Shown here piece by piece: positions 1 to 64,000 of a stretch of 64,000 bases of DNA (its first letter is position 1; each line of letters begins with the position of its first letter). The position numbers and the translations under genes were made by a program. The notes below the pieces were generated by a model. That model worked only from the letters and a program-made list of their open reading frames with translations. It was not told the origin of the DNA and searched no databases. This stretch comes from Candidatus Rokuibacteriota bacterium (GTDB lineage: Bacteria; Methylomirabilota; Methylomirabilia; Rokubacteriales; DASRDR01). The DNA is taken from the NCBI GenBank assembly GCA_044866005.1, contig JBIOTN010000067.1, forward strand, positions 4,899 through 68,898, read 5' to 3'.

Positions 1-160
1 CATCCTCGACGTACAACCGCGTACGCCTGCGGTGGGCGCGGCCCTGCGTCCTGGGGCTGCTCGCGTCTCGGCCCGGCGCGGCGACTAGCGCCGTGCCGCC
101 CCCCTCCGACGGCCCTCCCGCCGAAGCCGGGCCGGTCGCTGGTCGGCGAACGGCTCGGGC

Positions 161-889
161 TTGCCTCCTCCCCGTGCCGGGGCGCGCGCGGGTTGTGGCG
201 GGCGTGGCCAGGCGCCGCCGTTGAGGCGACGAGCGCGCATCGCGCTGAAGCTCGGGGTCTGGGCGATCTGCCTGACGCCGCTCCTGACCCTCGTCTACCA
301 GGTCTTCACCACCGACCTGGGCGCGAACCCGATCAGCTACGTCACGAACACGCTGGGGGACTGGACGTTCCGCCTGCTGCTCGCCAGCCTCGCGATGACG
401 CCGCTCCGCATCCTCTTCGGGCTCTCGTGGCCGGTGACGCTGCGGCGGCTGCTGGGACTGTTCGCCTTCTCGTACGCCTGCCTCCACTTCGCGGTCTGGC
501 TCGTGGTCGATCACTTCTTCGACTGGCCGGAGATGGCGACCGACATCGTCAAGCGCCCCTACATCACTGCCGGCATGGGGGCGCTCCTCATGCTGATCCC
601 GCTGGCCATCACCTCGACCGGCGGCATGGTCAAGCGGCTCGGCGGCGCGGCCTGGCGACGACTCCACCGGCTCGTCTACCTCGCCGGGATCCTGGCCGCG
701 CTCCACTTCCTGTGGCTCGCGAAGGTCGGGCGGGTGGAGCCCTACGTCTACGGGGCCATCCTGACCCTCCTGCTCGGGATCCGCCTCTGGGATGCGGCCC
801 GGCGCTCGGCCCGCGCCCGTCGCCGCCGGGCGGCGGCCGGTCAGGCCGTGTCGGGCGGCCGTCCCTCGGCGCCCGCGGCCAGGATCTGA
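161..889 (+). CDS. msrQ: MsrQ/YedZ-family heme-binding membrane subunit of methionine-sulfoxide reductase. The true start is probably near 239.
   Basis: Translation matches the YedZ ferric-reductase-like membrane domain (conserved His in TM helices, about 200 aa core). The N-terminal 25 aa of the ORF are Arg/Gly-rich junk. Confidence 0.6.
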   Translation: MPPPRAGARAGCGGRGQAPPLRRRARIALKLGVWAICLTPLLTLVYQVFTTDLGANPISYVTNTLGDWTFRLLLASLAMTPLRILFGLSWPVTLRRLLGLFAFSYACLHFAVWLVVDHFFDWPEMATDIVKRPYITAGMGALLMLIPLAITSTGGMVKRLGGAAWRRLHRLVYLAGILAALHFLWLAKVGRVEPYVYGAILTLLLGIRLWDAARRSARARRRRAAAGQAVSGGRPSAPAARI

Positions 890-1029
890 GCAGCCGGACC
901 GGCCAGGCGGAGAGGATTTGACCAGCTTCCCGGGGATCGACCGAGCCGCCTGCGTGTAACCCCGCGCCGCCTCGACCCCGGCCCGGACCGCCCGCCGTGG
1001 CACGGTCTGTGCTCGTCTCGCCCCCGCGT

Positions 1030-1401
1030 ATGCCGGAGACGCCTCGCTATCTCGTGATCGTGCGCCGGGGCGAGAAAACGCTCTTCGAGGCATTGCAGGC
1101 GCAATTCGGCCAGGGCGCCGCCGAGGTGATCTGGGACCGCCGGATCCGCGACCGGCGCGTGATCATCCAGGACGTCGAGGCGAGCACCGAGCGCCGCCGC
1201 GGCGAGCGGCGCGCTCCGCTCGACGCGACCATGTGGAACGACCGTGGCTTCATCGTGGCGCGCGCGGGCGCGTTGCGTAATGGTGGCGCAGGTGCGGGTC
1301 CGGGGCGCTGGGCGACGGCCTGGTCTCGCGTCGCGGGGGTGCCCGTCCGCGGGCACACGACGGGCCGACCCGCGACGGGCCGACCCGAGCTTCCTCTCTG
1401 A
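1030..1401 (+). CDS. Hypothetical small protein (PRYLVIV...DRRxRDRR motif)
   Basis: ORF 997-1401; an ATG at 1030 begins directly at a conserved-looking core. No recognised domain. Confidence 0.35.
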   Translation: MPETPRYLVIVRRGEKTLFEALQAQFGQGAAEVIWDRRIRDRRVIIQDVEASTERRRGERRAPLDATMWNDRGFIVARAGALRNGGAGAGPGRWATAWSRVAGVPVRGHTTGRPATGRPELPL

Positions 1402-1454
1402 GCCGCCGCGCCCTCGCCGCTGCCGGCTCACGCCTCCGAGCCCCGACGCCGGCG

Positions 1455-2048
1455 TCAGGATAGCTCGCGCCAGCAGCAGAGCTCGATCCGGGTGACGGGG
1501 TGGACCTCCCAGGGGGTCGAGCGGCCGCCGTCGCCGTTGTGCGGCGAGTCGTAGAGAAGCCAGCCGGTGACGCGAATCTCCGTCTCGCTCCCGCAGAGCG
1601 CGCGAAGCGCGTCCAGGGTATACGCGGGCTTGCGGGCCCGGATGCCCGGGGTCAGCTCGGTGATCAGCTGATCGGTCGTGTCCTGGCCGAGGCAGCGGCC
1701 GATGGCCGTCTCGGTGATCTGGACGTGATAGTCACCGTCGTCCTTGGGGAGGATCCGGGCCACGAAGCCCCTGACCTGGACGCCCCGGGCCTCCAGCCCG
1801 GCGATCTGCGCGAGATCGCCGCGTGAGTAGGCCCGCGGAATGGTCGGCAGGGCGATGATCTCGGACGCGCCCATCGGGACGACGCGGGGCGGGTCCTGGG
1901 TGCGATCCTTCTGCGACTGCAGATGCTCGGCTCGCTCCGCCGCCGGCACCGCGTCCGGCCCGGTGGGGCTCGAGCCGTGACCGCAGGCGGAGGCGGCGAG
2001 CGACAGGGCGGCGGAGACGGCGCACCCGGCGAGCCGCCGCGCGATCAA
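1455..2048 (-). CDS. Hypothetical lipoprotein
   Basis: The TTG start at 2048 overlaps the TGA stop of the upstream gene (TTGA overlap). Lipobox-like LAASAC signal, 197 aa. Confidence 0.55.
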   Translation of the reverse strand: MIARRLAGCAVSAALSLAASACGHGSSPTGPDAVPAAERAEHLQSQKDRTQDPPRVVPMGASEIIALPTIPRAYSRGDLAQIAGLEARGVQVRGFVARILPKDDGDYHVQITETAIGRCLGQDTTDQLITELTPGIRARKPAYTLDALRALCGSETEIRVTGWLLYDSPHNGDGGRSTPWEVHPVTRIELCCWRELS

Positions 2049-3604
2049 CGGTCGGCCGCCGGCGAGGCCAGATCCTGGAGGATCGCGTGCGCCGCGTTGT
2101 GTCCGGGGGCGCCGGTCACCTCGCCGCCGGGGTGCGTGCCGGCGCCGCAGAGGTAGAGTCCTGGCAACGGTGTCCCGTAGCGCGCCCAGCCGGGGAGCGG
2201 GCGCCGGGCGAAGAGCTGTCCCGGCACGATGTCGAGGTGGCGGATGTTCCCGTCGGTGAGCCCGACGCGGGCTTCGAGGTCCGCGGGCGTGAAGAGCCTC
2301 CAGTCCACCAGCGCCCGCCGGAAGTTCGGCGCATAGGCGGTGAGGACGTCGATGAGGTGCTCGCCGACCCCCCGCCGCGCCGTCTCCCACGACCCCGCGG
2401 CGAGCCGCACCGGCGCCCAGAGCGCCCAGACGGACACGACGTGATGGCCGGGCGGGGCGAGCGTGGGATCGTAGACGGAGGGGATCTGCACCTCCATGAG
2501 CGGCGTCCGCGCGGGCCGGCCGGCCTGAGCGTCCTGCCAGGCCCCCAGGAAGGCCTCCACCGAGGGGCAGATCTTCACCTGGGCGAGGCAGCGCGGGTCG
2601 AACGCCGGCCCCAGGTAGGCGGAGAAGTCGGGCAACTCGCGAAGCGCGGCGTGGAATTTCAGGTACGCGGCGCGCGTGCCCAGGCCCGCCACCCGCGCGC
2701 GGAAGTCGGCGGGGAGGGCGTCGGGGGGGACCAGGCGGAGGAAGGTGCGCTTGGGGTCCGCGTTCGAGACGGTGAGCGCGGCGTCCACGGTCTCGCCGTC
2801 GGCGAGGATCACGCCCGCGGCGCGCCCCGCCTCCACGCGGACCCGTGCGACGGGTGCGCCGGTCCGGATCTCGACCCCGGCCTCGCGGGCGGCGCGCGCC
2901 ATCGCCTGCGTGATCGCGCCCATGCCGCCCTTGACGATGCCGACGGTCCCGGGCGCCGAGCGGAGGTTCACCTTGATGTACGCGTAGCAGAGGGCACTGC
3001 CCGGCGCTCGCGGGTCGCCGATGTCCTGCGCGTTGAGCGCGTGGGCCCGCATCCAGGGAGACTCGAAGTGCTCGTGGGCGAGGTCCCACATCGGCCGCGT
3101 GAGGAGGGTTTCCCAGACCGCTTCGTCCTCGCTGCCGCGGACGCGGGCGGCGATCTCGGCATAGGTCGGCGCGGGCGCGAGAAAGTAGGGATGGAGGAGT
3201 CGCGCGGCCTGCTCCCAGAACTCCATCCAGCGGAGATAGGCGGCCGCGTCGTGCGCGGAGTACGGCTCGATCCCCGCGGCGGTCCGGGCGTGGTCGTCCC
3301 ACACGAAGAGCGCGCGCCCGTCGGGGAAGGGATGGAACCGCGCCGGCTCGAGCGGGTAAACTTCGAACCCGTGCCGGCCGAGCTCGAGGTCGACGATGAC
3401 CTTCTCCTGCAGGAGATGGCAGATGTAGGAGCAGGACGACAGCCGATAGCCGGGGAAGAGCTCCTCGGTGACGCACGCGCCGCCGACGAGCTCCCGGCGC
3501 TCGAGGACGAGCACCCGGAGCCCGCCGCGGGCCAGGTAGGTGGCGGCGACCAGGCCGTTGTGGCCGGCACCGATCACGATCGCGTCATAACGCTCGGCCA
3601 TCAC
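2045..3604 (-). CDS. Phytoene-desaturase (CrtI)-family FAD/NAD(P)-dependent oxidoreductase
   Basis: N-terminal YDAIVIGAGHNGL dinucleotide-binding motif. Full-length 519 aa amine-oxidase/CrtI-like fold. Confidence 0.85.
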   Translation of the reverse strand: MMAERYDAIVIGAGHNGLVAATYLARGGLRVLVLERRELVGGACVTEELFPGYRLSSCSYICHLLQEKVIVDLELGRHGFEVYPLEPARFHPFPDGRALFVWDDHARTAAGIEPYSAHDAAAYLRWMEFWEQAARLLHPYFLAPAPTYAEIAARVRGSEDEAVWETLLTRPMWDLAHEHFESPWMRAHALNAQDIGDPRAPGSALCYAYIKVNLRSAPGTVGIVKGGMGAITQAMARAAREAGVEIRTGAPVARVRVEAGRAAGVILADGETVDAALTVSNADPKRTFLRLVPPDALPADFRARVAGLGTRAAYLKFHAALRELPDFSAYLGPAFDPRCLAQVKICPSVEAFLGAWQDAQAGRPARTPLMEVQIPSVYDPTLAPPGHHVVSVWALWAPVRLAAGSWETARRGVGEHLIDVLTAYAPNFRRALVDWRLFTPADLEARVGLTDGNIRHLDIVPGQLFARRPLPGWARYGTPLPGLYLCGAGTHPGGEVTGAPGHNAAHAILQDLASPAADR

Positions 3605-3781
3605 GCCTGCTCCCCGGCGTCCCGCCGCATGGTCGCGCCGGCGGCCGGCCCTGTCAACCGCCAGCTCCTCGGAGTTGGCCGCCGTGCGTAACTGCCCGCC
3701 GGGTCGAGGCCTCTGCCTCTCTCAAACGGGAGGACCGGAATCCTTGTCCCGCGGCGGCCGTTGCGCTATATAGAGGGAGCC

Positions 3782-4243
3782 GTGACGAAGCCGAGCTTCT
3801 CGGGGTTCCAATCCGTCATCGGGCTGCTGGCCGGGCTCATCTCGATCCTGGGCGGCACCTACTCGGCCGTGCAGCTCTTCGCCAGGCCGGCGCCGAGCTT
3901 CGGCGAGGTGGTGGCCATCGTGCGGGAGGCCCGGACCGAGAAACCGGTGCCCGACGCCACGGTCGAGATCTTCACCACGCAGGACGCGCTCGTCACGACC
4001 GTCACCGCGTACAGCGGCCGCGTCCGGCAACCGCTGAAAGAAGGCGCCTACCGCCTGCGGGTGAGCCACCCCAAGTTCGGACCCGACACGCGGCAGGTCC
4101 AGGTGGTCTCCGGTCAGACGGCGGAGGTGCGCTTCCAGCTGAGCCAGTCCCGCCTGGGGTCCTCGCCGGTCGGCACGGCCACGCGCGCGGTCAGCGAGGG
4201 CGTCGGCGCCGTCAAGCAGTTCATCCGCGGCCTGGGTCTATGA
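3782..4243 (+). CDS. Membrane-anchored hypothetical protein with a carboxypeptidase-regulatory-like beta-sandwich domain
   Basis: GTG start 7 nt after a GAGGGAG RBS; single N-terminal TM segment; motif AYRLRVSHPKFGP...VVSGQTAEVRFQL. Confidence 0.5.
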   Translation: MTKPSFSGFQSVIGLLAGLISILGGTYSAVQLFARPAPSFGEVVAIVREARTEKPVPDATVEIFTTQDALVTTVTAYSGRVRQPLKEGAYRLRVSHPKFGPDTRQVQVVSGQTAEVRFQLSQSRLGSSPVGTATRAVSEGVGAVKQFIRGLGL

Positions 4244-4244
4244 C

Positions 4245-4284
4245 GCTTCGGAGGGGGCCTCGACGGCCCCCTCCGATTCCTCCC
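4245..4284 (+). terminator. Stem-loop immediately after the stop of the 3782-4243 gene
   Basis: Perfect 10-bp GC stem GGAGGGGGCC/GGCCCCCTCC with a 4-5 nt loop; no clear U-tract. Confidence 0.35.
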
Positions 4285-4536
4285 CCCGGGAAGGTTGCGC
4301 CGGCAAAAGCCGGCGCTCGGGCGCTTCGGCCGCCGGGCCCGAACTCGCGAGCGGTCAGCGGCCCCTGCACGGCTCGTCGACTCCGGCCGGGATATACTGA
4401 GGGTGGTCTGCCGGTGCTGCGCCCGCCCGGGCGCCTCGATCTGGCCTCGCCTCCGACGGCTCTTCCGCGGCTCCGGGGCGTGATCCAAAGTTGCGGAAGG
4501 GCGCCCCCCTCCTCGGGGTCGAAAACGGAGGCCCTC

Positions 4537-4881
4537 ATGGCATCCAAGCTCTACGTCGGCGGTCTCGCCTACTCCACCACGTCGGAAAGCCTGCGCGAGT
4601 ACTTCGCGCAGTGCGGGACCGTGGAGTCCGCGACGGTGATCACCGACCGCTACTCCGGCCAGTCCCGTGGCTTCGGCTTCGTGGAGATGGCCACGGAGGC
4701 CGACGCGCAGGCGGCGATCTCCAAGCTCAACGGGCAGTCCTTCGAAGGACGCCGCCTCACGGTGAGCGTCGCGAATTCCGCCGGGGCCGGGCGGCCGGGA
4801 GGCGGCGCCCGAGGCGGCGCCGGGTCGCGGCCAGGCGGCGGCGGCTTCGGCGGAGGGCCGCAGCGCACGCCCCGCTGGTGA
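4537..4881 (+). CDS. RRM-type RNA-binding protein with a Gly/Arg-rich tail
   Basis: RNP motifs LYVGGL and RGFGFVEM; GGAG RBS 7 nt upstream of the ATG. Confidence 0.85.
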   Translation: MASKLYVGGLAYSTTSESLREYFAQCGTVESATVITDRYSGQSRGFGFVEMATEADAQAAISKLNGQSFEGRRLTVSVANSAGAGRPGGGARGGAGSRPGGGGFGGGPQRTPRW

Positions 4882-4919
4882 GCCCCGGACCGTCAGGGGC
4901 GTCGTTTTCGGGGACGCGG

Positions 4920-6911
4920 TCACCAGGGACGGGCGGCCGCCTGGTCGACGATCCGCTGAACGTCCTCCGAGAGGAGATAGCCGCGCTGCTCCAGGGCCGC
5001 GGCCGCCTGGCGGACCCCACCCACGTAGTCGTCCCGGTCCCGGTACCGCTCGGCGAGCGCCGGCCGCGGATCCCCCTTCGCCTCGCGCTCGGCTCGCGTG
5101 CGCGCGAACGGAATGAAGGAGCCGTCCAGGTAGCAGAGCTCGCCCGCCCCGCCGGCGTCGGGGGCGCGCACCGCCCAGCCGGTCGCCGTCCCGACCGGCA
5201 CGGCGATGTCCGGGAGCCGGATGCCGGCGACTTCGTTTCCGTCTGCGTCGACCTTCGGCACCCGGACGCCGTACGCCTCGGCGCGCGGCTCGGGCAACAC
5301 CCGGCCGATGATCCCCCGCTCGTACTCCGCCCCGTAGTCGAGCGGCATGCGGCGACTCGGCCCGGAGGGAAGCGTCACATCCGGGAGTCGGGGGAAGCCG
5401 AGGCCGTCCATCCCGACCAGCGAGCCGTCCGCGATGCGTGGATGCAGGCTGGGCGGCGGTGCGCTGCCGTCCTTCACCCACCGGTCCAGGGCCAGCGCGA
5501 GCGCGCGGAGTGCGGGACGGAGATCGACGGGATTGTGCGGCAGGGCGCAGACGTCCTTCGGCATGGTCGGGAACCCGACGTGCTGCGTGCTGGCCACGAG
5601 GTAGAGCCGAACCGAGTCCGGCGGCGTCCCGTCCCGCTGGCCCAGCGGGTCGGTCGTCGCCAGCGAGCCGCCCGATTGCCAGTGTTCGGTCGAGCTGAGG
5701 GTGTGGATGACCTTCGGGCAGTTGCCGCGCGCCGCGCACCGCGCGAGCAGCCCGTCGACCTTTCCGGTCAGCGGGTCGGTCTGGGTCTCGTACGCGAAGG
5801 GGAAGCTCACGTCCGGGTAGAACATGAAGCCGTGGGCGATGTGGGTCATCCGGTTGGGTTGGGCGAACCGGTGGTTGAGGAACAGCCGCGCCCCGGCGAT
5901 GTGGGGATTGATCCCGTCGAAGACGATGCGGCCGCCCTCGTCTTCGTTGAAGCCGCGGTAGACGAAGTCACGCAGGTAGCGGCCGCTCTGCGAGGTCCCG
6001 TGGGCCAGCGCCCGCTGGATCGCCGGCGCCCCGGCCAGGGCCAGGGGGTTCGGCGCCCCCGCGTCGTCGGACGCCGCCCGACGCAGGAAGGAGACGAGGT
6101 CGCGCGTGGCGGCGAATCCGATGCCGGACACCGGCGGGTCGGCGGCGCGGTAGACGAGCTGGTAGATGGCGCCGATGCGGAACGGGGTGCCGGCGGGCAG
6201 CAGCCGAATCGACTGGGCATCCACGAATTCCCACTGGCTCGGCGCCAGGACGGTGGGGGACGCGGCGTTGCGGTCCCGCACGAGGAGGGTCGCCCGGGCG
6301 GGGTCGGTGCTCGTCGCCCGGAACGTCAGTCGGGCCTGCGTCTCGGTCCGGGTGTTGAAGAGGAACTCGTCCCACACGGTTTCCTCGACGCGCCCGGGCC
6401 CGGCGGTGGCCGCCGGTACGTCGAGCCGGAGGTTGTCGTTCGTCGCCGGCAGGCCCGGGATCCACCCGCTCCACACCACCGTGAAGCCGTGGCGCATCAG
6501 GAAACCGTTCCCCGCATGATCGGCGGTCGTCGGGTCGTTGACGCGCGGCGCGCTGTTGAGCTGTTGGAGGATGATCTTGTTGCCCCGGTTGTTCACGTCG
6601 TAGAAGAGCGCGCCGTTCCCGCGCGCGAGGTCCATCGGCTTGAGGATGTAGAAGTCGGCGGCGTACGCGACCCGTCCGCTCGCGTTCCGGGGCGCGCGGT
6701 CCAGGTCCACGATGTCGCGGTTCAGCGCGTGCGCCGGGTCCAGCTCGCCATGGAAGCGGCCGACGACCTTCTCGTAGGCGCCGGCCGCGCCGAAGACCTG
6801 GCCGGCCGCGAACGGCTCGCGCCGCGTGACCTCGAGTCGGGTCACGCGCGCGTCGGCCTCCATCGCGGCGAGGAGCGTCAGGGCGCAGGCCAGTATCGTG
6901 ATCCGTCTCAC
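4920..6911 (-). CDS. Secreted 663-aa protein of unknown function (possibly the alpha/beta-hydrolase-domain family)
   Basis: Signal peptide; long uninterrupted ORF; first gene downstream of the MBL hydrolase on the same strand. Confidence 0.65.
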   Translation of the reverse strand: MRRITILACALTLLAAMEADARVTRLEVTRREPFAAGQVFGAAGAYEKVVGRFHGELDPAHALNRDIVDLDRAPRNASGRVAYAADFYILKPMDLARGNGALFYDVNNRGNKIILQQLNSAPRVNDPTTADHAGNGFLMRHGFTVVWSGWIPGLPATNDNLRLDVPAATAGPGRVEETVWDEFLFNTRTETQARLTFRATSTDPARATLLVRDRNAASPTVLAPSQWEFVDAQSIRLLPAGTPFRIGAIYQLVYRAADPPVSGIGFAATRDLVSFLRRAASDDAGAPNPLALAGAPAIQRALAHGTSQSGRYLRDFVYRGFNEDEGGRIVFDGINPHIAGARLFLNHRFAQPNRMTHIAHGFMFYPDVSFPFAYETQTDPLTGKVDGLLARCAARGNCPKVIHTLSSTEHWQSGGSLATTDPLGQRDGTPPDSVRLYLVASTQHVGFPTMPKDVCALPHNPVDLRPALRALALALDRWVKDGSAPPPSLHPRIADGSLVGMDGLGFPRLPDVTLPSGPSRRMPLDYGAEYERGIIGRVLPEPRAEAYGVRVPKVDADGNEVAGIRLPDIAVPVGTATGWAVRAPDAGGAGELCYLDGSFIPFARTRAEREAKGDPRPALAERYRDRDDYVGGVRQAAAALEQRGYLLSEDVQRIVDQAAARPW

Positions 6912-6965
6912 GGTCCACCTCCCACTGCCTCGCGCGCCGCTGACTTCGTCGCGAGGACCGCCGTC

Positions 6966-8075
6966 TCAGGCCCCGAAGATGACGCGGGTCCCCGTCGACG
7001 GCATGACGAGCTTCGCCGGCATCTCCCGGTGCACGGCGATGATGGTGTTCAGGCCGGTGCAGTGCATGGGGATGATGTAGTCGGGGTTGATGGCCTTGAA
7101 CGCCGCGACGGTCTTGGCGACGATCTCGTCGGGCGCGGGCGCCAGGTGGAAGCCGCCGACCACGGCGTGGACCTTCTCGAGGCCGGTGACCTTCTGGACG
7201 TGGCGGACCGAGTTGATGACGCCGGCGTGGCCGCAGGACGTGATGACGACGAGGCCGCGGTCCTTCACGTGGTACGCGGTGGCGTGCTCGCCCTGAAAGG
7301 TGTCGGGAACCAGCTCGCCGGGCTTGGCCTCGACCTTCGTGGCGCCGAAATGGGTCGCCGAGCAGGCGCCGTCCATCGGCCCCGCGACGAGGCGAGCGGT
7401 GGCGGGGGGCTTCTCGAACTCCGAGATCCTCGGGATCTGCCCCGAGGTGATGGCGTGACCGGCCACGACCATCGGCTGCTTGGCCAGAACGACCTTGAGG
7501 CCGCGCGCCTCGAGCCCCTCGCGGTCGAGCTGCCCCTGGTCCACTGCCGTGCCGGCCGGCGTGACCACCGTGCGGTGGCAGAAGGTGTCCTCGCCACCCG
7601 CGTACAGGGTCAACCCCGGTTTCCACTTGCCTTGCGCCACGAGAGCGATATCGGGCAGCGCGCCGTAGTGGTCGAGGTGGCCGTGACTCAGGATGAGCGC
7701 GTCGGCATTCACGGGCTCCACCTTGAGTACCGCATAGTTGTGCGTGAGGGTCGGCATCCGGTACGCGAAGTCGAGCAGGACCTCGCGCCGCTCGGCGCCG
7801 CGGATCGATTCGAGATGGTAGGCGAGACCGTGCTCGGCCAGGAGCGGACGGCCACCCGGGGGAGGCGTGCGCTGGACGGTGATCGTGTCGAGCTTGCCGC
7901 CCCTGGCGAAGATGTCGTAGATGTTGTCCACGACGTTGGTCATGACGAGGCGGTCCACGATCGGCACGGCGCTCGTCTGCGCGACCGCGACCCCGCCGCG
8001 CCAGCGGCTGACGCCGCCGAGCGCGAGCGTCCCGCCGGCGACCGCGCCGAGCCTGAGGAGTTCCCGTCGAGTCAT
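6966..8075 (-). CDS. MBL-fold metallo-hydrolase with a Tat signal
   Basis: RRELLRLGA twin-arginine motif; SHGHLDHYG metallo-beta-lactamase motif. Confidence 0.8.
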   Translation of the reverse strand: MTRRELLRLGAVAGGTLALGGVSRWRGGVAVAQTSAVPIVDRLVMTNVVDNIYDIFARGGKLDTITVQRTPPPGGRPLLAEHGLAYHLESIRGAERREVLLDFAYRMPTLTHNYAVLKVEPVNADALILSHGHLDHYGALPDIALVAQGKWKPGLTLYAGGEDTFCHRTVVTPAGTAVDQGQLDREGLEARGLKVVLAKQPMVVAGHAITSGQIPRISEFEKPPATARLVAGPMDGACSATHFGATKVEAKPGELVPDTFQGEHATAYHVKDRGLVVITSCGHAGVINSVRHVQKVTGLEKVHAVVGGFHLAPAPDEIVAKTVAAFKAINPDYIIPMHCTGLNTIIAVHREMPAKLVMPSTGTRVIFGA

Positions 8076-8096
8076 GGTCTTTCCTCCTTGCACGCG

Positions 8097-9674
8097 CTAG
8101 TTCGACCCCAGGAACGCCTTCGCCTCGCGGAGCGCCGGCCGCTCGGTGTCGGCCGCGCTCGCCAGGGCCGTGAGCTTCTCGTAGAACGCGCGGGCCGCTG
8201 TCCGGTCGCCGGCCAGCTCGGCGGCCTTCGCGGCGCCGGCCAGCGCGCCGAAGCGCTGAGGCGAGGCCCGGAGGGCGCTCTCGAACTCGCGGAGCGCCTG
8301 TGCCGGCTCGCCCTGCTCCAGGAGGAGCTCGCCGAGCAGCTCGCGCGCGGGGACGATGGGCCCCGGCGTGACCGGGTGCTTCTCCGTCGAGTCCTCGAGG
8401 TCGGCCGCGGCACGCATGAGCCGGCGCGCCTCGTCGTTCTTCCCCTCCGCGCGCGCGACCCACGCGACGGCCGCGAGGCGCTGGATCTCCACCTGCTCCG
8501 CCCAGTACGTCTGCTTGGCCTGCGTGAGGCCGTCGCGCAGCGACCCGAGCCGTTCCGCCGCGGCGCGGGCGCCCGGCAGGTCGCCCCCGCGCGCGGCGCC
8601 GAGCGCGCGCGCGAAGTGCGTGAGCGCCTCGGCGTAGGTGTAGCGACTCGGGGCGGGCGCGAGCGAGGCGGCCTCGCGCCACTGCCGCCGCTCGAGCGCG
8701 TAACGGGCCGGGATGGCCGCTGCCGCATACGCGGTGGCGAAGGTTTCTTCCCGCTCGGAAACGCCGGCCCTGGAGACGTCGTCGACCAGGCGGGCCGCCG
8801 TCGCGTCCTGCGCCCGCTGGAGGTAGGCATAGGCCATGTAGTCGAGCGCGTGGAAGCGGCCCTGCCCGTCGCCGTGCTGCCGCGCGGCGGTCACGGAGTC
8901 GCGGTTCGTGTCGATCGTCTCCTGCCAGAGCCCGAGGCGGACGAAGATGTGCGAGGGCATGTGGAGGGCGTGAGGCGCCGAGGGCGCGATCCGGGCGTAG
9001 CGCCGCGCCGCGTCCAGGGCGCGCCCGCCGAGCGGCGGGTAATCGTAGCTGTGGATGATGTAGTGCGCGATCCCGGGGTGGTCGGGCTGCTCGGCGAAGA
9101 CCCGCTCCAGCATCTCGCCGGCCTTCCGCTGCTTCTCGTAGCCCTTGTCGGTCGGGAGCACGGTCGCGTTCAGCGCGAGCGCGTAGAAGATGGTCGCCTC
9201 CCGATCAGACGAATAGCGGCGCGCCAGCGCCTCCATCGCGCTCTCGTAGGCGAGCGCGCGCGTCCGGTGGTCCAGCCGGTCCGCGTCGCGGTAGAAGGCC
9301 TCGATGGCGGCGATGTAGTCGCGCTCGCGGTCGTTCGTGCCGCCGAGCGCCTTCGCTTTCTCGACCGCGGCGCGCCCCGCGGCGAGCGCCGCGGTCGACG
9401 GGGGCGCCCAGAGCGGGTACCAGTGACTCATGGCGACGCCCCAGTACGCCATGGCGCAGCCGGGATCCTGCTCTGCCACGCCGGTGAAGGCGCGGACGGC
9501 GTCGCGGTACTCGAAGGAGTGGAGGAGCGCGACGGCGCGGTCGAAGGGCTGCTGAACGGCGGGGGCGCACCCGATGGGGAAGTGGACGCGGCCGAGCGTC
9601 TCCTGGGCGGAGACCGCGGCGCCACCGGCCAGCAGCAGCGCGACGAGAACGGATCCGAGCGTTCGTGACCTCAT
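8097..9674 (-). CDS. Secreted TPR-like repeat protein
   Basis: Signal peptide; helical repeat composition; 525 aa; upstream of the MBL gene in the same orientation. Confidence 0.65.
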   Translation of the reverse strand: MRSRTLGSVLVALLLAGGAAVSAQETLGRVHFPIGCAPAVQQPFDRAVALLHSFEYRDAVRAFTGVAEQDPGCAMAYWGVAMSHWYPLWAPPSTAALAAGRAAVEKAKALGGTNDRERDYIAAIEAFYRDADRLDHRTRALAYESAMEALARRYSSDREATIFYALALNATVLPTDKGYEKQRKAGEMLERVFAEQPDHPGIAHYIIHSYDYPPLGGRALDAARRYARIAPSAPHALHMPSHIFVRLGLWQETIDTNRDSVTAARQHGDGQGRFHALDYMAYAYLQRAQDATAARLVDDVSRAGVSEREETFATAYAAAAIPARYALERRQWREAASLAPAPSRYTYAEALTHFARALGAARGGDLPGARAAAERLGSLRDGLTQAKQTYWAEQVEIQRLAAVAWVARAEGKNDEARRLMRAAADLEDSTEKHPVTPGPIVPARELLGELLLEQGEPAQALREFESALRASPQRFGALAGAAKAAELAGDRTAARAFYEKLTALASAADTERPALREAKAFLGSN

Positions 9675-9847
9675 GACGCACCTCCCGGTCGGCTCGAGGG
9701 CGGGAAGAGGGACGGGAACGACTCTAGGCCCCGCGGCTCCGGCGTGTCAAGCGGCTCGGGGGGAAGCACGGCTGACTCGCCACCGGCTCGGCGCGGGAAC
9801 CCGCCGGCGCCGTTTCTGCAACCCCTTCGCCCTTCCCCTGCGCCCTT

Positions 9848-9882
9848 GTTGACCCTGGCCGGCGCCGCGCCTAAGATGGGCC
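9848..9882 (+). promoter_or_regulatory. Candidate sigma70 promoter for the cyclase gene
   Basis: TTGACC, 17-nt spacer, TAAGAT, about 30 nt upstream of the ATG. Confidence 0.3.
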
Positions 9883-9913
9883 GACTTCGCGTTCCCGTCG
9901 CTGGAGCGCCGGC

Positions 9914-12900
9914 ATGCAGTGTGCCCGCTGTCACGTCGAAAACCGCGAGGGCCGCCGCTTCTGTGCCGAGTGCGGCGCGCCGCTTTCGCTCGCCTGCCCC
10001 GCGTGCGGCTTCACGAACGAAGCGGGCGAGAAGTTCTGTGGCGGCTGCGGCCAGCGCCTGGCCGCGCCCGCCGTCGGCGAGCCCACCGCCGCCCCGGGCC
10101 GCGCCGTTTCCCGCGACGACCACCAGCGGCGCATCACCTCCTACACGCCGAAGCACCTCGCCGAGAAGATCCTGAAGGCGCGCTCGGCCCTGGAAGGTGA
10201 ACGCCGCCACGTGAGCGTCCTGTTCGCCGACCTGGCGGGCTTCACGACGCTCGCGGAGCGGCTGGATCCGGAAGACGTACACCAGATCATCGACCGCTGC
10301 TTCGAGTCGATCACCGCGGAGGTGCACCGCTTCGAAGGGACGATCAACCAGTACACGGGGGACGGGGTGATGGCGCTCTTCGGCGCACCCATCGCCCACG
10401 AGGACGGCCCGCGGCGCGCGGTCCACGCGGCGCTGGCAATCCAGCGCGCCGTGCGGGAGGAGAGCCGGAAACTGCAGGCGGAGCGAGGGCTCACGCTCGA
10501 CCTGCGCGTGGGAGTCCACACGGGGCCGGTGGTCGTCGGTCGCATCGGGGACGACCTGCGCATGGACTACACGGCGGTCGGCGACACGACCAACCTGGCC
10601 GCCCGGCTCCAACAACTCGCGCGCCCGGGAAGCGTGGTGGTGAGCGAGGCCACCCATCGGCTGGTCGGCGGCTTCTTCGAGACGCGGGACCTCGGCGACG
10701 TGGCGGTGAAGGGGCACGACCCGGTCCGCGCGTTCGAGGTCCTGCGGCCGCGGGGCCGGCGAACCCGACTCGACGTGGCCGTCGAGCGCGGCCTCACACC
10801 GCTCGTCGGCCGATCGCGCGAGCTGGCCATTCTCCTCGACCGGTTCGGGGAGGTCAAGGCGGGGCGGGGGCAGGTCGTCTTCGTCGCCGGCGAGGCCGGG
10901 ATCGGGAAGTCCAGACTCGTGCTGGAGTTCCGGCGGGCGCTGGCTCAAGCGGGAGCCGGCGTGACCTGGCTCGAAGGGCGGTGCGTCTCCTTCGGGCAGT
11001 CGATCCCCTTTCTGCCCTTGATCGATCAGCTCCGCGAGAACTTCAGAATCGAAGAGTTCGACGGCGAGCCCGAGATCATCGCCAAGGTCGAGCACGGAAT
11101 GCGCCGGATGGGCGAGCTGGAGGCGCACATCCCGTACGTGCGGTATCTGCTCGCGGTGGACCCGGGCGACCCGGCGATCTCCGCCATGGACGCCGCGGCG
11201 CGGCGGAAGAGGATGTTCGACGCCTGCCGTGCGCTCGCCATCCGTGGCGCGGCGCTCCGGCCCGTCGTCTTCGTCTTCGAGGACCTCCACTGGATCGACA
11301 CGAGCACCGAGGAGTACCTCGGCTCGCTGATGGACTCGGTGGCGGGCGTCCCACTGCTGCTGATCCTCACCTATCGGGTCGGGTACACGCCGCCGTTCGG
11401 CGGCCGGAGCTTCCACACGCCCCTCACCCTCCACAGCCTCTCCGAGACCGAGAGCCTGACGTTGGCCGGGCGGGTCCTCGGCAGCGACGACTTCCCCGAC
11501 GAGCTCAAGACCGCGCTGATGGAGAAGGCCGAAGGGGTGCCGCTCTTCGTCGAAGAGGTCACGAAGACACTCCTCGATCTCGGCGTGCTGCGTCGCGAGG
11601 ACGGCGAGTACCGCATGGTGAAGGGCGTATCCGAGGTGAGCGTTCCGGACACCATTCAGGGGATCATCATGGCCCGGTTGGATCGGCTCGGGGAGGACGG
11701 GAAACGGGCGGTCCAGCTCGCGTCGGTCATCGGGCGGCAGTTCCTGGTCCGGCTTCTGGAGCGGATCGCCGGCCTGAGCGGGCGGCTGGAGGGCCTGCTG
11801 GCGGAGCTCAAAGCGCTGGAGATCATCTACGAGCATGCGCTCTTCCCCGAGCCGGCGTACATCTTCAAGCACGCGGTGATCCAGGACGTCGCCTACAACA
11901 GCCTCCTGGTTCAGCGCCGCAAGGAACTCCACAAGGCCGTCGGGTACGCCATCGAGGAGCTGTACGCCGACCGCCTCGCCGAGCACCACGAGGAGCTGGC
12001 GCACCACTTCGCCCAGGGGGAGGAGTGGCGGAAGGCGATGGAGTACAGCCTGGTGGCCGGGGACAGGGCCGCCCAGAAGTTCGCGAACGCGGAAGCGGCG
12101 AAGCACTACACCCGGACACTGCAGGCGGCCTATGCCGTCTCGCCGGTACCGGAGCCCGAGGTCCTGGCGGGGTTACACGTCAAACACGCGGCGGTGCGCA
12201 CGCTCCTGGCCGACTACGAAGGGGCGGTATCGCAGTACGGCGCGGCCCGGGCCCTGATCCAGCAGACCGGCAACCGGAAGCAGGAAGTCGAGATCCTGAT
12301 GGGGCTCGGCTTCGCCTACAGCTTTTATCACAAGCCGGAGCCGGCCTTGGAGGCCGTGGACGAGGCCCTCGCCATCGCGCGGGAGATCGACGACCGCAGC
12401 TCGCAGGCCGCCTGCCTCGTCACGCGTGCCGAGGCGGTCGCCTCCGGCTACGGGCGGGTCATCGAGGCGGCGTCGAACATCGAGGAAGCGGTCCGGCTGT
12501 CCGAAGAGATCCCGAACCCGCTCCTGCGGGCGCGGGTGCTCGTCTTCACGGGCCGGATCGTCCAGTGGCGGGGGGAATTCGACCGCGCGATCATGGTGCT
12601 GGAGGAAGGGACCGAGTTCGCGCGCCGCGAGCACTTGGGATTCCTCTTCGGGCTCGGTCTCTTCACGCTCGGACACGCCCACCTGGCGAAGGGCGATTTC
12701 GAAGCGGCCCTTCGGCGCTACCACGAGCTCCGCCACTATGCCGAGGGGGCCGGGGACAAGCTCTACATCGTGCGCGCCCCGAACTGTCTCGCGGGCGCCC
12801 ACCTGGAACTCTACGACCTGGACGAGGCGATCCGTCTGAACGAAGAGGGGGACGACGTGGCGAAGCGGCTCTGGCCCTGGCCGGAGCCGCGCGGCCACTC

Positions 12901-13468
12901 GCTGGTGAAGCTCGGACTGGCCCATCTCTGGCGAGGCGACCACGGCCGCGCGCAACAGGCGTTCCAGCAGGCGTGGGGACTGCTGGAGGACGATCCGTGG
13001 GCCCGCTGGCGCTGGCACGTCCCGCTCCTGGCGGCGCTCGGCGAGATGGCGCTCACCGAGCACCGGCTCGAGGAGGCCTGGGGGCATGCCACTCGTTCCC
13101 TGGAGCTGGCCACCGAGTCGGACTCGCGCAAGCACGTGACCCGGGCTCAGCGTCTTCGAGGCCAGATCCTGGCGGCGCAGGGACGGCTCGAGGACGGGGC
13201 ACGCGCGCTCGAGGTGTCGGTCACGCTGGCCGAAGCCCTGGGGACGCCGCGCGAGGTGTGGATGGGGAAAGCGGCGCTCGCGGACGTGCTGGCGCGACTG
13301 GGCCGGGACAGGGACGCCGAGCGGCTCCTCGCCCAGGCCGCCGGAACGATCGACTCGATCGCGGAAAAGCTCACCACGCCGGGCCTGCGCCGGAGCTTCC
13401 TCGGCGGCGGCCCGGTCCTGGACGTCTACCGAGCGCTGGGGCGCCGCCCGCCTCCGAACGCGCCATGA
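9914..13468 (+). CDS. Class III adenylate/guanylate cyclase with N-terminal double zinc-ribbon and C-terminal AAA-ATPase/TPR regulatory region
   Basis: CxxC-x-CxxC ribbons; cyclase catalytic motifs (VLFADLAGFT..GDGVMALFG); Walker A GEAGIGKS; 1184 aa. Confidence 0.9.
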   Translation: MQCARCHVENREGRRFCAECGAPLSLACPACGFTNEAGEKFCGGCGQRLAAPAVGEPTAAPGRAVSRDDHQRRITSYTPKHLAEKILKARSALEGERRHVSVLFADLAGFTTLAERLDPEDVHQIIDRCFESITAEVHRFEGTINQYTGDGVMALFGAPIAHEDGPRRAVHAALAIQRAVREESRKLQAERGLTLDLRVGVHTGPVVVGRIGDDLRMDYTAVGDTTNLAARLQQLARPGSVVVSEATHRLVGGFFETRDLGDVAVKGHDPVRAFEVLRPRGRRTRLDVAVERGLTPLVGRSRELAILLDRFGEVKAGRGQVVFVAGEAGIGKSRLVLEFRRALAQAGAGVTWLEGRCVSFGQSIPFLPLIDQLRENFRIEEFDGEPEIIAKVEHGMRRMGELEAHIPYVRYLLAVDPGDPAISAMDAAARRKRMFDACRALAIRGAALRPVVFVFEDLHWIDTSTEEYLGSLMDSVAGVPLLLILTYRVGYTPPFGGRSFHTPLTLHSLSETESLTLAGRVLGSDDFPDELKTALMEKAEGVPLFVEEVTKTLLDLGVLRREDGEYRMVKGVSEVSVPDTIQGIIMARLDRLGEDGKRAVQLASVIGRQFLVRLLERIAGLSGRLEGLLAELKALEIIYEHALFPEPAYIFKHAVIQDVAYNSLLVQRRKELHKAVGYAIEELYADRLAEHHEELAHHFAQGEEWRKAMEYSLVAGDRAAQKFANAEAAKHYTRTLQAAYAVSPVPEPEVLAGLHVKHAAVRTLLADYEGAVSQYGAARALIQQTGNRKQEVEILMGLGFAYSFYHKPEPALEAVDEALAIAREIDDRSSQAACLVTRAEAVASGYGRVIEAASNIEEAVRLSEEIPNPLLRARVLVFTGRIVQWRGEFDRAIMVLEEGTEFARREHLGFLFGLGLFTLGHAHLAKGDFEAALRRYHELRHYAEGAGDKLYIVRAPNCLAGAHLELYDLDEAIRLNEEGDDVAKRLWPWPEPRGHSLVKLGLAHLWRGDHGRAQQAFQQAWGLLEDDPWARWRWHVPLLAALGEMALTEHRLEEAWGHATRSLELATESDSRKHVTRAQRLRGQILAAQGRLEDGARALEVSVTLAEALGTPREVWMGKAALADVLARLGRDRDAERLLAQAAGTIDSIAEKLTTPGLRRSFLGGGPVLDVYRALGRRPPPNAP

Positions 13469-13686
13469 TCCTCCCGCGGGGAGACCCAGAACAGATCGCC
13501 GGTCCGAGAAGCGAGCAGCCCCAGGCGAAAGGGAAGAGGCTCACCGCAGCGGGAGCGAGCCGGGCCGAGACCCGAGCAGATCAAGGACGCAGGACCGAGC
13601 GCGGCCGAGGCGTATGCCGCATACGTTGAGGCCGCGCGAAGGCCGAGGACGCCGAGATGCGACGGGTATCGGCCCGGCTGGCCCGG

Positions 13687-15534
13687 CTACGCCATGAAGC
13701 GGTCGTAGCGGCCGTAGTCCCGCGCCGCATCCATGAACCACTGGACGATCTCGGGCCGGGAGCGCGGCGGGATCTCGCACGACGTCGACAGGATGAACGC
13801 GGAGTGGCGCGCGGCCGTGTCCACGCAGCGGCGCACCTCGGCCTCGATCTCGGCCCGGGTGGCGCGCTCGAAGAGCGTCGCGTCCACGTTGCCGATCGCC
13901 ACGACGCGCTTCTTCGCCACGTCCATGAACCGGGCGAGCTGGTCGACCTTGAGGGCGGGGTCCCCCTGCTGGTCGAGGTCGAAGGAGATCGTCGTGAAGC
14001 CGCACTGGATCAGGTCGTCGTAGATCGGGTACGTGGTGCCGCAGATGTGGGTCGTGAGCCCGACCTTCTTCGCCTTGAAGTGCTCGACCAGCTCCTTGTG
14101 GTACGGGGCGATGAACTCGCGGTAGTTGTCCGGCGAGATCAGGCTGATGGAGGCGGTGGGCTCCGAGAACGAGAGCCCGATCTTGCTCTGCACGATCTCG
14201 TCGCCCCACCGCTTGCAGAACTCCGTGGTGAAGCGCATCAGCTCGTGGATGAAGCCCGGGTCCTCGAACGTGTCGAGGAGCATCACCTCCGGGTTCCGCA
14301 TCAGCATGGCGATCGTCCACGGGCCGACCGCGACCGCCCCGACGGCCGTGGGGAGCTTCGCCGCCATCAGGCCCTCGCAGACCTCGAGGAAGGCCGGGAG
14401 GCGTCCGTCCCGCCGCGGGTCCGGGATCTCGAGCGTCGCCAGCTTCGCCTTGTCCTCCTGCAGCACGTGGGTCTCGATCGACGGCACGACGTAGTCGGAG
14501 TACTTGACCCGGCAGCCGGTCGCCTCGGCCTCCTTGGCCAGGTCGTTGTAGGCGAGCACGACGTCGGGCTGGTGGCGCTCGTAGTAGTTGAGCATCGCCT
14601 GCACGGCCTTGCCCGGCGTGGTGCAGAACTCTTCGATGGAGAGCCCGTCCAGCGTCCCCGCGTACGAGGCCACGATCGGGTAGACGGGCACGCGGTCGGC
14701 GAACGAGCGCTTGTAGGCGGCGACGACCCGGTCGCGCCCCGTGTACTGCGCCTTGCCCTTCTCCACGTCCCAGAGCTTGTTGACCTCCATGTACTTCGGG
14801 GGAAGCTTCGCCTCGTACTCCATGAACTGGGTGATGGGATAGCGGATCCCGCCCTTGTGGGTGCCTTCCAGCCCCTCGACGATCTCGCCCATCTTCGCCC
14901 ACGGGATGGTGAAGGCCATCTCGTGGTCCTGCGTCTGCCCGAAGATCCGGTCGCCGGAGCAGGGGAGGATCACCTGCGGCTCGCCGGTCTGCATGGTCGT
15001 GACGATGATGTCGGCGCAGACGATCCGGCCCTGGAACGACGAGGCGAGCCGGCCGCCGCGCTTCCACAGCGCCGCCTGCGTGAGCCGCATGACCTGGGCC
15101 GGGTTCGCGTAGACGACGACCAGGTCCGGCTCGAACGTCGTGCGGTCGAGCGGGCTGACGAGGAGACAGCTGTACTCGCCCGGCGCGAACTTGTCCACGG
15201 CCGCTTCGGACCGCGCGCCCGCCTCCTTCGTCTCCGTGTACATTCCCTCGCAGAGCGTGCCCGAGGTGTAGAGGTGGGTCGGTTTCTCGAAGCCGAGCGC
15301 GGTGATCCCGAGCGAGCAGATGTGGTCCTCGCGGGTCAGCGCGATCGTCCAGCCGTAGCGCCGCGCCATGTCGATGACCTGGCAGTTCATGGAGAGCTTG
15401 CCGAAGTCGCGGGCGGGTCGCTTCGCCTTCTCGGGGATCGGCTCGCCCGGGCGCAGCATCCGGACCGCGACCGGGAAGGTCTGCGGCCGGAGGTAGGTCT
15501 GCAGGGCCTGGTCGGCGCTCTTGGGGTCCACCAT
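13687..15534 (-). CDS. Fusion protein: N-terminal DUF169 plus C-terminal uroporphyrinogen-decarboxylase (URO-D/MtaA)-family domain
   Basis: Both halves are recognisable by sequence; 615 aa. Confidence 0.75.
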   Translation of the reverse strand: MVDPKSADQALQTYLRPQTFPVAVRMLRPGEPIPEKAKRPARDFGKLSMNCQVIDMARRYGWTIALTREDHICSLGITALGFEKPTHLYTSGTLCEGMYTETKEAGARSEAAVDKFAPGEYSCLLVSPLDRTTFEPDLVVVYANPAQVMRLTQAALWKRGGRLASSFQGRIVCADIIVTTMQTGEPQVILPCSGDRIFGQTQDHEMAFTIPWAKMGEIVEGLEGTHKGGIRYPITQFMEYEAKLPPKYMEVNKLWDVEKGKAQYTGRDRVVAAYKRSFADRVPVYPIVASYAGTLDGLSIEEFCTTPGKAVQAMLNYYERHQPDVVLAYNDLAKEAEATGCRVKYSDYVVPSIETHVLQEDKAKLATLEIPDPRRDGRLPAFLEVCEGLMAAKLPTAVGAVAVGPWTIAMLMRNPEVMLLDTFEDPGFIHELMRFTTEFCKRWGDEIVQSKIGLSFSEPTASISLISPDNYREFIAPYHKELVEHFKAKKVGLTTHICGTTYPIYDDLIQCGFTTISFDLDQQGDPALKVDQLARFMDVAKKRVVAIGNVDATLFERATRAEIEAEVRRCVDTAARHSAFILSTSCEIPPRSRPEIVQWFMDAARDYGRYDRFMA

Positions 15535-15729
15535 CGACTCTCCTTCGCTTCGCCGCGGCGTCGTTCAAACGCGCGAAATTTCGACTCCGAGCGTACTCGT
15601 CGGCCTCTGCGGTGTCAACCGCGCGCCGCGCTCGAGGCCGCGCACCCGCGCCGGGGAGACCGGTATACTGGGGCGGGGGCGGCCAAGACATCCCGTGCCC
15701 GTTTGCGCGAGCCGGAGAGGAGGAGCGCG

Positions 15730-16197
15730 ATGGCCGAGCTGATCCACGTCTCCCGGGTCAGGATCGTGAAGGACAAGGGGCCGGTGCGGCGCGCCTACAT
15801 CGAGCAGTTCCCGGACCCGGTGCGCTACGGCGTCCACGGCGGCATCAAAGACTTCTACGGGGTGGACCCGGTGGAGGAGCTGCCCACCACCCTCGACCAC
15901 GTGATCGCGGCGGTCGCAGGGTGAATGACCGGGACGCTAGCCGGGGCGCTAGCGGCGCGGAAGATCCCGACCCAGCCCGATCGCCTCTCCTCCGAGGTCG
16001 AGGGATTCATCGAGAACGTGGACGGCAAGCCCTTGATCACCCGGATCAAGGTCCACTACAAGCTCCGGGTCCCTCCGGGCAAGCGCGCAGAAGCGCTGCG
16101 GGCGATCGAGGTGCATGAGCAGGGCTGCCCGGCGTCCCAATCAGTCAGGCGCGGCATCGCGATCGAGTGGGACGGCGACGTGCACGAGGAGGCTTGA
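15730..16197 (+). CDS. OsmC/Ohr-family peroxiredoxin with in-frame TGA (15922-15924) at the peroxidatic Cys position; candidate selenoprotein
   Basis: The two ORFs 15730-15924 and 15925-16197 are in frame. The motif HVIAAVAG-[TGA]-MTGTLAGALAAR matches OsmC AAHAAC-FSMALS, and the second Cys GCPASQS is conserved. A hairpin lies 10 nt after the TGA. GAGGAGGAG RBS. Confidence 0.65.
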
Positions 16198-16314
16198 GCG
16201 CCACTCGGCCCGTCGCCGGCTCGCGGCCGCGCGCGCAGTGTTATCATTGAAGCGTCGAGGAGGCGTCGGGCCGCGTCGCGGGCCCGCAAACCAGTGGTTG
16301 CCCGGAGGTCCGAG

Positions 16315-17196
16315 ATGGACATCGGCACGTTGCGGTTGAAGGTCGGCTTCGCGGAGATGTTGAAGGGCGGCGTCGTCATGGACGTGACGACCGCCGAGCA
16401 GGCCCGGATCGCGGAGGACGCCGGCGCCTGCGCGGTGATGGCGCTGGAGCGGGTCCCCGCCGACATCCGCCGGGAGGGCGGGGTCGCCCGGATGGCCAGC
16501 GTCCGGAAGGTCCGCGAGATCATCGACGCCGTCTCCATCCCCGTCATGGCGAAGTGCCGCATCGGGCACTTCGTCGAGGCCCAGATCCTCCAGGCGCTCG
16601 GCGTGGACTACATCGACGAGTCCGAGGTCCTGACCCCCGCGGACGAGCACTTCCACGTGGACAAGTTCGCCTTCACCGTGCCCTTCGTGTGCGGCGCGCG
16701 GGACCTCGGCGAGGCCCTCCGCCGGATCGGGGAAGGGGCGGCGATGATCCGCACCAAGGGCGAGGCGGGCTCGGGGAACATCGTGGAGGCCGTGCGGCAC
16801 ATCCGAAAGGTCATCGGCCACATCAAGCGGCTCACGACGCTGGGCCCGGAGGAGCTGATGGCCGAGGCCAAGGAGCTCGGGGCGCCCTACGAGCTCGTCC
16901 GGTGGGTCGCGCGCGAGGGCCGGCTGCCGGTGCCGAACTTCGCGGCGGGCGGCGTGGCGACCCCCGCCGACGCGGCGCTCATGATGCAGCTCGGCGCCGA
17001 GGCGATCTTCGTCGGCTCGGGCGTCTTCAAGTCCGCCGACCCCGCCGCGCGCGCCCGCGCCATCGTCCAGGCGACGACCCACTACCGCGACCCGGACGTC
17101 CTGGCGAAGGTCTCGGAGGCGCTCGGCGAGGCGATGCCGGGCATCGAGACCTCCAAGCTGCCGGCGTCCGAACGGCTCGAGACGCGCGGCTGGTGA
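16315..17196 (+). CDS. pdxS: Pyridoxal 5'-phosphate synthase, lyase subunit
   Basis: Highly conserved PdxS sequence. Confidence 0.95.
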
Positions 17197-17279
17197 CCCC
17201 GGGCGCGGGCCCCGCGGCCGACGTCCCGGTCGAGGTGGACCCGGCCGGCCGGCCGTCGCGGGCGCCGGGTCGAGAGGGG

Positions 17280-17867
17280 ATGCGGATCGGGGTCCTGGCG
17301 CTCCAGGGGGACTTCGCCGCGCACACGCGGGCGCTCGGTCGCCTGGGCATCGAGGCGCCGGAAGTCCGGAAACCCGCCGAGCTCGCGCGCCTCGACGGCC
17401 TCGTCCTCCCCGGCGGCGAGAGCACGACCCTGCTCACGCTGATGGGCGAGGAGTTCCCGCCGGCGCTCCGCGCCTTCCACGCGGCCGGCAAGCCGCTCTA
17501 CGGGACCTGCGCGGGATTGATCGTGCTCGCCCGGGAGGTGCTCGGCCCGCGCCAGCCCTCCGTCGGGCTGATCGACCTCACGGTCGAGCGCAACGCGTAC
17601 GGCCGCCAGCGCGAGTCCTTCGAAGCGGAGGGCGAGGCGCGGCTCGGCGGCGCGCCCGCGCCGCTGCGCATGGTCTTCATCCGCGCCCCGCGTATCGTCC
17701 GCGCGGGGCCCGGCGTGACGACGCTCGCCACGTGGAAGGACGAGCCCGTGCTGGTCCGGGAGGGGCCGGTCCTGGCGAGCACGTTCCACCCCGAGTTGAC
17801 GGACGAGCTCGCCATCCACCGGTACCTGGCGCAGATGGTCGTGGCGGCCGGCCGGCCGTCGGGCTGA
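17280..17867 (+). CDS. pdxT: Pyridoxal 5'-phosphate synthase, glutaminase subunit
   Basis: Conserved PdxT with GTCAG catalytic Cys. Confidence 0.95.
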   Translation: MRIGVLALQGDFAAHTRALGRLGIEAPEVRKPAELARLDGLVLPGGESTTLLTLMGEEFPPALRAFHAAGKPLYGTCAGLIVLAREVLGPRQPSVGLIDLTVERNAYGRQRESFEAEGEARLGGAPAPLRMVFIRAPRIVRAGPGVTTLATWKDEPVLVREGPVLASTFHPELTDELAIHRYLAQMVVAAGRPSG

Positions 17868-17908
17868 CCGCCGCCACCTCGGTCCGTGCGAGGGCTCGGG
17901 AGGTGGCC

Positions 17909-19651
17909 GTGAGCCGATCGGGCAAGGCGGCGCGCGGGGCGCGGCGGCGACCGCGGGCGGCCCGGTCCCGGGCCGCGCGGCGGGGCAAGCCGCTCGAGCG
18001 GGGTCTCGCGCGGGGCGCGGCCAACTACGTCCCGCTCACGCCGATCTCGTTCCTCGCCCGCGCCGCCGGCATCTATCCGACCAAGGCGGCGGTGATCCAC
18101 GGCGAGCGGACGTACAGCTATGCCGAGCTCTTCGCCCGCTGCCGCCGGCTCGCCTCGGCCCTCGTCCGGCGCGGCATCGGCCGGGGGGACACCGTCGCGA
18201 TCATGGCCCCGAACGTCCCGGCCATGCTCGAGGCGCACTACGGCGTGCCGATGGCCGGGGCGGTGCTGAACGCGCTGAACTACCGCCTCGACGCCCGATC
18301 CATCGCCTTCATGCTCGAGCACGGCCGGGCCAGGCTCCTGATCACGGACACGGAGTTCTCGGCCACGATCGGCCCGGCGCTCGCCCTGGTGAAGCGTCCG
18401 CTGCCCGTCATCGACATCGACGACCCGCTCGGCGGCGAGGACCGGGCCGGGAAGTTGCTCGGGGAGACGGACTACGAGGCCTTCCTGCGGGAGGGCGATC
18501 CCGAGTTCGCCTGGCCGGCCCCCGCCGACGAGTGGCAGGCGATCTGCCTCCTCTACACCTCGGGGACGACGGGGGACCCCAAAGGCGTCGTCTACCACCA
18601 TCGCGGCGCCTACCTGAACGCCCTCGGCAACGCGCTCGCGTTCGGCCTGTCGCCGCGCACCGTCTATCTCTGGACCCTGCCGATGTTCCACTGTAGCGGC
18701 TGGACCTACACCTGGGCCGTCACGGCGGTCGGCGGGACGCACGTCTGCCTCCGCCGCGTGGATCCGGCGCGGGTCTTCCAGGCGATCCAGGCCCACGGCG
18801 TCACGCACATGTGCGGGGCCCCCGTCGTCATGACCATGCTCGTCCACGCGCCCGCCGAGGCGAAGGTGACATTCGACCACGTCGTGGAGATCGCGACCGG
18901 CGGCGCGGCCCCGCCGTCGGCCGTCATCCGGGCGATGGAGGCGATGGGCTTCCGGGTCACGCACCTCTACGGCCTCACCGAGACCTACGGGCCGGCCACG
19001 CTCTGCGCCTGGCAGGCGGGCTGGGACGGCCTCGGGCTCGCGGAGCGCGCCGCCCTCATGGCGCGCCAGGGGGTGGCCTACCCGACGCTCGGCGCGGTCA
19101 CGGTCGCCGAGCCCCGGACGCTGCGCCCGGTGCCGCGCGACGGCCAGACGATCGGCGAGGTGATGATCCGCGGCAACACCGTGATGAAGGGCTACCTCGG
19201 GAACCCGCGCGCCACGACCGAGGCGTTCCGGGGCGGGTGGTTCCACACCGGCGACCTGGCCGTCTGGCATCCCGACGGCTACATCGAGATCAAGGACCGG
19301 TCGAAGGACATCATCATCTCCGGCGGCGAGAACATCTCCTCGCTGGAGGTCGAGGAGGTCCTCTACCGCCATCCCGCGGTGATGGAGGCCGCCGTCGTCG
19401 CGAAGCCGGACGAGAAGTGGGGAGAGACGCCCTGCGCCTTCGTCACGCCGAAGCCCGGCGCCGGCGAGGTCACCGCCCGGGAGATCGTCGACTGGTGCCG
19501 CGCGAACCTGGCCCGGTTCAAGGTGCCGCGGCACGTCGTGTTCGGGCCGCTCCCCAAGACCTCGACCGGGAAGATCCAGAAGTTCGTCCTGCGCGAGCGG
19601 GCGAAGACGGGGCTCCCGTCGGAGAGCGGAGGCGGCGGGCGCGCGGAGTGA
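17909..19651 (+). CDS. AMP-dependent acyl-CoA synthetase/ligase
   Basis: AMP-binding motifs YTSGTTGDPKG and GWFHTGD; GTG start after GGAGGTGG. The start is uncertain. Confidence 0.85.
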   Translation: MSRSGKAARGARRRPRAARSRAARRGKPLERGLARGAANYVPLTPISFLARAAGIYPTKAAVIHGERTYSYAELFARCRRLASALVRRGIGRGDTVAIMAPNVPAMLEAHYGVPMAGAVLNALNYRLDARSIAFMLEHGRARLLITDTEFSATIGPALALVKRPLPVIDIDDPLGGEDRAGKLLGETDYEAFLREGDPEFAWPAPADEWQAICLLYTSGTTGDPKGVVYHHRGAYLNALGNALAFGLSPRTVYLWTLPMFHCSGWTYTWAVTAVGGTHVCLRRVDPARVFQAIQAHGVTHMCGAPVVMTMLVHAPAEAKVTFDHVVEIATGGAAPPSAVIRAMEAMGFRVTHLYGLTETYGPATLCAWQAGWDGLGLAERAALMARQGVAYPTLGAVTVAEPRTLRPVPRDGQTIGEVMIRGNTVMKGYLGNPRATTEAFRGGWFHTGDLAVWHPDGYIEIKDRSKDIIISGGENISSLEVEEVLYRHPAVMEAAVVAKPDEKWGETPCAFVTPKPGAGEVTAREIVDWCRANLARFKVPRHVVFGPLPKTSTGKIQKFVLRERAKTGLPSESGGGGRAE

Positions 19652-19680
19652 TGCCGCGCCGGCCGGGGGAAGGCCGAGCG

Positions 19681-20550
19681 TCAGGACGGCAGCCCGAACA
19701 GCGAGCTGACCCGCTGCGCCTCGACCATCGCCGCCATCTCCGCGTCGGGAGGACGGCGGCGGACGCGGCTCGCGGCCTCCAGGACCCGGGGAAGCAAGGC
19801 CAGGTCTGCCGGCGTGTCGAGGAAGACATCGGGCAGGCCGAGCGCCCAGTGCACCGCCCGGTCGATGTCGGCCGGCTCCTCGAGCGGCTGGTACCAGGTG
19901 GTGCGCGTCCGGTCTGCCGTGGCCCAGGGCCCGCGCGCGATGGCCTTGATGACCTGGACCGCGACCTGCCGCTCGCGGCAGATGCTCAGCAGTGCCTCGA
20001 CGTCCGCGCGGTAGCGCTCGCTCTGGGCCATCAAGAAGTTATACGGCAGCAGCACCGTGTCGAAGTCGAAGCGCGCGAGGCTGCGCTTGTGCATGGCGGG
20101 GATCGTCCAGCCGTGACCGGTCACCCCGATAAAGCGCGCGAGCCCCTGCTCGCGGGCCTCGATCGCCGCCTCCAGGGCGCCGCCCGGTCCCATGGCCTGC
20201 TCCCACTCGTCGGGGTGGCCCAGCGAGTGCAGCTGGATCAGGTCGACGTGGTCCACCCGGAGCCGGTCGAGCGAGCGGTGAAGCTCCTCGCGGGCGCCGT
20301 CGCGGGTGCGCATGGCGGTCTTCGTCGCGAGGAAGAACTCCTTCCGGTGCCCGGCCATCCACGGGCCGATGCGGAGCTCGGAGTCCCCGTACCGCGCCGC
20401 GGTGTCGATGTGGTTGACGCCGTGCCGCAAGAGCAGGTCCAGGGCGCGGTCGGCCTCCGCCTGCGGGCACCGGGCGAGGGCGGCCGCCCCGAAGATGGTC
20501 ACCGTGCTGAGGTGACCGGTGCGTCCGAAGGGTCGCCGTTCGATCATCAC
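19681..20550 (-). CDS. Aldo/keto reductase
   Basis: AKR-family sequence; 16 nt downstream of copA on the same strand. Confidence 0.85.
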
Positions 20551-20566
20551 GCGGCTCCTCGCGGCC

Positions 20567-23014
20567 CTAGAGCGCCAGCTTCCGCAGGCGGAGGGCGTTG
20601 CCGACGACGGAGACGGAGCTGACGCTCATCGCCGCGCTGGCGACCACCGGGCTCAAGAGCAGACCGAAGACGGGGTAGAGGACGCCGGCGGCGAGCGGGA
20701 CGCCGAGCGAGTTGTAGACGAAGGCGAAGAAGAGGTTCTGCCGGATGTTCCGCATCGTGGCCCGGCTCAGCCGGCGGGCCCGCACGATGCCCCGCAGGTC
20801 GCCCTTGACCAGGGTCACCGCGGCGCTCTCCATGGCGACGTCCGTCCCCGTCCCCATCGCGATCCCCACGTCGGCCTGGGCCAGCGCCGGCGCGTCGTTG
20901 ATGCCGTCACCCGCCATCGCCACCCGCCGGCCCTCGGCCTGGAGGCGCCGGACGACCTCGCCCTTCGCCGCCGGCAGGACCTCCGCCTCGACGCGGTCGA
21001 TCCCGAGCGCGCGGGCGACGGCCTCGGCGGTCGTCCGGCTGTCGCCGGTGAGCATGACGACCTGGAGGCCCTCCTCGCGGAGCAGGCGGATCGCCTCGGC
21101 GCTGGACGGCTTGATGGGGTCGGCGACGCCGAGCAGGCCGGCCGCCCGGCCCTCCACGACGACGAACACGACGGTCTGCCCGTCCTGGCGGAGCTTCTCC
21201 GCCTGACCGGCCAGGACCCCGGGCGCGACGGCCAGCTCGTCCAGCAGCCGCGCGTTCCCGAGCGCCACCGCCCGGCCGTCCACGCGGCCCACCACGCCCT
21301 TGCCGGTGAGCGACCGGAACTCGGTCAGCTCGCCGAGCGCGAGGCCGCGCGCGGTGGCCCCCGCGACGATCGCCGCGGCGAGCGGGTGCTCGCTCCCCCG
21401 CTCGAGCGTCGCGCCGAGGCGCAGGAGCTCCCCGTCGGCGAGGGGCGGCAGGACCACGATGGAAGTCAGGCGCGGCTTGCCCTCCGTGAGGGTGCCGGTC
21501 TTGTCCACCACCACCGTGTCCACCCGCTCCATGATCTCCAGGGCCTCGGCGTGCTTGACGAGCACGCCCGCCGTCGCGCCCCGGCCCGTGGCGACCATGA
21601 TGGACATCGGCGTGGCCAGGCCGAGCGCGCACGGGCAGGCGATGATCAGCACGGCCACCGCGTTCACGAGCGCGTAGGCCAGGCGCGGCTCGGGCCCGAC
21701 GAGCGCCCACGCGGCGAAGGTCAGCCCCGCGATCGCCACGACCGCCGGCACGAAGTACGAGGAGACCACGTCGGCCAGACGCTGGATCGGCGCGCGCGTG
21801 CGCTGGGCTTCGCCGACCATGCGCACGATCTGGGCGAGGAGCGTGTCGCTGCCGACCCGCTCGGCCCGCATGACGAAGCTCCCCGTGCCGTTCACGGTTC
21901 CGCCGGTCACCCGGCTCCCCGGCGTCTTCTCCACGGGGACGGGCTCGCCCGTCAGCATGGACTCGTCGACGGCGCTCGCGCCCTCGAGCACGACGCCGTC
22001 CACGGGGACGCGCTCGCCCGGGCGGACGCGGAGCCGGTCGCCGGGGGCCACCTGCTCGAGCGGCACGTCTTCCTCCGCCCCGGCCTCGCCGAGGCGTCGC
22101 GCCGTCTTCGGCGCCAGCCCCAGCAGCGCGCGGATCGCGCTGCTGGTCCGGCTGCGGGCGCGGAGCTCGAGGACCTGCCCCAGCAGCACCAGCACCGTGA
22201 TGATCGCCGCCGGCTCGAAGTAGACGGGAACCTCGCCGCCGTGGCCGCGGAAGGCGGGCGGGATGAGCCCGGGCGCGAGCGTCGCCGCGACGCTGTACCC
22301 GTACGCCATGCCGATCCCGAGCGCGATGAGCGTGAACATGTTCAGGCTGCGGTTCACGATCGAGGCATAGCCGCGCTGGAAGAGCGGCCAGCCGCCCCAG
22401 AGGACCACCGGCGTGGCGAGGGCCAGCTCGAGCCAGGTCACCGCGCGCATCGACAGCGCGCGCTGGACCGGCTGCCCGGGCCACATGTCCGACATCGCGA
22501 GGACCAGGATGGGGACGGAGAGGAGCAGGCTCACCCGGAAGCGGCGGGACATGTCCACGAGCTCCGGGCTCACCTCGGCCTCGGCCGTCACCGTCCGGGG
22601 CTCGAGCGCCATCCCGCAGATCGGGCAGAGGCCCGGCTCGGGCCGGACGATCTCCGGGTGCATCGGGCAGAAGTACTCGGTCCGGAATGCGGGTGCCGCG
22701 GCGACCGGCGGCTCGAGCGCCATCCCGCACTTCGGGCACGCGCCGGGTCGGGGCTCGCGGACCTCGGGGTCCATCGGGCACGTGTAGCCGCCGGCCGTCG
22801 CCTCCGCCGCCGCGGCGCTCCGGCGCTCGCCGGAGGGCGCCACGTAGCGCCCGGGGTCTGCGCGGAACCGCTCGAGGCAGGAGGGGTGACAGAAGAGGTA
22901 CGTCCGGCCGCCGTAGGCGTGGCGTCCGGCGGCCTCGGCCGGCTCCACCGTCATCCCGCAGACGGGGTCCGTCGCCGCCTGTCCGATCGCCTGCGCCCGC
23001 TCGTCCCCTGTCAT
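20567..23014 (-). CDS. copA: Cu(I)-translocating P1B-type ATPase with N-terminal YHS/TRASH-type metal-binding domains
   Basis: CPC, DKTGT and GDGINDAP motifs; the N-terminus has CGM...FC YHS-like motifs rather than a classical HMA domain; RBS GAGGTGA. Confidence 0.9.
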
Positions 23015-23187
23015 GGCGTCACCTCTACAGAGGGTATACCCGGGCCCGGAGATGCGGGAGCCCCGCGCGGGGGCCGCGCCCGGCCGGCGGAGTGCAAGAC
23101 GCTGCCGGCGCCGGGCGCCGGATGTAGAATGAGCGGGTCCGCGGCGACTGCTGTACTCCGCCTTCGGAGTCTTGGAGGACCACGCGC

Positions 23188-24636
23188 ATGACGACCGCAC
23201 CCAGCGCCAGCTACAGCATGACGATGCGGCTCGAGATCCGGAACCGCCCGGGGATGCTCGGGAAGATCGCCTCCGCGATCGGGAAGGCGGGCGGGGACAT
23301 CGGCGCCGTGGACCTGGTCCAGGTGGGCGCGGGCGTGCTCACGCGCGACATCACGTTCAACGCGCGGGACGAGGAGCACGGCCAGTCGGTCGTCGGGGCG
23401 GTGCGCCGGGTCGCCGGGGTTCGGGTCGTCGCGGTGTCGGACCGCACGTTCCTCATGCACCTGGGCGGCAAGATCGAGGTGCGGGGGAAGGTGCCGGTGA
23501 AGACGCGCGACGACCTGTCGATGGCGTACACGCCGGGGGTGGCGCGCGTCTGCCTGGCCATCCGCGACGAGCCGCAGACGGCCTACGCGCTGACCATCAA
23601 GCAGAACACGGTCGCCGTCGTCACCGACGGCACCGCGGTGCTGGGGCTGGGCGACATCGGGCCGAAGGCCGCCATGCCCGTGATGGAAGGCAAGGCGCTC
23701 CTGTTCAAGGAGTTCGCCGGCGTGGATGCCTTCCCCCTCTGCCTGGCGACCAAGGACGTGGACGAGATCGTCGCGATCGTCCGCGCGGTGTCGCCGGTCT
23801 TCGGGGGCATCAACCTGGAGGACATCGCCGCCCCGCGCTGCTTCGAGATCGAGGAGCGGCTCCGCAAGGAGCTCGACATCCCGGTCTTCCACGACGACCA
23901 GCACGGGACCGCGGTCGTGGTCCTGGCCGCGCTGATCAACGCGCTCAAGGTGGTCAAGAAGAGGCTCGCGGACGTGCGCGTCGTCTTCTCCGGCGCGGGC
24001 GCCTCGGGGATCGCGACGGCGAAGCTCCTCATGGCGGTCGGCTGCCGGCACATCATCGGCTGTGACCGCTCGGGCACGCTCTACCGGGGTCGCCGCGAGA
24101 ACATGAATCCGGTCAAGGCGTGGTTCGCCGAGCACACGAACGAAAAGCGCGTGCGGGGCAGCTGCGGCGACGCCCTCCGCGGCGCCGATGTCTACATCGG
24201 GCTGTCCGGGCCCGGGGTGGTGACGCCGCGGGAGGTGCGGCGGATGGCGCGCCACGCGGTCGTCTTCGCCATGGCGAACCCGGTGCCCGAGATCATGCCG
24301 GAGGACGTCCAGGGGATGGTCCGCGTCATGGCCACGGGCCGGTCGGACTACGCGAACCAGATCAACAACGTGCTCTGCTTCCCGGGCTTCTTCCGCGGCC
24401 TGCTGGACGTGCGGGCGCGGCTGGTGAACGACGAGATGAAGATCGCGGCCGCCCGCGGCATCGCCTCCATCATCGCGGCGAGCGAGCTGGGCGAGGAGTA
24501 CATCATCCCCTCGGTCTTCGACAAGCGCGTGGTCGAGGCGGTGGCGGACGGGGTCGCCCGCGCCGCCGTGCAGACCGGGGTGGCGCGTCGCCGCCGTCGG
24601 CTCCCCGCGGGGGGCGCCGGCCGGAACGGCGCGTAG
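23188..24636 (+). CDS. NAD(P)-dependent malic enzyme with N-terminal ACT domain
   Basis: Malic-enzyme NAD-binding domain; ACT-like N-terminus. Confidence 0.9.
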
Positions 24637-24679
24637 CCGCCCCCGCGGGCGGAGCCGGGCCGGCCGGCGAGGCCACGGG

Positions 24680-25252
24680 ATGCGCCGGCTCGCGGGACCG
24701 TCGATCGTGGCGCTCGCGCTCCTGGCCGGCGTCCCCCGGAGCGGGCCGGCCGCCCCACCGGGCCTCCCGCGACTCGGGGCCGCCCCGAACTTCGCCCTGA
24801 CGACCCACCTGAATGACCGCGTCTGGCTCACCCAGCTCCGCGGCCGCGCCGTCGTCCTCACGTTTACCTGCGCGACATGTGGAGCGTGTCCCACCGTCGT
24901 GCCGACCCTCGCCGAGGTGGCGCGCGGGCTGGGCGAGGCGGCGGGCGGACGGGTCTTCTTCGTCGCGGTGACGGTCGACCCGCGCCATGACAGCGCCGCC
25001 GTCCTCCGGGACTTCGCCCGGGCGCACGGTCTGAGCCCGCTGGCGTGGCTTCTCCTCACCGGGACGCCGGCCGAGGTGGAGGTGGTGGCCCGGCGCTTCG
25101 GCGTGGAGGCCCGGGCCGACGCCTTGTCCGAGGCCGCCTGCCCGGTGGTGCTGATCGACCGCACCGGCACGATCCGCGTGCGCTACCGGGGCCCGGAGCT
25201 CGGCCGCCTCCGCTTCGACCTGGTGCAGCTTCTCGCCGAGCCTGCCGGCTAG
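24680..25252 (+). CDS. SCO1/SenC-family copper chaperone (thioredoxin fold)
   Basis: CxxxC motif FTCATCGAC; signal/anchor sequence. Confidence 0.8.
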   Translation: MRRLAGPSIVALALLAGVPRSGPAAPPGLPRLGAAPNFALTTHLNDRVWLTQLRGRAVVLTFTCATCGACPTVVPTLAEVARGLGEAAGGRVFFVAVTVDPRHDSAAVLRDFARAHGLSPLAWLLLTGTPAEVEVVARRFGVEARADALSEAACPVVLIDRTGTIRVRYRGPELGRLRFDLVQLLAEPAG

Positions 25253-25275
25253 CCGGTCAAAAGACTTGACCTTCC
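25203..25275. repeat. Direct repeat copy 1 (about 73 bp). Covers the 3' end of the SCO1 gene and a TTGACC box.
   Basis: About 92% identical to 25993-26066. Confidence 0.8.
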
Positions 25276-25387
25276 GGTCCTCACAGCACAGAGCTCCAGC
25301 CTTCCTTGGCGCTTGCGGGCGCAAAAGGAAGGGACTGCCGCATGGCGGCGTGGTAGGATATTTCATCATACCCGGGAAGGTTGCCAC

Positions 25388-25630
25388 GTGCCGAAGACCA
25401 AGGTCGCCATCACGCTCGATGCCGAGCTGCTTGATCGGGTCGATGAACTGGTCGCCCGACGAGAGTTCCGCAATCGGAGCCAGGCCATCGAGGCCGCGCT
25501 CGCCGAGAAGCTGGCAAGGGCCCGACGGACGCGCCTGGCGCGGGAGTGCGCAAAGCTCGACCCCGAGGAGGAGAAAGCCCTCGCCGAGGAAGGCCTCGCC
25601 GGGAGCTCTGACTCGTGGCCCGAATACTGA
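25388..25630 (+). CDS. Ribbon-helix-helix (CopG-family) antitoxin
   Basis: GTG start after GGGAAGG; KVAITLDAELLDRVDEL RHH motif; overlaps the mazF start. Confidence 0.7.
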   Translation: MPKTKVAITLDAELLDRVDELVARREFRNRSQAIEAALAEKLARARRTRLARECAKLDPEEEKALAEEGLAGSSDSWPEY

Positions 25631-25950
25631 GGGGCGAGATCCGCTGGGCCGACCTCAATCCAGTTCGCGGCCGGGAACAGGCTGGGCTCCGACCCATTCT
25701 GGTCCTGAGCCATGACGTGTTCAATGAGCGCTCCGCGACGGTCATTGCCGTCGCCCTGACCAGTCGAGAGCCCCGCGCTGGGTTTCCGCTCACGCTCGAG
25801 AGTAACGCCCGGGGTTTGCCGAAGCGATCGTGGATCCGGATCAGCCAAGTCCGGACACTTTCCGTGGAGAGGATCGGGCGGCGTCTGGCGCGCGCCTCTG
25901 AGGAAGAGGTTGATCGCGTCGTGGAGGGCCTCAGCGAGATAATCGGCTGA
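25615..25950 (+). CDS. mazF: MazF/PemK-family toxin endoribonuclease
   Basis: RGEIRWADLNP..GREQAGLRPILVLS motif typical of MazF. Confidence 0.8.
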   Translation: MARILRGEIRWADLNPVRGREQAGLRPILVLSHDVFNERSATVIAVALTSREPRAGFPLTLESNARGLPKRSWIRISQVRTLSVERIGRRLARASEEEVDRVVEGLSEIIG

Positions 25951-25992
25951 CGGCGTGATCCACGGCGGTTCGCGTTGCCCGCACAGTCCGGG

Positions 25993-26066
25993 CCCGCCTC
26001 CGCTTCGACTTGATCCAGCTTCTCGCCGAGCTCGCCGGCTAGCGGGTCAAAAGACTTGACCTTCCC
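25993..26066. repeat. Direct repeat copy 2 (about 73 bp), continuous with the CueR-box promoter
   Basis: About 92% identical to 25203-25275. Confidence 0.8.
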
Positions 26067-26085
26067 CTTCCTGGAAGCCGCACCG
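26055..26085 (+). promoter_or_regulatory. MerR/CueR-type promoter: TTGACC, 19-bp spacer containing CCTTCC-N7-GGAAGC
   Basis: Near-identical to the E. coli copA CueR operator (TTGACCTTCCCCTTGCTGGAAGG). Confidence 0.5.
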
Positions 26086-26167
26086 TGGCATCAATACGTC
26101 GGAGGAGAGGGTGGAGTACCGGGAAGAACACGAGACAGTGGAAACCGGGGGGGCGGAGGGATCGGCT

Positions 26168-26520
26168 ATGGCAGTGGCCAGCCGAGAGCTCATCGAGCGC
26201 TGTGTCGAAGAGTGTCTGAATTGCCTCAAGCTCGCGTCACGTTGCGTGGACTCGTGCCTGGCGGACGACCAGGCCAAGGCGATGGCGCGCTGCATCGGCT
26301 CTGCCTGGACTGCGCGGACCTCTGCCAGGCCTGTATCGCCACGCTCGGCCGGAACTCGGAACACGCGCGCGAGCTCTGCCGGGTGTTGGCGGACGTCTGC
26401 GAGGCGTGCGCGACGGAGTGCGAGAAGTTCGGCGACGGCATCATGCGCCAGTGCGCGGAAGCGTGCCGGCAGTGCGCCGAGGCCTGCCGCCAGGTGGCAC
26501 GGGTGCGGGCCGCCGCCTGA
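26168..26520 (+). pseudogene. Four-helix-bundle copper-binding protein (DUF326/Csp-like, Cys-rich) with a -1 frameshift near 26296
   Basis: The N-terminal half is in the 26111 frame and the C-terminal half in the 26056 frame. Restoring one C in tgcatc(c)ggctc gives ARCIRLCLDCADLC. Confidence 0.6.
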
Positions 26521-26617
26521 GGCCGGCTCCGCGGGGCGGGGCGGTGCGGCGTGCCGTGCCGTCCCGCCGCGCGTTCAGCGCCGGCCGCGCGAAAGCCGAC
26601 CGGCGCAAGGCCGGGGC

Positions 26618-26648
26618 TTGACATTCCAGTTAACTGGAAGGATTACCC
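26618..26648 (+). promoter_or_regulatory. MerR-type promoter: TTGACA, 19-bp spacer with perfect palindrome TTCCAGTTAACTGGAA
   Basis: Upstream of the merR-family gene at 26685. Confidence 0.5.
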
Positions 26649-26684
26649 TGTCTGTGTGAGCGATTCGACCAGGGAGAGCCGAGA

Positions 26685-27122
26685 GTGAGCACGCCCCTGA
26701 AGATCGGCGAGCTGGCCGCCAAGAGCGGGGTCGCGGCGAAGACCATCCGCTTCTATGAAGGGGCGGGCGTGCTTCCGGCCCCCAGCCGGGGGGCGAACGG
26801 CTACCGCCTCTACGGCGCCGACGCCCTGGATCTCCTGCGCTTCGTTCGGCAGGCGCGAGGCCTCGGTCTCACCCTCGGGGAGATCAAGGAGCTGGTCGCG
26901 ATCCGCCGGCGCGGGGAGATCCCCTGCCGGCACGTCTATCGGCTGATCGAGGAGAAGGCCGCGGAGTTCGAGCGCAAGCTGAAGGACCTCGCCGAGCTTC
27001 GGGCGGTCCTTCGCCGGAGCCTCCGGTCGGCGCCGCGGCCGTTCCCCCGCGCCGCCGTCTGTCCCCATATCGAGGCTGGGAGCCAGGGGGCTTTCGCCGT
27101 CTCCCGCCCCCGGAAGGCGTAG
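26685..27122 (+). CDS. MerR-family metal-responsive regulator (CueR-like)
   Basis: HTH KIGELAAKSGVAAKTIRFYE; its stop abuts the start of the ATPase gene. Confidence 0.8.
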   Translation: MSTPLKIGELAAKSGVAAKTIRFYEGAGVLPAPSRGANGYRLYGADALDLLRFVRQARGLGLTLGEIKELVAIRRRGEIPCRHVYRLIEEKAAEFERKLKDLAELRAVLRRSLRSAPRPFPRAAVCPHIEAGSQGAFAVSRPRKA

Positions 27123-29537
27123 ATGGCCCTGGCCAAGCTCCAGCTCAAGATTGGCGGGATGGCGTGCTCCTTCTGTGTCGAGACCATCAAGAAAGGCCTC
27201 GGCCGGATCGATGGGGTGGCCGAGGTCGACGTCAGCCTCGCCCACGAGGAGGCGCTGATCGCCTACGACCCCGCCCGGGTGCCGCCGACGCTCGTCCGCG
27301 ATACGCTCCGCAGCCTCGGCTACACGGTTCGGGACCCCACCAAGGTCCGCACGTTCGAGGACGAAGAGGCCGAGCTGGCCCGTGAGCGGGACCGCCTCAT
27401 CCTGGCGGGGGCGGCTGCATGGTCGGCGTTCATGGCCATGCTGCTCATGTGGGTGGGCCGGCACCACCCCGCGGTCCACTGGTTCATGGCCGCGCTCGGC
27501 GCGGGGATGGTCTTCGGGCCCGGCCTCTACATCCTGAAGATGGCGTGGGCCTCCGCTCGCCGGCGGATCCTCAACCAGCACGTCCTTATGGAGGTCTCGG
27601 CGTTCGGCGGCCTCGCCGGCGGGATCATGGGGCTCGTGAAGCCGGTGTTCCCGAGCTACGAGTTCTTCGGCGTCGCCGTCTTCGTCACGGCCTACCACAT
27701 TCTCGGTGGTTACACCTCGCTGCTCGTTCGGACACGCGCCTCCCAGGCGGTGAAGAAGCTGCTCTCGCTCCAACCGCTGACCGCGCGGGTCGTGCGCGAC
27801 GGCGCGGAGGTCGATGTCCCCATGGCCGAGGTCCGGAAGGGCGACCTCGTGCGGGTGCGGCCGGGCGAGCAGGTGCCAGTCGACGGGACCGTTGTGGAAG
27901 GCGCCTCGGCCGTGAACGAGAGCCTGGTCACTGGCGAGCCCCTGCCGCGCGAGAAGCTACCCGGCCAGGAGGTGATCGGCGGCTCGCTCAACACGTCGGG
28001 GACGCTGCTCGTCCGCGTCACCCGGGTCGGCGAGGAGAGCTTCCTCGAGCAGGTGGCGCGCCACATTCAGGAGGCGCGCGCGCTGAAGCCGGGCATCCTG
28101 CTGCTGCTGGACCGGATCCTGAGGTATTTCGTCCCCGGCGTGCTCGCCGTCGGCCTGGCGGCGTTCGGCTTCTGGTCGCTCGGCGCCTGGACGCTCTGGG
28201 GCGCGCCCGACTGGGACCGTGCCGCGTTCGCGGCGCTGGCGGTGTTCGTGATGGGCTATCCCTGCGCGCTCGGGATGGCCATGCCCCTGGCGATGATCCG
28301 CGGGGGCGGCGAAGCCGCCCGCCAGGGGATCCTCATGCGGAGCGCGGCGTCGTTCCAGGCCTTCAAGGACGTCTCGGTCGTCGTGCTCGACAAGACGGGA
28401 ACCATCACGCATGGCCAGCCTCGCGTCGTGGACATCGTCCCGGCCGGCGGTTGGGAGCCGGACGGCGTACTCCGGCTGGCCGCGGCCGCCGAGCAGCCCT
28501 CCGAGCACCCGCTCGGCCAGGCGGTGGTGAAGGCCGCGGAGGCGCGCGGTCTCCAGGTTCCTCAGGCGGCGGACTTCCAGGCGGTGGCCGGCCACGGTGT
28601 CCGGGCCACGACCGACGGCAAGCGGCTCCTCCTCGGGACGCTCCGCTTTCTCGCCGAAGCCGGCGTCCGGACGGACGGACTTGCTGCCGCCGCCGAGGCC
28701 CAGGAGGCCGGAGCCCGGACCGTGATCGCCCTGGCCGCCGACGGCCACCTCGCCGGCCTCATCGCCCTGGCAGATACCGTCAAGCCGGACGCGGCCGAGG
28801 CAGTCGCCCGCTTCCGCGCGGCCGCGATCGAGCCGGTGATGATCACCGGCGACAACCCGCGGACCGCCCGAGCGGTGGCCGAGCAGGTCGGGATCCGGCA
28901 AGTGCTCGCCCAGGTGCTGCCGCAGGACAAGGCGGCCCGGGTTCGGGAGCTCCAGCGCCAGGGCAAGCGGGTGGCCATGGTCGGGGACGGCATCAACGAC
29001 GCTCCGGCGCTCATGCAGGCCGACGTCGGGCTCGCGATCGGCGCCGGCACTGACATCGCCATCGAGTCGGCCGACGTGGTGCTGGTCGGCGAGCGGCTGA
29101 CCGCGGCGGTCGATGCCTACCACGTCGCGCGCCGGACGTACCGGAAGACGGTCCAGAACCTGACCCTCGCCTTCTCCTTCAACGGGGTCGGCGTCCCGCT
29201 GGCGACTACCGGGCTGTTGGCCCCGGTCTGGGCGATGGCCGCCATGGCGGCGAGCGTGACGGTGGTCCTGCTCAACTCCTTCCTCGGCCGCCTCGTGCCG
29301 CAGTGGCGGAGGCGGCAGCCGGAGGTGCAGCAGTTCGCCTTGACGGTCCCGAGCATCCACTGCGACGGCTGCGTGACGATGATTCGCGAGGAGCTGGTCA
29401 AGCTGCCGATGGTCGTGTCCGTGGACGGCGACCCGGTGTCGAAGCAGGTCGTCGTCACGACGCGCGACGGTCAGGGGCAGCTCGCCGCGGTCGAGGAGGC
29501 GATCGCGCGCCTCGGCCACGTGGTGGGGGAACGCTGA
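27123..29537 (+). CDS. P1B-type heavy-metal ATPase with N-terminal HMA (GMACSFC), atypical YPC TM motif and a C-terminal HMA-like domain (HCDGC)
   Basis: [13 protein letters not shown]; 804 aa. Confidence 0.9.
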   Translation: MALAKLQLKIGGMACSFCVETIKKGLGRIDGVAEVDVSLAHEEALIAYDPARVPPTLVRDTLRSLGYTVRDPTKVRTFEDEEAELARERDRLILAGAAAWSAFMAMLLMWVGRHHPAVHWFMAALGAGMVFGPGLYILKMAWASARRRILNQHVLMEVSAFGGLAGGIMGLVKPVFPSYEFFGVAVFVTAYHILGGYTSLLVRTRASQAVKKLLSLQPLTARVVRDGAEVDVPMAEVRKGDLVRVRPGEQVPVDGTVVEGASAVNESLVTGEPLPREKLPGQEVIGGSLNTSGTLLVRVTRVGEESFLEQVARHIQEARALKPGILLLLDRILRYFVPGVLAVGLAAFGFWSLGAWTLWGAPDWDRAAFAALAVFVMGYPCALGMAMPLAMIRGGGEAARQGILMRSAASFQAFKDVSVVVLDKTGTITHGQPRVVDIVPAGGWEPDGVLRLAAAAEQPSEHPLGQAVVKAAEARGLQVPQAADFQAVAGHGVRATTDGKRLLLGTLRFLAEAGVRTDGLAAAAEAQEAGARTVIALAADGHLAGLIALADTVKPDAAEAVARFRAAAIEPVMITGDNPRTARAVAEQVGIRQVLAQVLPQDKAARVRELQRQGKRVAMVGDGINDAPALMQADVGLAIGAGTDIAIESADVVLVGERLTAAVDAYHVARRTYRKTVQNLTLAFSFNGVGVPLATTGLLAPVWAMAAMAASVTVVLLNSFLGRLVPQWRRRQPEVQQFALTVPSIHCDGCVTMIREELVKLPMVVSVDGDPVSKQVVVTTRDGQGQLAAVEEAIARLGHVVGER

Positions 29538-29538
29538 G

Positions 29539-30045
29539 ATGCGGAAATGGGTATGGGTCGCGGTCCTCGCCGCGGCGCTCGTGACCGGGTACGCCGTCGG
29601 GTACTTCTTCAACCCCGCCGGCGTCCCGCCGGTCAAGGGCTACCTGGACGGGCGCGAGGTCAAGTTCCTCCACACCGAGGCCTCGGACCCGAAGGTGGCC
29701 GCGCTCCTGACGGAGATGATGCGCTCGCCCGTCCTGGTCGTCCCGGCGCTCGCCCGGGCCCCCGAGGCCATGGTGGCGCCCGTCTACGTGTTCACGAACG
29801 GCGTGAGGAAGGGGGAGGGGCCGTTCAGGTATCAGTCCGACGTCTTCGAGCGGCCGCCGGGCCAGGATGGCTACAGCCCGCTGCGCGCGGTCCACCTCGT
29901 GAAGTGGAAGAACGAGGGCGCCGCCCGTGAGCTCCGATCGGCCGGGGAAGTGAAAGAGGCGGAGGCGAAGGGCGAGCTGACGATCGAGCGGCCGGGCGTC
30001 GTCGTCAACATGCCGTTCCTCACGTGGCCCGGCGGACGGCGGTGA
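29539..30045 (+). CDS. Membrane-anchored hypothetical protein
   Basis: ATG overlaps the ATPase stop; N-terminal TM segment; no recognised domain. Confidence 0.5.
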   Translation: MRKWVWVAVLAAALVTGYAVGYFFNPAGVPPVKGYLDGREVKFLHTEASDPKVAALLTEMMRSPVLVVPALARAPEAMVAPVYVFTNGVRKGEGPFRYQSDVFERPPGQDGYSPLRAVHLVKWKNEGAARELRSAGEVKEAEAKGELTIERPGVVVNMPFLTWPGGRR

Positions 30046-30085
30046 CGATCAGGGGCGTGAACCGAAAGGAGCTTCACGGAGAGAG

Positions 30086-30292
30086 ATGACCACGGTGCGG
30101 TTGAGGGTCCCTACGATCAAGTGCGAAGGATGCGTCGAGAGGATCAGGAGCACGCTCGTCACGAGGGCGGGAGTCCACCGGGTCGAAGGCGACCCGGAGC
30201 GGAAGGAGCTCAGCGTGACGTTCAACCCTGAGCAGTTGAGCGATCAAGACATCCGAGCCGCGGTGTGGAATGCCGGGTTCATGGTCGGCTGA
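30086..30292 (+). CDS. Small HMA-like metallochaperone with CEGC motif
   Basis: LRVPTIKCEGCVERI; resembles the ATPase C-terminal domain. Confidence 0.6.
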   Translation: MTTVRLRVPTIKCEGCVERIRSTLVTRAGVHRVEGDPERKELSVTFNPEQLSDQDIRAAVWNAGFMVG

Positions 30293-30346
30293 GGCGCTGT
30301 CACAGCTCATGACGGGCTCAACCGGACGCACGGAGACGGCCGTGGA

Positions 30347-31546
30347 ATGCCGATGGGCGCGATCCAGCGGGGCGTGAGGAATCCGTTCCGAAACGTGGCC
30401 AGGACCCTGGTCGCCGTCTGCCTCCTGGCCCTGGTCCTGGGACTCCTCGCGCTCATGGTCCAGGCGGCGCGGCTCAGCCGCGAGCAGCTCGGGAGGCTGG
30501 AGGCCCGGGTCCGGACGCTGATCGAGCTGCGGGAGGCGGGCGCGTTCGGCACCGGCGGCTTTGGCGGCGACAAGCCGGTGGGTGAGGCGGACTTCTCCGT
30601 CGACACGCTGGACAAGGTCAGGCAGATCCCCCACGCCCGCCACATCGTCCGGATCGAGGAGTACATCTACACCCCTCACATCGATCCGAGCCGGGGCAAC
30701 GCCTACGCCATGATCATCGGCCTCCCTCCCGGAGCGGCGATGCGCGCGATCGGGGAGGTCGATTACGAAAACGCCCGGCTCATCGCGGGGCGGCCGCTCG
30801 GGCCGGACGACACCGAGGCCCCGGTGGCCGTGGTCGGCAAGCTCTACGCGAAGGAGCGGCTGGCTCTGCCGACTCCGACCGAGGCCGCCCTGGCCGGCCG
30901 GGCGCTCGTCCTGAACGGCCGGCCGTTCCGGATCGCCGGCGTCTACACCACGGACAACGACTTCGGCGACAACCACGTCTTCGTCCCGCTCGAGGCGTTC
31001 CGGGCGACGTTTCGTCCCGGGAGAAAGCTCGGGAAGATCTTCGTCTCCGTAGACTCGGTGGCGAACGTCGATGCCGTCGTCCAGGACCTCAAGCGCATCC
31101 CGGAGACGGACGTGGTCACGACGCCCGAGGCCGTCTCGACCGCGCGCAGGACGCTCAGCGCGATGGCGGCGACGAGCGGGGTGGGCTCCATCGTGCTCTT
31201 CGCGGTCGGCGGTGTCCTGGTCGCCTTCGTCATGGTGCTCGTGACCAAGGAGCGGGTCCGAGAGATCGGGACCCTGAAGGCGATCGGCGCCGGCGACAGC
31301 GAGGTCCTCGGCCAGTTCCTGGCCGAGGTCTTTGCCCTCACGCTGATGGGAGCTCTCCTGGCCGTCCCGCTCGCCTACCTGGGCACGCCCGTGCTCCGCC
31401 ACGCCCTCGGCGTGACCCTCGAGGTCGACCGGACGGTCTTTCTCCTCATCCTGGCGGGCGGCTTGCTGTTCGGGGCGCTGGGCAGCCTGTACCCGATCGT
31501 GAAGGGCCTCCGACTGAGCCCGGTCGAGGCCACGACGAAGGCCTGA
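30347..31546 (+). CDS. FtsX-family ABC transporter permease (LolC/E- or MacB-like)
   Basis: N-terminal TM segment, periplasmic domain, 3 C-terminal TM segments, TKERVREIGTLKAIGA motif. Confidence 0.8.
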   Translation: MPMGAIQRGVRNPFRNVARTLVAVCLLALVLGLLALMVQAARLSREQLGRLEARVRTLIELREAGAFGTGGFGGDKPVGEADFSVDTLDKVRQIPHARHIVRIEEYIYTPHIDPSRGNAYAMIIGLPPGAAMRAIGEVDYENARLIAGRPLGPDDTEAPVAVVGKLYAKERLALPTPTEAALAGRALVLNGRPFRIAGVYTTDNDFGDNHVFVPLEAFRATFRPGRKLGKIFVSVDSVANVDAVVQDLKRIPETDVVTTPEAVSTARRTLSAMAATSGVGSIVLFAVGGVLVAFVMVLVTKERVREIGTLKAIGAGDSEVLGQFLAEVFALTLMGALLAVPLAYLGTPVLRHALGVTLEVDRTVFLLILAGGLLFGALGSLYPIVKGLRLSPVEATTKA

Positions 31547-31557
31547 GGATACCCGGC

Positions 31558-32815
31558 ATGCGCATGGTCGTCCTCGGCGTCCGCAACCTCGGCCGGAACA
31601 AGCTCCGGCTGGCCCTCGGCGCCGGGCTGATCGGCGTGCCCGTCTTCCTGCTGCTCGTGTTCCAGGCGATGGGGGCGGCCGTGCGGGCGCAGACGGAGCT
31701 GCTCAAGCAGGGCGTCGACACGCACCTCCAGCTCCGGGCGAAAGGCTCGATGGGCCACGTGAACATGGTGGGCAGCTCCCGGCTGCTGCCCGGAGAGGCC
31801 CTCCAAAGGGCGCGCGGGATCGAGCGCGTGGCGAAGGTCGAGCCGTACCTGCTCGCCATGAATCCGACCGAGGGCCACAACTTCGCGATGCACGTCGGCC
31901 TGCAGGTCGGGGACGCCAAGCGGCTGGAGTCCCATGGGGAAGCCGGGAATCCCCGGATCGTTGCCGGGCGCGACCTGACGGCGGCCGACGCCGGCCGGGA
32001 TGTCGCCCTGATCGGCCAGGGCTATGCCCGGTGGGCGGGCCTCACACCGGACCGGCTCCCCGCGCCGTTCGTGGTCGACCCCGCCCGGTCGAACCCCGTG
32101 ATCTTCCGCCTCGACCGGCCACGCCACGAGCTGACGGTCGTGGGCATCTACGCGAGCGGCTATGTCTTCGGGGATCTGCAGCTCTTCATGCCGATCGAGA
32201 CCTTCCGCCGCATCTACGGCGCGGACCAGGGCTTCTCCTGGCTGTTCGTCACGGTCGAGTCGGTCGACCACGTGGCGGCCGTGGAACGGCGACTCCGCGA
32301 GGCGCTGGGGGGCGTGGCCGACATCATCGCGCCCACGGCAGCGGCCGCCTTCGCCAGCACGGCCACGCACGCCGTGGAGCGGGTGACTGGCGCGGTGACG
32401 CTGTTCGCGGCCGCGCTGATGGTCGTGGTCGTCTTCTTCGTCATGCTGGTGATCGTCCGCGAGCGCGCTCGCGAGATCGGGACGCTGAAAGCGATCGGCG
32501 CCTCCGACGGGGACCTCGTCCTCGAGTTCCTGTCCGAGGCCGTCGCGCTCACCGCGACGGGCGGTCTCCTCGGGCTCCTGCTCTTTCAGGCGCTCGGCGG
32601 GGTCCTGGCTGGGCGGCTGTTCGCCCTCGGTGTCGCCCCGTTCCTGCCGGCCCCGTACAGGGAGACGCTCTTCGACGCGCTGGGCGGCGTCGGCGCCGCC
32701 ATGACCCCCGCCACCGTCGGCCTCGTCGGGCTGATCGCCCTCGTCGTCGCGTCGGTGGGCAGCGGCTACGGCGTCTGGCAGGTCACGCGGCTCTCCCCCG
32801 TAGAGGCGATGCGCC

Positions 32816-32823
<8 letters not shown>
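31558..32823 (+). CDS. FtsX-family ABC transporter permease (paralogue)
   Basis: Same architecture; VRERAREIGTLKAIGA. Confidence 0.8.
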
Positions 32824-33493
<670 letters not shown>

Positions 33494-33510
33494 CGATTGG
33501 GGGGCTTCCC

Positions 33511-34194
33511 GTGCTGAGAGGCCGAGCCTGCAGGCTCCTGCTCATCGCGGCCGTGGTCCTCGCGGGCCCGGCGCCCGGCGGGGGCCAGCCCATGCCGGCG
33601 TCCACCGCGCCCACGGAGGCGGTCATTTCCGTTCGGGCCGCGGCCGGCGGGACCCTGCCGCAAGTGACCCGCGACCGGATCCGCGCCGTGCCGAACATCA
33701 CGGCCATCGAGCCGTTCCTCGAAGGCAAGACGGCCGACGGGGTGAGGGTGATCGGGGTGGAACCCGCGCCGGCCCTCCACCTCCGGTCGGGCACCGGCAT
33801 ACGGCCCATCGGCATCGTCCAGGGCCGCGGCATCGAGGCCGGCGACGCGCCGGAGGCGATCGTCGTCGGGAGGACGTTTTCGCAGAAGAACAAGACGGCG
33901 CTGGGGCTGAGCATCCCGGCCATGCTGACGAAGGATCATTTTCCCCCGCTCCTCGTCGGCGGCCAGGGCTTCGCGATCATCGGGATCTACACGACCGGCG
34001 ACGCCGCGACCGACGACCAGGTGCTCGTGCTGCTGCCGACCGCCCAGAAGCTCCTCAACCAACCCGGCCGGCTGAGCGGGCTCTATGTCACGGTCACGCC
34101 GGCGTCGCCCCGCACGGTCGAAGACGTCGCCGGCAGGCTGCGCCGCGCGCTCGGGGGCTCCGCCGAGGTGGTGGCGCTGCCGGGCCCGCGCTGA
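33511..34194 (+). CDS. Secreted protein resembling a stand-alone MacB/FtsX periplasmic core domain
   Basis: GTG start; signal peptide; FAIIGIYTTGDAATDDQVLV parallels the periplasmic loops of the two permeases. Confidence 0.55.
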   Translation: MLRGRACRLLLIAAVVLAGPAPGGGQPMPASTAPTEAVISVRAAAGGTLPQVTRDRIRAVPNITAIEPFLEGKTADGVRVIGVEPAPALHLRSGTGIRPIGIVQGRGIEAGDAPEAIVVGRTFSQKNKTALGLSIPAMLTKDHFPPLLVGGQGFAIIGIYTTGDAATDDQVLVLLPTAQKLLNQPGRLSGLYVTVTPASPRTVEDVAGRLRRALGGSAEVVALPGPR

Positions 34195-34219
34195 GCGACG
34201 TCATGCACGGGAGCACGTC

Positions 34220-35083
34220 GTGAGGGACTCTCGAGGCGCGGCTCGGGAGGGACGCGTCGTCGAGGACGCGGCCGCGACGAAACCGGGCGGCACCCTCTCG
34301 CCCCTTCGCGGTCTGTGGGTGCCGAGCCTCGCCCTTCTCGGGGTCGCGCTCGTCGGCTGGACGGCCTGGACCTACGGCGCCTTGAGGGGCCTCGAGTCCG
34401 CTGGCTTCGATGCGCCGTGGGCGCTCGCGGGCCTCGGATTCCTCGCCGGGGTCGGCGCCTTCTTCGCCCCGTGCGCGTTCGCGCTGTTCCCAGCCTATGT
34501 CTCGTACTACCTGAGCCTATCCGGCGAAGGCCGCACCGTCGGCCGGTCGCTCGGCCTGGGGCTCGCCTGCGCCGCGGGCAGTGCGCTGTTCTTCGGGCTG
34601 GTGGGGGGCGTGATTGCGCTGGCCGGCGGGGCGATCTCCACCTACTTGATCGCCGCGAAGCCCTTCGTGGCCCTCGGGGTTGTCGTGCTCGGTGCCGTGC
34701 AGCTTGCTGACGTCCGGATGCCGTCCCTGGCCCTGCCTTTTCCCCTGGACACCGGAGGCGCTCGCTCGGCGGGGGTCGCCGTGTTCCTCTACGGCTTCGG
34801 GTACGCGCTCGCGTCCACCGGCTGCACCTTGCCGATCTACGTCTCGATCACCGTCCTGCCGCTCACGACCGGCTTCTCCGGGTCGGCTCTCTTGACCTTT
34901 ACGGCCTTCGCCGTCGCGATGGCGAGCTTGATGCTCGTCACCACCGTCTTGGTGGGGCTCGCCAAGCGGAGGATCCTGGCCGCGCTTCAAGGGTCCACGG
35001 TCTGGATCAAGCGCGCTAGCGGCATCGTGCTCATCGCCGCGGGCCTCTACCTCGGCTACTACTACGTGAGAGCCGGAATGTGA
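34220..35083 (+). CDS. CcdA/DsbD-like transmembrane thiol-disulfide transporter (two conserved Cys). The start is uncertain.
   Basis: Polytopic; Cys in FFAPCAF and ASTGCTLP helices. Confidence 0.65.
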   Translation: MRDSRGAAREGRVVEDAAATKPGGTLSPLRGLWVPSLALLGVALVGWTAWTYGALRGLESAGFDAPWALAGLGFLAGVGAFFAPCAFALFPAYVSYYLSLSGEGRTVGRSLGLGLACAAGSALFFGLVGGVIALAGGAISTYLIAAKPFVALGVVVLGAVQLADVRMPSLALPFPLDTGGARSAGVAVFLYGFGYALASTGCTLPIYVSITVLPLTTGFSGSALLTFTAFAVAMASLMLVTTVLVGLAKRRILAALQGSTVWIKRASGIVLIAAGLYLGYYYVRAGM

Positions 35084-35105
35084 GCCGCCTCACAGGGAGA
35101 CGACG

Positions 35106-35410
35106 CATGCGACGTGTCGCCGGACTCATGGCGGTGCTGCTTCTGATGGCGTGGCTCACCGTGCCTGTCACCGCCTTCGCGGCGACCAAGGTCGCCGTGA
35201 TCGAGGTCAAGGGGATGGTCTGTCAGGCCTGACCCTTCTCGGTCAAGACAGCCTTGGAGAGGCTGCCGGGGGTGAGCCGAGCTGACGTGAGCCTCGAGAA
35301 GGCGGAGGCTCGGGTCGAGTTCGACGACGCGAAGATCTCGGCCGACAAGCTGGCCGCGGCCGTCGACCGGCTGGGCTTCCGCGCTCGGGTGCTCGCCGTC
35401 GAGCCAGGGG
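35106..35410 (+). CDS. MerP/CopZ-like periplasmic HMA-domain protein with GMVCQA-[TGA]-P (CxxU). The signal peptide is in a different frame (+1 indel near 35160). Candidate selenoprotein or pseudogene.
   Basis: ATG 35106 with AGGGAGA RBS encodes MRRVAGLMAVLLLMAWLT. The HMA domain is in the next frame from 35161. TGA at 35230-35232; hairpin 16 nt downstream. Confidence 0.5.
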
Positions 35411-35416
35411 GGTAGC

Positions 35417-35683
35417 GTGCCGGTCGAGATCGAGCTCTTGACCGCGCCCGGCTGAGGGAAATGCGAGGCCGCCAAGGCGTTGGCGCTCGACGTGATCGAC
35501 TCGGTCCGAGCGGAGTGCCATGATGTGTGGCTCACGGTCGTCGACGTCACGGAGCAGCCTGCCGTGGCGGTGAAGTACCGCGTGACGGCGACGCCCGCCA
35601 TCGCGATCGACGGAGTCCTCGCCTTCCGCGGCGTCCCCCCAGCCCACGTCCTCCGCGACCGAATCTTGCAGGCGAAGGCGTGA
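35417..35683 (+). CDS. Small thioredoxin-fold protein with G-[TGA]-GKC (UxxC); candidate selenoprotein
   Basis: GTG start after AGGGGGG; the C-terminal TATPAIAIDG..FRGVPP motif matches small Trx/Grx-like proteins. TGA at 35453-35455; hairpin 14 nt downstream. Confidence 0.55.
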
Positions 35684-35737
35684 CTCGGTCTCGAAGAGCG
35701 GAGCCACAGCCCCCCTTTGGCTTGGCCACGATTTCAC

Positions 35738-35768
35738 TTGACTCTCCTCCCAGGAGGAGGGTTTAGCC
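35738..35768 (+). promoter_or_regulatory. MerR-type promoter: TTGACT, 19-bp spacer with dyad CTCCTCC-CA-GGAGGAG
   Basis: 20 nt upstream of the merR-family ATG. Confidence 0.45.
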
Positions 35769-35787
35769 TCGGGTCAGGACGGGACAC

Positions 35788-36249
35788 ATGAGCGAGTTGA
35801 AGATCGGGGCGCTGGCCCGGCTCGCGGGCTGCACGGTCAAGGCCATTCGATTCTACGAGGCGAACGGCCTCCTTTTCGCCGCTGCGCGCAGCCCGGCCCG
35901 GTACCGGCTCTATACCGAGCGCGACCTCAGACAACTCCAATTCATCCAGCGTGCGAAGCTGATCGGGCTCCCGCTCACCAAGATCAAGAGTCTGGTCGTT
36001 CACGTGAGCGAGGAGCAGTGCGGGTGTCCCACGATCCGGCCTCAGCTGGAGCAGCTGATCCGCGAGCAGCTCAAGGAAGTGGGGGACAAGCTCGACCAGC
36101 TGGCGCTCCTCAAGCACGAGCTGGAGGGCTTGCTGGCAAAGATGCGTGGCGCCGTGCGACCACTTCCCCAAGAGCTCTGCGTGTGCGGCGCACAGCATCA
36201 CTCGGGGTTTGTCGGACTCGTGAAGCTCAAGCAAGGAGGACGGCGATGA
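35788..36249 (+). CDS. MerR-family heavy-metal-responsive regulator (Cys-rich effector domain)
   Basis: HTH IGALARLAGCTVKAIRFYE; C-terminal CGC and CVC. Confidence 0.8.
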   Translation: MSELKIGALARLAGCTVKAIRFYEANGLLFAAARSPARYRLYTERDLRQLQFIQRAKLIGLPLTKIKSLVVHVSEEQCGCPTIRPQLEQLIREQLKEVGDKLDQLALLKHELEGLLAKMRGAVRPLPQELCVCGAQHHSGFVGLVKLKQGGRR

Positions 36250-36581
36250 ACAAGAGTCGGAAGTCACCGGGCCTGCCGGTCCTGCCCGCCCCGCGCACCG
36301 ACTGCGGGGACGGCAGCTGCGGCTGTGGCTGCGGGATTCCGCTGGCCACGCCCAAGCCCACAAAGACCGGCAAGCAACGTACACGCCCGACCGGGGAAGG
36401 AGGAGCGAACATGGAGCCGGTGAGAATGTCGCTGTGCCATGAAGGTGCGGAGTGTCCGGAGGTGGTCGTCGAGCGAGACGAGGTTCGCATCGGCGAAGCC
36501 GGCAACCTGGCCGTGCTCAAGAAGGACGAGTGGAACATCCTCGTCGAGCTGATCCGATCGGGACAGCTGACGCAGCTGTAG
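36246..36581 (+). CDS. Cys-rich hypothetical protein (CGDGSCGCGCG N-terminus)
   Basis: ATGA overlap with the merR stop; 111 aa. Confidence 0.5.
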   Translation: MNKSRKSPGLPVLPAPRTDCGDGSCGCGCGIPLATPKPTKTGKQRTRPTGEGGANMEPVRMSLCHEGAECPEVVVERDEVRIGEAGNLAVLKKDEWNILVELIRSGQLTQL

Positions 36582-36603
36582 AGTCGCGCGACGGAGAGCT
36601 CTC

Positions 36604-36747
36604 ATGGCACTGAAGAAGGGAGAGCGCTACCGCTGCCCGGATCCGAAGTGCGGCTGCGAGATCGAGGTCACCAAGGGCGCCGCGCCGGGCCAGGGCGGCG
36701 ATCTGAACCCGCGTTGCTGCTGCGGCAAGGAGATGCAGCGCGTGTGA
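36604..36747 (+). CDS. Small (47 aa) Cys-rich metallothionein-like peptide
   Basis: CPDPKCGCEIE...NPRCCCGKEM; the ATG follows the previous gene. Confidence 0.35.
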   Translation: MALKKGERYRCPDPKCGCEIEVTKGAAPGQGGDLNPRCCCGKEMQRV

Positions 36748-36807
36748 CGGGACGGGGTGCGGGACAATGGCCCCGCCCCCCGGTGCTCCGGGCAGAGGGA
36801 CGCAGCA

Positions 36808-38250
36808 TCAGCGTCGTACGCGCCTCGTAGGCAGCAGGGCCCGACTCAGGTGGCGATTCCAGCTCCCGTAGCGCTCTCGGATCGCGCCCCGGGGGAGCGC
36901 CAGGAGGATCACGGCGGCGCCGATGATCATGTCGTTCGACGTCGCACCGACATTCGAGCCGGCGAGCACCCAGGGCGCGACGACGAGCCAGGCCCCGACA
37001 ACGACGTTGACGAGGCGCAAGGGGCGGGCCACTTCCGCCGTCACGATGATGGCCAAAGTCAGGATCAACGCCCCTCCGATGTGGTCGCTGTCCGCAGCCG
37101 GGCCCTCGGCCTGGACCACGGCGGGCGCCGCCATCAGCCAGACGCCAAGCGCCGCGCTGACCAGGAGAGTCCAGGGAGCGCCGATCCCCCACAGCATGGC
37201 CGGGACGATCCGGGAGATCGGTGACCCGTAGCGCGGGGTTCGGAGATCCTTGCCCTCGCGCTCGGTCGTGCCGCCCACCCAGAACGTCCACCAGAAGGGC
37301 TTCCCCTCCCGGACACTCTGGGCGAGGAACTGTCCCATCGCGACGACCTCGTCGAGCGTCAGGGGAATCATCAACAACATGAGGAAGGCCGCCGCCAGAC
37401 AGAGGGTGCACCACTGACCGACGATGACGGGCTGGAGAATGACCAGCACGATGTGGGTGATGCCGAGCGGGACGACGAGGATCCCGAAGAACGTCACCAT
37501 CCATGGCATCGTGCGCCACCGAGTCTGGCCGCCCATGTAGCCCATGAGGGCTTCGAACGTATAGGCCGCCGCGCCCAGCCCCGCGTCCGAGATCGGCCAG
37601 GCACGCGAGACCTCCGAGTGGAGGACGCGCATGGTGCCTTCACCGAAGAACGGTTCCCAGGCGACGTCGACATAGCCGAGCTGGACGGCGGCCAGATAGC
37701 GGGAGATGAACCAGCCGGCGAAGGCGAGCGCGATGATGGGCGTCCGCTGGAGCCAGGAAGACGGATTGTACGTCCATCCGGGCGGGATCTCCGGGCCGGG
37801 CTTCATCATGACCAGATGATGGGCCGCGCCCGGCATCATGGGCACGAGCACCGAGAAGGTGATTGCCAGCGCCCCGACCAGGGTATCGTTGACGTAGGCG
37901 ACCGGGCGTGGCGCCCAGAAGAGGAGCGGCGCAAACTGCAGCCACACGCCGACGAGACACACCGCCCAGCGCCCCGCGAAATCCAGGCGCGGCAAGAGCG
38001 ACAGCGCGCCGAAGCACGCGAGCAGCGCCCCGCTGATCGTGTCGCTCCACGCGGTCGCCGCGCTTTCGTAGCCGAACGTGGCGGGACTACCGATCAGCCA
38101 TACGCCCAGCACCGCGTTCGTCACGTTGGTCCAGAGCCATTTCGCGCGCTGCTGCCGGATCATCTCCAGATGGTCTCGAGCGTGTTCCTGCACCCCGTCC
38201 CGCGGGAGTGGCGCGGCAGGGGCGGCGTGCTCGGGACCTCGCCGGCTCAT
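36808..38250 (-). CDS. Vitamin K epoxide reductase (VKOR)-family membrane protein
   Basis: Polytopic; GQWCTLCLAAAF CxxC in a TM helix. Confidence 0.65.
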   Translation of the reverse strand: MSRRGPEHAAPAAPLPRDGVQEHARDHLEMIRQQRAKWLWTNVTNAVLGVWLIGSPATFGYESAATAWSDTISGALLACFGALSLLPRLDFAGRWAVCLVGVWLQFAPLLFWAPRPVAYVNDTLVGALAITFSVLVPMMPGAAHHLVMMKPGPEIPPGWTYNPSSWLQRTPIIALAFAGWFISRYLAAVQLGYVDVAWEPFFGEGTMRVLHSEVSRAWPISDAGLGAAAYTFEALMGYMGGQTRWRTMPWMVTFFGILVVPLGITHIVLVILQPVIVGQWCTLCLAAAFLMLLMIPLTLDEVVAMGQFLAQSVREGKPFWWTFWVGGTTEREGKDLRTPRYGSPISRIVPAMLWGIGAPWTLLVSAALGVWLMAAPAVVQAEGPAADSDHIGGALILTLAIIVTAEVARPLRLVNVVVGAWLVVAPWVLAGSNVGATSNDMIIGAAVILLALPRGAIRERYGSWNRHLSRALLPTRRVRR

Positions 38251-38265
38251 CGGGCTCTCGCGGCT

Positions 38266-39345
38266 CTAAGCGGCCGTCCGGTCGAGCGATGACGGCGGCT
38301 CGAGCTTGTTCGCGCGATACCAGCCGAGGGGGTCGGCCTCGAGCGCGGCGATCATCTTGGGGAGCGTGCCTCCGAGCGAACGCTTCGGCTCCCAGCCGAG
38401 CAGGGTGCGCGCCCGGGTGATGTCGAGGGCGTAATGGTCGTCGGCGAGGTCGATCATCCACGGCTTGATGAACGGCTCGTCGCCCAGGGGCATCTGATCC
38501 TGGACCCAGGCGCCGGCCTTGGCCAGGGCCTTCGGGATCTCGCGCGTCTCCCACTCTTCCCCGTGGATCAGCCGACCGAGCGTGTGTTGCAGCTCGTCGT
38601 AGCTGAGCGTCGCCGGCTCTCCCACGAGCAGCGGCAGCTCCGGCGGCAGCTCGGCCCGGCGCTCGACGACCCTGAGGAAGGCCTCCACCAGATCCTCGAG
38701 GTGGACGAACGCCTGTCCGTGCGAGATGGCGCCGGGAAAGACGCGACTCGTGACCCGGCGCTCGTAGATCCGCTGAATCTGGCGCGCGAGCGGGATCGAG
38801 TGGCACCGGTCATCGTAGACGCCGGCGATCCGCAGGAGCACCGCGGGGATGTCACCGCGCTCGGCGCGGATGAGTCGCTCGGTCGTGACTTTCGACTCGG
38901 GGTAGTCCCACTTGGGCTCGAGCGGCCAATCTTCGTTGATGCGCTGACCGGGTGCGCAAGGCGCATGGACGAGCATGGTGCTGGAGAACACGAACTGCTC
39001 GACCTGGAAGCGCTTGACGGCCCGAAGCAGCCGCTCGGTTCCTCGGATCGTAATCTCCTCGTATTTCGGGCTCGGCTCGCCGGAGAAGTCGTAGTACGCG
39101 GCGAGGTGGATGATCGAGGCGACGCGCTCGCCGTGGCGGGCGCGGACGCCGGCGAGGGCGCGGTCGACGCTCTCGTCCGAGGTGAGGTCGACGCGCACGC
39201 AGCCGGCGGTAGGTGGCGGCTCGGGCGGGTCGTCACGGTCGAAGCCCACGGTCGTGACGCGTTCGGTGAGCCTCTTGGCCGCCGCATAGCCGATGAGTCC
39301 GCTGCTCCCCGTGACGATCACGACCCCCGGCGATCGCGAGTCCAT
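38266..39345 (-). CDS. NAD-dependent epimerase/dehydratase (SDR family)
   Basis: VVIVTGSSGLIGY Rossmann motif. Confidence 0.85.
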   Translation of the reverse strand: MDSRSPGVVIVTGSSGLIGYAAAKRLTERVTTVGFDRDDPPEPPPTAGCVRVDLTSDESVDRALAGVRARHGERVASIIHLAAYYDFSGEPSPKYEEITIRGTERLLRAVKRFQVEQFVFSSTMLVHAPCAPGQRINEDWPLEPKWDYPESKVTTERLIRAERGDIPAVLLRIAGVYDDRCHSIPLARQIQRIYERRVTSRVFPGAISHGQAFVHLEDLVEAFLRVVERRAELPPELPLLVGEPATLSYDELQHTLGRLIHGEEWETREIPKALAKAGAWVQDQMPLGDEPFIKPWMIDLADDHYALDITRARTLLGWEPKRSLGGTLPKMIAALEADPLGWYRANKLEPPSSLDRTAA

Positions 39346-39370
39346 GTGGCCTCCACCCGCTGACGGATGG

Positions 39371-39712
39371 CTACGGTTTGGGCGGCTGCTTGCCCGGGCT
39401 CATCATTCCGCCCGTCATGCCCCCCGAGCCCATGCGGCCCATCATCTCCATCATCCGGGTCATGCCGGCCATGACGTCGCCGTTTCCCATCTGGCGGGCC
39501 ATGCGCATCATCCCGTCCATCAGCTTGGCCGCGCGGCCGGACTGCAAGAGGTCCTGCATGGCGCGCCGGCCTTCCTCGCTCATGCCCCCGCCCTGCATCA
39601 TCTCGACGCAGGCCGCCTGGGGGTCGGCCGGCGCCTGTTGAGCGCGAGCGGTGGGGACGGCGAGCAGGGCCAGGAGCGCGGGTCCCAGGATCGTCACTGT
39701 CCGCAGTGTCAT
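39371..39712 (-). CDS. Secreted Met-rich protein (MxxM/MM repeats), likely a periplasmic Cu(I)/Ag(I) binder
   Basis: Signal peptide; 23 Met in 113 aa. Confidence 0.6.
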   Translation of the reverse strand: MTLRTVTILGPALLALLAVPTARAQQAPADPQAACVEMMQGGGMSEEGRRAMQDLLQSGRAAKLMDGMMRMARQMGNGDVMAGMTRMMEMMGRMGSGGMTGGMMSPGKQPPKP

Positions 39713-39826
39713 GGTCGATCCTCCTGTCGACGCCGGTGCGTGCGGTCCGTAACCCTGCAAAGCGGGTACCGCCGATCGCCCGGTTTGCGTGCGCCGGGAC
39801 GCGAAGGATGGTAAGCTACCGGCCAG

Positions 39827-40156
39827 ATGGGGAAGCGGAGTCACCCCGCCGTTCCGATGACCCCGGCTCTCGCCGCCGTGCTGGCGGTCGTGGTCGCCGG
39901 CTTCTGCCTCGCCATCGAGGCCGGGACGGCCCACGCCGCAGGCGACGGGTGTCCGGCCTCGGAGTCCTCGCCCCGGTTCTGCGCGCAGGCCGGTCCCGGC
40001 GATCAGGCGGTTCCGGGGCTGACCGTGGCGGCACTGGTGCCGCCGCCGGGGCCCGAGCTGGGCGACTGGCTGCCCGTCTCGGCCGCGCCGCCGCCGGCCG
40101 TCCGCTTCCACGCGGACGTCTCCCGCCCCCGCGCGCCCCCGCTCCTTCCCGCCTAG
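39827..40156 (+). CDS. Hypothetical secreted protein
   Basis: Signal peptide and two Cys; the opposite strand carries only a composition-driven ORF. Confidence 0.3.
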   Translation: MGKRSHPAVPMTPALAAVLAVVVAGFCLAIEAGTAHAAGDGCPASESSPRFCAQAGPGDQAVPGLTVAALVPPPGPELGDWLPVSAAPPPAVRFHADVSRPRAPPLLPA

Positions 40157-40271
40157 TCGCTCGATCTCGCTCGTTGGGATACCGGCCGCCGCGGACGGCG
40201 GCCAGGCTCGAGACTCGTCGCTCGACGTCATCGGACGACGTGTCCGTGGGCGCGTGGCGGAGGCGTGAACT

Positions 40272-40820
40272 GTGCGCGTGCAGCGGATTGCAGGCGGTCG
40301 GCCACACGTGGGGCTCGTCCTCGCGTTGCTCGTCTCCGTCTCGCCCGCGACGGTGTCGGATGCGACCGACGTCCGGCCGGCCGTCGGGCATCGCGCGCCC
40401 GATTTCGTCCTCCGCGATCCGGACGGCCAGCCGGTCGAGCTCTCCCGGATCCTCGGCGAGCACGCCGTCCTCCTCAACTTCTGGGCGACCTGGTGTCCGC
40501 CGTGCCGCGAGGAGATGCCGACGATGGAGCGGGCGTACCGCGACTACAAGGCGCGCGGGCTCACGGTCCTGGCCGTGAGCATCGACGCCGGCAGTGAAGC
40601 ATCCGTCAGGGCGAAAGTGAAGGCGTTCATGAAGGAGCTGAAGCTCACGTTCCCGGCCGTGCTGGACGTCGAGGGCGAGGTCGTGCGCCGCTACCGGCTG
40701 CGCGGCCTCCCCACGACGTTCCTGATCGACCGGACGGGCATGATTCGATCGGAGGAGCTCGGGTTCCGGGACTGGAGCGATGCCGCGGCGCGAAGGAAGC
40801 TGGACGCCCTGCTGAAATGA
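40272..40820 (+). CDS. TlpA/ResA-family periplasmic thiol:disulfide oxidoreductase (Cys form, WCPPC)
   Basis: GTG start; signal/anchor; [13 protein letters not shown]. Confidence 0.8.
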   Translation: [182 protein letters not shown]

Positions 40821-40830
40821 GTCCCCGCCC

Positions 40831-41598
40831 ATGGCGCTGATTCACGAGCTGATGCGGAGCTGGTACCTGGTGCTGAGCCGGTTGAGCGCCGCGCTCACCG
40901 TCCCGGTGAGCGACCTCGCCGACCGGATCGAGCTCCCGCTCCTCACGGTGCTGCTCTTCGGCGTGGTCGGCGCGATGGCGCCCTGTCAGCTCACGACGAA
41001 CCTCTCGGCGATGGCCTACGTCGGGAGCCGCGCCGGCGAGGGCCGGCCCTGGCGCGAGACGCTCGCCTACCTCGCGGGGAAGGCCCTCGTCTACACGCTG
41101 GTCGGCGCCGCCGTCTTCGCGGTCGGCCGGGAGCTCCAGGCGGCGGCCATTCCCGTGGCCATGGCGGCGCGAAAGGCGCTCGGGCCCCTCATGATCCTCA
41201 TCGGCCTGGGGCTGCTGGGGCTCTACCGGCTGCGCGGCTCGCTCGGCGGTCGGCTCTCCGCCTGGCTGCGGACCCGGGCACCGCAGCGCGGCGCGTGGGG
41301 CGCCTTCCTGCTCGGCGTGGCCTTTGCCGGGAGCTTCTGTCCCACGCTCTTCTGGCTCTTCTTCGGCCTGACGATCCCGCTGGCCCTGCGGAGCGCGGCC
41401 GGGTGGAGCTTCCCGGCGGTCTTCGCGGCCGGCACCACGCTGCCCCTCGTCGCGTTCGCCGGGCTGCTCGCGCTGGGGCGCGAGGCCGGCGGGCTGGTCG
41501 AGCGCCTCCAGCGCTCCCACGGGCTCGTGCACCGGATGGCGGGGGTGGTGATCATCCTGGCGGGGATCAACGACACGCTGACGTACTGGGCGCTCTGA
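40831..41598 (+). CDS. CcdA/DsbD-family transmembrane electron transporter
   Basis: Two conserved Cys (MAPCQL, SFCPT). Confidence 0.8.
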   Translation: MALIHELMRSWYLVLSRLSAALTVPVSDLADRIELPLLTVLLFGVVGAMAPCQLTTNLSAMAYVGSRAGEGRPWRETLAYLAGKALVYTLVGAAVFAVGRELQAAAIPVAMAARKALGPLMILIGLGLLGLYRLRGSLGGRLSAWLRTRAPQRGAWGAFLLGVAFAGSFCPTLFWLFFGLTIPLALRSAAGWSFPAVFAAGTTLPLVAFAGLLALGREAGGLVERLQRSHGLVHRMAGVVIILAGINDTLTYWAL

Positions 41599-41628
41599 GA
41601 CACGGCACGCTGAAACGGAGGATCTGAC

Positions 41629-42132
41629 ATGTCGAGGATCGAGCGAGAGCGAATCGGGGCGGCGGGCGGGGAGAACGGCGCGGGGACGGCCGGCCCGGGT
41701 GGCGGCGCGCGCTACTGTGCCGTGTGCGGGACGGCGGTGGGCGGCGAGAGTCCCCCGATCGAGCGCTTCGGCGAGCCGTTCTGCTCCGAGGCGCACGCGG
41801 CGGAGTTCGTCGACCGGGTGCGGGGCGCCCGGGTCCAGGCCGCGGCGAGGCCGCCGGCCGCGGGCAGCGCGTGTGCCATGGGTGCAGGCGACGCCGCCGC
41901 GCCGGGACAGCGCGGGAAGGCGACCCTCGGGCGGGCGCTCTGCTGGGGCGCGCCGCTCCTGGTCCTCGGCGTGCTGCTGGTCGGCGGCACCGGCGCGCTG
42001 GCGGGGGCGGCCGGCGCCCTCCTGCCCGCGCTCGCGATCCTGGCCTGCCCGCTCGGGATGTACCTGATGATGCGCTCGATGTCGAAGATGGGCCACCAGG
42101 ACGACCGCGGCGACACGGATGGCCGGAAGTAG
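41629..42132 (+). CDS. YHS-like metal-binding domain protein with C-terminal Met-rich TM segment (DUF2933-like)
   Basis: YCAVCG...EPFCSEAHAAEF; C-terminal ACPLGMYLMMRSM. Confidence 0.5.
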   Translation: MSRIERERIGAAGGENGAGTAGPGGGARYCAVCGTAVGGESPPIERFGEPFCSEAHAAEFVDRVRGARVQAAARPPAAGSACAMGAGDAAAPGQRGKATLGRALCWGAPLLVLGVLLVGGTGALAGAAGALLPALAILACPLGMYLMMRSMSKMGHQDDRGDTDGRK

Positions 42133-42199
42133 CGCCGGCCGTGCGCCGGGCGCGAGCGCTCGCCCTGACGGCACGGTCGAGTAAAAAGGGGCGCGACGC

Positions 42200-42820
42200 G
42201 TGAAGCTCTACGAGCGGTACGTGTTGCCGTGGCTGATCCACCTGGCCATGCAGACCCGCGTGCACACCGCGGAGCGGGCGCGGTTCGTCCCCATCGCCAC
42301 CGGGCTGGTCCTCGAGGTCGGGGTCGGCTCGGGGCTCAACCTGCCCTTCTATGGCCCGAAGGTCGCGCGGCTCTACGCGCTCGACCCCTCACGAGAGCTC
42401 TGGCGGCTGGCGCGCCGGCGGCTGCGAGCGGTCGCGTTCCCGGTCGACTATCTCGCGGCCTCGGCGGAGCAGATTCCCCTGGACGACGGGAGCGTGGACT
42501 CCGTCGTGAGCACGTGGACCCTCTGCACGATCCCGGATCCCGCCAGCGCGCTCGGCGAGATCAAGCGCGTCCTGAAGCCGGACGGGCGCTTCGTCTTCGT
42601 CGAGCACGGACGGGCGCCCGAGCCGGGCGTGCGCCGCTGGCAGCAGCGGCTCGACCGGGTCTGGCCGCGGATCGCGGGGGGCTGCCACCTCGGCCGCCAG
42701 ATCGACGACGTGATCGCCGGAGCCGGGTTCCGCGTGGCGCAGATCGAGCGCGGGTACACGCCGGGCTTGCCCCGGCCGTTCGGATACCGGTTCAAGGGGC
42801 TCGCCCAGCGCCCCGACTGA
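42200..42820 (+). CDS. Class I SAM-dependent methyltransferase
   Basis: VLEVGVGSG motif; paralogue at 50453. Confidence 0.8.
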   Translation: MKLYERYVLPWLIHLAMQTRVHTAERARFVPIATGLVLEVGVGSGLNLPFYGPKVARLYALDPSRELWRLARRRLRAVAFPVDYLAASAEQIPLDDGSVDSVVSTWTLCTIPDPASALGEIKRVLKPDGRFVFVEHGRAPEPGVRRWQQRLDRVWPRIAGGCHLGRQIDDVIAGAGFRVAQIERGYTPGLPRPFGYRFKGLAQRPD

Positions 42821-42836
42821 CCAACGGGAGGAAGAC

Positions 42837-43739
42837 GTGCGAAGACGCATACTGAGCTGGTTTCGGGTCGTAGGAGCGGGGGCGGCGCTGCTCGGGGCGA
42901 CAGGGCTTGCGTCCGCCGCCTCGCAGCATCCTGGCACGGCGAGCTCGACGTTCGAGCATGTCCACGCCCTGGCGATGGACGCCGAGGGCCGGACGCTCTG
43001 GCTCGGGACTCACGCCGGGCTCTTCCGGACCGAAGGCGGGGGACGGTCGTGGGAGCCGGTGGCGCTGCCTGTGCCGGCGGGCCACGCCGACATCATGACG
43101 GTGACCACCGACCCGGGCGATTCCCGGGTGCTCTACGCCGCCACGCACGATGCCGGGGTCTTCAAGAGCGTGGACGGCGGGGCGACGTGGAAAGCCGTGA
43201 ACGCCGGCCTCGGCGGGCTGGACGTCCACGGGCTCGCCGTCGACCCGAACACGCCGTCGAAGCTCCACGCCGCCGTGCGGGACAAGGGCGAGGGGATCTA
43301 TCGGAGCACCGATGGCGGCGGCAAGTGGACGCGCGTGGACGATGGACCCGGCGGCGAGGTCAAGGTCCTGGCCTCGGTCAACATGCCGACGGGGATGGGC
43401 GGCATCTGGCTGTACGCGGGCACGGCCGAGGGGCTTCAGCGGAACCCCGACTGTTTCTGAGGGTGGAAGCTCATGGCGGGCGGTCTGCCCGCCGGAAAGA
43501 CGGTGAACGGCTTCGCGGTGGATCCCACCAATCCGCGCCTGATGTACGTCGCGATGCGGGACGGCCTCTTCCGCAGCACGGATGGCGGCGAGAGCTGGAA
43601 GCCGGTAGGTAAGGGGCTCCGGGACATGGCGGTCGTGGTCGTGAACCCGAAGCGGCCGGCCGAGGTCTACGCGGCGACGACCGATGGGATGATCTACCGG
43701 AGCGCCGACGGAGGAACCACGTGGGAACGCCGGAAGTGA
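42837..43739 (+). CDS. Secreted BNR/Ycf48-like beta-propeller protein interrupted by an in-frame TGA (43458-43460)
   Basis: ORFs 42837-43460 and 43473-43739 are in the same frame. SxDGGxxW repeats lie on both sides of the TGA, and a 7-bp hairpin with a GGUCU loop sits 15 nt after it. Confidence 0.5.
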
Positions 43740-45265
43740 CGACGCTGTCGCGGCGGGACTTCCTCCGCCTGTCGGGCGGGGCCGGGGTCGGCGCCGTGGC
43801 CTTCTCGCTCGGCGGCGGCGTGCTCTCCCGCGCGGGCGCCGCGCCGGCCGGCGGGCGGGGCGTCCGGGAGATCCGGCTCGAGGCGAGCGACCTCACGTGG
43901 GAGCTCGCACCGGGGAAGCGCGTCAAGGCCATGGCCTACGGCGGCCAGGTCCCGGGGCCGGAGCTGCGGGTCAAGGAAGGCGAGCGCGTGCGCGTCATCC
44001 TGACGAACCGCCTCGCCGAGCCGACGACGATCCACTGGCACGGGGTGGACGTCCCGAACGCCATGGATGGCGTGCCGGCGGTCACGCAGAAGCCGGTGCC
44101 GCCCGGCGAGAGCTTCGTCTACGAGTTCGAGGCGCGGCCCGCCGGGACGCGCTGGTACCACACGCACGCCGACGAGCATCGGCAGCTGGACCTCGGTCTC
44201 GCGGCGCCGTTGATCATCGAGCCGGCGACCGCCGAGCCCTTCCCCTTCGACCGCGAGTACACGCTCGTCCTCGACGACTGGGCGACCGGGACGGGTCCGG
44301 CATTGCCGCCGACGCGCGAGGGGATCGCCGGCGCGCGCGGCGGCATGGGCGGGATGATGGGCCGAATGGGCGGCGGCATGGGCCGCATGATGGAAGGGAT
44401 GATGGGCCGGGGCGGCATGGGCGGGATGATGGGCGGCCAGATGTCGGGACGCGGGCACGAGCCGGCCTACGACACGATGACGATCAACGGCAAGGCCTAC
44501 CCGGCGACGACCCCGCTCACCGTGCGGAAGGGCGAGCGGGTCCGCCTGCGGCTGATCAACGCCAGCGCCGACCACACGCACGTGATCCGGCTCGCCGGCC
44601 ACCGCCTCCGGGTCACCCACACCGACGGCAATCCGCTCGTCCAGCCGGTCGAGGTGGACGCGATCCCGATCGCGCCCAGCGAGCGCTACGACGTCCTGTT
44701 CGTGGCCGATCGGCCGGGCGCGTGGTTCCTCCACTGTGTGCAGACCGGTCACCCGGGCGCGGGCGAGCAGGTCGCCGTGGTGTACGAGGGGCACGAGGGC
44801 GAGAGACCCGACCCGCCGGCCGGGGGCGTGGCCGGGCTCGACCTCTGGCAGTACGGGCTCGGCCGGGGCCGGGACGTGCTGCCGCGCGCGTGGGGGGGCG
44901 AGCGCGCGTTCGACCTCCTGCTGAGCGGCGGCATGATGGGCTCGGACGCCTGGACGATCAACGGCAAGCAGTACCCGCGCACGGATCCACTGCGCGTCCG
45001 GAAGGGCGACCGGGTCCGCGTCCGGTTCGAGAACCACAGCATGGAGGCGCACCCGATGCACCTCCACGGGCAGTCGTTCAAGGTCCTCGCCGTCAACGGC
45101 GCCCGGTACGCGGCCCCCATCGTGAAGGACAGCGTGGACGTGGACGCTCACATGGGCTCGGTCGTCGTCGAGTTCACCGCCCACAACCCCGGCGACTGGT
45201 TCCTCCACTGCCACAAGCCCATGCACATGGAGGGCGGCATGATCACCCTCGCCCAGATCGCCTGA
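43721..45265 (+). CDS. Multicopper oxidase (CopA/CueO-like) with Tat signal and Met/Gly-rich insert
   Basis: RRDFL; HWHG, HTH, HCH..H copper ligands. Confidence 0.9.
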   Translation: MGTPEVTTLSRRDFLRLSGGAGVGAVAFSLGGGVLSRAGAAPAGGRGVREIRLEASDLTWELAPGKRVKAMAYGGQVPGPELRVKEGERVRVILTNRLAEPTTIHWHGVDVPNAMDGVPAVTQKPVPPGESFVYEFEARPAGTRWYHTHADEHRQLDLGLAAPLIIEPATAEPFPFDREYTLVLDDWATGTGPALPPTREGIAGARGGMGGMMGRMGGGMGRMMEGMMGRGGMGGMMGGQMSGRGHEPAYDTMTINGKAYPATTPLTVRKGERVRLRLINASADHTHVIRLAGHRLRVTHTDGNPLVQPVEVDAIPIAPSERYDVLFVADRPGAWFLHCVQTGHPGAGEQVAVVYEGHEGERPDPPAGGVAGLDLWQYGLGRGRDVLPRAWGGERAFDLLLSGGMMGSDAWTINGKQYPRTDPLRVRKGDRVRVRFENHSMEAHPMHLHGQSFKVLAVNGARYAAPIVKDSVDVDAHMGSVVVEFTAHNPGDWFLHCHKPMHMEGGMITLAQIA

Positions 45266-45338
45266 CGATGTCGGACGGACGGCGAGGAGGCGAGGGCGGG
45301 AAGTCGCCGCATGGGCCGCTCGGGAGGAGGCCGACACC

Positions 45339-45914
45339 GTGAACCTGTCACGCTGGGGTTGGGGTTCCCGCGCCTCCCGGCTCGGATTGTTGGTGCTGGT
45401 GGGCCTGGCGGCGCCGGCGCTCGCGGCCTCGGGGCCCGGCGACGCGCCCAGGGACCCCTTCGACACCATGGGCGTGCACCGTCCGGCGGAGCCGGCGCCG
45501 GCTCCGGATCTGGCCTTCCGGTCGCTGGACGGTCGCGAGGCGCGCCTGCGCGACCTCCGGGGCAAGGTGGTCCTCCTCGGTTTGTTCCGGACCGACTGAC
45601 CCAACTGCCGGCGGGAGGCTCCCGCCAAGGCGGCGCTGTATCGGGCGTTCCGGGCAAAGGGACTGGAAGTCGTGGGACTCGACCTGGGGGAATCGGCGGA
45701 GATGGTCCGAGCCTTCGCGAGAGAGTTCCAGGTGACGTTCCCCATGTGGCTCGACCCCGCGGGCCAGAGTCCGGCGGCCCTCGGCGTCTACGGGCATCCC
45801 AACACGATCGTCATCGACCGCGAGGGCCGCATCGTCGGCCGCGTCCGGGGCGAGCGTGACTGGGGCACCGACGACGCCCGACGTCTGGTCGAGGTCCTGT
45901 TGAGCCGCCGATGA
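45339..45914 (+). CDS. TlpA/redoxin-family periplasmic oxidoreductase with D-[TGA]-PNC (UxxC); candidate selenoprotein
   Basis: ORFs 45339-45599 and 45672-45914 are in the same frame. GKVVLLGLFRTD-U-PNCRREAP aligns with [21 protein letters not shown] of the Cys paralogue at 40272. Hairpin 10 nt after the TGA. Confidence 0.6.
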
Positions 45915-46651
45915 CCCGGAAAACGGGGCTGGCCAGAATGCCGCGAGCGGCGTGGCTCGCCGGCCTCGTCGTCCTGCACGCCGCCGTCGCCGCCGTGGCG
46001 ACGTGGATGGCGGTCACCGGGCAATGGCCCCGCGCGCTGGGGCTCGGAGCGGCCGGCGAGTCCACGCCGGCGACCCTGGAGACGCTCGGCCGGTACGGCG
46101 AACTGCCGGACTTCCGGCTGACCGAGCGGAGCGGCGACAGTGTGAGCCGGGCCGACCTGCTCGGGAAGGTCTGGGTGGCGAACTTCGTCTACACGCAGTG
46201 CACCGAGACGTGCCCGCTGCAGACGGCCGAGATCGCGCGACTCCAGGCCGAGTTCGTGGGGGAGGCGGACTTCCGGCTCGTCTCGATCACCGTGGACCCC
46301 GAGCGGGATGACACGGCGGCCCTGTCGCGCTACGCGGAGCGCTACGGAGCGGACAGGCAGCGCTGGCTGTTCCTCACCGGGGACAAACGCGCGATCTACC
46401 GCCTCGCCAAGGACGGCTTCCGCCTGGGCGTCGTCGATCCCGACGACCCCGGAGCGAGCCAGACGAGCCTTCTCCACTCCTTCTCACCGGCCGCGGCGTG
46501 GGCGACCCACGGCTCCCAGGGCCTGATCATGCACAGCTCCCGGTTGGTGGTCGTGGACCGGACCGCGACGATCCGCGCCTATCACCTCCCCGACGACCCG
46601 CAATCGCTCGCTCGTCTCCGGCGGAACGTGCGGAGCGTGCTCCACCCGTGA
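45911..46651 (+). CDS. SCO1/SenC-family copper chaperone
   Basis: YTQCTETCP CxxxC; ATGA overlap with the previous gene. Confidence 0.8.
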   Translation: MTRKTGLARMPRAAWLAGLVVLHAAVAAVATWMAVTGQWPRALGLGAAGESTPATLETLGRYGELPDFRLTERSGDSVSRADLLGKVWVANFVYTQCTETCPLQTAEIARLQAEFVGEADFRLVSITVDPERDDTAALSRYAERYGADRQRWLFLTGDKRAIYRLAKDGFRLGVVDPDDPGASQTSLLHSFSPAAAWATHGSQGLIMHSSRLVVVDRTATIRAYHLPDDPQSLARLRRNVRSVLHP

Positions 46652-46784
46652 ACCAGCTCTGGAGGCTCGGCCGCTGGGCGGCCGCTGGCCTGGTCGTCGC
46701 CGTCGTGGCCAAGGTCAGCCTGGAGATCATGCGCGGCGGCCCGGGCCGCCACAACGTCGAGGCGGTGCGCGACGCGCGCGGCGG

Positions 46785-47369
46785 ATGAGGTCGCCGATGC
46801 CTCGCCTCGGAAAGTACGCCATGGTGCTCGTCCCGGCCGTCGGCCTGATCGGGCTCCTCGCCTATGGCTTTAGCCGGGACCCCCGCGACATCCGCTCGCC
46901 GCTCCTCGGGCGCCCCGCCCCGCCGCTGTCGCTGACGCTCTTCGACGGCAGCCGGTTCGTCCTGGCCCAGCAGGCGGACAAGGTCGTCGTCGTGAACTTC
47001 TGGGCGTCCTGGTGCCTGCCGTGCCGGGACGAGGCGCCGCTCCTCGAGGCCGCCTGGGTCGCCTACCGGGAGCGCGGGGTCGTCGTGGTCGGGGTAAACT
47101 TTCAGGACGCGGAGCCCGCCGCGCGCGCCTTCCTCGGTGAGTTCGGCCTGACGTACCCGAACGGGCCCGACGCCGGTGGGCGGATCGCGATCGGCTACGG
47201 CGTCTACGGGATCCCCGAGCTGTTCGTCATCGGGCGGGACGGGCGGATCGCGTACAAGCACATCGGCGCGATCGGGGGGACTGTGCTCGTGGCGAAGGTC
47301 GAAGAGGCCCTCCGCGGCACGGTCAGCGCGAGCGAGGGGCGGAGCGGGCGCTATCAACCGATCCGGTGA
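46785..47369 (+). CDS. DsbE/CcmG-like thiol:disulfide oxidoreductase
   Basis: NFWASWCLPCRDE. Confidence 0.8.
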   Translation: MRSPMPRLGKYAMVLVPAVGLIGLLAYGFSRDPRDIRSPLLGRPAPPLSLTLFDGSRFVLAQQADKVVVVNFWASWCLPCRDEAPLLEAAWVAYRERGVVVVGVNFQDAEPAARAFLGEFGLTYPNGPDAGGRIAIGYGVYGIPELFVIGRDGRIAYKHIGAIGGTVLVAKVEEALRGTVSASEGRSGRYQPIR

Positions 47370-47386
47370 CCGAAAGGAGCCACTCG

Positions 47387-47875
47387 GTGTCGCAGGACGA
47401 TCGGAACGTCGAGCGATCGCGCATCACGCTGCTGGCCGGAGGCCTCGCCCTGGCGCTCACCCTGGCGACCCGGCGGGAATCTCGCGCGGCGCCAACGCCC
47501 TTTCCCGAGGTCATGGTCTACAAGACCCCGACCTGACGCTGCTGCGACGCGTGGGTGGGGCACCTGCGCCAGCACGGGTTTTCGGTGACGGTCGAGAATC
47601 GCACGGACCTCCGGCCGATCAAGGCGAAGCACGCGGTGCCGGCCGAGCTCCAGACCTGTCACACGGCGCTCGTCGGCGGCTACGTCGTGGAAGGGCACGT
47701 GCCGGCCGACCTGATCGTCCGCCTGCTCCGCGAGCGGTCGCCGGTGGCCGGCCTCGCCGTCCCCGGGATGCCGGTCGGGTCGCCCGGGATGGAAGTGCCG
47801 GGGAGCCCGGCGGCCAAATATCAGGTCTTCAGCTTCGACCGGAGCGGCAAGACGACGGTGTTCGCGAGCCGGTGA
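47387..47875 (+). CDS. DUF411/CopG-family periplasmic copper-binding protein with T-[TGA]-RCC (UxCC in place of CxCC); candidate selenoprotein
   Basis: GTG start after AAAGGAG. Signal peptide, then MVYKTPT-U-RCCDAW. The C-terminal half (ORF 47555-47875) is in frame. A 9-bp hairpin lies 12 nt after the TGA. Confidence 0.6.
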
Positions 47876-47881
47876 GACGGC

Positions 47882-48235
47882 ATGGCGGGAGCCGGTCGCC
47901 GCGGCGTGCTGGTCGGTTTCGGTCTCGCGGCCCAGGTCCTGGGCGCGGTGGGCCCCGCCGGGGCGACGCCGCTCCAGAACCTGGCCGACGACCAGGTCGT
48001 CCGGACGATCCGCTACTGCCGCGGCGAGTACCGGCTCACCATGGCGAGCGGCGCGCGCCGGCGCTTCCCCGAGTTCAACCTGCGCTTCAAGACCGATGGC
48101 AGCCGGGAAGGCCCGGAGCGCGGCCGGCCGGTGTTACTGCCGGCCGGGATGCAAGGGGACCGCGGGCAGGTGATCTTCAGCGGCCCGGAGGAGCTCAGGC
48201 GCTTCCTCGTCGAGGGGTGTGACGGCACGCCGTAG
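47882..48235 (+). CDS. Hypothetical secreted protein
   Basis: Signal peptide; compact spacing in the operon. Confidence 0.4.
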   Translation: MAGAGRRGVLVGFGLAAQVLGAVGPAGATPLQNLADDQVVRTIRYCRGEYRLTMASGARRRFPEFNLRFKTDGSREGPERGRPVLLPAGMQGDRGQVIFSGPEELRRFLVEGCDGTP

Positions 48236-49127
48236 CGGGGGTGCCGCGGCCCTTCTCATCCTTCTGCTGGCCTCCGCGCCGCCGGCGCCGTCCCACGAAC
48301 TGCCGACCTTCCCGCGGGTCCGCCTCCTCTCGGCCTCGCCGCATCGGTGGGACCCTGGGATTCGCATCGTGACCGTCGAGGTGCGCGACCCGAGCGGGCG
48401 CGAGCCGGTGGCGGGCGCGGAGGTGGTCGTCTCGGGGCTCGAGCGGGAGCGTGGCTCGGCCGTCCGCCTGCGCGACCACTGGCTCGCGCCGACCCCGCAG
48501 GCCGGCGTCTACCAGGGAGCCGTGGAGTTCCCGGGACCCGGCCTGTGGGACTTGACGGTCACCGTGAAAGGTCGCTACGTCGGCGAGGCGCACTTCACGC
48601 TCGAGGTCACCGGCGCCGGGCCGCGGGCGGCCTCGCGAGGCGGTCAGCCGGAGCTTGCCTTCGGCTGGCAGGGCTGGCGGTTGCTCGTGCTGAACTGGGG
48701 CCACCTCCTCGGCTTTGGTCTCTGGCTCGGCATCACGGCGCTCGCGCTCGCGCGGCGGGACCCCGCGCCCCGGGCGACGGTGCGCCTGACCTGGCTTGCG
48801 CTCGCCATCGGCGTCGCCACCGGCTTCAACAAGATGGAATACGGGACTCCGTTTCCCCGCGGCCTGCGCCTCCTCGACTGGGACGTGCCGCGGATCTTCT
48901 TCGGCCGGGAGTACCTCTACACCCTGACGGCGAAGCATCTCTTGATCGTCGCGGCCTTCGCCGTGACGGCCTGGATGACGCGCCTCGTCTGGCGCGCCGA
49001 GCCGAGCGCCGCGGGTGGCCGGCGGTTCCGGCAGCTCCTCCTCGTGAACCTGCTGCTCGCCCTGGCCATCGGCGGCGCAGCCGCGATCCTCGGACTGCTC
49101 CACGCGATCGTTCTCCACTTCGCCTGA
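48219..49127 (+). CDS. Membrane protein with a periplasmic Ig-like N-domain and four or more C-terminal TM helices (CopC/CopD-like?)
   Basis: Signal peptide, then a hydrophobic C-terminal half. Confidence 0.5.
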   Translation: MTARRSGGAAALLILLLASAPPAPSHELPTFPRVRLLSASPHRWDPGIRIVTVEVRDPSGREPVAGAEVVVSGLERERGSAVRLRDHWLAPTPQAGVYQGAVEFPGPGLWDLTVTVKGRYVGEAHFTLEVTGAGPRAASRGGQPELAFGWQGWRLLVLNWGHLLGFGLWLGITALALARRDPAPRATVRLTWLALAIGVATGFNKMEYGTPFPRGLRLLDWDVPRIFFGREYLYTLTAKHLLIVAAFAVTAWMTRLVWRAEPSAAGGRRFRQLLLVNLLLALAIGGAAAILGLLHAIVLHFA

Positions 49128-49154
49128 GCCGGCCGGCACGGCGGAATGAATCCT

Positions 49155-49197
49155 CTTGACAGGAGTAGACTGGCAGTCTTTTAATGACCCGAAGTCA
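49155..49197 (+). promoter_or_regulatory. AT-rich sigma70-like promoter (TTGACA-N17-TTTTAAT) with embedded palindrome AGACTGGCAGTCT, a candidate TetR operator
   Basis: Stands out as AT-rich in a GC-rich context, immediately upstream of the TetR gene. Confidence 0.45.
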
Positions 49198-49827
49198 GTG
49201 GGTACGAGAGAGCGCCGGGCCCGTGAGAGAATCGCCCGTCGAGAGACGATCCTCGACGCGGCCCGGGCGATCTTCGCCGATCGGGGCTTGCTGGCGAGCA
49301 CGATCGACGAGATCGCCGAGCGCGCGGAAGTCGCCAAGGGGACGATCTACCTCTACTTCAAGTCCAAGGAGGAGATGCTGATGGCTCTCCTCGAGGAGGC
49401 CGCCACACTGCTCGCCCATCGGATGACGAAGGCCACCGACCTCGCCCGTCCCGCCGACGAGAATCTGCGGCGGATCGCCGAGGTCTACTGCCGCTTTGCC
49501 CGTGAGGAGCCCCAGTACTTCAAGCTCGTCGCTCTCTTCTGCCAGAGCGAGATCAAAGCGAAGGTCGGCGGCGGAGCCATGGCTCCAGGCGGAACGTGCC
49601 TCGAGGGGCTCGCATCGCTCATCGAGAAGGGCATCCACGAAGGGACCTTCGCTCCGTCGACCGATCCCTGGAAAGCCGCCGCCGTGGGATGGGCCTCCAC
49701 GAATGGGATCCTGCTGCTCTTCGAGCAGCATCCCGAGCAAGGCGAGAGGCTACCGGTTGCCGTCGATGATCTCCTGCGGGAGTCGACCGAGCTCTTCATC
49801 CGCGGGTTGAAGGCGGGCAAAGTCTAA
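49198..49827 (+). CDS. TetR/AcrR-family transcriptional regulator
   Basis: N-terminal HTH ILDAARAIFADRGLLASTIDEIAERAEVAKGTIYLYF. Confidence 0.8.
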   Translation: MGTRERRARERIARRETILDAARAIFADRGLLASTIDEIAERAEVAKGTIYLYFKSKEEMLMALLEEAATLLAHRMTKATDLARPADENLRRIAEVYCRFAREEPQYFKLVALFCQSEIKAKVGGGAMAPGGTCLEGLASLIEKGIHEGTFAPSTDPWKAAAVGWASTNGILLLFEQHPEQGERLPVAVDDLLRESTELFIRGLKAGKV

Positions 49828-49893
49828 ATTTTTTTCCAAGTCGCTGACCGCCGGTCATCGAATGACGAACGGGCCACCGGGGGAGGACGGCGC

Positions 49894-50456
49894 ATGCGAC
49901 AGCTGACCTTCATCAGGCCGGGCACGCTCGAGTGGCGCGAGGTCGCCGAGCCTGGACTGGAGGGGCCTCAGGAGGCGATCGTGCGGCCGATCGCGGTCGG
50001 GCGCTGCGACCTGGATGGTGCGATCGTCGGAGGACGCGCCCCCTTCGAGGGCCCCTTTGCAATCGGTCACGAGTTTGTGGCCGAGATCGTCGCGCTCGGA
50101 GAGGGCGTCGCTGGCTTCCAGCCCGGCCAGCGCGTCATCGTCCCGTACCACATTTGCTGCGGGCGCTGCCCGCGCTTCGCTCGCTGGAGCCGGGCGGCGT
50201 CTGCACGAGCGTCGGGATCTACTTCGGTCGCCACGTACGGGTTCCGCTCCTCGAGATGTACGACACCGGGGTGACCTTCAAGACCGGTCGTGCCCACGCG
50301 CGCACGATCGTTCCTCGGGTCCTGGATCTGGTCAGGAGCCGGCGCCTGCAGCCCGACCGTCTGGTGACGCGATGGGCGAGCTGGGACGACGCCCCTGAGG
50401 CCCTCGGCGACCCTTCCGCGAAAGTCGTCGTCCTCGCATCGGAGCCTGACGCATGA
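49894..50456 (+). pseudogene. Zn-dependent alcohol dehydrogenase remnant (internal deletion plus frame change)
   Basis: N-terminal catalytic-domain start (GHEFVAE...CGRCPR) joined directly to the C-terminal tail (SLEPGG...KVVVL) in another frame. The Rossmann domain is missing. Confidence 0.55.
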
Positions 50457-51070
50457 GCCTCTACGCGCGCTACGTCCTGCCCCGCCTCACCGACCTCGTC
50501 ATGCGGAACCGGGCCGACGCGGAGGAGCGGGCCAAGCTGCTGCCGCTCGCCACCGGCGTCGTCGTCGAGGTGGGAATCGGCTCCGCGCTCAACCTTCCCT
50601 GCTACGGGCCGGCCGTCGAGGCGCTCTACGGGGTCGACCCGTCGGTCGCGCTCTGGCGGATCGGGCGGCGCCGGGTGGCGGCCGCGCGGTTCCCCGTCCA
50701 GTTCGTGGCCGGCTCGGCGGAGCGTATCCCGCTCCCGGCGGCGCTCGCCGACACGGTGGTCAGCACGTGGACCTTGTGCACCATTCCCGACCCGCGCGCG
50801 GCGCTGGCGGAGATGCGGCGGGTCCTGAAGCCGGACGGACGCCTGCTCTTCATCGAGCACGGCCGCGCGCCCGACCCCGGCGTCCGGGCCTGGCAGGATC
50901 GTCTCACGCCGGTCTGGAAGCGGGTGGCGGGGGGCTGCCACATGAATCGGCCGATCGACGCGCTGATCGGCGGCGCCGGCTTCGAGTTCGCGAAGATCGA
51001 GGTCGGCTACGCGAGCGGGCCGAAGGTGCTGGCCTATCTCTACCGGGGCGTGGCATGGCGCACGGCATGA
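50453..51070 (+). CDS. Class I SAM-dependent methyltransferase (paralogue of 42200-42820)
   Basis: Nearly collinear with the other copy. Confidence 0.8.
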   Translation: MSLYARYVLPRLTDLVMRNRADAEERAKLLPLATGVVVEVGIGSALNLPCYGPAVEALYGVDPSVALWRIGRRRVAAARFPVQFVAGSAERIPLPAALADTVVSTWTLCTIPDPRAALAEMRRVLKPDGRLLFIEHGRAPDPGVRAWQDRLTPVWKRVAGGCHMNRPIDALIGGAGFEFAKIEVGYASGPKVLAYLYRGVAWRTA

Positions 51071-51086
51071 GGAGGAGGAGGGGGCC

Positions 51087-52190
51087 ATGACTGTCGCGAC
51101 GGCTGTCGAGACCCCGAGAGACCGGGCGCTGACCGCGAGCCGACTCCTGTGGCTGACCCTCGGGCTCGCCCTGATGTCGGACATCGGCGCGCACGTGGAC
51201 GCCTGGTACCACGTGCGTTGGGGGTTCGCGGTCGAGTCGTTCTTCACGTGGCCGCACGCGCTCTTCTATGCCGGGCGACTCGGCTTCGGGCTCGCCGCCG
51301 CGCTCGCCTTCGCCGAGGGTCGCCGAGCCGGCGTCCCCACTCGACGCACGCTGTTCGGCGGCTATGGCCTCGTCCTGGGCGGCTCGGTCCTCTTCCTCCT
51401 GGGAGGCATGTTCGACTTCGCGTGGCATGACTGGTTCGGGTTCGAGGCCAACCTGGAGGCGCTCCTGAGCCCCTCGCACCTGTGGCTCGTGACGGCGGAT
51501 CTCGTCTCGTACGTGGGGTTGCTCCAGGTTGCCGCGGAGCATCGTGCGCTCGATTCGCCGCGCTACCGGCTCCGCGGAAGCGACCTGCCCGTTCTCCTCG
51601 CGTTCAGCCTCCTCCTCCGTCTGGCGCTGTGGAGCCTTGCCTACGCCGATCCGCTCGCCGTCGATTACGCCTCCCGCGGGATCACGGTCAGCCGGCTCGC
51701 CAGCGGCGCGGGTGCCGCCTGGCCGAGCGCGGCGACGGAGGTGGCCGGGACGACGGGCATCGTCCTGCACGCGGTCCTCCTGGCTCTCTTCCTCGTCGGC
51801 CCGCTTCGACAGCTACGCCTGCCGGTGGGCGCGGTGGCGGGCATGATGCTGTGGAACGCCTGGCTCACGGCCGCCGTCAGCGGCATGTGGCTCTACCTCC
51901 CCGCCGCGGTGAGCGGCGCGGCCGTGGGCGAGCTGCTCTGGCTGTCGCTGTGGCGGGGCGGTCTGGGCGGCCTGAACGCGGAGCGGGGCTACTGGATGCT
52001 CGCTGCCGTCGTGCCCCTCGTGCAGTTCGCCGTGTATTTCGGCCTCATGGCGGCCTTCGGCGGCGGCATCGCCTGGACGACCCACCTCTGGGCCGGGGCG
52101 CCGATCATGGCCGGGTTCTTCGGCCTGATCACGGGGCTGCTCGCCGTGCCGCCGCGGTTCTGCCGGGCGCCCGTCGGCGCGGCGCGATGA
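51087..52190 (+). CDS. Polytopic integral membrane protein of unknown function
   Basis: 367 aa, 8-10 hydrophobic segments. Confidence 0.55.
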   Translation: MTVATAVETPRDRALTASRLLWLTLGLALMSDIGAHVDAWYHVRWGFAVESFFTWPHALFYAGRLGFGLAAALAFAEGRRAGVPTRRTLFGGYGLVLGGSVLFLLGGMFDFAWHDWFGFEANLEALLSPSHLWLVTADLVSYVGLLQVAAEHRALDSPRYRLRGSDLPVLLAFSLLLRLALWSLAYADPLAVDYASRGITVSRLASGAGAAWPSAATEVAGTTGIVLHAVLLALFLVGPLRQLRLPVGAVAGMMLWNAWLTAAVSGMWLYLPAAVSGAAVGELLWLSLWRGGLGGLNAERGYWMLAAVVPLVQFAVYFGLMAAFGGGIAWTTHLWAGAPIMAGFFGLITGLLAVPPRFCRAPVGAAR

Positions 52191-52292
52191 CGCGGCGTGA
52201 ACGCGCCTCATCCCCGCGTCACCGCCACGGTCACGTCGGCGCCGTCGGCCTCGCGGGCAGGTCGGCGGCGCGCGATTCCCTGGCAGACGCGC

Positions 52293-52577
52293 TCAGACCA
52301 GCTCGCGCACCTTGTCGCCGAGGACCGTGAGCGCGATCTGCCCGCGGTTCGGCTCGCCCCGGGCCAGCGATTCGGCGAACTTCGCGCTCTGGCTCAGCGT
52401 GACCTTCGGCGGCATGGGCGGGGTGAACGGGTCCACGACCGCCTCCACCACGACGGGGCCCGGGGTGGCCAGCGCCTCGTCGAGGACGCGGCCGCCGTGG
52501 CGAACTCGGCCATGAGCATGGAGAAGCCGCCGTCGCCGACGAACGCCACGCACTGGCGGTCGGGGTAGGCGATCTGC
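52293..52577 (-). pseudogene. C-terminal fragment of a thiamine-pyrophosphate enzyme (acetolactate synthase/pyruvate oxidase family), frameshifted
   Basis: YPDRQCVAFVGDGGFSM (TPP-binding) and the C-terminal tail are in two frames; there is no N-terminal part. Confidence 0.45.
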
Positions 52578-52601
52578 GCGCCGTCGCTCCTTCGTCTCCG
52601 C

Positions 52602-53588
52602 TCACGCGGCGCGCGCCGCCGGCGTGGCCGGGTCGCGGAACTTCGGAATGATCTCCCGCTCGTAGAACCGAAAGAAGCCGTCCTGATCGGGCCCCACCTG
52701 GTGGATCCAGACGTGGTCGTACCCGGCGTCGGCGTACCGGCGGATGGCGGCGAGGTGCCGCTCGGGGTCCGGCCCGCAGGCCACGGCCTGCGCGACGTCC
52801 TCTTCGCCGACCATCCGGCCGGCCTGCTCGAAGTGCGCCGGGAGGCGGAGCTCGGCGGGCAGCTCGCCCGGCATCGCCGCGAGCGACCACCACTCGTGCG
52901 CGGTCCGCCGCGCCTCCGCCTCGCTCGCCGCCCAGCAGACCGTCGCCTCGCCGTAGCACGGCTTTCCCGCCCCCCCGGCGATCTGGAACGCCCGCACGAG
53001 CCCGGCATCCGGCGTCACGCCGATCAGCCCGTCCCCGATCCGGCCGGCGAGCTCGGCGGCACGGCGCCCGCTCGCCGCCACCAGGATCGGCGGCAACGCC
53101 TCCGGCAGCGTGTAGATGCGCGCCTTCTCCACCGTGTAGTGCCGGCCGCGGTGGCTGTGAACCCCGCCCCGCCAGAGCAGCCGGATGACCGCGATCGCCT
53201 CCTCGAGCATCTCCCGCCGCACCTCGGCGGGCGGCCAGTGCTGCCCCAGGATGTGCTCGTTCAGGTTCTCGCCCGCGCCCACTCCGAAGAGGAACCGCCC
53301 CGGCAACATGGCCGCCGCCGTGGCCGCGGCCTGGGCCGCGAGGGCCGGGTGGAGCCGCATCGTCGGGCAGGTCACCCCGGTGCCGATGCCGAGGCGCCGC
53401 GTGGCCTGGGCCACCGCGCCGATCACGGGCCACACGAACGGACTGTGGCCCTGCCGGTCCACCCAGGGATGGTAGTGGTCGGAGACCATCGCGAAGGCGA
53501 AGCCGACCTCTTCGGCCCGCTGCGCGTGGCGGACCAGGTCGGTCGGGCCGTGCTCTTCGCTCGAGAGCTTGTAGCCGAGCGCGATCAT
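52602..53588 (-). CDS. LLM-class F420-dependent oxidoreductase (G6PDH-like subfamily)
   Basis: N-terminal MIALGYKLSSEEHGPTDL; luciferase-like fold. Confidence 0.8.
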   Translation of the reverse strand: MIALGYKLSSEEHGPTDLVRHAQRAEEVGFAFAMVSDHYHPWVDRQGHSPFVWPVIGAVAQATRRLGIGTGVTCPTMRLHPALAAQAAATAAAMLPGRFLFGVGAGENLNEHILGQHWPPAEVRREMLEEAIAVIRLLWRGGVHSHRGRHYTVEKARIYTLPEALPPILVAASGRRAAELAGRIGDGLIGVTPDAGLVRAFQIAGGAGKPCYGEATVCWAASEAEARRTAHEWWSLAAMPGELPAELRLPAHFEQAGRMVGEEDVAQAVACGPDPERHLAAIRRYADAGYDHVWIHQVGPDQDGFFRFYEREIIPKFRDPATPAARAA

Positions 53589-53764
53589 CAGAAAGACGAA
53601 AGACCACGCGGTCTTCCCGGGCCCGGGGGTGCAAGGTGGATGCCGGACCCTCGCAGGCGCGAGACGGAGCGCGCTCACCGCGGCCGGGGGAGCGGGGCCG
53701 GGCGGCGGGAGCCGTCGGCTGGGCGGCGGCACGATTGCATGCCCCGAGCGGCAGGAGGTGGACC

Positions 53765-54610
53765 ATGCGACAGAGCGCACACGGCCTCTTGAGCTACACG
53801 ATCGGCGCCACCGACGGCGACATCGGCGGCGTCTACGACCTCTACTTCGACGATCAGCGGTGGACGATCCGCTACCTCGTGGTCGACACCGGCACCTGGC
53901 TGCCGGGACGCCGCGTGCTGATCTCACCGATGGCCGTGCGCGAGCCGAGCTGGAGTGCGCAGCGGCTCGCCGTCGCGCTGACGAAGGCGCAGGTCGAGGG
54001 GAGCCCGTCCTTCGACGCGGCGAAGCCCGTCTCGCGGCAGCACGAGATCGAGTTCGCCGGCTACTACGGCTATCCGCTCTACTGGGCCGGCCCGTACCTC
54101 TGGGGCCCGGTGCCTTACCCGATGCCGGTCGCGGGCCGCGAGGTCGAGCCGGAGACCGCCGAGGCGCTCCGCCGCGAAGGCTGGGCGCAGGTCGGCCCGG
54201 AACACCGGGAGCGCGGCTCCCTGGCCTCGGGGCGGGTCGAGCGGGAGGAGGGCGACCCGCACCTCCGGAGCGTCCGCGAGGTCCTGGGCTACGCCATCCA
54301 GGCGGCGGACGGCGAGATCGGCCACGTGGAGGACTTCATCCTCGACGACGAGACCTGGACCGTCCGCTATCTGGTCGTGGACACGCGGAACTGGTGGCCG
54401 GGGAAGAAGGTGCTCGTCTCACCCGAGTGGATCGACTACGTGAGCTGGGCCGACTCGAAGGTCCACGTGAACCTCACGCGCCACGAGATCCGGGACGCGC
54501 CCGAGTACGACCCGGCCCGGCCCATCGAGCGGGCGGACGAGAGCCGGCTCTACGAGCATTACCAGCGGCCGAAGTACTGGGAGGCCGGAGACCGCGACCG
54601 CGCCGCCTGA
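53765..54610 (+). CDS. Tandem PRC-barrel domain protein
   Basis: Two repeats of GxVxDxxxDDxTWTVRYLVVD. Confidence 0.75.
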   Translation: MRQSAHGLLSYTIGATDGDIGGVYDLYFDDQRWTIRYLVVDTGTWLPGRRVLISPMAVREPSWSAQRLAVALTKAQVEGSPSFDAAKPVSRQHEIEFAGYYGYPLYWAGPYLWGPVPYPMPVAGREVEPETAEALRREGWAQVGPEHRERGSLASGRVEREEGDPHLRSVREVLGYAIQAADGEIGHVEDFILDDETWTVRYLVVDTRNWWPGKKVLVSPEWIDYVSWADSKVHVNLTRHEIRDAPEYDPARPIERADESRLYEHYQRPKYWEAGDRDRAA

Positions 54611-54717
54611 CTGCCGGGCCGATAAGCGTCGCATCTCGGCGTCCGGCATCACGGCCAGGACGCGATCTGCTCGCTTCTCGGCCCGGCCAAGCGGCGAGAT
54701 CGGCCTGCGACGGGCGC

Positions 54718-55368
54718 TCAGGCTGCGGGGCGGACCGCGGCCTCTTCGTGGAGCCGCCGCTCCACCATCTGCCAGTCGATGTTCCGGAAGAACGCCTGGA
54801 TGTACTTGCCGCGCTCCGTCGCCTTGTAGTCCCGCATGAACGCGTGCTCCCAGACGTCCATGACGAGGATCGGCTTGAACCCGGCCGGCACCCCGTCCTG
54901 GTGGAGCGTGATCCAGTGGTCGGTGAGCCGGTCGGTGGCGGGGTCCTGGAAGAGGATCACCCAGCCGACACCGCGCATCTCGCCGATGGCCTGGAAATCC
55001 GCCTTCCACTGCTCCACGGAGGCGAAGGACTGGGTGAGGGCCTGCGCGAGTCCGGACCCCGACGGGGGCTGCGGCTCCGCGGCCGAGCGGAGGTTTTCGA
55101 AGTAGTACTCGTGCAGGATCATCCCGTTGTACTCGAAGCCGAGCCGGCGCGTGAGCTCGGCGAACTCCGGGCTCTTGCCGGAGGCCTGGCCCCGGCCTAT
55201 TAGCCCCGCCAGCTCCTCGTTGAGCAGGTTGACCTGCTTCACGTACCCCGCGTAGAGGGCGAGGTGCTCCGCGATCTGTGGGTCGGAGATGCCGTCGAGT
55301 TCCTTCAGGTCGAACTCTTGCGCCTTGTAGCTCTTCGGCTTGTAGGACTTCGCCTGGTACGTCGCCAC
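54718..55368 (-). CDS. Fe/Mn-family superoxide dismutase
   Basis: C-terminal DVWEHAFMRDY and NIDW; GTG start after AAAGGAG. Confidence 0.8.
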   Translation of the reverse strand: MATYQAKSYKPKSYKAQEFDLKELDGISDPQIAEHLALYAGYVKQVNLLNEELAGLIGRGQASGKSPEFAELTRRLGFEYNGMILHEYYFENLRSAAEPQPPSGSGLAQALTQSFASVEQWKADFQAIGEMRGVGWVILFQDPATDRLTDHWITLHQDGVPAGFKPILVMDVWEHAFMRDYKATERGKYIQAFFRNIDWQMVERRLHEEAAVRPAA

Positions 55369-55441
55369 GGCGGAGACTCCTTTCTGCCCTCCTCTCCTCA
55401 GTGTATCCCAATCTCGGTCGGCGGACGCCGTCCGCCGAGCG

Positions 55442-55470
55442 CGCGGTTGAAAATCGGTCGGGCCGAGCCC
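55442..55470 (+). promoter_or_regulatory. Candidate sigma70 promoter TTGAAA-N17-CATAAT for the gcv operon
   Basis: About 75 nt upstream of gcvT. Confidence 0.35.
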
Positions 55471-55547
55471 ATAATAGCGCTCGCTGCGCGCCCCGCGGCG
55501 CGCGCCCGCAACGCGACGTCCCCCCCGAGCGACGAGGAGCACGCAGG

Positions 55548-56666
55548 ATGGCCGAGTCGGCGACGCCCAGTCTGAAGCGGACGCCCCTCTACGCCGCGCA
55601 CGTGCGGCGGGGGGCGCGGCTGATCGGGTTCGGGGGCTGGGAGATGCCGGTGCAGTACACGGGGATCGTGGAGGAGCACCGAACCGTGCGCTCGGCCGTC
55701 GGCTGCTTCGACGTGAGCCACATGGGCGAGTTCGAGTTCCGCGGCCGTGACGCGACCCGCGCGCTCCAGCGGCTGACCACCAACGACGTCGCCGCGCTCG
55801 AGGTCGGCCAGGTCCAGTACTCGCTGCTCTGCTACGAGGACGGCGGGATCGTCGACGACCTCACCCTCTACCGGCTCGGCGACGACCACTACATGATGAC
55901 CGTGAACGCCGCCAACATCGACAAGGACTGGGCGTGGGTCACGCAGCACCTGGACGGCCAGGTCGAGGCGAAGAACGCGAGCGCGGAGACCGGGCTCATC
56001 GCCGTGCAAGGGCCGCGGGCCGAGGCCCTCGTGGGCCGACTCGCGGACGTCGACGTGACAGGCATCGCCTACTACCGATGTGTGCGCGGGCGCGTGGCAG
56101 GCCGGCGCGCGCTGATCTCCCGGACGGGGTACACGGGGGAGGACGGCTTCGAGCTCTACCTGGCAGCGGGCGACACCGAGGCGGTGTGGGAGGCGCTCCT
56201 CGCCGAGGGCACGCGGGAGGGCGCCGCGCCGATCGGGCTCGGCGCGCGCGATACCCTGCGGCTGGAGATGAAGTACGCGCTCTACGGCAACGACATCGAC
56301 CAGAGCACGAACCCCCTCGAGGCGGGGCTGGGGTGGGTGGTGAAGCCCGGCAAGGGGGAGTTCATCGGAAAGCCGGCCGTCGAGCGCGTCAAGGCCGAGG
56401 GCGCCAGGCGCCGGCTGATCGGCTTCGAGATGGTGGACCGGGCGGTGGCGCGCCACGGCTACCGGGTGCTCCACGGGGGCCGGGTCGTGGGCCAGGTGAC
56501 GTCGGGCTCGTACGGCCCCTCCGTCGATCGGTACATCGGGATGGCCTACGTGGAGGCGCCGCTCGCCGGCGTCGGCTCCGAGATCGACGTGGACGTGCGG
56601 GAGCGACCCCAGCGGGCGCGGGTCGTCAAGACGCCCTTTCAGCCGCCGCGGGTGAAAAAGTCCTAG
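55548..56666 (+). CDS. gcvT: Glycine cleavage system T protein (aminomethyltransferase)
   Basis: Conserved GcvT sequence. Confidence 0.9.
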   Translation: MAESATPSLKRTPLYAAHVRRGARLIGFGGWEMPVQYTGIVEEHRTVRSAVGCFDVSHMGEFEFRGRDATRALQRLTTNDVAALEVGQVQYSLLCYEDGGIVDDLTLYRLGDDHYMMTVNAANIDKDWAWVTQHLDGQVEAKNASAETGLIAVQGPRAEALVGRLADVDVTGIAYYRCVRGRVAGRRALISRTGYTGEDGFELYLAAGDTEAVWEALLAEGTREGAAPIGLGARDTLRLEMKYALYGNDIDQSTNPLEAGLGWVVKPGKGEFIGKPAVERVKAEGARRRLIGFEMVDRAVARHGYRVLHGGRVVGQVTSGSYGPSVDRYIGMAYVEAPLAGVGSEIDVDVRERPQRARVVKTPFQPPRVKKS

Positions 56667-56737
56667 GGGCTGCGAGGGAGGCGCTCTCGAGCGCGGCGGA
56701 ATTCGAGGCGTATCTGAAGACGACGGAGGCGACTGAC

Positions 56738-58099
56738 GTGCAGCCCGTGGGACCGATGCGGTACCTGCCGACGACCCCGGCGCAGCGGGCGGCGATGCTC
56801 GAGACGATCGGGGTGGGGGAGCTGGAGGCGCTGCTCACAGGGATTCCGGCGAAGGCGCGGCTGGACCGGGGGCTCGAGCTGCCGTCGGCGTTGGCGGAGG
56901 CCGAGCTGGTGGCGGCGCTCCGATCGCTCGCGGCCGAGAACGCCCACGCGGCCGACTACGTCTCGTTTCTCGGCGCCGGGGCCTACGACCGCTACATCCC
57001 GAGCGTGATCAATCATCTCCTCCTGCGCGCGGAGTTCTTCACGGCGTATACCCCGTATCAGCCGGAGGCGAGCCAGGGGACGCTGCGGACGATCTACGAG
57101 TACCAGACGATGCTGTGCGAGCTGACGGGGATGGACGTCGCGAACGCCTCGCTCTACGACGGGGGCTCGGCGCTGGCGGAGGCGGCCCTGATGGCGCATG
57201 GGGTGACGGACCGGGAGGAGGTCGTCATCTCGGGGGCGGTGTCGCCGCTGGGGCGGCGGGTCGTCGCGACGTACTGCGCGGGGCCCCGGCTGCCGCTCAA
57301 GGCGGTGCCGTGGGTGGACGGGGTGACGGATCTCGAGGCCCTCCGGAAGGCCGTCACCGACAAGACGGCGGCGGTCATGGTCCAGTACCCGAACTTCTTC
57401 GGCTGCCTGGAGGACCTCGAGGCGGTGGCGGCGATCGCGCACGGGCGGGGGGCGCTGCTGGTGGTGTCCGTGGACCCGGTCGCGCTCGGACTCCTGCGGC
57501 CGCCCGGGGAGGCGGGGGCGGACATCGTGGTGGGCGAGGGGCAGGGGCTCGGGAACCCGCTGAATGGGGGGGGGCCGTACCTGGGCCTGTTCGCGTGCCG
57601 GCAGGCCCTGGTGCGTCGGATGCCGGGGCGGCTGGTGGGGGCGACCCTCGACACCAAGGGCCGCCGCGGGTTTGTCCTCACCCTGCAGACGCGGGAGCAG
57701 CACATTCGGCGGGAGAAGGCGACCTCGAACATCTGCACGAACGTGGCACTGGTAGCGCTGGGGGCGACGATGTACCTGGCGCTGATGGGGCCGGAGGGGT
57801 TGCGGCGAGTGGCGAGCCTGTCCACCGCGAAGGCCCACTACGCAGCGGAGGTGCTCGGCCGGGTCCCCGGGGTCAGCCGCCGCTTCGCGGCGCCGTTTTT
57901 CCACGAGTTCGTCCTCCGGCTGCCGAAGTCACCGGAGCGCGTCCTCCGGGCGCTGCGGAAGCGCCGGATCCTGGGCGGCGTCGCGCTGGGCGGGTTCGAC
58001 CGCGCTCTCAAGGACTGCGTCATGGTGGCGGTGACAGAGCGGCGGACGCGGGCGGAGATCGACGGCTACGCCGCGGCGCTGGCGGCGGTGGTGGCATGA
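56738..58099 (+). CDS. gcvPA: Glycine dehydrogenase (decarboxylating) subunit 1
   Basis: Conserved GcvPA; GTG start after GGAGG (an ATG at 56756 is the alternative). Confidence 0.9.
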
Positions 58100-58109
58100 G
58101 AGGCCGGGC

Positions 58110-59600
58110 ATGCACGACTACGACCAGCTGATCTTCGAGCTATCCGTACCGGGGCGGGTGGGCTATTCGCTGGCGGAGCCGGACGTCCCCGAGGCGGACC
58201 CCGGGCGACTCTTGCCGGCGCCGCACCTGCGGCGGCGGCCCCCGGCGCTGCCGGAGGTCAGCGAGTTCGACGTGGTGCGCCACTACACGCGCCTCTCCCG
58301 GATGAACTACGCGGTGGACACGCACTTCTATCCGCTTGGCTCGTGCACGATGAAGTACAACCCCAAGATCAACGAGGACATGGCGCGGCTGCCGGGCTTT
58401 GCCCACCTCCACCCCCTGACGCCGGACGAGGCGATGCCCGGGCTGCTGAAGCTGATGGTCCGGCTCGGGGAGGCGCTCGCCGAGATCGTGGGGATGGACG
58501 CGGTCTCGCTCCAGCCCGCGGCGGGGGCACAGGGGGAGCTGGCAGGGATCCTGATGATCCGGGCGTACCACCTCGACCGGGAGGGGCGGGCACGCACGAA
58601 GGTGCTGGTGCCCGATTCGGCCCACGGGACGAACCCGGCGTCGACGACGATCGCGGGGTACCAGACGATCCAGCTGAAGTCGGACGCGCAGGGGGAGGTG
58701 GACCTGCTCGACCTCGAGCGCCACCTCGACGAGGACGTCGCGGCCTTCATGATCACGGTGCCGAACACGCTGGGGCTCTTCGAGTCGAAGATTCTCGAGA
58801 TCACGGAGATGTGCCACGCCAAAGGGGTGCAGGTGTACATGGACGGGGCGAACCTGAACGCCCTGCTGGGGCTCACCCGGCCGGGCGACCTGGGGTTCGA
58901 CGTGGTGCACATGAACCTGCACAAGACCTTCACGACGCCACACGGGGGCGGGGGCCCGGGGGCGGGGCCGGTGGCGGTGAAGGCGCACCTGGCGCCCTTC
59001 CTGCCGGTGCCCCTGCCCGTGCGGGAGGCTGACCGGTATCGCCTGGACTGGAAGCGGCCCAAGTCGATCGGGAAGCTGCAGGCGTTCTGGGGGAACGTCG
59101 GGATGCTGGTGCGCGCGTACACGTACATCCGGACGATGGGCCCCGATGGCCTCCGAGCCGTCTCCGAGGACGCCATCCTCAACGCGAACTACATCAAGGC
59201 GCGGCTCGGGCCTGCCTACGACCTGCCGTACCCCGGCCCCTCGATGCACGAGGTGGTCTTCTCCGCGCGGCGGCAGAAGCGGCAGGGGGTGACGGCGACG
59301 GATATCGCCAAGCGACTCCTGGATCTCGGGTTCTACGCCCCCTCCATCTACTTTCCGCTGGTCGTCGAGGAGGCGCTGATGATCGAGCCGACGGAGACGG
59401 AGTCGAAGGAGACGCTCGACGAGTTCTGCGACGCCATGCTCCAGATCGCGCGGGAGGCGGAGACGGAGCCGGCGACGGTGCAGGGGGCGCCGGTGACGAC
59501 GCCGGTCGGGCGATTGGACCAGACGCGGGCCGCGCGGCAGCCGAACCTCCGCTGGCCACACAGCGCGAGCCCGGGGCCGGAGACGCCGCGCGGCCAGTAG
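58110..59600 (+). CDS. gcvPB: Glycine dehydrogenase (decarboxylating) subunit 2
   Basis: Conserved GcvPB, PLP-binding region. Confidence 0.9.
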
Positions 59601-59769
59601 CACCCGCCCGGGACCTCGGACTCCCCTCCCAGGACGTCACGCCGGCGGAGCACGGCGTCCCGCCACCACACCTCCTCGACGGCGTCCGCGGCAGGAGCAG
59701 GCGGAGCCAACCCTTGGGCCTTGACGGCCTCCGCCGGCCCCGCATAGACTGACCGCCATTCAGCGCTGC

Positions 59770-59890
59770 CGAGAAGCGCGAGATCGGTCCGGGCGCTCGT
59801 GACCGGACACGCGGGGGCGTTGCGGGGTACCATGGTGGCGCCCCTGCGGGACACGACGCCGAGCGATTGCCTCCGGGTGACGACAGGAGA
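59770..59890 (+). ncRNA. Candidate ZTP (pfl) riboswitch-like leader upstream of glyA
   Basis: Segments UCGUGACCGGAC and GCCUCCGGGUG resemble the conserved 5' (UCGUGACUGGCG) and 3' (CCGCCUGGGCA) blocks of pfl. The match is weak. Confidence 0.2.
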
Positions 59891-59901
59891 GGCGGACGGC
59901 G

Positions 59902-61230
59902 ATGAGACTGCGTGAATCCGATCCCGACGTATCCCGCATCCTCGAGCGGGAACGCGAACGCCAGCGCGAAGGCGTGGAGTTGATCCCCTCCGAGAACTAT
60001 GTGTCCGAGCCCGTGTTGGAGGCGATGGGGAGCATCTTCACGAACAAGTACTCGGAGGGATACCCCGGCCGGCGGTACTACGGCGGCAACGAGAACGTCG
60101 ATGACGTCGAGCGGCTGGCGCAGGAACGGGCGAAGACCCTCTTCGGCGTGCCCCACGCCAACGTGCAGCCCTACTCCGGGAGCCCCGCGAACCTCGCCGT
60201 GTACCTCGCGACCTGCCAGCCCGGGGACCCGATCATGGGGCAGAACCTCCCCGACGGTGGGCATCTCACGCACGGCTGGAAGGTGAGCGTCACGGGGATC
60301 TACTACCGCAGCGTCCCCTACCACGTGACGAAGGAAGGTTACATCGATTTCGACGAGGTCTGGCGGCTCGCCCGCGAGCACCGGCCGCGGCTCATCTGGT
60401 GCGGCGCGACGGCCTACGTGCGGGAGTTCCCGTTCGAGAAGTTCGCCGAGGTGGCTCAGGAAGTCGGCGCTTTCTTCGCCGCGGACATCGCGCACATCGC
60501 GGGGCTCGTGGTCGCCGAGGCGCACAAGAGCCCGGTGCCGTACGCGGACGTGATCACCACCACCACCCACAAGACGCTGCGCGGGCCGCGTGGGGCGATG
60601 ATCATGGTCACGCAGAAGGGGCTCAAGAAGGACCCGGAGCTCGCCGACCGGATCGACCGGGCGATCTTCCCGGGGCTGCAGGGCGGCCCGCACGACCACA
60701 CGACGGCCGGGATCGCGGCGGCGCTGGGCGAAGCGTCGCAGCCGTCGTTCCGGGAGTACGGCCGGCAGATCGTCGCGAATGCCAAGGTCCTCGCCGCCGG
60801 GCTGCTCCAGCGGGGCGTCCGGCTGGTGACCGGCGGGACGGACAACCACATGATCCTGATCGATCTCACCCCGGACGGACCGGGCCGCGGCGTGTTCCTG
60901 CAGGAGGCCCTCGATCGGATCGGGATCACGGTCAACAAGAACACGATCCCCGGCGAGCCGTCCTCGGCGTTCTACCCGTCGGGCGTCAGGCTCGGCACGC
61001 CGGCGGCGACGACGCGCGGCATGCGCGAGGCGGAGATGGATCAGATCGCGGCCTGGATCGCCGCGGTGGCGGACGAGATCAAGGCGTTTCAGCTGCCGGA
61101 GGGACGCGAGGAGCGGACGGCCCGGTTCCAACTGTTCCGTCGGGCGATCGAGGAGAATGCCCGGCTGGCGGCGTTGCGAGAGGCCGTGCGGAAGTTCTGT
61201 CTGAAGTTCCCGGTTCCCGGCACGACGTGA
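59902..61230 (+). CDS. glyA: Serine hydroxymethyltransferase
   Basis: Conserved SHMT sequence, TTTTHKTLRGPRG. Confidence 0.95.
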   Translation: MRLRESDPDVSRILERERERQREGVELIPSENYVSEPVLEAMGSIFTNKYSEGYPGRRYYGGNENVDDVERLAQERAKTLFGVPHANVQPYSGSPANLAVYLATCQPGDPIMGQNLPDGGHLTHGWKVSVTGIYYRSVPYHVTKEGYIDFDEVWRLAREHRPRLIWCGATAYVREFPFEKFAEVAQEVGAFFAADIAHIAGLVVAEAHKSPVPYADVITTTTHKTLRGPRGAMIMVTQKGLKKDPELADRIDRAIFPGLQGGPHDHTTAGIAAALGEASQPSFREYGRQIVANAKVLAAGLLQRGVRLVTGGTDNHMILIDLTPDGPGRGVFLQEALDRIGITVNKNTIPGEPSSAFYPSGVRLGTPAATTRGMREAEMDQIAAWIAAVADEIKAFQLPEGREERTARFQLFRRAIEENARLAALREAVRKFCLKFPVPGTT

Positions 61231-61268
61231 GCACGGTGGAGCCGACGGGACAGCCTAGGGAGGCACCG

Positions 61269-62381
61269 ATGACGACGGAGCTGCTGTCGCCCGGGGGGTC
61301 GATGGAGATGGTCCGGGACGCCCTGCAGGCCGGGACGAACGCGGTCTACGTGGGTCCCCTGGGGTGGAGCCGCCGTGAGGCGAGCTACGAGTTGCGGCAC
61401 GACCAGATCGGGGAGGCGGTGGAGCGGGCCCACGATCGGGGGGCGAAGCTGCGGGTGGCGCTGAACACGGACATCGACCCCGCCGACCATGCAGAACTGA
61501 TGCGGAAGGTCGAGTGCTACGCGGGGTGGGGGGTGGACGGCTTCATCGTCAAGTCACCCCAGGCCATGCGCGAGATCCACGCGCGCTTTCCGGAGATCAC
61601 GATTCACGCGAGCGTGGCCTGCAACATCCGCGACCGGGCGTCGATGGAGCGGGCCAAGGCGGCGGGGGCGAGCCAGTTCGTCGCGTCCACGGCGTTGAGC
61701 ACCTACGAGCGCATCGCCGCGCTGAAGCAGACGGCGGACGAGGTGGGGCTCGGCGTAGAGCTGCTGATCCACTCGAACCGGTGCGTGACGGGGGTGGGAG
61801 GGTGCCGGCTCTACGATTACTTCGCGCCGTACTTCGAGGCACAGGCGGTGGAGGACGTGGACGGCAGCCGGCGGACGAAGCTGGTCGGGAACCCGGACAA
61901 GGGGGGGGTGTGCTACCGGCCGTGCCTGGGGACCGGGGTGCCGGCGATCGCGGCGAAGTTTCCGGGGCGGGTGCTCGAGTACCTGGCGCGGTCGAACAAC
62001 GAGATCTACCACCTGCTGGAGGACGTGCCGCGCTACATGGCGCTGGGGGTGAAGACGCTGAAGATCCAGGGGCGGGAGTATCCGGCGGGGCTGATCGGGG
62101 AACTGACGCGGATCTACCGGCGGCTGATGGATCAGACGGCGGGCGGGGGGACAGCGGACGTGGCGGGGGCGCGCACGGCCCTGGAGCCGGTGCTGGCGGC
62201 GCGGGACGACTGCCGGCGGGCGAAGACGGAAAGCCTGCACCAGCGACTGCTGGCGCGGATGGGGGAGGCGCAGCCGGGGCCCACGACCGACTGGGACCCG
62301 GGCACCGAGGAAGCGCGGCTACGAGGAGCCGAGCGGCCCCTCGAGCTCCCCGGAGGGCCACCGCCGCACGGAGGGGCTTGA
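61269..62381 (+). CDS. Peptidase U32-family protein
   Basis: N-terminal ELLSPGGSMEMVRDALQAGTNAVYVG typical of the U32 family; GGGAGG RBS. Confidence 0.8.
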   Translation: MTTELLSPGGSMEMVRDALQAGTNAVYVGPLGWSRREASYELRHDQIGEAVERAHDRGAKLRVALNTDIDPADHAELMRKVECYAGWGVDGFIVKSPQAMREIHARFPEITIHASVACNIRDRASMERAKAAGASQFVASTALSTYERIAALKQTADEVGLGVELLIHSNRCVTGVGGCRLYDYFAPYFEAQAVEDVDGSRRTKLVGNPDKGGVCYRPCLGTGVPAIAAKFPGRVLEYLARSNNEIYHLLEDVPRYMALGVKTLKIQGREYPAGLIGELTRIYRRLMDQTAGGGTADVAGARTALEPVLAARDDCRRAKTESLHQRLLARMGEAQPGPTTDWDPGTEEARLRGAERPLELPGGPPPHGGA

Positions 62382-62705
62382 CAACCCTTCGACGCGCGTG
62401 CTATGCGATACACTCGGGTTACGCATCGCTCGACGAGCAACCCCGCACTAGATAGCTGAAATCAGCGATCTCCCGTAGCGTCCGTCCCGCCGGGCGAAGG
62501 AGGCGAGACAGGCCCAACAACATCGATTCCCTTCCGCGGCTCGGGCCACCCCGATTCCCGGGGACGTCGGACGCCGCGAATGCGATAGCCCGAACGGCGC
62601 TTCAGTCGAGCCCCTATTCCAGGTCGCGAGGAGGCGACGCGAGAGCAGAGGACGTCCCGCCCAGAGATTCAACGGCTCTGGTCTAGTGCAGAGAGGGAGG
62701 TCAGC

Positions 62706-64000
62706 ATGGCGAAAACCTATCCGGTGTTGTCCTGGCCCGCCGTACCGACGCCGACCCCCGACGACGTCTACAAGGGGGAGAGCGACAAGGCGAAGGAGTA
62801 CGCCCTGTGGCTGGAGGACAACCTCCGCCAGAGCAAGAACTTCGAGAAGCCCGAGGCGCTCAACAACATCCGCGTCCTGGACTGCACTTCCACGATGATC
62901 ATCGGCCACTGGTGCTCGTCGCTCTTCGCCGAGCTGGGGGCCGAGGTGATCATGGTCGAGCCGCCCGGTGGGGATCCTCTCCGCAAGCTCACCCCCTTCG
63001 GCCGGAAGGAGTACATGTTCAAGGACACCGCCAGCGGTGAGGAGGTGGGTGCGCGCTTCCTCGCGGAGGCCCGCAGCAAGCAGTCGATCACGCTGGACGT
63101 GGCCAAGCCAGACGGGCGCGAGATCCTCAAGAAGCTCGCCGCCCACGCCGACGTGATCATCGAGAACGCGCCCCCGGGGCAGTGGGACGAGTGGGGGATC
63201 GGTTATCGCCAGCTTTCCCAGATCAACCCCCGCCTGGTCTACTGCTGGGTCGGGCAGCTCGGCCAGTGGGGGCCGCTGAAGGACAAGCCCGGCAATCTCG
63301 ACCCCACCGCCCAGGCCGCCTGCGGCTTCGTTCACGGGACCGGCGCGCCCGTCGCGTTCGGGGGCACCCCCACCCGCTCCGGCTGGTGGATGTGCGACCA
63401 GGTCGGCGGAACCGGCGCGGCGATCGGGATCATGACCGCGCTCAACTACCGGGAGAAGGTCTCGGGCCGCGGCCAGTTCGTCGAGGCGACCGGCGCCGCG
63501 GGCGTCATCCGCATCCTGGACTACAACTGGGGCTGGTACGGGATCGACGGCAGCATCCGGCCCCGGTACGGCAACTGGGACCTCGCCATCTGCATCTACG
63601 CCGTGAACCCCTGCAAGGACGGCCAGATCATGGTGGGCGGCGGCCATGACCGGCTCTGGTATCGGATCTGGCGGACGGCGGGGAAGGATCGGCCGGAGAT
63701 CGAGCAGCACATCGTCGAAGACCCGAAGATGAAAGAGGTGACCAACCGGCTGCCGCACTACGCGCAAGTGGAGACCTACACCTCGCTCTGCGAGTGGATG
63801 AAGGACAACACCCGGTCCGAGGCCGAGACCAAGCTCCAGGCCGAAGAGGTGGCGTCGGGCGGCGTGTCCTTCATCGACGAGGTCTCCGAGTTTCCCCACT
63901 ACAAGTACCGGGGCCACCTGGAGGTCATCGACGACGTCTTCTACGGGAAGGTTCTGATCGGGGCCTCTGCCTTCATCGGCCAGCGGACGCCGGGCCGGGT
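62706..64000 (+). CDS. CoA-transferase family III (CaiB/BaiF-like), 3'-partial at the window end
   Basis: IRVLDCTSTMIIGHWCSSLFAELGAEVIMVEPPGGD motif. Confidence 0.75.
   Translation, partial: MAKTYPVLSWPAVPTPTPDDVYKGESDKAKEYALWLEDNLRQSKNFEKPEALNNIRVLDCTSTMIIGHWCSSLFAELGAEVIMVEPPGGDPLRKLTPFGRKEYMFKDTASGEEVGARFLAEARSKQSITLDVAKPDGREILKKLAAHADVIIENAPPGQWDEWGIGYRQLSQINPRLVYCWVGQLGQWGPLKDKPGNLDPTAQAACGFVHGTGAPVAFGGTPTRSGWWMCDQVGGTGAAIGIMTALNYREKVSGRGQFVEATGAAGVIRILDYNWGWYGIDGSIRPRYGNWDLAICIYAVNPCKDGQIMVGGGHDRLWYRIWRTAGKDRPEIEQHIVEDPKMKEVTNRLPHYAQVETYTSLCEWMKDNTRSEAETKLQAEEVASGGVSFIDEVSEFPHYKYRGHLEVIDDVFYGKVLIGASAFIGQRTPGR

What the first reader, a model, noticed from the sequence alone, without database searches (positions are those of the whole stretch)
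15730..47875. Six in-frame TGA codons at catalytic or metal-binding Cys positions, each followed by a hairpin: a selenocysteine-rich copper/redox island
Within about 32 kb, six otherwise intact genes carry a single in-frame TGA exactly where homologues have the redox or metal-binding Cys.

- OsmC: peroxidatic Cys.
- MerP-like HMA: CxxU.
- Thioredoxin-like: UxxC.
- TlpA-like: UPNC, versus WCPPC in the Cys paralogue at 40272.
- DUF411/CopG: UxCC, versus CxCC.
- BNR-repeat protein: DCF-U.

Every TGA is followed 10-16 nt downstream by a 5-9 bp GC-rich hairpin with a G-rich apical loop (CGGGGC, UUGGAGA, GGCG, GGUCU, GGC, GGG). This is the expected geometry of bacterial SECIS elements, and the GGUCU loop resembles that of E. 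coli fdhF.

Random nonsense mutations would not hit the active-site Cys six times. Nearly all other genes in the window stop with TGA, so a reassigned genetic code is not the explanation.

Selenoprotein versions of OsmC, HMA, thioredoxin and redoxin families have been predicted computationally before. A UxCC CopG/DUF411, and such a dense co-localised set inside a copper-resistance island, have not been described to my knowledge.
Basis: partly seen in the sequence, partly recalled or inferred. Interest (0 to 1): 0.92.

Follow-up and report, generated by a model that had tools for sequence, protein, structure and literature searches.

The report
Six selenoprotein genes, mostly copper-island
Six genes in this stretch of an uncultured soil or groundwater bacterium almost certainly use the stop codon TGA to insert selenocysteine; four belong to known selenoprotein families, while a CopG copper protein and a beta-propeller beside a copper oxidase are absent from the current published catalogue.

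Summary
Six otherwise intact genes each carry one in-frame TGA: 15922, 35230, 35453, 43458, 45597 and 47534.

- **Hairpins:** each TGA is followed by a hairpin that meets all four published bacterial SECIS constraints. The background rate is 16% of in-frame positions, so 6 of 6 has P about 1.6e-5.
- **Orthologues:** every gene has independent orthologues in other metagenomes or MAGs with TGA at the same codon and conserved protein on both sides.
- **Cys at the site:** five genes have Cys-containing homologues there. The BNR propeller does not.
- **Stop codon use:** about 75% of genes here end in TGA, so the code is not reassigned.
- **Known families:** OsmC-like, MerP/HMA, Trx-like and TlpA/redoxin selenoproteins are already described.
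- **Uncatalogued forms:** UxCC CopG/DUF411 (33 of 77 related metagenome loci carry TGA) and the "PDCF-U-GW" Asp-box propeller (TGA in 19 of 20 MAG loci under seven taxon labels, fdhF-like GGUCU loop) are missing from a 2026 list of 119 prokaryotic selenoprotein (sub)families.
- **Location:** five genes lie within 12.8 kb of a copper island. OsmC lies outside it.
- **Source:** the window is probably from Rokubacteria/Methylomirabilota, a phylum already reported as selenoprotein-rich.
- **Not tested:** selA, selB, selC and selD in this genome.

The parts
15730..16197 (+). OsmC-like selenoprotein gene. Sec codon at 15922-15924, aligned to the first conserved (peroxidatic) Cys. The second conserved Cys (GCPAS) is retained.
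   Evidence: Pfam OsmC 4.2e-11. In alignment A1, U aligns to C in 7 full-length homologues and C133 is invariant. Orthologues L105-L107 have TGA at the same site. About 100 homologue clusters are truncated to 89-90 aa.
15935..15954 (+). SECIS-like hairpin of the OsmC gene: CGCTAGC-CGGGGC-GCTAGCG.
   Evidence: -10.4 kcal/mol, 17 nt from UGA to the loop. The same hairpin is present in L105-L107.
35107..35415 (+). Periplasmic MerP/CopZ-like HMA selenoprotein gene with motif GMVCQA-U (CxxU). Sec codon at 35230-35232.
   Evidence: Pfam HMA 9.3e-13. NCBIfam NF041115 'metal-binding (seleno)protein' scores 85.6 bits against a cutoff of 95. Orthologues with TGA occur in L083 and L108.
35249..35265 (+). 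SECIS-like hairpin of the HMA gene: CAGCCTT-GGA-GAGGCTG.
   Evidence: -8.4 kcal/mol, 23 nt from UGA to the loop. Conserved in L083 and L108. On its own it is no better than about 15% of background positions.
35417..35683 (+). Small thioredoxin-like (Thioredoxin_3) selenoprotein gene with motif PG-U-GKC (UxxC). Sec codon at 35453-35455.
   Evidence: Pfam PF13192 1.2e-10. In alignment A2, U aligns to the first Cys of PGCxxC in 11 homologues. Orthologue L108 has TGA.
35470..35485 (+). SECIS-like hairpin of the Trx-like gene: CGCCAA-GGCG-TTGGCG.
   Evidence: -7.6 kcal/mol, only just inside the -7.5 threshold; 20 nt from UGA to the loop. Conserved in L108.
42837..43739 (+). Exported Asp-box (BNR) beta-propeller selenoprotein gene. 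Sec codon at 43458-43460 inside a remodelled Asp-box, N-P-D-C-F-U-G-W (a CxU motif). Its 3' end overlaps the start of the multicopper oxidase gene.
   Evidence: Pfam Sortilin-Vps10/BNR. TGA at the same site in L003 and 19 MAG loci. 115 of 120 homologue clusters end in DCF. The downstream 45 codons evolve as coding sequence, with 54% of differences at third positions. The AF2 model is a propeller with pLDDT 87, with the motif in the turn after a strand. Its fold neighbours are GH74, 3b7f and Ycf48.
43474..43494 (+). SECIS hairpin of the BNR gene: TGGCGGGC-GGTCT-GCCCGCCG, with an fdhF-like GGUCU loop.
   Evidence: -15.8 kcal/mol. Across 22 sequences, 94.8% of cells are paired against at most 56% when the partner is slid, and 3 pairs show compensatory change. 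The E. coli fdhF SECIS was verified: its GGUCU starts at nt 22 from the U of UGA, as in the BNR orthologues. The window copy is 3 nt further because of one extra codon.
45339..45914 (+). Exported TlpA/ResA-like thiol:disulfide oxidoreductase selenoprotein gene with motif U-P-N-C. Sec codon at 45597-45599.
   Evidence: Pfam AhpC-TSA 8.9e-22 and Redoxin. Orthologues with TGA occur in L004, L086, L094, L098 and L099. Cys paralogues have WCxPC.
45610..45626 (+). SECIS-like hairpin of the TlpA-like gene: GGCGGGA-GGC-TCCCGCC.
   Evidence: -12.2 kcal/mol, 17 nt from UGA to the loop. Retained in L086 and L099, and with one mismatch in L094 and L098.
47366..47875 (+). Exported CopG/DUF411 selenoprotein gene with motif U-R-C-C. 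Sec codon at 47534-47536, at the first Cys of the copper-cluster CxCC motif.
   Evidence: Pfam DUF411 9.2e-25. PDB 6WIS CopG matches at 1.8e-29, with U aligned to the first Cys of CgCC and the GMPVGSPGME methionines conserved. 33 related loci carry TGA and 44 carry TGC/TGT at this codon, with TVYKSPT-U/C-GCC flanks conserved.
47549..47569 (+). SECIS-like hairpin of the DUF411 gene: GCGTGGGTG-GGG-CACCTGCGC.
   Evidence: -12.3 kcal/mol. The same-register hairpin averages -6.4 kcal/mol in Sec forms against +0.8 in Cys forms, p=1e-5. 76% of cells are paired against at most 52% when slid, and 4 pairs have double changes.
20570..49127 (.). Copper/heavy-metal island that holds five of the six Sec genes. 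Contents: two P1B ATPases (20570-23200 on the minus strand, 27123-29537 on the plus strand); MerR regulators (26685, 35788); HMA chaperone (30086); SCO1/SenC (24680, 45911); MacB-type ABC (30347-33493); DsbD/CcdA-like membrane proteins (34085, 40831); VKOR (36808-38250, minus strand); Cys TlpA paralogues (40272, 46785); multicopper oxidase (43721-45265); YtkA-like (48219).
   Evidence: Pfam scans. The order TlpA-CcdA-hyp-(methyltransferase)-BNR_U-MCO-SCO1-TlpA_U recurs in MAG loci from several phyla.

Best explanation
All six TGAs are selenocysteine codons. Each is read by tRNA-Sec and SelB, recruited by a hairpin (bacterial SECIS) that lies in the coding sequence with its apical loop 17-23 nt after the UGA.

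**The six products**
- A cytoplasmic OsmC-type peroxidase with a peroxidatic Sec.
- A small Trx-like protein (UxxC).
- Four proteins with N-terminal signal-like sequences:
  - a MerP/CopZ-like metal binder (CxxU);
  - a TlpA-like reductase (UxxC);
  - a CopG (UxCC);
  - an Asp-box propeller (CxU).

**Inferred function**
The five island proteins form a selenium-dependent layer of envelope copper handling.
- TlpA_U and Trx_U, supplied with electrons through the DsbD/CcdA-like membrane proteins, keep metal-binding thiols and selenols reduced.
- HMA_U and CopG_U bind Cu(I) through a selenolate. In CopG the Sec would be a ligand of the Cys-bridged Cu4 cluster.
- The propeller sits directly upstream of, and overlaps, the multicopper oxidase gene. 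It most likely acts as a partner or maturation factor of that oxidase, using its surface CxU site.

**What is shown and what is inferred**
- Shown: the TGAs, the conservation on both sides, the Sec/Cys pairs, the hairpins and the synteny.
- Inferred: actual Sec insertion, export, and every functional role.
For: 1. **Continuous coding signal across each TGA.**; for BNR the third-position substitution pattern downstream confirms it.
2. **TGA-containing orthologues at the identical codon, with protein conserved on both sides.**
   - DUF411: 33 loci, on contigs of 47-72% G+C.
   - BNR: 19 MAG loci labelled Rokuibacteriota, Methylomirabilota, Acidiferrales, Deltaproteobacteria, Tectomicrobia, Binatia and Syntrophobacteraceae.
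   - TlpA_U: 5 loci. OsmC: 3. HMA_U: 2. Trx_U: 1.
3. **Cys homologues aligned to U** in five families, at the known catalytic or metal-binding Cys.
4. **All six hairpins pass the published bSECIS constraints.** These are a 3-9 nt loop, a 4-16 bp stem, a G in the first two loop positions, 16-37 nt spacing and dG of -7.5 or lower (PMC13188914). The background rate is 15.8%.
5. **RNA-level selection on the hairpins.**
   - The BNR hairpin shows compensatory changes, and its GGUCU loop is almost invariant despite requiring the GGT glycine codon, presumably disfavoured in these mostly G+C-rich genomes (codon usage not measured).
   - The DUF411 hairpin is far more stable in Sec forms than in Cys forms.
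6. **The BNR loop matches E. coli fdhF** in sequence and in distance from the UGA.
7. **TGA is the main stop codon here,** ending 38 of 51 genes.
8. **An independent assembly carries the BNR TGA.** Logan SRR30692729 is 100% identical over 4973 bp including that codon.
9. **Relatives belong to a selenoprotein-rich phylum.** The closest relatives are Rokubacteria/Methylomirabilota, a phylum in which a MAG with 63 predicted selenoprotein genes has been reported (PMC13188914).
Against: - No selA, selB, selD or tRNA-Sec could be looked for in this genome. There is none in the window and no tRNA-Sec in 46 related loci.
- There is no experimental evidence of Se incorporation.
- The HMA and Trx hairpins are individually within the background range.
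- The DUF411 hairpin partly follows from the conserved peptide W-V-x-H-L, and its covariation is modest.
- The BNR site has no Cys counterpart, so the usual Sec/Cys criterion fails there.
- All functional roles are inferred from family membership and gene order only.
Confidence: 0.9

Rival explanations
1. SECIS-independent recoding. The UGAs would be read through by a near-cognate tRNA (giving Trp, Cys or Arg), helped by the downstream hairpins. Alternatively, translation stops and restarts, so that two-piece or non-selenium proteins are made.
For: - The Sec machinery is not demonstrated for this genome.
- The OsmC TGA is followed directly by ATG.
- Gene callers produce two ORFs for each locus.
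- Singleton variants exist with TTA (BNR) or GGA (OsmC) at the site, showing that the position can be occupied otherwise.
Against: - The site is the catalytic or metal-binding Cys in five families, so a Trp, Arg or split protein would be inactive.
- The hairpins fit the SelB-type model, and one copies the fdhF loop and its spacing.
- TGA is kept at the same codon across taxonomically diverse lineages instead of being replaced by a sense codon.
- The TTA and GGA variants are single low-coverage contigs one nucleotide from TGA, and they still carry the hairpin.
Confidence: 0.05
2. The genes are pseudogenes, or the TGAs are sequencing or assembly errors.
For: The source is a metagenomic assembly, and each gene is annotated elsewhere as truncated fragments.
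Against: - The same TGA occurs in dozens of diverged orthologues from independent samples.
- Downstream sequence is under purifying selection.
- An independent assembly has an identical TGA.
- Six hits at functional Cys positions, each with a qualifying hairpin, would not arise by chance.
Confidence: 0.02
3. Genome-wide reassignment of UGA to a sense codon (for example Gly or Trp).
For: None beyond the in-frame TGAs themselves.
Against: - 38 of 51 genes in the window terminate at TGA, with coding signal ending there.
- Only six in-frame TGAs show continued coding signal.
Confidence: 0.01

Closest known systems
CopG (DUF411) of Pseudomonas aeruginosa, PDB 6WIS/6WJE; CutG of Rhodobacter capsulatus
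   Same: - The DUF411 domain and thioredoxin-like periplasmic protein type.
- The x-C-C part of the CxCC motif and the GMPVGSPGME methionines are conserved.
- It lies in a copper island with a multicopper oxidase and P1B ATPases.
- The literature describes a Cys-bridged Cu4 cluster and a proposed Cu(I)/Cu(II) oxidoreductase or transfer role (PMC7558416, PMC8456105).
   Different: - The first Cys of CxCC is encoded by TGA, with a SECIS hairpin. This gives UxCC.
- That form is not in the 2026 selenoprotein inventory.
E. coli fdhF selenocysteine insertion sequence (SECIS)
   Same: - A hairpin immediately 3' of the UGA inside the ORF.
- In the BNR gene family the GGUCU(GC) apical sequence starts at the same distance from the UGA, nt 22.
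   Different: - There is no bulged U in the stem and the stem sequences differ.
- The other five hairpins share only the general bSECIS features (a G-first small loop and the spacing).
Known predicted bacterial selenoprotein families: OsmC-like, metal-binding protein NF041115, PF13192 Trx-like, and redoxin / TlpA / Prx-like thiol:disulfide oxidoreductases
   Same: - Same Pfam domains.
- Sec is at the redox or metal-binding Cys, and all these families are listed in PMC13188914 Table 1.
   Different: - The motifs differ in detail: CxxU rather than UxxU in the HMA protein, and U-P-N-C rather than UGC or WAxxUGC in the TlpA-like protein.
- With Cys substituted for U in the query, all NCBIfam selenoprotein-specific models score below their cut-offs.
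Multi-selenoprotein gene neighbourhoods in metal or organometal handling (the Sao system; Haft & Gwadz 2023; Haft & Tolstoy 2025, as cited in PMC13188914 and PMC13326102)
   Same: Several different selenoprotein genes are clustered with transporters and thioredoxin-like proteins in a metal-related locus.
   Different: - The proteins here are different and the context is copper (MCO, SCO1, CopG, P1B ATPases).
- The original papers could not be read here.
Single-domain Asp-box beta-propellers: Ycf48/HCF136, Reut_B4987 (PDB 3B7F), DAIP
   Same: The fold and the repeated Asp-box hairpins. Ycf48 is an assembly factor for a metalloprotein complex.
   Different: - One Asp-box is rebuilt as D-C-F-U-G-W.
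- There are seven invariant or near-invariant His.
- The gene is linked to a multicopper oxidase.
- Sequence identity to these proteins is only 17-21%.

Membership tests
Bacterial selenoprotein gene | In-frame UGA with conserved, translated sequence on both sides | tested here: met
   for all six genes.
Bacterial selenoprotein gene | Cys-containing homologues with Cys aligned to the UGA | tested here: met
   Met for OsmC, Trx, TlpA and HMA and DUF411. NOT met for the BNR propeller: relatives have L, R, G, M or V and lack the neighbouring Cys too.
Bacterial selenoprotein gene | TGA-containing orthologues in other organisms | tested here: met
   All six.
Bacterial selenoprotein gene | selA, selB, selC (tRNA-Sec) and selD present in the same genome | not testable with these tools
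   - The source is a metagenomic contig, and there is none in the window.
- The only support is literature that Methylomirabilota MAGs are selenoprotein-rich.
Bacterial SECIS (bSECISearch consensus model) | 3-9 nt apical loop, 4-16 bp upper stem, G in the first two loop positions, 16-37 nt from UGA to the loop, MFE of -7.5 kcal/mol or lower | tested here: met
   All six pass; the criteria come from PMC13188914. Trx is borderline at -7.6.
Bacterial SECIS (bSECISearch consensus model) | Structure conserved with compensatory changes among orthologues | tested here: met
   - Clear for BNR.
- Moderate for DUF411.
- The hairpin is retained, but there are too few sequences to test, for OsmC, HMA, Trx and TlpA_U.
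Bacterial SECIS (bSECISearch consensus model) | Binds SelB and directs Sec insertion | not testable with these tools
   Needs experiment.
CopG / DUF411 | DUF411 domain above the Pfam threshold | tested here: met
   86.6 bits against a cutoff of 27.
CopG / DUF411 | CxCC motif plus two adjacent Met that bind the Cu4 cluster | tested here: met
   U-R-C-C aligns to C-G-C-C of 6WIS, and GMPVGSPGME is conserved. The first ligand is Sec instead of Cys.
CopG / DUF411 | Binds a tetranuclear copper cluster | not testable with these tools
   Needs biochemistry.
NCBIfam NF041115 UxxU metal-binding (seleno)protein | Score above the curated cut-off; UxxU motif | tested here: not met
   85.6 bits against a cutoff of 95, with Cys substituted for U in the query, and the motif is CxxU. 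It is a related HMA/MerP-like protein, not a member of this equivalog.
NCBIfam NF041052 OsmC-related (seleno)protein | Score above the curated cut-off | tested here: not met
   22.6 bits against a cutoff of 95, with Cys substituted for U in the query. It is an OsmC-family member by Pfam only.
NCBIfam NF045728 F510_1955 family glycosylhydrolase | Score above the curated cut-off | tested here: not met
   129 bits against a cutoff of 175, with partial coverage and with Cys substituted for U in the query.
Asp-box (BNR) beta-propeller | Repeated S-x-D-x-G-x-x-W hairpins on a propeller fold | tested here: met
   - Pfam BNR and Sortilin-Vps10.
- Six repeats are visible in the sequence.
- The AF2 model is a propeller with pLDDT 87.
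- Foldseek hits GH74, 3b7f and Ycf48.
GH74 / sialidase-type glycoside hydrolase | Catalytic acid/base residues and a two-propeller cleft | not tested
   It is a single propeller of 300 aa. Nothing here suggests glycosidase activity, and its context is copper genes.

The most novel reading that the evidence does not exclude
The Asp-box propeller with the invariant PDCF-U-GW site would be an obligate selenoprotein with no Cys-using counterpart. It would act as a previously unrecognised periplasmic partner or maturation factor of the multicopper oxidase.

Together with UxCC-CopG, UxxC-TlpA and CxxU-MerP it would form a selenium-dependent copper-detoxification module. That module is conserved in Rokubacteria and at least four other uncultured lineages.

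If so, copper tolerance in these soil and groundwater bacteria would depend on selenium supply, and CopG would carry a selenolate-bridged Cu4 cluster.
Probability: 0.35. Interest if true: 0.78.

Novelty: new member of a known kind. Interest (0 to 1): 0.62.

Why it matters
- **Annotation:** thousands of database entries for these families are truncated fragments: 106-aa DUF411, about 207-aa BNR and 89-90-aa OsmC. Recognising the Sec codon repairs them and adds two families to the selenoprotein catalogue.
- **Copper and selenium:** known metal-related bacterial selenoproteins mostly concern Hg and As. Here selenium enters envelope copper homeostasis next to a multicopper oxidase, SCO1 and CopG.
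- **Bioinorganic chemistry:** a Sec ligand in the CopG Cu4 cluster is a concrete, testable question.
- **Why Sec is kept:** a selenoprotein without Cys homologues is rare and could show what Sec does that Cys cannot.
- **Experimental route:** the fdhF-like SECIS of the propeller gene suggests it might be expressed directly in E. coli.

Tried and rejected
- **RNA scans:** Rfam at gathering thresholds and ARAGORN on the window found nothing. ARAGORN on 46 related loci found no tRNA-Sec.
- **Raw folding energy:** the MFE of a 39-nt window does not separate Sec from Cys forms of DUF411 (p=0.63). Only the register-specific hairpin does.
- **Identifying the MAG:** cluster look-ups gave no accession or name for the window's own proteins. 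The window's 79-kb contig was not returned by the look-up of encoding contigs.
- **Papers not held:** Deng et al. 2026, Haft & Tolstoy 2025, Haft & Gwadz 2023 and Hausrath et al. 2020 could not be read. No BSepDB supplement is held.
- **Full-length homologues with L or G at the Sec position:** I considered them as evidence against Sec. I rejected this because the codons are TTA and GGA, one nucleotide from TGA, on single short contigs that keep the hairpin.
- **More Sec genes in the window:** a search for short extensions and short N-terminal pieces found none.
- **Glycosidase reading of the BNR protein:** not pursued, because the gene context is copper and there is only a single propeller.

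Full report
**Observation**

The window is 71% G+C, so I used third-position G+C to pick real reading frames. I then listed every TGA that has strong coding signal in the same frame on both sides.

| Gene | Coordinates | TGA |
|---|---|---|
| OsmC | 15730-16197 | 15922 |
| MerP-like HMA | 35107-35415 | 35230 |
| Thioredoxin_3-like | 35417-35683 | 35453 |
| BNR/Asp-box propeller | 42837-43739 | 43458 |
| TlpA/ResA-like redoxin | 45339-45914 | 45597 |
| DUF411 | 47366-47875 | 47534 |

- Pfam confirms each family.
- A second pass for short extensions found no further candidate.
- TGA is the ordinary stop of 38 of 51 genes, so the code is not reassigned.

**Are the TGAs real and translated through?**

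A Logan contig from another run is 100% identical over 4973 bp, including the BNR TGA. More telling, every gene has diverged orthologues with TGA at the same codon.

- **DUF411:** a metagenome scan returned 80 loci. Of these, 33 have TGA and 44 have TGC/TGT at the first Cys of CxCC, within a conserved T-V-Y-K-S-P-T-[U/C]-G-C-C-x-x-W context. The contigs range from 47 to 72% G+C.
- **BNR:** 115 of the 120 closest protein clusters stop at ...PDCF. A scan of GTDB species genomes gave 20 MAG loci labelled Rokuibacteriota, Methylomirabilota, Acidiferrales, Deltaproteobacteria, Tectomicrobia, Binatia and Syntrophobacteraceae. Nineteen of them show PDCF-TGA-GGN-TGG. The 45 codons downstream differ mainly at third positions (54%) and keep a further Asp-box.
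- **TlpA_U:** orthologues with U-P-N/K-C occur in L004, L086, L094, L098 and L099.
- **HMA_U:** orthologues in L083 and L108. **Trx_U:** an orthologue in L108. **OsmC_U:** orthologues in L105-L107.
- **OsmC truncations:** about 100 OsmC homologue clusters are 89-90 aa fragments that start at the ATG right after the TGA.

**Sec/Cys pairs**

- OsmC: U aligns to Cys in seven full-length homologues (G-[GS]-C-[ML]-T-G-T-L), and the second Cys is invariant.
- Trx-like: U is the first Cys of P-G-C-x-x-C.
- TlpA-like: U is the first Cys of W-C-x-P-C. The window's own paralogues have WCPPC and WCLPC.
- HMA: U is the second Cys of G-M-x-C-x-x-C.
- DUF411: U is the first Cys of the CxCC motif of P. aeruginosa CopG, PDB 6WIS.
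- BNR: this is the exception. Full-length relatives and paralogues have L, R, G, M or V at the position and ordinary Asp-boxes such as S-A-D-S-S-R-G-W, with no Cys at either position.

Two 'sense' variants, L in P0122 and G in OsmC P0241, are TTA and GGA. Each is one nucleotide from TGA, sits on a single short contig, and still carries the hairpin. I read them as errors or very recent mutations.

**SECIS**

The published bacterial model requires four things (PMC13188914):
- a 3-9 nt loop;
- a 4-16 bp stem;
- a G in the first two loop positions;
- 16-37 nt from the UGA to the loop, with dG of -7.5 kcal/mol or lower.

All six hairpins pass:

| Gene | dG (kcal/mol) | Loop |
|---|---|---|
| OsmC | -10.4 | CGGGGC |
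| HMA | -8.4 | GGA |
| Trx | -7.6 | GGCG |
| BNR | -15.8 | GGUCU |
| TlpA_U | -12.2 | GGC |
| DUF411 | -12.3 | GGG |

In 785 control in-frame positions of the same genes, 15.8% pass, so 6 of 6 has P about 1.6e-5. The HMA and Trx hairpins alone prove nothing.

Orthologue comparisons add support for the two new families:
- **BNR:** the stem is paired in 94.8% of cells against at most 56% when the partner is slid. Three pairs change on both sides (UA/UG/CG, CG/GC). The loop GGT-CT is almost invariant although it requires the GGT glycine codon, presumably disfavoured in these mostly G+C-rich genomes (codon usage not measured).
- **fdhF comparison:** I checked my recollection of the E. coli fdhF SECIS against 5419 E. 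coli genomes, and 47 of the 49 recalled nucleotides aligned at 100% identity. GGUCUGC starts at nucleotide 22 from the U of UGA in fdhF and in the BNR orthologues. The window copy has one extra codon and is shifted by 3 nt.
- **DUF411:** the hairpin overlaps the conserved peptide W-V-x-H-L, so part of it comes for free. Even so, in the same register it averages -6.4 kcal/mol in 31 Sec forms and +0.8 in 42 Cys forms (p=1e-5; the sequences are not independent). Pair counts show modest covariation.

**Context**

From about 20.5 to 49.1 kb the window is a copper/heavy-metal island. It contains:
- two P1B ATPases and two MerR regulators;
- a CopZ-like HMA protein and two SCO1/SenC proteins;
- a MacB-type ABC system and two DsbD/CcdA-like membrane proteins;
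- a VKOR and two Cys-type TlpA paralogues;
- a multicopper oxidase and a YtkA-like protein.

Five Sec genes lie within 35.1-47.9 kb. OsmC lies outside the island, beside pdxS.

The order TlpA-CcdA-hypothetical-(methyltransferase)-BNR_U-MCO-SCO1-TlpA_U recurs in MAG loci from several phyla. The BNR gene overlaps the MCO start by 19 nt.

Four of the six products begin with signal-like hydrophobic N-termini. The BNR protein starts M-R-R-R-I-L-S-W, which looks Tat-like. This is read from the sequence only.

**The propeller**

An AlphaFold model of the TTA variant P0122 is a confident propeller (45-sequence alignment, pLDDT 87, pTM 0.78). The D-C-F-x-G-W segment sits in the turn after a strand, where an Asp-box hairpin turn lies. 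Foldseek finds GH74 domains, 3B7F, Ycf48 and DAIP at TM about 0.5.

Aligned on the Asp-box consensus S-x-D-x-G-x-x-W (recalled; PMC2716378 treats this motif but was not opened), the site reads N-P-D-C-F-U-G-W. Cys and Sec therefore flank the turn. The family alignment also has seven invariant or near-invariant His.

I infer a surface CxU site for metal binding or a selenenylsulfide, on a protein that works with the oxidase. This is inference only.

**Comparison with what is known**

A 2026 review tabulates 119 prokaryotic selenoprotein families and subfamilies.
- It lists OsmC-like, the NF041115 metal-binding protein, PF13192 Trx-like, and redoxin, TlpA and Prx-like proteins.
- It lists neither DUF411/CopG nor any BNR/Ycf48-like protein.
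- NCBIfam release 20 has no model that matches the DUF411 protein at all.
- Full-text searches for DUF411, CopG, BNR or Asp-box together with selenocysteine or selenoprotein found nothing relevant.
- The same review reports a Methylomirabilota MAG with 63 predicted selenoprotein genes, from Deng et al. 2026, which mentions unvalidated novel candidates. I could not read that paper, so prior listing cannot be excluded.
- Clusters of several selenoprotein genes in metal-related loci are an established kind, for example the Sao system.

**Verdict**

The remaining doubt is the untested Sec machinery.

Four genes are new members of known selenoprotein families. UxCC-CopG and the CxU Asp-box propeller appear to be undescribed selenoprotein families of a familiar type: bacterial Sec genes with an in-ORF SECIS. 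Both are widespread in uncultured soil and groundwater bacteria. The propeller is the more unusual of the two because no Cys form was found.

Interest is moderate to high for selenium and copper specialists, and the finding has practical value for annotation.

Noticed in passing
L103:289-1254 (P0122) and L104:657-1121 (P0241): These are the only close full-length 'sense' versions of the BNR and OsmC selenoproteins. They have TTA (Leu) and GGA (Gly) at the Sec position. Each codon is one nucleotide from TGA, on a single short contig that still carries the SECIS hairpin. Probably sequencing errors or very recent mutations.
   Followed up: yes
window 42837-43739 and alignment A5: The BNR_U family has seven invariant or near-invariant histidines (motifs FEHVHALAMD, GTHAG, AGHADIM, ATHDAG, DVHGLAVDP, KLHAAV) and a conserved TGMGG. 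This hints at a metal-binding propeller independent of the CxU site.
   Followed up: partly
L087:3415-4233 and L093:5561-6466: A second BNR paralogue without Sec (31-32% identity, ordinary Asp-box SRDWGMIW / SQDWGVSW) sits between BNR_U and the multicopper oxidase in two MAGs.
   Followed up: partly
L093, minus strand, about 11815-12300: Another TGA-interrupted redoxin, 'YRGRW-U-PYC', lies on the same MAG contig as BNR_U.
   Followed up: no
window 41629-42132: A hypothetical 167-aa protein with no Pfam hit is conserved next to BNR_U in many MAG loci. It has Y-C-A-V-C-G...P-F-C-S-E-A-H (TRASH/YHS-like by eye) and a Met-rich membrane tail.
   Followed up: partly
window 49894-50274: An ADH_N (GroES-like) domain alone, 126 aa, followed by an unrelated methyltransferase. 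It looks like a truncated alcohol dehydrogenase gene.
   Followed up: no
window 43458-43494 compared with alignment A4: The window's BNR gene has one extra codon (K-L-M-A against K-x-V) between the UGA and the SECIS. Its GGUCU loop is therefore 3 nt further from the UGA than in all 21 other sequences.
   Followed up: yes
window 20570-23200, minus strand: One of the two P1B ATPases carries YHS and HMBD N-terminal metal-binding domains instead of HMA domains.
   Followed up: no
L083 and L106: Both contigs belong to the same Rokuibacteriota MAG (GCA_050731755.1). Between them they carry OsmC_U, HMA_U and BNR_U orthologues, so the Sec set travels together across genomes.
   Followed up: partly

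What the first reader, a model, noticed from the sequence alone, without database searches (positions are those of the whole stretch)
15730..16197. OsmC-family peroxiredoxin with TGA replacing the peroxidatic Cys
The sequence reads ...LDHVIAAVAG-[TGA]-MTGTLAGALAARKI... In OsmC/Ohr proteins the first catalytic Cys sits exactly here (E. coli OsmC ...AAHAAC FSMALS...). The resolving Cys (GCPASQS) is retained downstream.

A 7-bp stem CGCUAGC/GCUAGCG with loop CGGGGC (15935-15954) starts 10 nt after the TGA. The ORF track splits the gene into two in-frame pieces.
Basis: partly seen in the sequence, partly recalled or inferred. Interest (0 to 1): 0.7.

Follow-up and report, generated by a model that had tools for sequence, protein, structure and literature searches.

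The report
Selenocysteine-encoding OsmC-like peroxidase gene
A small antioxidant-type (OsmC-like) gene in this Methylomirabilota/Rokubacteria-like genome uses an in-frame UGA to insert selenocysteine at its reactive site; this is real and widely conserved, but selenium versions of OsmC-like proteins were first described in 2005.

Summary
Window 15730-16197 (+) is one 155-codon OsmC-domain gene interrupted by TGA at 15922-15924. That codon aligns with the first catalytic Cys of solved OsmC proteins, and the second Cys (Cys133) is kept.

The TGA is not an error. It recurs in five independent assemblies of the same gene. It is also present in 79 of the 80 best-matching loci from a one-genome-per-species collection, labelled as at least five phyla; the remaining locus has TGT. 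Cys occupies the column in about 70 of 150 family representatives.

A hairpin that meets all four published bacterial SECIS criteria follows the TGA. Its stability alone is unremarkable in 71% GC DNA. However, silent sites in its stem are the most constrained in the gene, and it uses two CTA codons (0.2% of Leu codons in the window).

TGA is otherwise the usual stop here. Two more candidate selenoprotein genes lie in the window.

Best reading: a Sec-containing, OsmC-type thiol/selenol hydroperoxide reductase. Sec-containing OsmC-like proteins have been catalogued since 2005 and NCBI curates one such family, but this clade scores far below that model and is annotated publicly as 64 aa plus 90 aa fragments.

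Verdict: a new member of a known kind, of modest interest.

The parts
15730..16197 (+). Complete selenoprotein gene: 155 sense codons (Sec at codon 65) plus a TGA stop. It encodes an OsmC-domain protein.
   Evidence: Translation. Pfam OsmC PF02566, 43.6 bits against a cut-off of 27.5, residues 52-147. tblastn matches in 80 loci span query residues 1-154, across the TGA. GC3 is 0.95 upstream and 0.90 downstream of the TGA.
15719..15723 (+). Shine-Dalgarno-like GGAGG, 6 nt upstream of the ATG at 15730.
   Evidence: Read directly from the sequence. The same start is used in the public gene calls, as the 64-aa piece.
15922..15924 (+). In-frame UGA, proposed selenocysteine codon (residue 65), at the position of the peroxidatic Cys.
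   Evidence: It aligns with Cys59 of E. coli OsmC and the equivalent Cys of T. thermophilus OsmC. TGA is present in 79 of 80 orthologous loci and TGT in one. Cys is found in 70 of 150 family representatives, and 53 of 150 are fragments broken exactly at this column. The TGA is identical in five independent assemblies.
15935..15954 (+). bSECIS-like hairpin: 7-bp stem (15935-15941 with 15948-15954) and 6-nt loop CGGGGC (15942-15947). The loop starts 17 nt after the UGA.
   Evidence: -10.4 kcal/mol. It meets the four bSECIS criteria quoted in PMC13188914. The stem is 96.8% paired in 36 distinct type-A orthologues. Stem silent sites are the least variable of 54 such sites in the gene.
15937..15939 (+). 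Leu70 codon CTA in the 5' arm of the hairpin (a rare codon).
   Evidence: CTA accounts for 2 of 1099 Leu codons in 22 window genes. In orthologues this site is A or G in 38 of 39, both of which keep pairing with U.
15949..15951 (+). Leu74 codon CTA in the 3' arm of the hairpin (a rare codon).
   Evidence: Same basis as the first CTA. The site is A or G in 39 of 39 orthologues.
16126..16128 (+). TGC codon of Cys133, the proposed resolving Cys (motif GCPASQS).
   Evidence: It is invariant in alignments A1, A4, A5 and A7. It aligns with the GCPVS Cys of 1UKK and 1QWI.
16195..16197 (+). Ordinary TGA stop codon of the same gene.
   Evidence: About 30 of 42 coding-like ORFs in the window also end in TGA, so TGA is not reassigned genome-wide.

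Best explanation
Window 15730-16197 encodes one 155-residue selenoprotein of the OsmC/Ohr superfamily.

Decoding. During translation the UGA at codon 65 is decoded as selenocysteine. This would be done by the bacterial SelB/tRNA-Sec system, recruited by the hairpin that lies 10 nt downstream inside the coding sequence. The second UGA, at codon 156, has no such element and terminates.

Chemistry. Sec65 sits in the central helix where OsmC/Ohr enzymes carry their peroxidatic Cys. The proposed cycle has three steps. The selenolate attacks a hydroperoxide and becomes a selenenic acid. The conserved Cys133 then resolves this to a selenenylsulfide. Finally a dithiol reductant, lipoylated protein or thioredoxin-like, regenerates the enzyme.

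Shown here: gene continuity, family membership at Pfam and fold level, Cys/Sec correspondence at the catalytic column, conservation of the TGA and of a SECIS-compliant hairpin, and normal use of TGA as a stop.

Inferred: actual Sec insertion, the peroxidase activity, the substrate and the reductant.
For: Gene and family
- Pfam OsmC is above threshold.
- The best solved relatives are OsmC proteins: 1UKK at 1.6e-9, and 1QWI/1NYE. The TGA aligns on the first Cys and Cys133 on the second.
- An AF2 model of the 67%-identical Cys homologue P0002 (pLDDT 80.6) places residue 65 in helix 55-76. Its best Foldseek PDB hits are E. coli and T. thermophilus OsmC, probability 1.0.

TGA is real and selected
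- Five independent assemblies carry the TGA, with 0-1 mismatches in the gene.
- 79 of 80 loci from a one-genome-per-species collection carry TGA and one carries TGT. They are labelled Methylomirabilota/Rokubacteria, Acidobacteriota, Nitrospinota, Anaerolineae and Tectomicrobia.
- In about half of these loci the next codon is CUG, CUC or CUU, so restart at the AUG is not the general mechanism.
- Among 150 family representatives, 70 have Cys at the column and 53 are fragments cut exactly there.
- One protein called with 'W' at this column is TGA in its DNA.

SECIS
- The window hairpin meets all four published bSECIS criteria.
- 76 of 80 Sec forms have a compliant hairpin at or below -7.5 kcal/mol, against 15.7% of all TGA triplets in the window. 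Four of six Cys forms have only weak ones.
- Fourfold-degenerate sites inside the stem are the most constrained in the gene: ACG in 38 of 39 and GCG in 39 of 39. Loop and flank silent sites vary freely.
- Two CTA codons sit in the stem arms, against 0.2% CTA usage in the window.

Organism
- TGA is the common stop in the window.
- Two further in-frame TGAs have SECIS-like hairpins. One of them is conserved as TGA plus hairpin in 42 of 42 metagenome loci.
- Methylomirabilota are reported to use Sec (PMC13188914, PMC13582414).
Against: - No Sec machinery (selA, selB, selC, selD) is visible in the window. There are no tRNA genes at all and no Rfam hits.
- Hairpin stability is not significant against shuffles (z = +0.38).
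- Classical covariation is absent in the window's clade. There are only A-U to G-U changes and no double compensatory changes, and every shuffle equals the observed value. It is weak in the other clade.
- The hairpin shifts position between clades, so no single conserved structure covers the whole family.
- The protein is far below the curated cut-offs of OsmC (26.8 against 85.8), Ohr (13.8 against 88.85) and the OsmC-related selenoprotein family (22.6 against 95).
- No candidate catalytic Arg was identified, and no partner reductase gene is conserved nearby. The peroxidase chemistry is therefore by analogy only.
Confidence: 0.88

Rival explanations
1. Split gene. The TGA terminates a 64-residue N-terminal peptide. 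The adjacent AUG (UGAAUG) starts a separate 90-residue C-terminal peptide by termination-reinitiation, and the two pieces may assemble non-covalently. Public annotation implies this arrangement.
For: In the window and in all 39 type-A orthologues the TGA is immediately followed by ATG. Gene callers produce 64 aa + 90 aa.
Against: - In about 40 other orthologues the following codon is CUG, CUC or CUU.
- Met or Leu at that position is part of the conserved C/U-[ML]-T-G-T motif, also in uninterrupted Cys forms.
- No Shine-Dalgarno sequence precedes 15925.
- The break falls inside the central helix that carries the catalytic residue.
- The break always falls exactly on the catalytic Cys column.
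Confidence: 0.04
2. Artefact or decay: a sequencing or assembly error (TGC or TGT misread as TGA), or a recently inactivated pseudogene.
For: A single base separates TGA from TGC/TGT. One 1.3-kb contig has GGA (Gly) at this codon (L081), so point variants do occur.
Against: - The same TGA appears in five independent assemblies and in 79 of 80 loci from different species records.
- Protein-level conservation and high GC3 hold on both sides of the TGA.
- Silent-site constraint holds a hairpin downstream.
Confidence: 0.01
3. Non-Sec recoding. The UGA is read through by a near-cognate or suppressor tRNA (Trp, Cys or Gly), or TGA is reassigned as in genetic codes 4 or 25.
For: Some database entries translate this codon as W (P0013, P0014, P0250). 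The Sec machinery was not seen in the window.
Against: - TGA ends about 30 of 42 coding-like ORFs in the window, including this gene.
- The 'W' of P0013 is simply TGA translated under another code.
- The codon sits on a catalytic Cys column, which is the classic Cys/Sec signature.
- SECIS-compliant hairpins are enriched after Sec-form TGAs.
- The phylum is documented as using Sec.
Confidence: 0.04
4. It is a genuine selenoprotein but not a hydroperoxide reductase. The Sec/Cys pair would serve another redox or sulfur/selenium-transfer role, as in OsmC-superfamily members of unknown activity such as YhfA.
For: - Scores against the curated OsmC and Ohr peroxiredoxin models are far below their cut-offs.
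- The N-terminal region, about 55 residues, was not aligned to OsmC by HMMER.
- No catalytic Arg was identified.
- No conserved neighbouring genes suggest a pathway.
Against: - The closest solved relatives by sequence and by fold are peroxide-reducing OsmC proteins.
- Both catalytic Cys positions are conserved.
- An acidic residue, D56, is present in at least 90% of family members, nine residues before the Sec. This is near where Ohr has its catalytic Glu, ten residues before Cp (PMC5962072).
Confidence: 0.25

Closest known systems
OsmC-like selenoprotein family of Zhang, Fomenko & Gladyshev 2005 (Sargasso Sea; COG1765, motif UxxT), and NCBIfam NF041052 'OsmC-related (seleno)protein'
   Same: Both have the OsmC Pfam domain, Sec in place of the first redox Cys, a bacterial SECIS immediately downstream in the coding region, and Cys-containing homologues (PMC1088965, PMC9312934, PMC13188914).
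   Different: - The window protein scores 22.6 bits against a cut-off of 95 for NF041052.
- The best of 53 diverse family members reaches only E = 1.7e-8.
- The motif here is U-[ML]-T-G-T, with an invariant Gly at +3, rather than UxxT.
- The family is about 155 aa, with an N-terminal beta-strand region that HMMER did not align to OsmC.
- No published sequence of that family could be compared directly here.
OsmC peroxiredoxins (E. coli OsmC 1QWI/1NYE, T. thermophilus OsmC 1UKK; TIGR03562)
   Same: These are the best sequence and fold matches. The two catalytic Cys columns coincide (Cys59 with Sec65, Cys125 with Cys133), and the central-helix location of the reactive residue is the same.
   Different: - Sec replaces Cys.
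- The score is 26.8 bits against a cut-off of 85.8.
- The N-terminal region is divergent.
- No candidate was identified here for the catalytic Arg, which in OsmC lies in the Gly-rich loop (PMC5962072).
Ohr organic hydroperoxide resistance proteins (TIGR03561; XfOhr Cys61/Cys125/Arg19/Glu51)
   Same: Same superfamily fold. The two-Cys mechanism, with Cp in a central helix and an intramolecular resolving Cys, is the template for the proposed Sec mechanism (PMC5962072; Foldseek hits).
   Different: The sequence match is much weaker (13.8 bits against 88.85). Lipoyl-dependent reduction is unproven here.
Other Sec-containing thiol peroxidase-type proteins in bacteria (peroxiredoxin TxxU, Prx-like UxxC, AhpD-like CxxU, GPx UxxT)
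   Same: The principle is the same: the nucleophilic redox Cys is replaced by Sec, and Cys-form orthologues coexist (PMC1088965).
   Different: The folds are unrelated (thioredoxin or AhpD folds, not the OsmC barrel).

Membership tests
Bacterial selenoprotein gene | An in-frame UGA that aligns with Cys in homologues | tested here: met
   Cys occupies the column in 13 of the 16 full-length close homologues; the others carry G or W. It is also found in 70 of 150 family representatives, and TGT is present in L064.
Bacterial selenoprotein gene | UGA conserved in orthologues, with coding conservation on both sides | tested here: met
   79 of 80 loci from different species records carry TGA, and the tblastn matches span residues 1-154. 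Five independent assemblies of the same gene also carry it.
Bacterial selenoprotein gene | bSECIS downstream of the UGA: loop of 3-9 nt, stem of 4-16 bp, G in the first two loop positions, 16-37 nt from UGA to loop, and MFE at or below -7.5 kcal/mol (PMC13188914) | tested here: met
   The window hairpin has a 6-nt loop CGGGGC with G at position 2, a 7-bp stem, 17 nt spacing and -10.4 kcal/mol. 76 of 80 Sec forms comply. The background rate of 6.6-15.7% makes this supportive rather than decisive.
Bacterial selenoprotein gene | Selection on the RNA structure, independent of the protein | tested here: met
   Stem silent sites have the lowest entropy of 54 such sites. There are two CTA codons in the arms against 0.2% usage. 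Classical covariation tests were uninformative.
Bacterial selenoprotein gene | Sec machinery (selA, selB, selC/tRNA-Sec, selD) in the same genome | not testable with these tools
   The window contains no tRNA gene, and no sel gene was found among the 19 window ORFs scanned with Pfam; about half of the coding-like ORFs were not scanned. Indirect support comes from two more candidate selenoprotein genes in the window and from literature on Methylomirabilota.
Bacterial selenoprotein gene | Selenium demonstrated in the protein | not testable with these tools
   This needs 75Se labelling or mass spectrometry.
OsmC/Ohr superfamily (Pfam PF02566) | Domain match above the gathering threshold | tested here: met
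   43.6 bits against 27.5, E = 4.2e-11, residues 52-147.
OsmC/Ohr superfamily (Pfam PF02566) | OsmC fold | tested here: met
   Tested on the 67%-identical Cys homologue P0002, not on the window protein. The AF2 model has pLDDT 80.6. The top Foldseek PDB hits are all OsmC/Ohr, with probability 1.0 and TM about 0.55.
OsmC/Ohr thiol peroxidases | Two conserved catalytic Cys: Cp in the central helix and Cr in the second helix | tested here: met
   Sec65 aligns with Cp and Cys133 with Cr of 1UKK and 1QWI. Residue 65 lies in helix 55-76 of the model.
OsmC/Ohr thiol peroxidases | Catalytic Arg and Glu completing the triad | tested here: inconclusive
   D56 is present in at least 90% of family members, at position -9 from Sec. 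No conserved Arg could be assigned, because the N-terminal region is not aligned to OsmC.
TIGR03562 OsmC family peroxiredoxin | Score at or above the curated cut-off of 85.8 bits | tested here: not met
   26.8 bits. The best family member reaches E = 1.1e-8.
TIGR03561 Ohr family peroxiredoxin | Score at or above the curated cut-off of 88.85 bits | tested here: not met
   13.8 bits.
NF041052 OsmC-related (seleno)protein | Score at or above the curated cut-off of 95 bits | tested here: not met
   22.6 bits. 32 of 53 family members match, but the best reaches only E = 1.7e-8.

The most novel reading that the evidence does not exclude
This clade would be a separate selenoprotein family within the OsmC superfamily. 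It is about 155 aa, carries the motif G-U-[ML]-T-G-T...C-P, and is found in Methylomirabilota/Rokubacteria, Acidobacteriota, Nitrospinota, Chloroflexota and Tectomicrobia. It would have evolved independently of the catalogued 'OsmC-like' (UxxT, NF041052) family. Sec would be the predominant state among its closest members. Because no curated model captures it, it is systematically annotated as two fragments in hundreds of MAGs.
Probability: 0.55. Interest if true: 0.4.

Novelty: new member of a known kind. Interest (0 to 1): 0.3.

Why it matters
**Annotation.** Hundreds of public MAG records call this gene as a 64-aa orphan plus a 90-aa 'OsmC family protein'. A dedicated model with a Sec-aware rule would repair them. 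It would also improve selenoproteome counts for soil and groundwater phyla that are already reported to be unusually rich in selenoproteins.

**Biology.** The gene adds a second OsmC-superfamily lineage in which Sec has replaced the peroxidatic Cys. It comes with natural Cys, TGT-with-relic-hairpin and Gly variants, which are useful for studying Cys/Sec exchange and the evolution of a SECIS inside a coding sequence.

It does not change the understanding of Sec decoding or of OsmC chemistry.

Tried and rejected
- **Thermodynamic significance of the hairpin.** It is not significant (z = +0.38; 6.6% background), so it was not used as evidence on its own.
- **Covariation counting.** On the type-A stem every shuffle equals the observed value and there are no double changes. 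On the type-B stem one pair has G-C to A-U changes in two sequences, which is not convincing. I replaced this test with silent-site entropy and rare-codon analysis.
- **Lower stem** (15929-15931 with 15958-15960) from the MFE fold. Its silent sites vary freely, so it is not conserved, and it was dropped.
- **Rfam and tRNA scans** of the window found nothing.
- **Promoter and terminator scan** around the gene found nothing.
- **Synteny.**
  - None of the 80 orthologous loci has PdxS, PdxT or the DUF169-URO-D gene nearby.
  - No flanking gene cluster is shared by more than 15 of the 80 loci.
  - Context therefore gives no clue to function.
The Cys homologue P0002 was modelled instead.
- **DNA of P0002** was not retrievable.
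- **Other same-frame TGA junctions** at 6966, 47873 and 52188 were examined. They are ordinary adjacent genes.
- **TGA at 37415 (+).** It passed the GC3 filter, but it overlaps the minus-strand VKOR-type gene at 36808-38250 and its hairpin is weak (-6.0). I judged it spurious.
Full report
**1. What is in the sequence**

Window 15730-16197 (+) reads as one frame of 155 sense codons. It is interrupted once, by TGA at 15922-15924, and it ends in TGA at 16195-16197. A GGAGG lies 6 nt before the ATG at 15730.

The mechanical ORF list splits the gene at the internal TGA. Public gene calls on near-identical contigs give a 64-aa product and a 90-aa product.

With Cys substituted for the stop, the product matches Pfam OsmC. 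The score is 43.6 bits against a gathering score of 27.5, over residues 52-147.

- Stem: 15935-15941 paired with 15948-15954.
- Loop: 15942-15947, CGGGGC.
- Position: it starts 10 nt after the TGA.
- Stability: -10.4 kcal/mol.

**2. The TGA sits on the catalytic Cys column**

HMMER against the PDB gives T. thermophilus OsmC 1UKK (E = 1.6e-9) and E. coli OsmC 1QWI/1NYE as the only real hits.
- The substituted residue 65 aligns with the Cys of AAHAGC-FSMALA and AAHAAC-FSMALS.
- Cys133 (GCPASQS) aligns with the Cys of GCPVS.
- A family profile gives the same ranking.

According to PMC5962072 the first Cys of Ohr/OsmC enzymes is the peroxidatic one and lies in a central helix. The second Cys resolves it into an intramolecular disulfide.

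An AlphaFold2 model of the 67%-identical Cys homologue P0002 has pLDDT 80.6 and puts residue 65 in helix 55-76. Its best Foldseek PDB matches are E. coli and T. thermophilus OsmC, followed by Ohr proteins, all with probability 1.0.

**3. The TGA is real and conserved**

The exact 90-aa C-terminal product occurs in NCBI and in several Logan assemblies. In five independent assemblies the whole 468-nt gene differs by 0-1 bases and always has TGA at codon 65.

A scan of one genome per species returned 485 relatives, and I kept the best 80. Of these, 79 have TGA at the homologous codon and one (L064) has TGT. The tblastn similarity runs from residue 1 to about residue 154, across the stop. The hosts are labelled Methylomirabilota/Rokubacteria/NC10, Acidobacteriota (Terriglobia, Bryobacterales), Nitrospinota, Anaerolineae and Tectomicrobia.

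In the protein database, most of the 120 best-scoring relatives listed (of 448) are 89-91-aa truncations. About 17 relatives are full length. Among those full-length relatives:
- Thirteen of the 16 aligned carry Cys at the column.
- One 'Trp' entry (P0013) is TGA in its DNA.
- One 'Gly' entry (P0001) is a genuine GGA on a single 1.3-kb contig.

An exhaustive profile search of 1.84 billion cluster representatives found 769 relatives. The best 150 break down as follows:
- 70 have Cys at the column.
- 28 are N-terminal fragments that end just before it.
- 25 are C-terminal fragments that begin just after it.

This is the classic Cys/Sec pair signature.

**4. Alternatives to Sec**

- Reassignment of TGA is excluded. 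About 30 of 42 coding-like ORFs in the window end in TGA, and so does this gene.
- Restart at the adjacent AUG is possible in the window's own clade, where all 39 sequences read UGA-AUG. It cannot be the general mechanism, because about 40 other orthologues read UGA-CUG, UGA-CUC or UGA-CUU. Met or Leu at that position also belongs to the conserved motif in uninterrupted Cys forms.

**5. The hairpin**

The published bSECIS model (PMC13188914) has four criteria:
- a loop of 3-9 nt;
- a stem of 4-16 bp;
- a G in the first two loop positions;
- 16-37 nt between the UGA and the loop, with MFE at or below -7.5 kcal/mol.

The window hairpin has a 6-nt loop with G at position 2, a 7-bp stem, 17 nt spacing and -10.4 kcal/mol. 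It meets all four.

This alone is weak evidence in 71% GC DNA. The local fold is no more stable than shuffles (z = +0.38). Of the 1269 TGA triplets in the window, 6.6% are followed by an equally good compliant hairpin. Classical covariation counts are also uninformative.

Three other observations do support selection on the structure.

(a) Silent-site constraint. I examined 54 fourfold-degenerate sites of the gene across 39 type-A orthologues.
- The two least variable sites are inside the stem: Thr69 ACG in 38 of 39, and Ala73 GCG in 39 of 39.
- Silent sites in the loop and flanks vary freely.

(b) Rare codons.
- The two Leu codons in the stem arms are only CTA or CTG, both of which pair with U.
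- In the window they are both CTA.
- CTA is used for 2 of 1099 Leu codons in 22 other window genes.

(c) Contrast between Sec and Cys forms.
- 76 of 80 Sec forms have a compliant hairpin at or below -7.5 kcal/mol (median -10.4), against 15.7% for background TGAs.
- Four of six Cys forms have only weak hairpins (-0.5 to -5.0).
- The two TGT forms (L064, L088) and the GGA variant (L081) keep the hairpin, as expected for recent changes away from TGA.
- Caveat: the Cys forms come from lower-GC DNA.

The hairpin also shifts between clades, which is common for SECIS elements embedded in coding sequence:
- Type A: the loop starts 17 nt after the UGA.
- Type B (GGCGCGC-UGGAN-GCGCGCC): the loop starts about 25 nt after the UGA.
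- Bryobacterales variant: the loop starts 19 nt after the UGA.

**6. Does the organism decode Sec?**

The window has no tRNA genes and no Rfam hits. No sel genes appear among the 19 ORFs I scanned with Pfam, which is about half of the coding-like ORFs.

Only five TGAs in the window have coding-like GC3 for 40 codons on both sides. Three of them, at 15922, 35230 and 43458, carry compliant hairpins.
- The site at 43458 lies in a BNR/Ycf48-like repeat protein with the context ...PDCF-U-GW. TGA is conserved there in 42 of 42 distinct metagenome loci. It is followed by a hairpin GUGGGC-GGUCU-GCCCAC whose arms vary between loci in matching fashion.
- The site at 35230 converts the GMxCxxC motif of a secreted HMA domain into GMVCQA-U.

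Methylomirabilota are reported to carry Sec-type hydrogenases, and one MAG is reported to hold 63 selenoprotein genes. Sec decoding in this organism is therefore well supported, but indirectly.

**7. Mechanism**

Shown here:
- a continuous OsmC-fold gene;
- Sec on the Cp column and a retained Cr;
- a conserved SECIS-compliant element.

Inferred by homology (PMC5962072):
- SelB/tRNA-Sec decodes UGA65.
- The selenolate reduces a hydroperoxide and becomes a selenenic acid.
- Cys133 forms a selenenylsulfide.
- A dithiol donor recycles the enzyme.

D56 is present in at least 90% of family members and lies nine residues before the Sec, close to where Ohr has its catalytic Glu. I could not assign a catalytic Arg. 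No neighbouring gene is conserved: the best is shared by 15 of 80 loci. None of the 80 loci shares the window's PdxS/PdxT or DUF169-URO-D neighbours. Substrate and reductant therefore remain open.

**8. Comparison with what is known**

An 'OsmC-like protein' selenoprotein family was described in 2005. It was based on three Sargasso Sea sequences, assigned to COG1765, with motif UxxT. It is still listed in the 2022 and 2026 catalogues. NCBI curates NF041052, 'OsmC-related (seleno)protein'.

The window protein scores as follows:

| NCBIfam model | Score (bits) | Curated cut-off (bits) |
|---|---|---|
| NF041052 OsmC-related (seleno)protein | 22.6 | 95 |
| TIGR03562 OsmC | 26.8 | 85.8 |
| TIGR03561 Ohr | 13.8 | 88.85 |

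Across 53 diverse full-length members of its family, the best E-values are only 1.7e-8 for NF041052 and 1.1e-8 for TIGR03562. The motif is U-[ML]-T-G-T, with an invariant Gly at +3, and not UxxT.

It therefore works like the known OsmC-like selenoproteins and belongs to the same superfamily. It is not a member of any curated subfamily, which explains the fragmentary public annotation.

**9. Verdict**

The observation and the interpretation are both confirmed. The kind of thing is known: Sec replacing the nucleophilic Cys of a thiol peroxidase-type protein, including OsmC-like ones. This clade appears to be an uncatalogued member. Interest is modest (0.3). The two other candidate selenoprotein genes noticed in the window are recorded separately, and the BNR-repeat one may be of more interest than the finding itself.

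Noticed in passing
window 42837-43739 (+), in-frame TGA at 43458-43460; hairpin about 43473-43493: This is a second likely selenoprotein gene. It encodes a secreted BNR/Asp-box (Ycf48/Sortilin-Vps10-like) repeat protein with the context ...NPDCF-U-GWK..., a C-x-U motif.

- More than 100 database relatives stop exactly at ...PDCF.
- 42 of 42 distinct metagenome loci carry TGA there.
- They share a conserved hairpin GUGGGC-GGUCU-GCCCAC (median -12 kcal/mol, loop 18 nt after the UGA) whose arms vary between loci in matching fashion.
- The few full-length relatives have L, R or G at this column rather than Cys.
- No BNR or Ycf48-like family appears in the 2026 selenoprotein review (PMC13188914), so this may be an undescribed selenoprotein family.

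Sources.
   Followed up: yes
window 35107-35415 (+), in-frame TGA at 35230-35232: This is a third candidate selenoprotein. It has a signal peptide plus a heavy-metal-associated (HMA, MerP/CopZ-like) domain in which the metal-binding GMxCxxC reads GMVCQA-U.

- The fused product hits Pfam HMA at 9e-13.
- The downstream hairpin is CAGCCUU-GGA-GAGGCUG, at -8.4 kcal/mol, with its loop 23 nt after the UGA.
- Conservation in relatives was not checked.

Sources.
   Followed up: partly
window about 27100-48300: The two extra TGA candidates lie in a copper and periplasmic-redox neighbourhood:

- an HMA-bearing P-type ATPase (27123-29537);
- MacB/FtsX-type ABC transporter genes (30347-33493);
- DsbD-like membrane proteins (34085-35083 and 40831-41598);
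- an SPW-VKOR fusion (36808-38250, minus strand);
- a multicopper oxidase (43721-45265);
- a DUF411-like CHTALVGGYVVEGHVP protein (47537-47875), assigned by eye and not scanned.

Sources.
   Followed up: partly
window 13687-15534 (-): The gene transcribed divergently from the OsmC-like gene is a 615-aa fusion of DUF169 (COG2043) and a uroporphyrinogen-decarboxylase/MtaA-like URO-D domain. Both domains match at about 1e-60. Its GC3 of 0.98 is the highest in the window. It is not linked to the OsmC-like gene in any of the 80 orthologous loci.

Sources.
   Followed up: no
L081 (ENA k141_1497368), L064 and L088: These are natural variants at the Sec codon.

- One 82%-identical contig has GGA (Gly) and keeps the type-A hairpin (-8.8 kcal/mol).
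- Two related Cys forms use TGT and keep a type-B-like hairpin (-7.5 and -9.9).
- The TGC Cys forms have only weak hairpins.

This looks like recent conversion away from TGA with a relic SECIS.

Sources.
   Followed up: partly
L083 (GCA_044870165.1, JBIOYM010000085.1) and L084-L087: A public MAG contig is 98.8% identical to window 10313-26197. Its gene calls split the OsmC-like gene into 64 aa + 90 aa. NCBI and JGI name the 89-90-aa pieces 'OsmC family protein' or 'organic hydroperoxide reductase OsmC/OhrA'. This is a systematic mis-annotation across hundreds of entries.

Sources.
   Followed up: yes
window 9914-13468 (+): A large 1184-aa signalling protein: double zinc ribbon, adenylate/guanylate cyclase domain, AAA_16 ATPase and MalT-like TPR region.
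   Followed up: no

What the first reader, a model, noticed from the sequence alone, without database searches (positions are those of the whole stretch)
25203..26066. RHH-MazF toxin-antitoxin cassette flanked by ~73-bp direct repeats, inserted into a CueR-type promoter
The 3' end of the SCO1 gene plus a TTGACC box is duplicated: 25203-25275 versus 25993-26066, about 92% identical. The duplication brackets a 0.7-kb segment that carries only the antitoxin and mazF genes.

Only the downstream copy is followed by the intact CueR dyad (CCTTCC-N7-GGAAGC) that drives the Csp-like gene. The upstream copy retains the -35 box, but the operator half-site is replaced by TA-cassette DNA.

This looks like a site-specific or homology-mediated insertion of a mobile TA module into a copper-regulated promoter. 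It could put the TA module under, or stabilise, the copper island.
Basis: seen in the sequence. Interest (0 to 1): 0.55.

Follow-up and report, generated by a model that had tools for sequence, protein, structure and literature searches.

The report
Toxin-antitoxin cassette bracketed by duplicated target
A small, self-contained mazEF-type toxin-antitoxin cassette from a widely travelled family sits between a copper-chaperone gene and a copper-island promoter in a Rokubacteria genome, bracketed by a real 72-base duplication of the insertion site; it is a tidy example of how such cassettes settle without breaking anything, but not a new kind of system.

Summary
Window 25204-25275 and 25994-26065 are 72-nt direct repeats (66/72 identical). 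They are the only high-identity direct repeat in the 64 kb. The same arrangement appears in several separate assemblies from other sequencing runs.

The repeats bracket 718 bp: a 73-nt spacer, a 602-bp RHH-antitoxin/MazF cassette and a 43-nt spacer. The repeat unit is the last 16 codons plus stop of an SCO1 gene, followed by the -35 box and left half-site of a CueR-type promoter. That promoter is 22/24 identical to E. coli PcopA. Only copy 2 keeps the full dyad.

- SCO1 is core genome, and the promoter belongs to a ~28-kb copper island that syntenic relatives lack. The duplication spans that junction, so it postdates the island.
- The cassette family is very widespread. Its conserved unit starts at its own palindromic operator/extended -10 and ends at the toxin stop. 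About a tenth to a sixth of relatives carry it as an integron cassette with attC sites. This copy has no attC, integrase or transposase.
- The Csp-like gene downstream carries a 1-nt frameshift.

Copper control of the TA is not supported. How the duplication arose is unresolved, and no TA-free allele was found.

The parts
24680..25252 (+). SCO1/SenC-family gene (190 aa, intact). It is core genome: relatives L009 and L010 keep the malic enzyme-SCO1 synteny.
   Evidence: Pfam PF02630 E=4.7e-16. Synteny.
25204..25275 (+). Direct repeat copy 1: the last 16 codons plus stop of SCO1, then 23 nt ending in the -35 box (25266-25271) and left half-site CCTTCC (25270-25275). This promoter piece is a dead relic, with no dyad and no -10.
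25276..25348 (+). 73-nt spacer that is neither repeated nor shared with other copies of the TA family. It contains a strong hairpin (about 25299-25331).
   Evidence: The blastn homology boundary to 80 related loci lies at 25344-25349. Fold: -55 kcal/mol, z=-2.5.
25349..25950 (+). Conserved mazEF cassette unit (602 bp), up to 89% identical in nucleotides to copies in unrelated contexts.
25351..25372 (+). The cassette's own control region: palindrome GGTAGGAT-N5-ATCATACC (family consensus GGTAKGAT-N5-ATCATACC), overlapping an extended -10-like TGgTAGGAT.
   Evidence: Alignment of upstream regions of 21 family members. Conservation begins exactly here. Function is inferred.
25388..25630 (+). Ribbon-helix-helix antitoxin gene (80 aa, GTG start). 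It overlaps the toxin gene by 16 nt.
   Evidence: PF01402 E=1.6e-9. MazE-antitoxin model NF050104 E=2e-4, below its cut-off.
25615..25950 (+). MazF/PemK toxin gene (111 aa, full length).
   Evidence: PF02452 E=7e-28. Best solved relative is B. subtilis EndoA/MazF, E=4e-17. Thousands of homologues, the closest at 85-95% aa identity.
25951..25993 (+). 43-nt spacer after the toxin stop. It is not shared with the family and is not attC-like.
25994..26065 (+). Direct repeat copy 2: a displaced, non-coding copy of the SCO1 3' end (reads RLRFDLIQLLAELAG*) plus the promoter's upstream part.
26056..26078 (+). Intact CueR-type promoter/operator: -35 TTGACC (26056-26061) and dyad CCTTCC (26060-26065)-N7-GGAAGC (26073-26078).
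   Evidence: 22/24 identical to E. coli PcopA. Conserved upstream of the closest Csp homologue, L106.
26168..26520 (+). Csp-like four-helix-bundle copper-binding gene with a 1-nt deletion between 26296 and 26297 (frameshift).
   Evidence: The repaired protein hits PF03860 and TIGR04401. The intact homologue L106 reads MARCIRLCLDC. The same frameshift is present in independent assemblies.
26685..29537 (+). MerR-family metal regulator (26685-27122) and P-type ATPase (27123-29537). Together with the promoter and the Csp-like gene upstream (26056-26520), they form the leftmost genes of a copper island of about 28 kb that runs to about 53.6 kb.

Best explanation
**What it is.** A horizontally spread, self-contained type II mazEF cassette: its own operator/extended -10, an RHH antitoxin and a MazF endoribonuclease. 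Together with 73 and 43 nt of unrelated flanking DNA, it was inserted at the junction between the core SCO1 gene and the left end of a previously acquired ~28-kb copper-homeostasis island.

**What the event did.**
- It left two copies of a 72-bp stretch of the target: the SCO1 3' end, its stop codon, and the promoter's upstream element, -35 box and left CueR half-site.
- SCO1 therefore keeps its native C-terminus (copy 1).
- The CueR-type promoter of the Csp-like gene is complete (copy 2).
- The promoter fragment in copy 1 and the SCO1 fragment in copy 2 are inert relics.

**How it works (inferred).**
- The TA is expressed and autoregulated from its own palindromic operator, not by copper.
- As an addiction module it penalises loss of itself and of deletions spanning this island border.
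- The repeats have since diverged. The longest identical run is 21 nt. That is below the roughly 23-27 bp reported as the minimum for efficient RecA recombination in E. coli (my recollection of the literature). Excision by homologous recombination should therefore now be inefficient.

**How the duplication arose (inferred, not shown).** My preferred route is a single illegitimate event that duplicated the target: fill-in of widely staggered breaks, or a replicative template switch. The main rival, recombination between two diverged alleles, is only slightly less likely.
For: **Structure and reproducibility.**

**The cassette is mobile and discrete.**
- Homology to 80 related loci starts at 25344-25349 and ends at 25950-25958.
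- Flanks are unrelated between loci.
- The closest MazF relatives are 93-95% identical in aa. The closest non-self SCO1 is 67%, and the neighbouring malic enzyme is 84-86%.
- TA GC3 is low.

**Own promoter/operator.** It is conserved across the family, with unrelated DNA upstream of it.

**The junction is lineage-specific and the island came first.**
- Syntenic relatives L009 and L010 have malic enzyme-SCO1 but no promoter, Csp, MerR or ATPase. Synteny with L010 resumes at about 53.76 kb.
- L106 has the same promoter-Csp-Trx-MerR module with no SCO1 upstream.
- Both repeat copies contain the SCO1/promoter junction.

**Copy 2 promoter.** It closely matches E. coli PcopA.

**No recombination machinery.** No attC, terminal inverted repeat, integrase or transposase was found.

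**An independent parallel.** L040 (GC 70%) has the same family's cassette bracketed by a 50-nt, 90% repeat that spans the stop codon of the upstream ORF.
Against: - No TA-free (empty-site) allele was found, so insertion is inferred from structure alone.
- A 72-bp target duplication is far longer than any transposase-type duplication I know of.
- No recent example with 100%-identical repeats was seen. All cases are 87-93%.
- The five coding differences between the copies fall in only three codons: one synonymous, one Val/Ile, one Pro/Leu. The chance of that under random placement is p=0.04. This hints that copy 2 diverged as part of a working SCO1 allele, which favours the two-allele rival.
- Flanking duplications are seen in only a minority of family members. 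The same-locus control was itself not clean.
- Addiction and stabilisation are inferred from family membership, not tested.
Confidence: 0.6

Rival explanations
1. **Two-allele recombination.** The two repeat copies come from two diverged strains. A TA-bearing fragment or circle from a related strain carried its own copy of the SCO1-3'/promoter junction. It integrated either by a single homologous crossover (Campbell-type), or by homology-facilitated illegitimate recombination with a homologous anchor in the island and an illegitimate join just after TTGACCTTCC. One copy is donor-derived and the other recipient-derived. The roughly 8% divergence reflects strain divergence, not age.
For: - The differences are structured by codon: synonymous, Val/Ile, Pro/Leu, five differences in three codons, p=0.04.
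- All comparable cases show 87-93% identity and never 100%.
- GC and GC3 are lower from the TA through the first half of the Csp gene, up to the frameshift. That would fit a foreign patch ending near 26296.
- Duplications of variable length (50-433 nt in the window, L040 and L064) fit homology-length-dependent integration.
Against: - It needs a donor that already had the TA next to the same lineage-specific junction, so the first insertion is still unexplained.
- No such donor allele exists in 5.8 billion proteins or in the fetched loci.
- The codon-clustering and GC3 signals are weak: p about 0.04 for the first, and about 1.7 standard errors by my rough estimate for the second.
Confidence: 0.3
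2. **Remnant of a site-specific integrative element** (att-flanked mini-island, CIME-like). An element that targets the 3' end of SCO1 integrated with a tyrosine recombinase and supplied a replacement 3' end, giving attL and attR. It was later reduced to the one module that resists deletion, the TA. Alternatively it is mobilised in trans.
For: - The geometry is that of classical islands: an intact target gene, with a displaced partial 3' copy at the far end of the insert.
- Identical blocks of 16, 16 and 21 nt could hold a crossover core.
- L040 shows the same stop-codon-spanning geometry.
Against: - No integrase or excisionase lies in the 718 bp, and none was found among the ORFs scanned across 20.5-54.6 kb.
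- The repeat includes a lineage-specific junction with island promoter sequence. That is an unlikely conserved att site.
- There is no third copy at the island's far end.
- The repeats in L040 and the window are unrelated in sequence.
Confidence: 0.07
3. **Integron-integrase insertion at a secondary site.** The cassette arrived as an integron gene cassette and was inserted by IntI outside an integron.
For: In roughly 8-14 of the 80 relatives the same cassette is bounded by attC-type sites. A canonical 60-nt attC sits at the toxin stop in L065 and L088, with a similar site in L058. The motif ...GTCGGCTGCA...GTTRRRY lies 21-28 nt upstream of the operator and 55-78 nt after the stop in others. 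The cassette's homology limits coincide with integron cassette limits.
Against: - The window copy has no attC. The 43 nt after the stop are too short and lack the RYYYAAC/GTTRRRY cores.
- To my knowledge, IntI-mediated insertion does not duplicate the target.
- No intI gene was found in the window.
Confidence: 0.03

Closest known systems
B. subtilis-type MazEF (EndoA/EndoAI; PDB 4ME7, 4MDX, 1NE8), a type II toxin-antitoxin system
   Same: - A PemK/MazF-fold toxin (E=4e-17 to EndoA), preceded by a small ribbon-helix-helix antitoxin in an overlapping two-gene operon.
- In the alignment, the toxin keeps an Arg and a Thr at the positions I recall as catalytic in B. subtilis MazF. That mapping is from memory.
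   Different: - Identity to the solved proteins is modest.
- The operator is a family-specific palindrome, GGTAKGAT-N5-ATCATACC.
- Toxicity, cleavage specificity and neutralisation are untested.
Toxin-antitoxin gene cassettes of sedentary chromosomal integrons (for example the Vibrio cholerae superintegron; PMC13108822)
   Same: - A compact cassette running from promoter to stop codon, carrying its own promoter, found in many contexts.
- Several members of this very family are bounded by attC sites.
- A presumed role in preventing loss of neighbouring DNA.
   Different: - The window copy has no attC, no integrase and no array.
- It is bracketed by a duplication of the host target (a gene 3' end plus part of a promoter), not by recombination sites.
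Genomic islands or integrative elements integrated in the 3' end of a gene (attL/attR direct repeats), and their integrase-less derivatives (cis-mobilisable elements)
   Same: Direct repeats that contain the 3' end of the target gene. The gene is intact on one side, and a displaced partial copy lies on the other.
   Different: - The element is only 0.7 kb and has no recombinase.
- The repeats are 92% identical, not identical.
- The repeat covers a lineage-specific junction rather than a conserved att core.
CueR-regulated copA promoter of E. coli (MerR-type promoter with a 19-bp spacer)
   Same: - CTTGACCTTCCCCTT(G/C)CTGGAAG(G/C): 22/24 identical.
- The same -35 box and the same CCTTCC-N7-GGAAG dyad geometry.
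   Different: - The -10 position reads CACCGT, against TAACCT in E. coli.
- It drives a Csp-like gene that is frameshifted here.
- Neither MerR-family protein in the window reaches the CueR family cut-off.

Membership tests
Type II MazEF/PemIK toxin-antitoxin | Toxin with the PemK/MazF domain, full length | tested here: met
   PF02452 E=7.1e-28, profile positions 2-108 of 109. PDB EndoA E=4e-17. Same length (111 aa) as the family members at 85-95% identity.
Type II MazEF/PemIK toxin-antitoxin | Small antitoxin gene immediately upstream, in the same operon | tested here: met
   80-aa RHH_1 protein (E=1.6e-9), overlapping mazF by 16 nt. The same pair is called in all related loci.
Type II MazEF/PemIK toxin-antitoxin | Toxicity of MazF, neutralisation by the antitoxin, and autoregulation at the operator | not testable with these tools
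   A conserved palindrome at the promoter is consistent with autoregulation but does not prove it.
Integron gene cassette | attC site (RYYYAAC ... GTTRRRY imperfect palindrome, about 57-141 nt) at the 3' end of the cassette | tested here: not met
   The pattern-plus-complementarity scan did not flag the window. It did flag L065 and L088, with 0 of 610 control positions flagged. The 43 nt after the stop contain no core sites. No covariance-model search for attC was run.
Integron gene cassette | Integron integrase or an array of cassettes nearby | tested here: not met
   No integrase among the ORFs scanned with Pfam between 20.5 and 54.6 kb. Neighbours are SCO1 and copper-island genes. Not every small ORF was scanned.
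Transposon or insertion sequence | Transposase, terminal inverted repeats and a short target duplication (to my knowledge about 2-15 bp) | tested here: not met
   The insert holds only the two TA genes. No inverted repeat lies at the insert ends. The duplication is 72 bp.
Site-specific integrative element (att-flanked island) | Direct repeats that include the 3' end of the target gene | tested here: met
Site-specific integrative element (att-flanked island) | Tyrosine or serine recombinase encoded by the element | tested here: not met
   None in 25276-25993, and none found in the island ORFs scanned.
CueR/MerR-type copper-responsive promoter | -35 box, 19-bp spacer and CCTTCC-N7-GGAAGG dyad within the spacer | tested here: met
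   Copy 2: TTGACC at 26056-26061 and the dyad at 26060-26078. It is 22/24 identical to E. coli PcopA. Copy 1 has only the -35 box and the left half-site.
CueR/MerR-type copper-responsive promoter | A cognate CueR regulator, and copper-dependent activation | tested here: inconclusive
   There are two MerR-family proteins (26685-27122 and 35788-36249). Both score below the CueR equivalog cut-offs and score similarly or better on the MerR, ZntR and CadR models. Induction cannot be tested here.
Csp-type four-helix-bundle copper storage protein | Intact Cys-rich four-helix-bundle ORF | tested here: not met
   The reading frame is broken by a 1-nt deletion at 26296/26297.

The most novel reading that the evidence does not exclude
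An integron-type mazEF cassette family has escaped integrons. In Rokubacteria-like, high-GC genomes it colonises chromosomal sites by a recombinase-independent route. That route leaves 50-72-bp duplications of the target spanning the stop codon of the upstream gene, seen twice independently (this window and L040). The addiction module then protects the duplication from collapsing. This would be an undescribed mode of toxin-antitoxin cassette mobility. It may extend to other TA families, such as the DUF4258-type pair in L101, where the bracketing repeat is likewise the 3' end of a neighbouring gene. The HicAB (L103) and VapBC-like (L084) cassettes are also bracketed by long locus-specific repeats, but of unclassified nature.
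Probability: 0.15. Interest if true: 0.6.

Novelty: new variant of a known kind. Interest (0 to 1): 0.35.

Why it matters
How chromosomal toxin-antitoxin modules move when they are not on plasmids, transposons or integrons is poorly understood.

This locus gives a clean, reproducible example. A cassette with sharply defined limits, whose relatives are integron cassettes, sits outside any integron. It is bracketed by a long duplication of its target, so that neither the flanking gene nor the flanking promoter is damaged.

The cassette also marks the border of a large copper-resistance island in an uncultured soil phylum. That fits the idea that such modules guard accessory DNA.

If the long-duplication signature proves general, it would point to a specific insertion mechanism. 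It would also give a sequence signature for dating and tracing TA insertions in metagenomes.

As it stands this is a well-documented instance of a known phenomenon, not a new system.

Tried and rejected
**Ideas tested and dropped**
- **Assembly artefact.** Rejected. Several independent assemblies are identical across both copies, and no exact match longer than 21 nt links the copies.
- **A longer SCO1 remnant upstream of copy 2.** An SCO1 profile found nothing beyond RLRFD.... The nucleotide extension is only p about 0.03. Not adopted.
- **A third repeat copy as a far-end att site of the island.** None found. There is only a 16-nt inverted match at 53043-53058.
- **A universal short target duplication for the family.** The longest exact matches between flanks in 48 loci do not differ from shuffled pairings, apart from cases already known.
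- **Copper control of the TA through the copy-1 -35 box.** Rejected on geometry and on the cassette's own promoter.

**Searches that found nothing useful**
- **Empty site in relatives.** The nearest SCO1 outside this population is 67% identical. All contigs with the exact SCO1, MazF or MerR protein carry the TA.
- **The TA on known plasmids.** No tblastn hit at E<=1e-20 in 72,556 plasmids.
- **tRNA or known RNA families as integration targets.** None in the window.
- **Literature on TA cassettes flanked by long target duplications.** Three full-text searches found nothing directly relevant. Pandey & Gerdes 2005 is not held.

**Enrichment test for flanking repeats around TA cassettes**
- The Rokubacteria-only control was clean: 0 positives in about 470 tests outside one repetitive gene.
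- The control within the TA loci themselves gave 13 positives in 418 tests.
- About half of the eight loci with control positives turned out to be other TA cassettes bracketed by repeats, one of them by attC sites. The statistic is therefore suggestive but not clean.
Full report
**1. The observation**

The repeat finder reports one family of two 72-nt copies, 25204-25275 and 25994-26065, 92% identical and 790 nt apart.

- The six differences lie at repeat positions 17, 20, 22, 39, 40 and 51. Identical runs are 16, 2, 1, 16, 0, 10 and 21 nt.
- The shared 21-mer occurs only twice in the window even with three mismatches allowed, against none in shuffles.
- A blastn-short search finds no third copy.
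- In a whole-window scan it is the only direct repeat of at least 30 nt above about 85% identity. All the others are 60-83% similarities between paralogous genes.

Copy 1 is the last 16 codons and stop of a 190-aa SCO1/SenC gene, plus 23 nt ending in TTGACCTTCC. Copy 2 is followed by CCTTCCT-GGAAGC, which completes CCTTCC-N7-GGAAGC.

Between the copies lie an 80-aa ribbon-helix-helix gene (25388-25630) and a 111-aa PemK/MazF gene (25615-25950). They overlap by 16 nt.

Contigs from another MAG (GCA_044870165.1) and from separate Logan assemblies of several sequencing runs are 99.9-100% identical, without gaps, over their overlap with the window. At least four of them span both repeat copies. 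The structure is real.

**2. The setting**

The organism is a member of Rokubacteria/Methylomirabilota (names attached to hits).

Two species-level relatives, L009 and L010, keep the malic enzyme-SCO1 pair (84-86% and 62-65% aa identity). Neither has a Csp-like gene, MerR gene, P-type ATPase or TTGACCTTCC promoter downstream of SCO1. In L010, synteny with the window resumes at about 53.76 kb.

The intervening ~28 kb encodes:
- a MerR-family regulator, a P-type ATPase and HMA-domain metal-binding proteins;
- a MacB-type ABC system;
- DsbD-like and thioredoxin-like proteins;
- a second MerR-family regulator;
- a multicopper oxidase with a Met/Gly-rich repeat;
- a second SCO1-like protein, and DUF411 and YtkA-like proteins.

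This is a copper-homeostasis island. No integrase or transposase was found among the ORFs scanned. There are no tRNA genes and no Rfam families.

The closest homologue of the Csp-like gene (L106, 75% aa) is followed by thioredoxin and a MerR gene 72% identical to the window's. It carries almost the same promoter (CTTGACCTTCCCGTTCCTGGAAGCCGGAC), but with a divergent gene rather than SCO1 upstream. The promoter therefore belongs to the island, and SCO1 to the core.

Both repeat copies contain the SCO1/promoter junction. The duplication therefore happened after the island was in place (inference).

**3. The promoter**

Copy 2 matches the E. coli K-12 copA promoter, fetched here for comparison, at 22 of 24 positions: CTTGACCTTCCCCTTGCTGGAAGG versus CTTGACCTTCCCCTTCCTGGAAGC. 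'CueR-type' is thus justified for the operator.

Three caveats apply:
- The -10 position is not canonical.
- Neither MerR-family protein in the window reaches the CueR family cut-off.
- The gene the promoter drives is broken. Compared with L106 (MARCIRLCLDC), the window lacks one base between 26296 and 26297. The same frameshift is present in the independent assemblies.

Copy 1 keeps only the -35 box and the left half-site. It has no dyad and no -10.

**4. The cassette**

The best 120 are 83-95% identical. The best non-self SCO1 is only 67% identical.

*Sharp limits.* Against 80 metagenome loci carrying relatives, nucleotide homology always begins at window 25344-25349 or later. It ends at 25950-25958 or earlier, and reaches 89% identity.

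*Unrelated contexts.* The flanks of these loci are almost never related to each other: 21 homologous pairs among 127 flanks.

*Own control region.* The 5' limit of conservation is a palindrome, GGTAKGAT-N5-ATCATACC, which overlaps an extended -10-like TGgTAtGAT. DNA upstream of it is unrelated between loci. The cassette is thus a portable unit running from operator to stop codon. I infer that it is expressed and autoregulated on its own. The -35 relic of copy 1 lies about 80 nt upstream and is irrelevant.

*Composition and closest structure.*
- GC3 of the TA genes is 0.74-0.80, against about 0.91 for called genes. The gene caller required GC3 above 0.80, so the contrast is somewhat inflated.
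- The best solved relative is B. subtilis EndoA/MazF, E=4e-17, whose partner is also a ribbon-helix-helix antitoxin (the partner fold is from my own knowledge).

**5. How the family moves elsewhere**

In a sizeable minority of relatives the cassette is an integron gene cassette.
- L065 and L088 have a canonical 60-nt attC (ACCTAAC...GTTAGG) starting at the toxin stop, against 0 of 610 control positions. L058 has a similar site.
- L041, L044, L049, L052, L053 and L071 carry the motif ...GTCGGCTGCA...GTTRRRY 21-28 nt upstream of the operator.
- L053, L057, L066 and L071 carry it 55-78 nt after the stop.
- L061 and L070 carry it 21 nt after the stop in inverted orientation.

TA cassettes with their own promoters are a known feature of chromosomal integrons (PMC13108822).

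The window copy is different. The 43 nt after the stop and the 73 nt before the operator have no attC cores and no relatives. The bracketing repeat is host sequence.

**6. Is the bracketing duplication a recurrent signature?**

Several family members have long direct repeats on both sides.
- **attC sites:** L088, L076 probably, and L058.
- **L064:** a whole small gene is duplicated around the TA (433 nt at 77%, with a 167-nt core at 93%).
- **L040 (GC 70%):** this shows the window's geometry. A 50-nt, 90% repeat spans the last four codons and stop of an 897-aa upstream ORF.

Controls gave a mixed picture:
- In Rokubacteria DNA there were no such repeats in about 470 tests, apart from one repetitive gene.
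- Within the TA loci themselves there were 13 positives in 418 tests.
- About half of the eight loci with control positives were other TA cassettes bracketed by repeats: HicAB in L103, a DUF4258-type pair in L101 (where the repeat is a gene 3' end), a VapBC-like pair in L084, and ParDE-like pairs between attC sites in L058.

There is no general short target duplication in the family. The pattern is therefore suggestive of something more general, but it is not established.

**7. Mechanism**

*Shown:*
- the structure;
- the discreteness and promiscuity of the cassette;
- the order of events (island first, then duplication);
- the absence of recombinase, attC and terminal inverted repeats.

*Inferred:* a single event placed the 718-bp segment and duplicated 72 bp of target, so that SCO1 and the promoter both stayed intact.

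I favour an illegitimate, duplicative insertion, by fill-in of widely staggered breaks or by a replicative template switch. At the right junction only about 3 nt of microhomology (CGG/GC) is visible by eye.

The main rival is recombination between two diverged alleles, either Campbell-type or homology-facilitated illegitimate recombination.
- *For it:* the five coding differences are confined to three codons, with one synonymous change and one Val/Ile change (p=0.04). No comparable locus has identical repeats.
- *Against it:* it presupposes a donor that already had the TA at this junction.

A reduced site-specific element and an IntI-mediated secondary-site insertion are less likely, for the reasons given in the membership table.

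**8. Function**

By family membership, the pair is a type II addiction module. MazF is an endoribonuclease, neutralised by a labile RHH antitoxin that also represses the operon.

Sitting at the core/island border, it would penalise deletions that remove it. That includes precise excision between the 72-bp repeats.

The repeats now share no identical run longer than 21 nt. In E. coli this is below the length reported for efficient RecA recombination (my recollection of the literature). The insertion is therefore probably locked in.

None of this was tested.

**9. Verdict**

It is a mobile TA cassette bracketed by a target duplication at a CueR-type promoter. It is not under copper control, it interrupts nothing, and no site-specific machinery is visible.
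- It is a new variant of known kinds (TA cassettes at island borders, integron TA cassettes). Its unusual feature is the long target duplication.
- Interest is moderate to low. It would rise if the duplication signature proves general.

Noticed in passing
window 26168-26520 (break between 26296 and 26297): The Csp-like four-helix-bundle copper-binding gene driven by the CueR-type promoter has a 1-nt deletion relative to its intact homologue L106. The same frameshift is present in independent assemblies, so it is probably a pseudogene rather than a sequencing error.
   Followed up: yes
window ~25253-53635 (also 8093-13679 and 15603-23182): Relative to the syntenic relative L010, the window carries a copper-homeostasis island of about 28 kb directly after SCO1, and two further blocks absent from L010. 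One of those blocks holds a YHS/HMBD P-type ATPase. No integrase or transposase was found among the ORFs scanned.
   Followed up: partly
window 26619-26650: A second MerR-type promoter lies upstream of the MerR-ATPase operon. It has a perfect 16-nt palindrome (TTCCAGTTAACTGGAA) whose half-site spacing differs from the CueR dyad. The adjacent regulator scores best on the MerR, CadR and ZntR models, not on CueR.
   Followed up: partly
L058 796-854 and 1970-2028; L065 and L088 at the mazF stop; L041, L044, L049, L052, L053, L057, L066 and L071 flanks: The same mazEF cassette family occurs as an integron gene cassette bounded by attC-type sites in many lower-GC metagenome contigs. The cassette limits coincide with the limits of nucleotide homology to the window copy.
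   Followed up: partly
L040 2681-2730 and 3388-3437: This is an independent high-GC locus of the same TA family. A 50-nt, 90% direct repeat spans the stop codon of an 897-aa upstream ORF, which is the same geometry as in the window.
   Followed up: partly
L103 5042-5187/5889-6034; L101 1969-2056/3022-3109; L084 75-114/896-935: Other toxin-antitoxin cassettes (HicAB, a DUF4258-type pair, a VapBC-like pair) next to the MazEF loci are also bracketed by long, locus-specific direct repeats of 87-95% identity. In L101 the repeat is the 3' end of a neighbouring gene.
   Followed up: no
L064 2042-2471 and 3595-4027: A whole 126/127-aa gene with its upstream region is duplicated on either side of the MazEF cassette (77% overall, with a 167-nt core at 93%).
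   Followed up: no
window 26573-26595: One contig of MAG GCA_044870165.1 ends at 26595. Another contig of the same MAG and one Logan contig start at 26573. The sequences are identical to the window, so the cause of the break (coverage or a strain branch) is unknown.
   Followed up: no
window 25495-25514 versus 25226-25241 and 26015-26034: A stretch of the antitoxin gene (GCTCGCCGAGAAGCTG) is the reverse complement of part of both repeat copies (16-20 nt, 90-94%). The motif CTCGCCGAG is common throughout this GC-rich window, so this is probably chance.
   Followed up: partly
window 53043-53058 (minus strand): A 16-nt exact inverted match to repeat copy 2 (positions 31-46) lies in the gene-poor gap at the right border of the copper island (E=8e-4 within the window). 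It is GC-rich and near-palindromic, and its significance is unclear.
   Followed up: no
window 44327-44443: A tandem Met/Gly-rich repeat (GGMGGMMG-like) lies inside the multicopper oxidase gene 43721-45265. From my own knowledge, it resembles the methionine-rich copper-binding segments of CueO/CopA-type oxidases.
   Followed up: no
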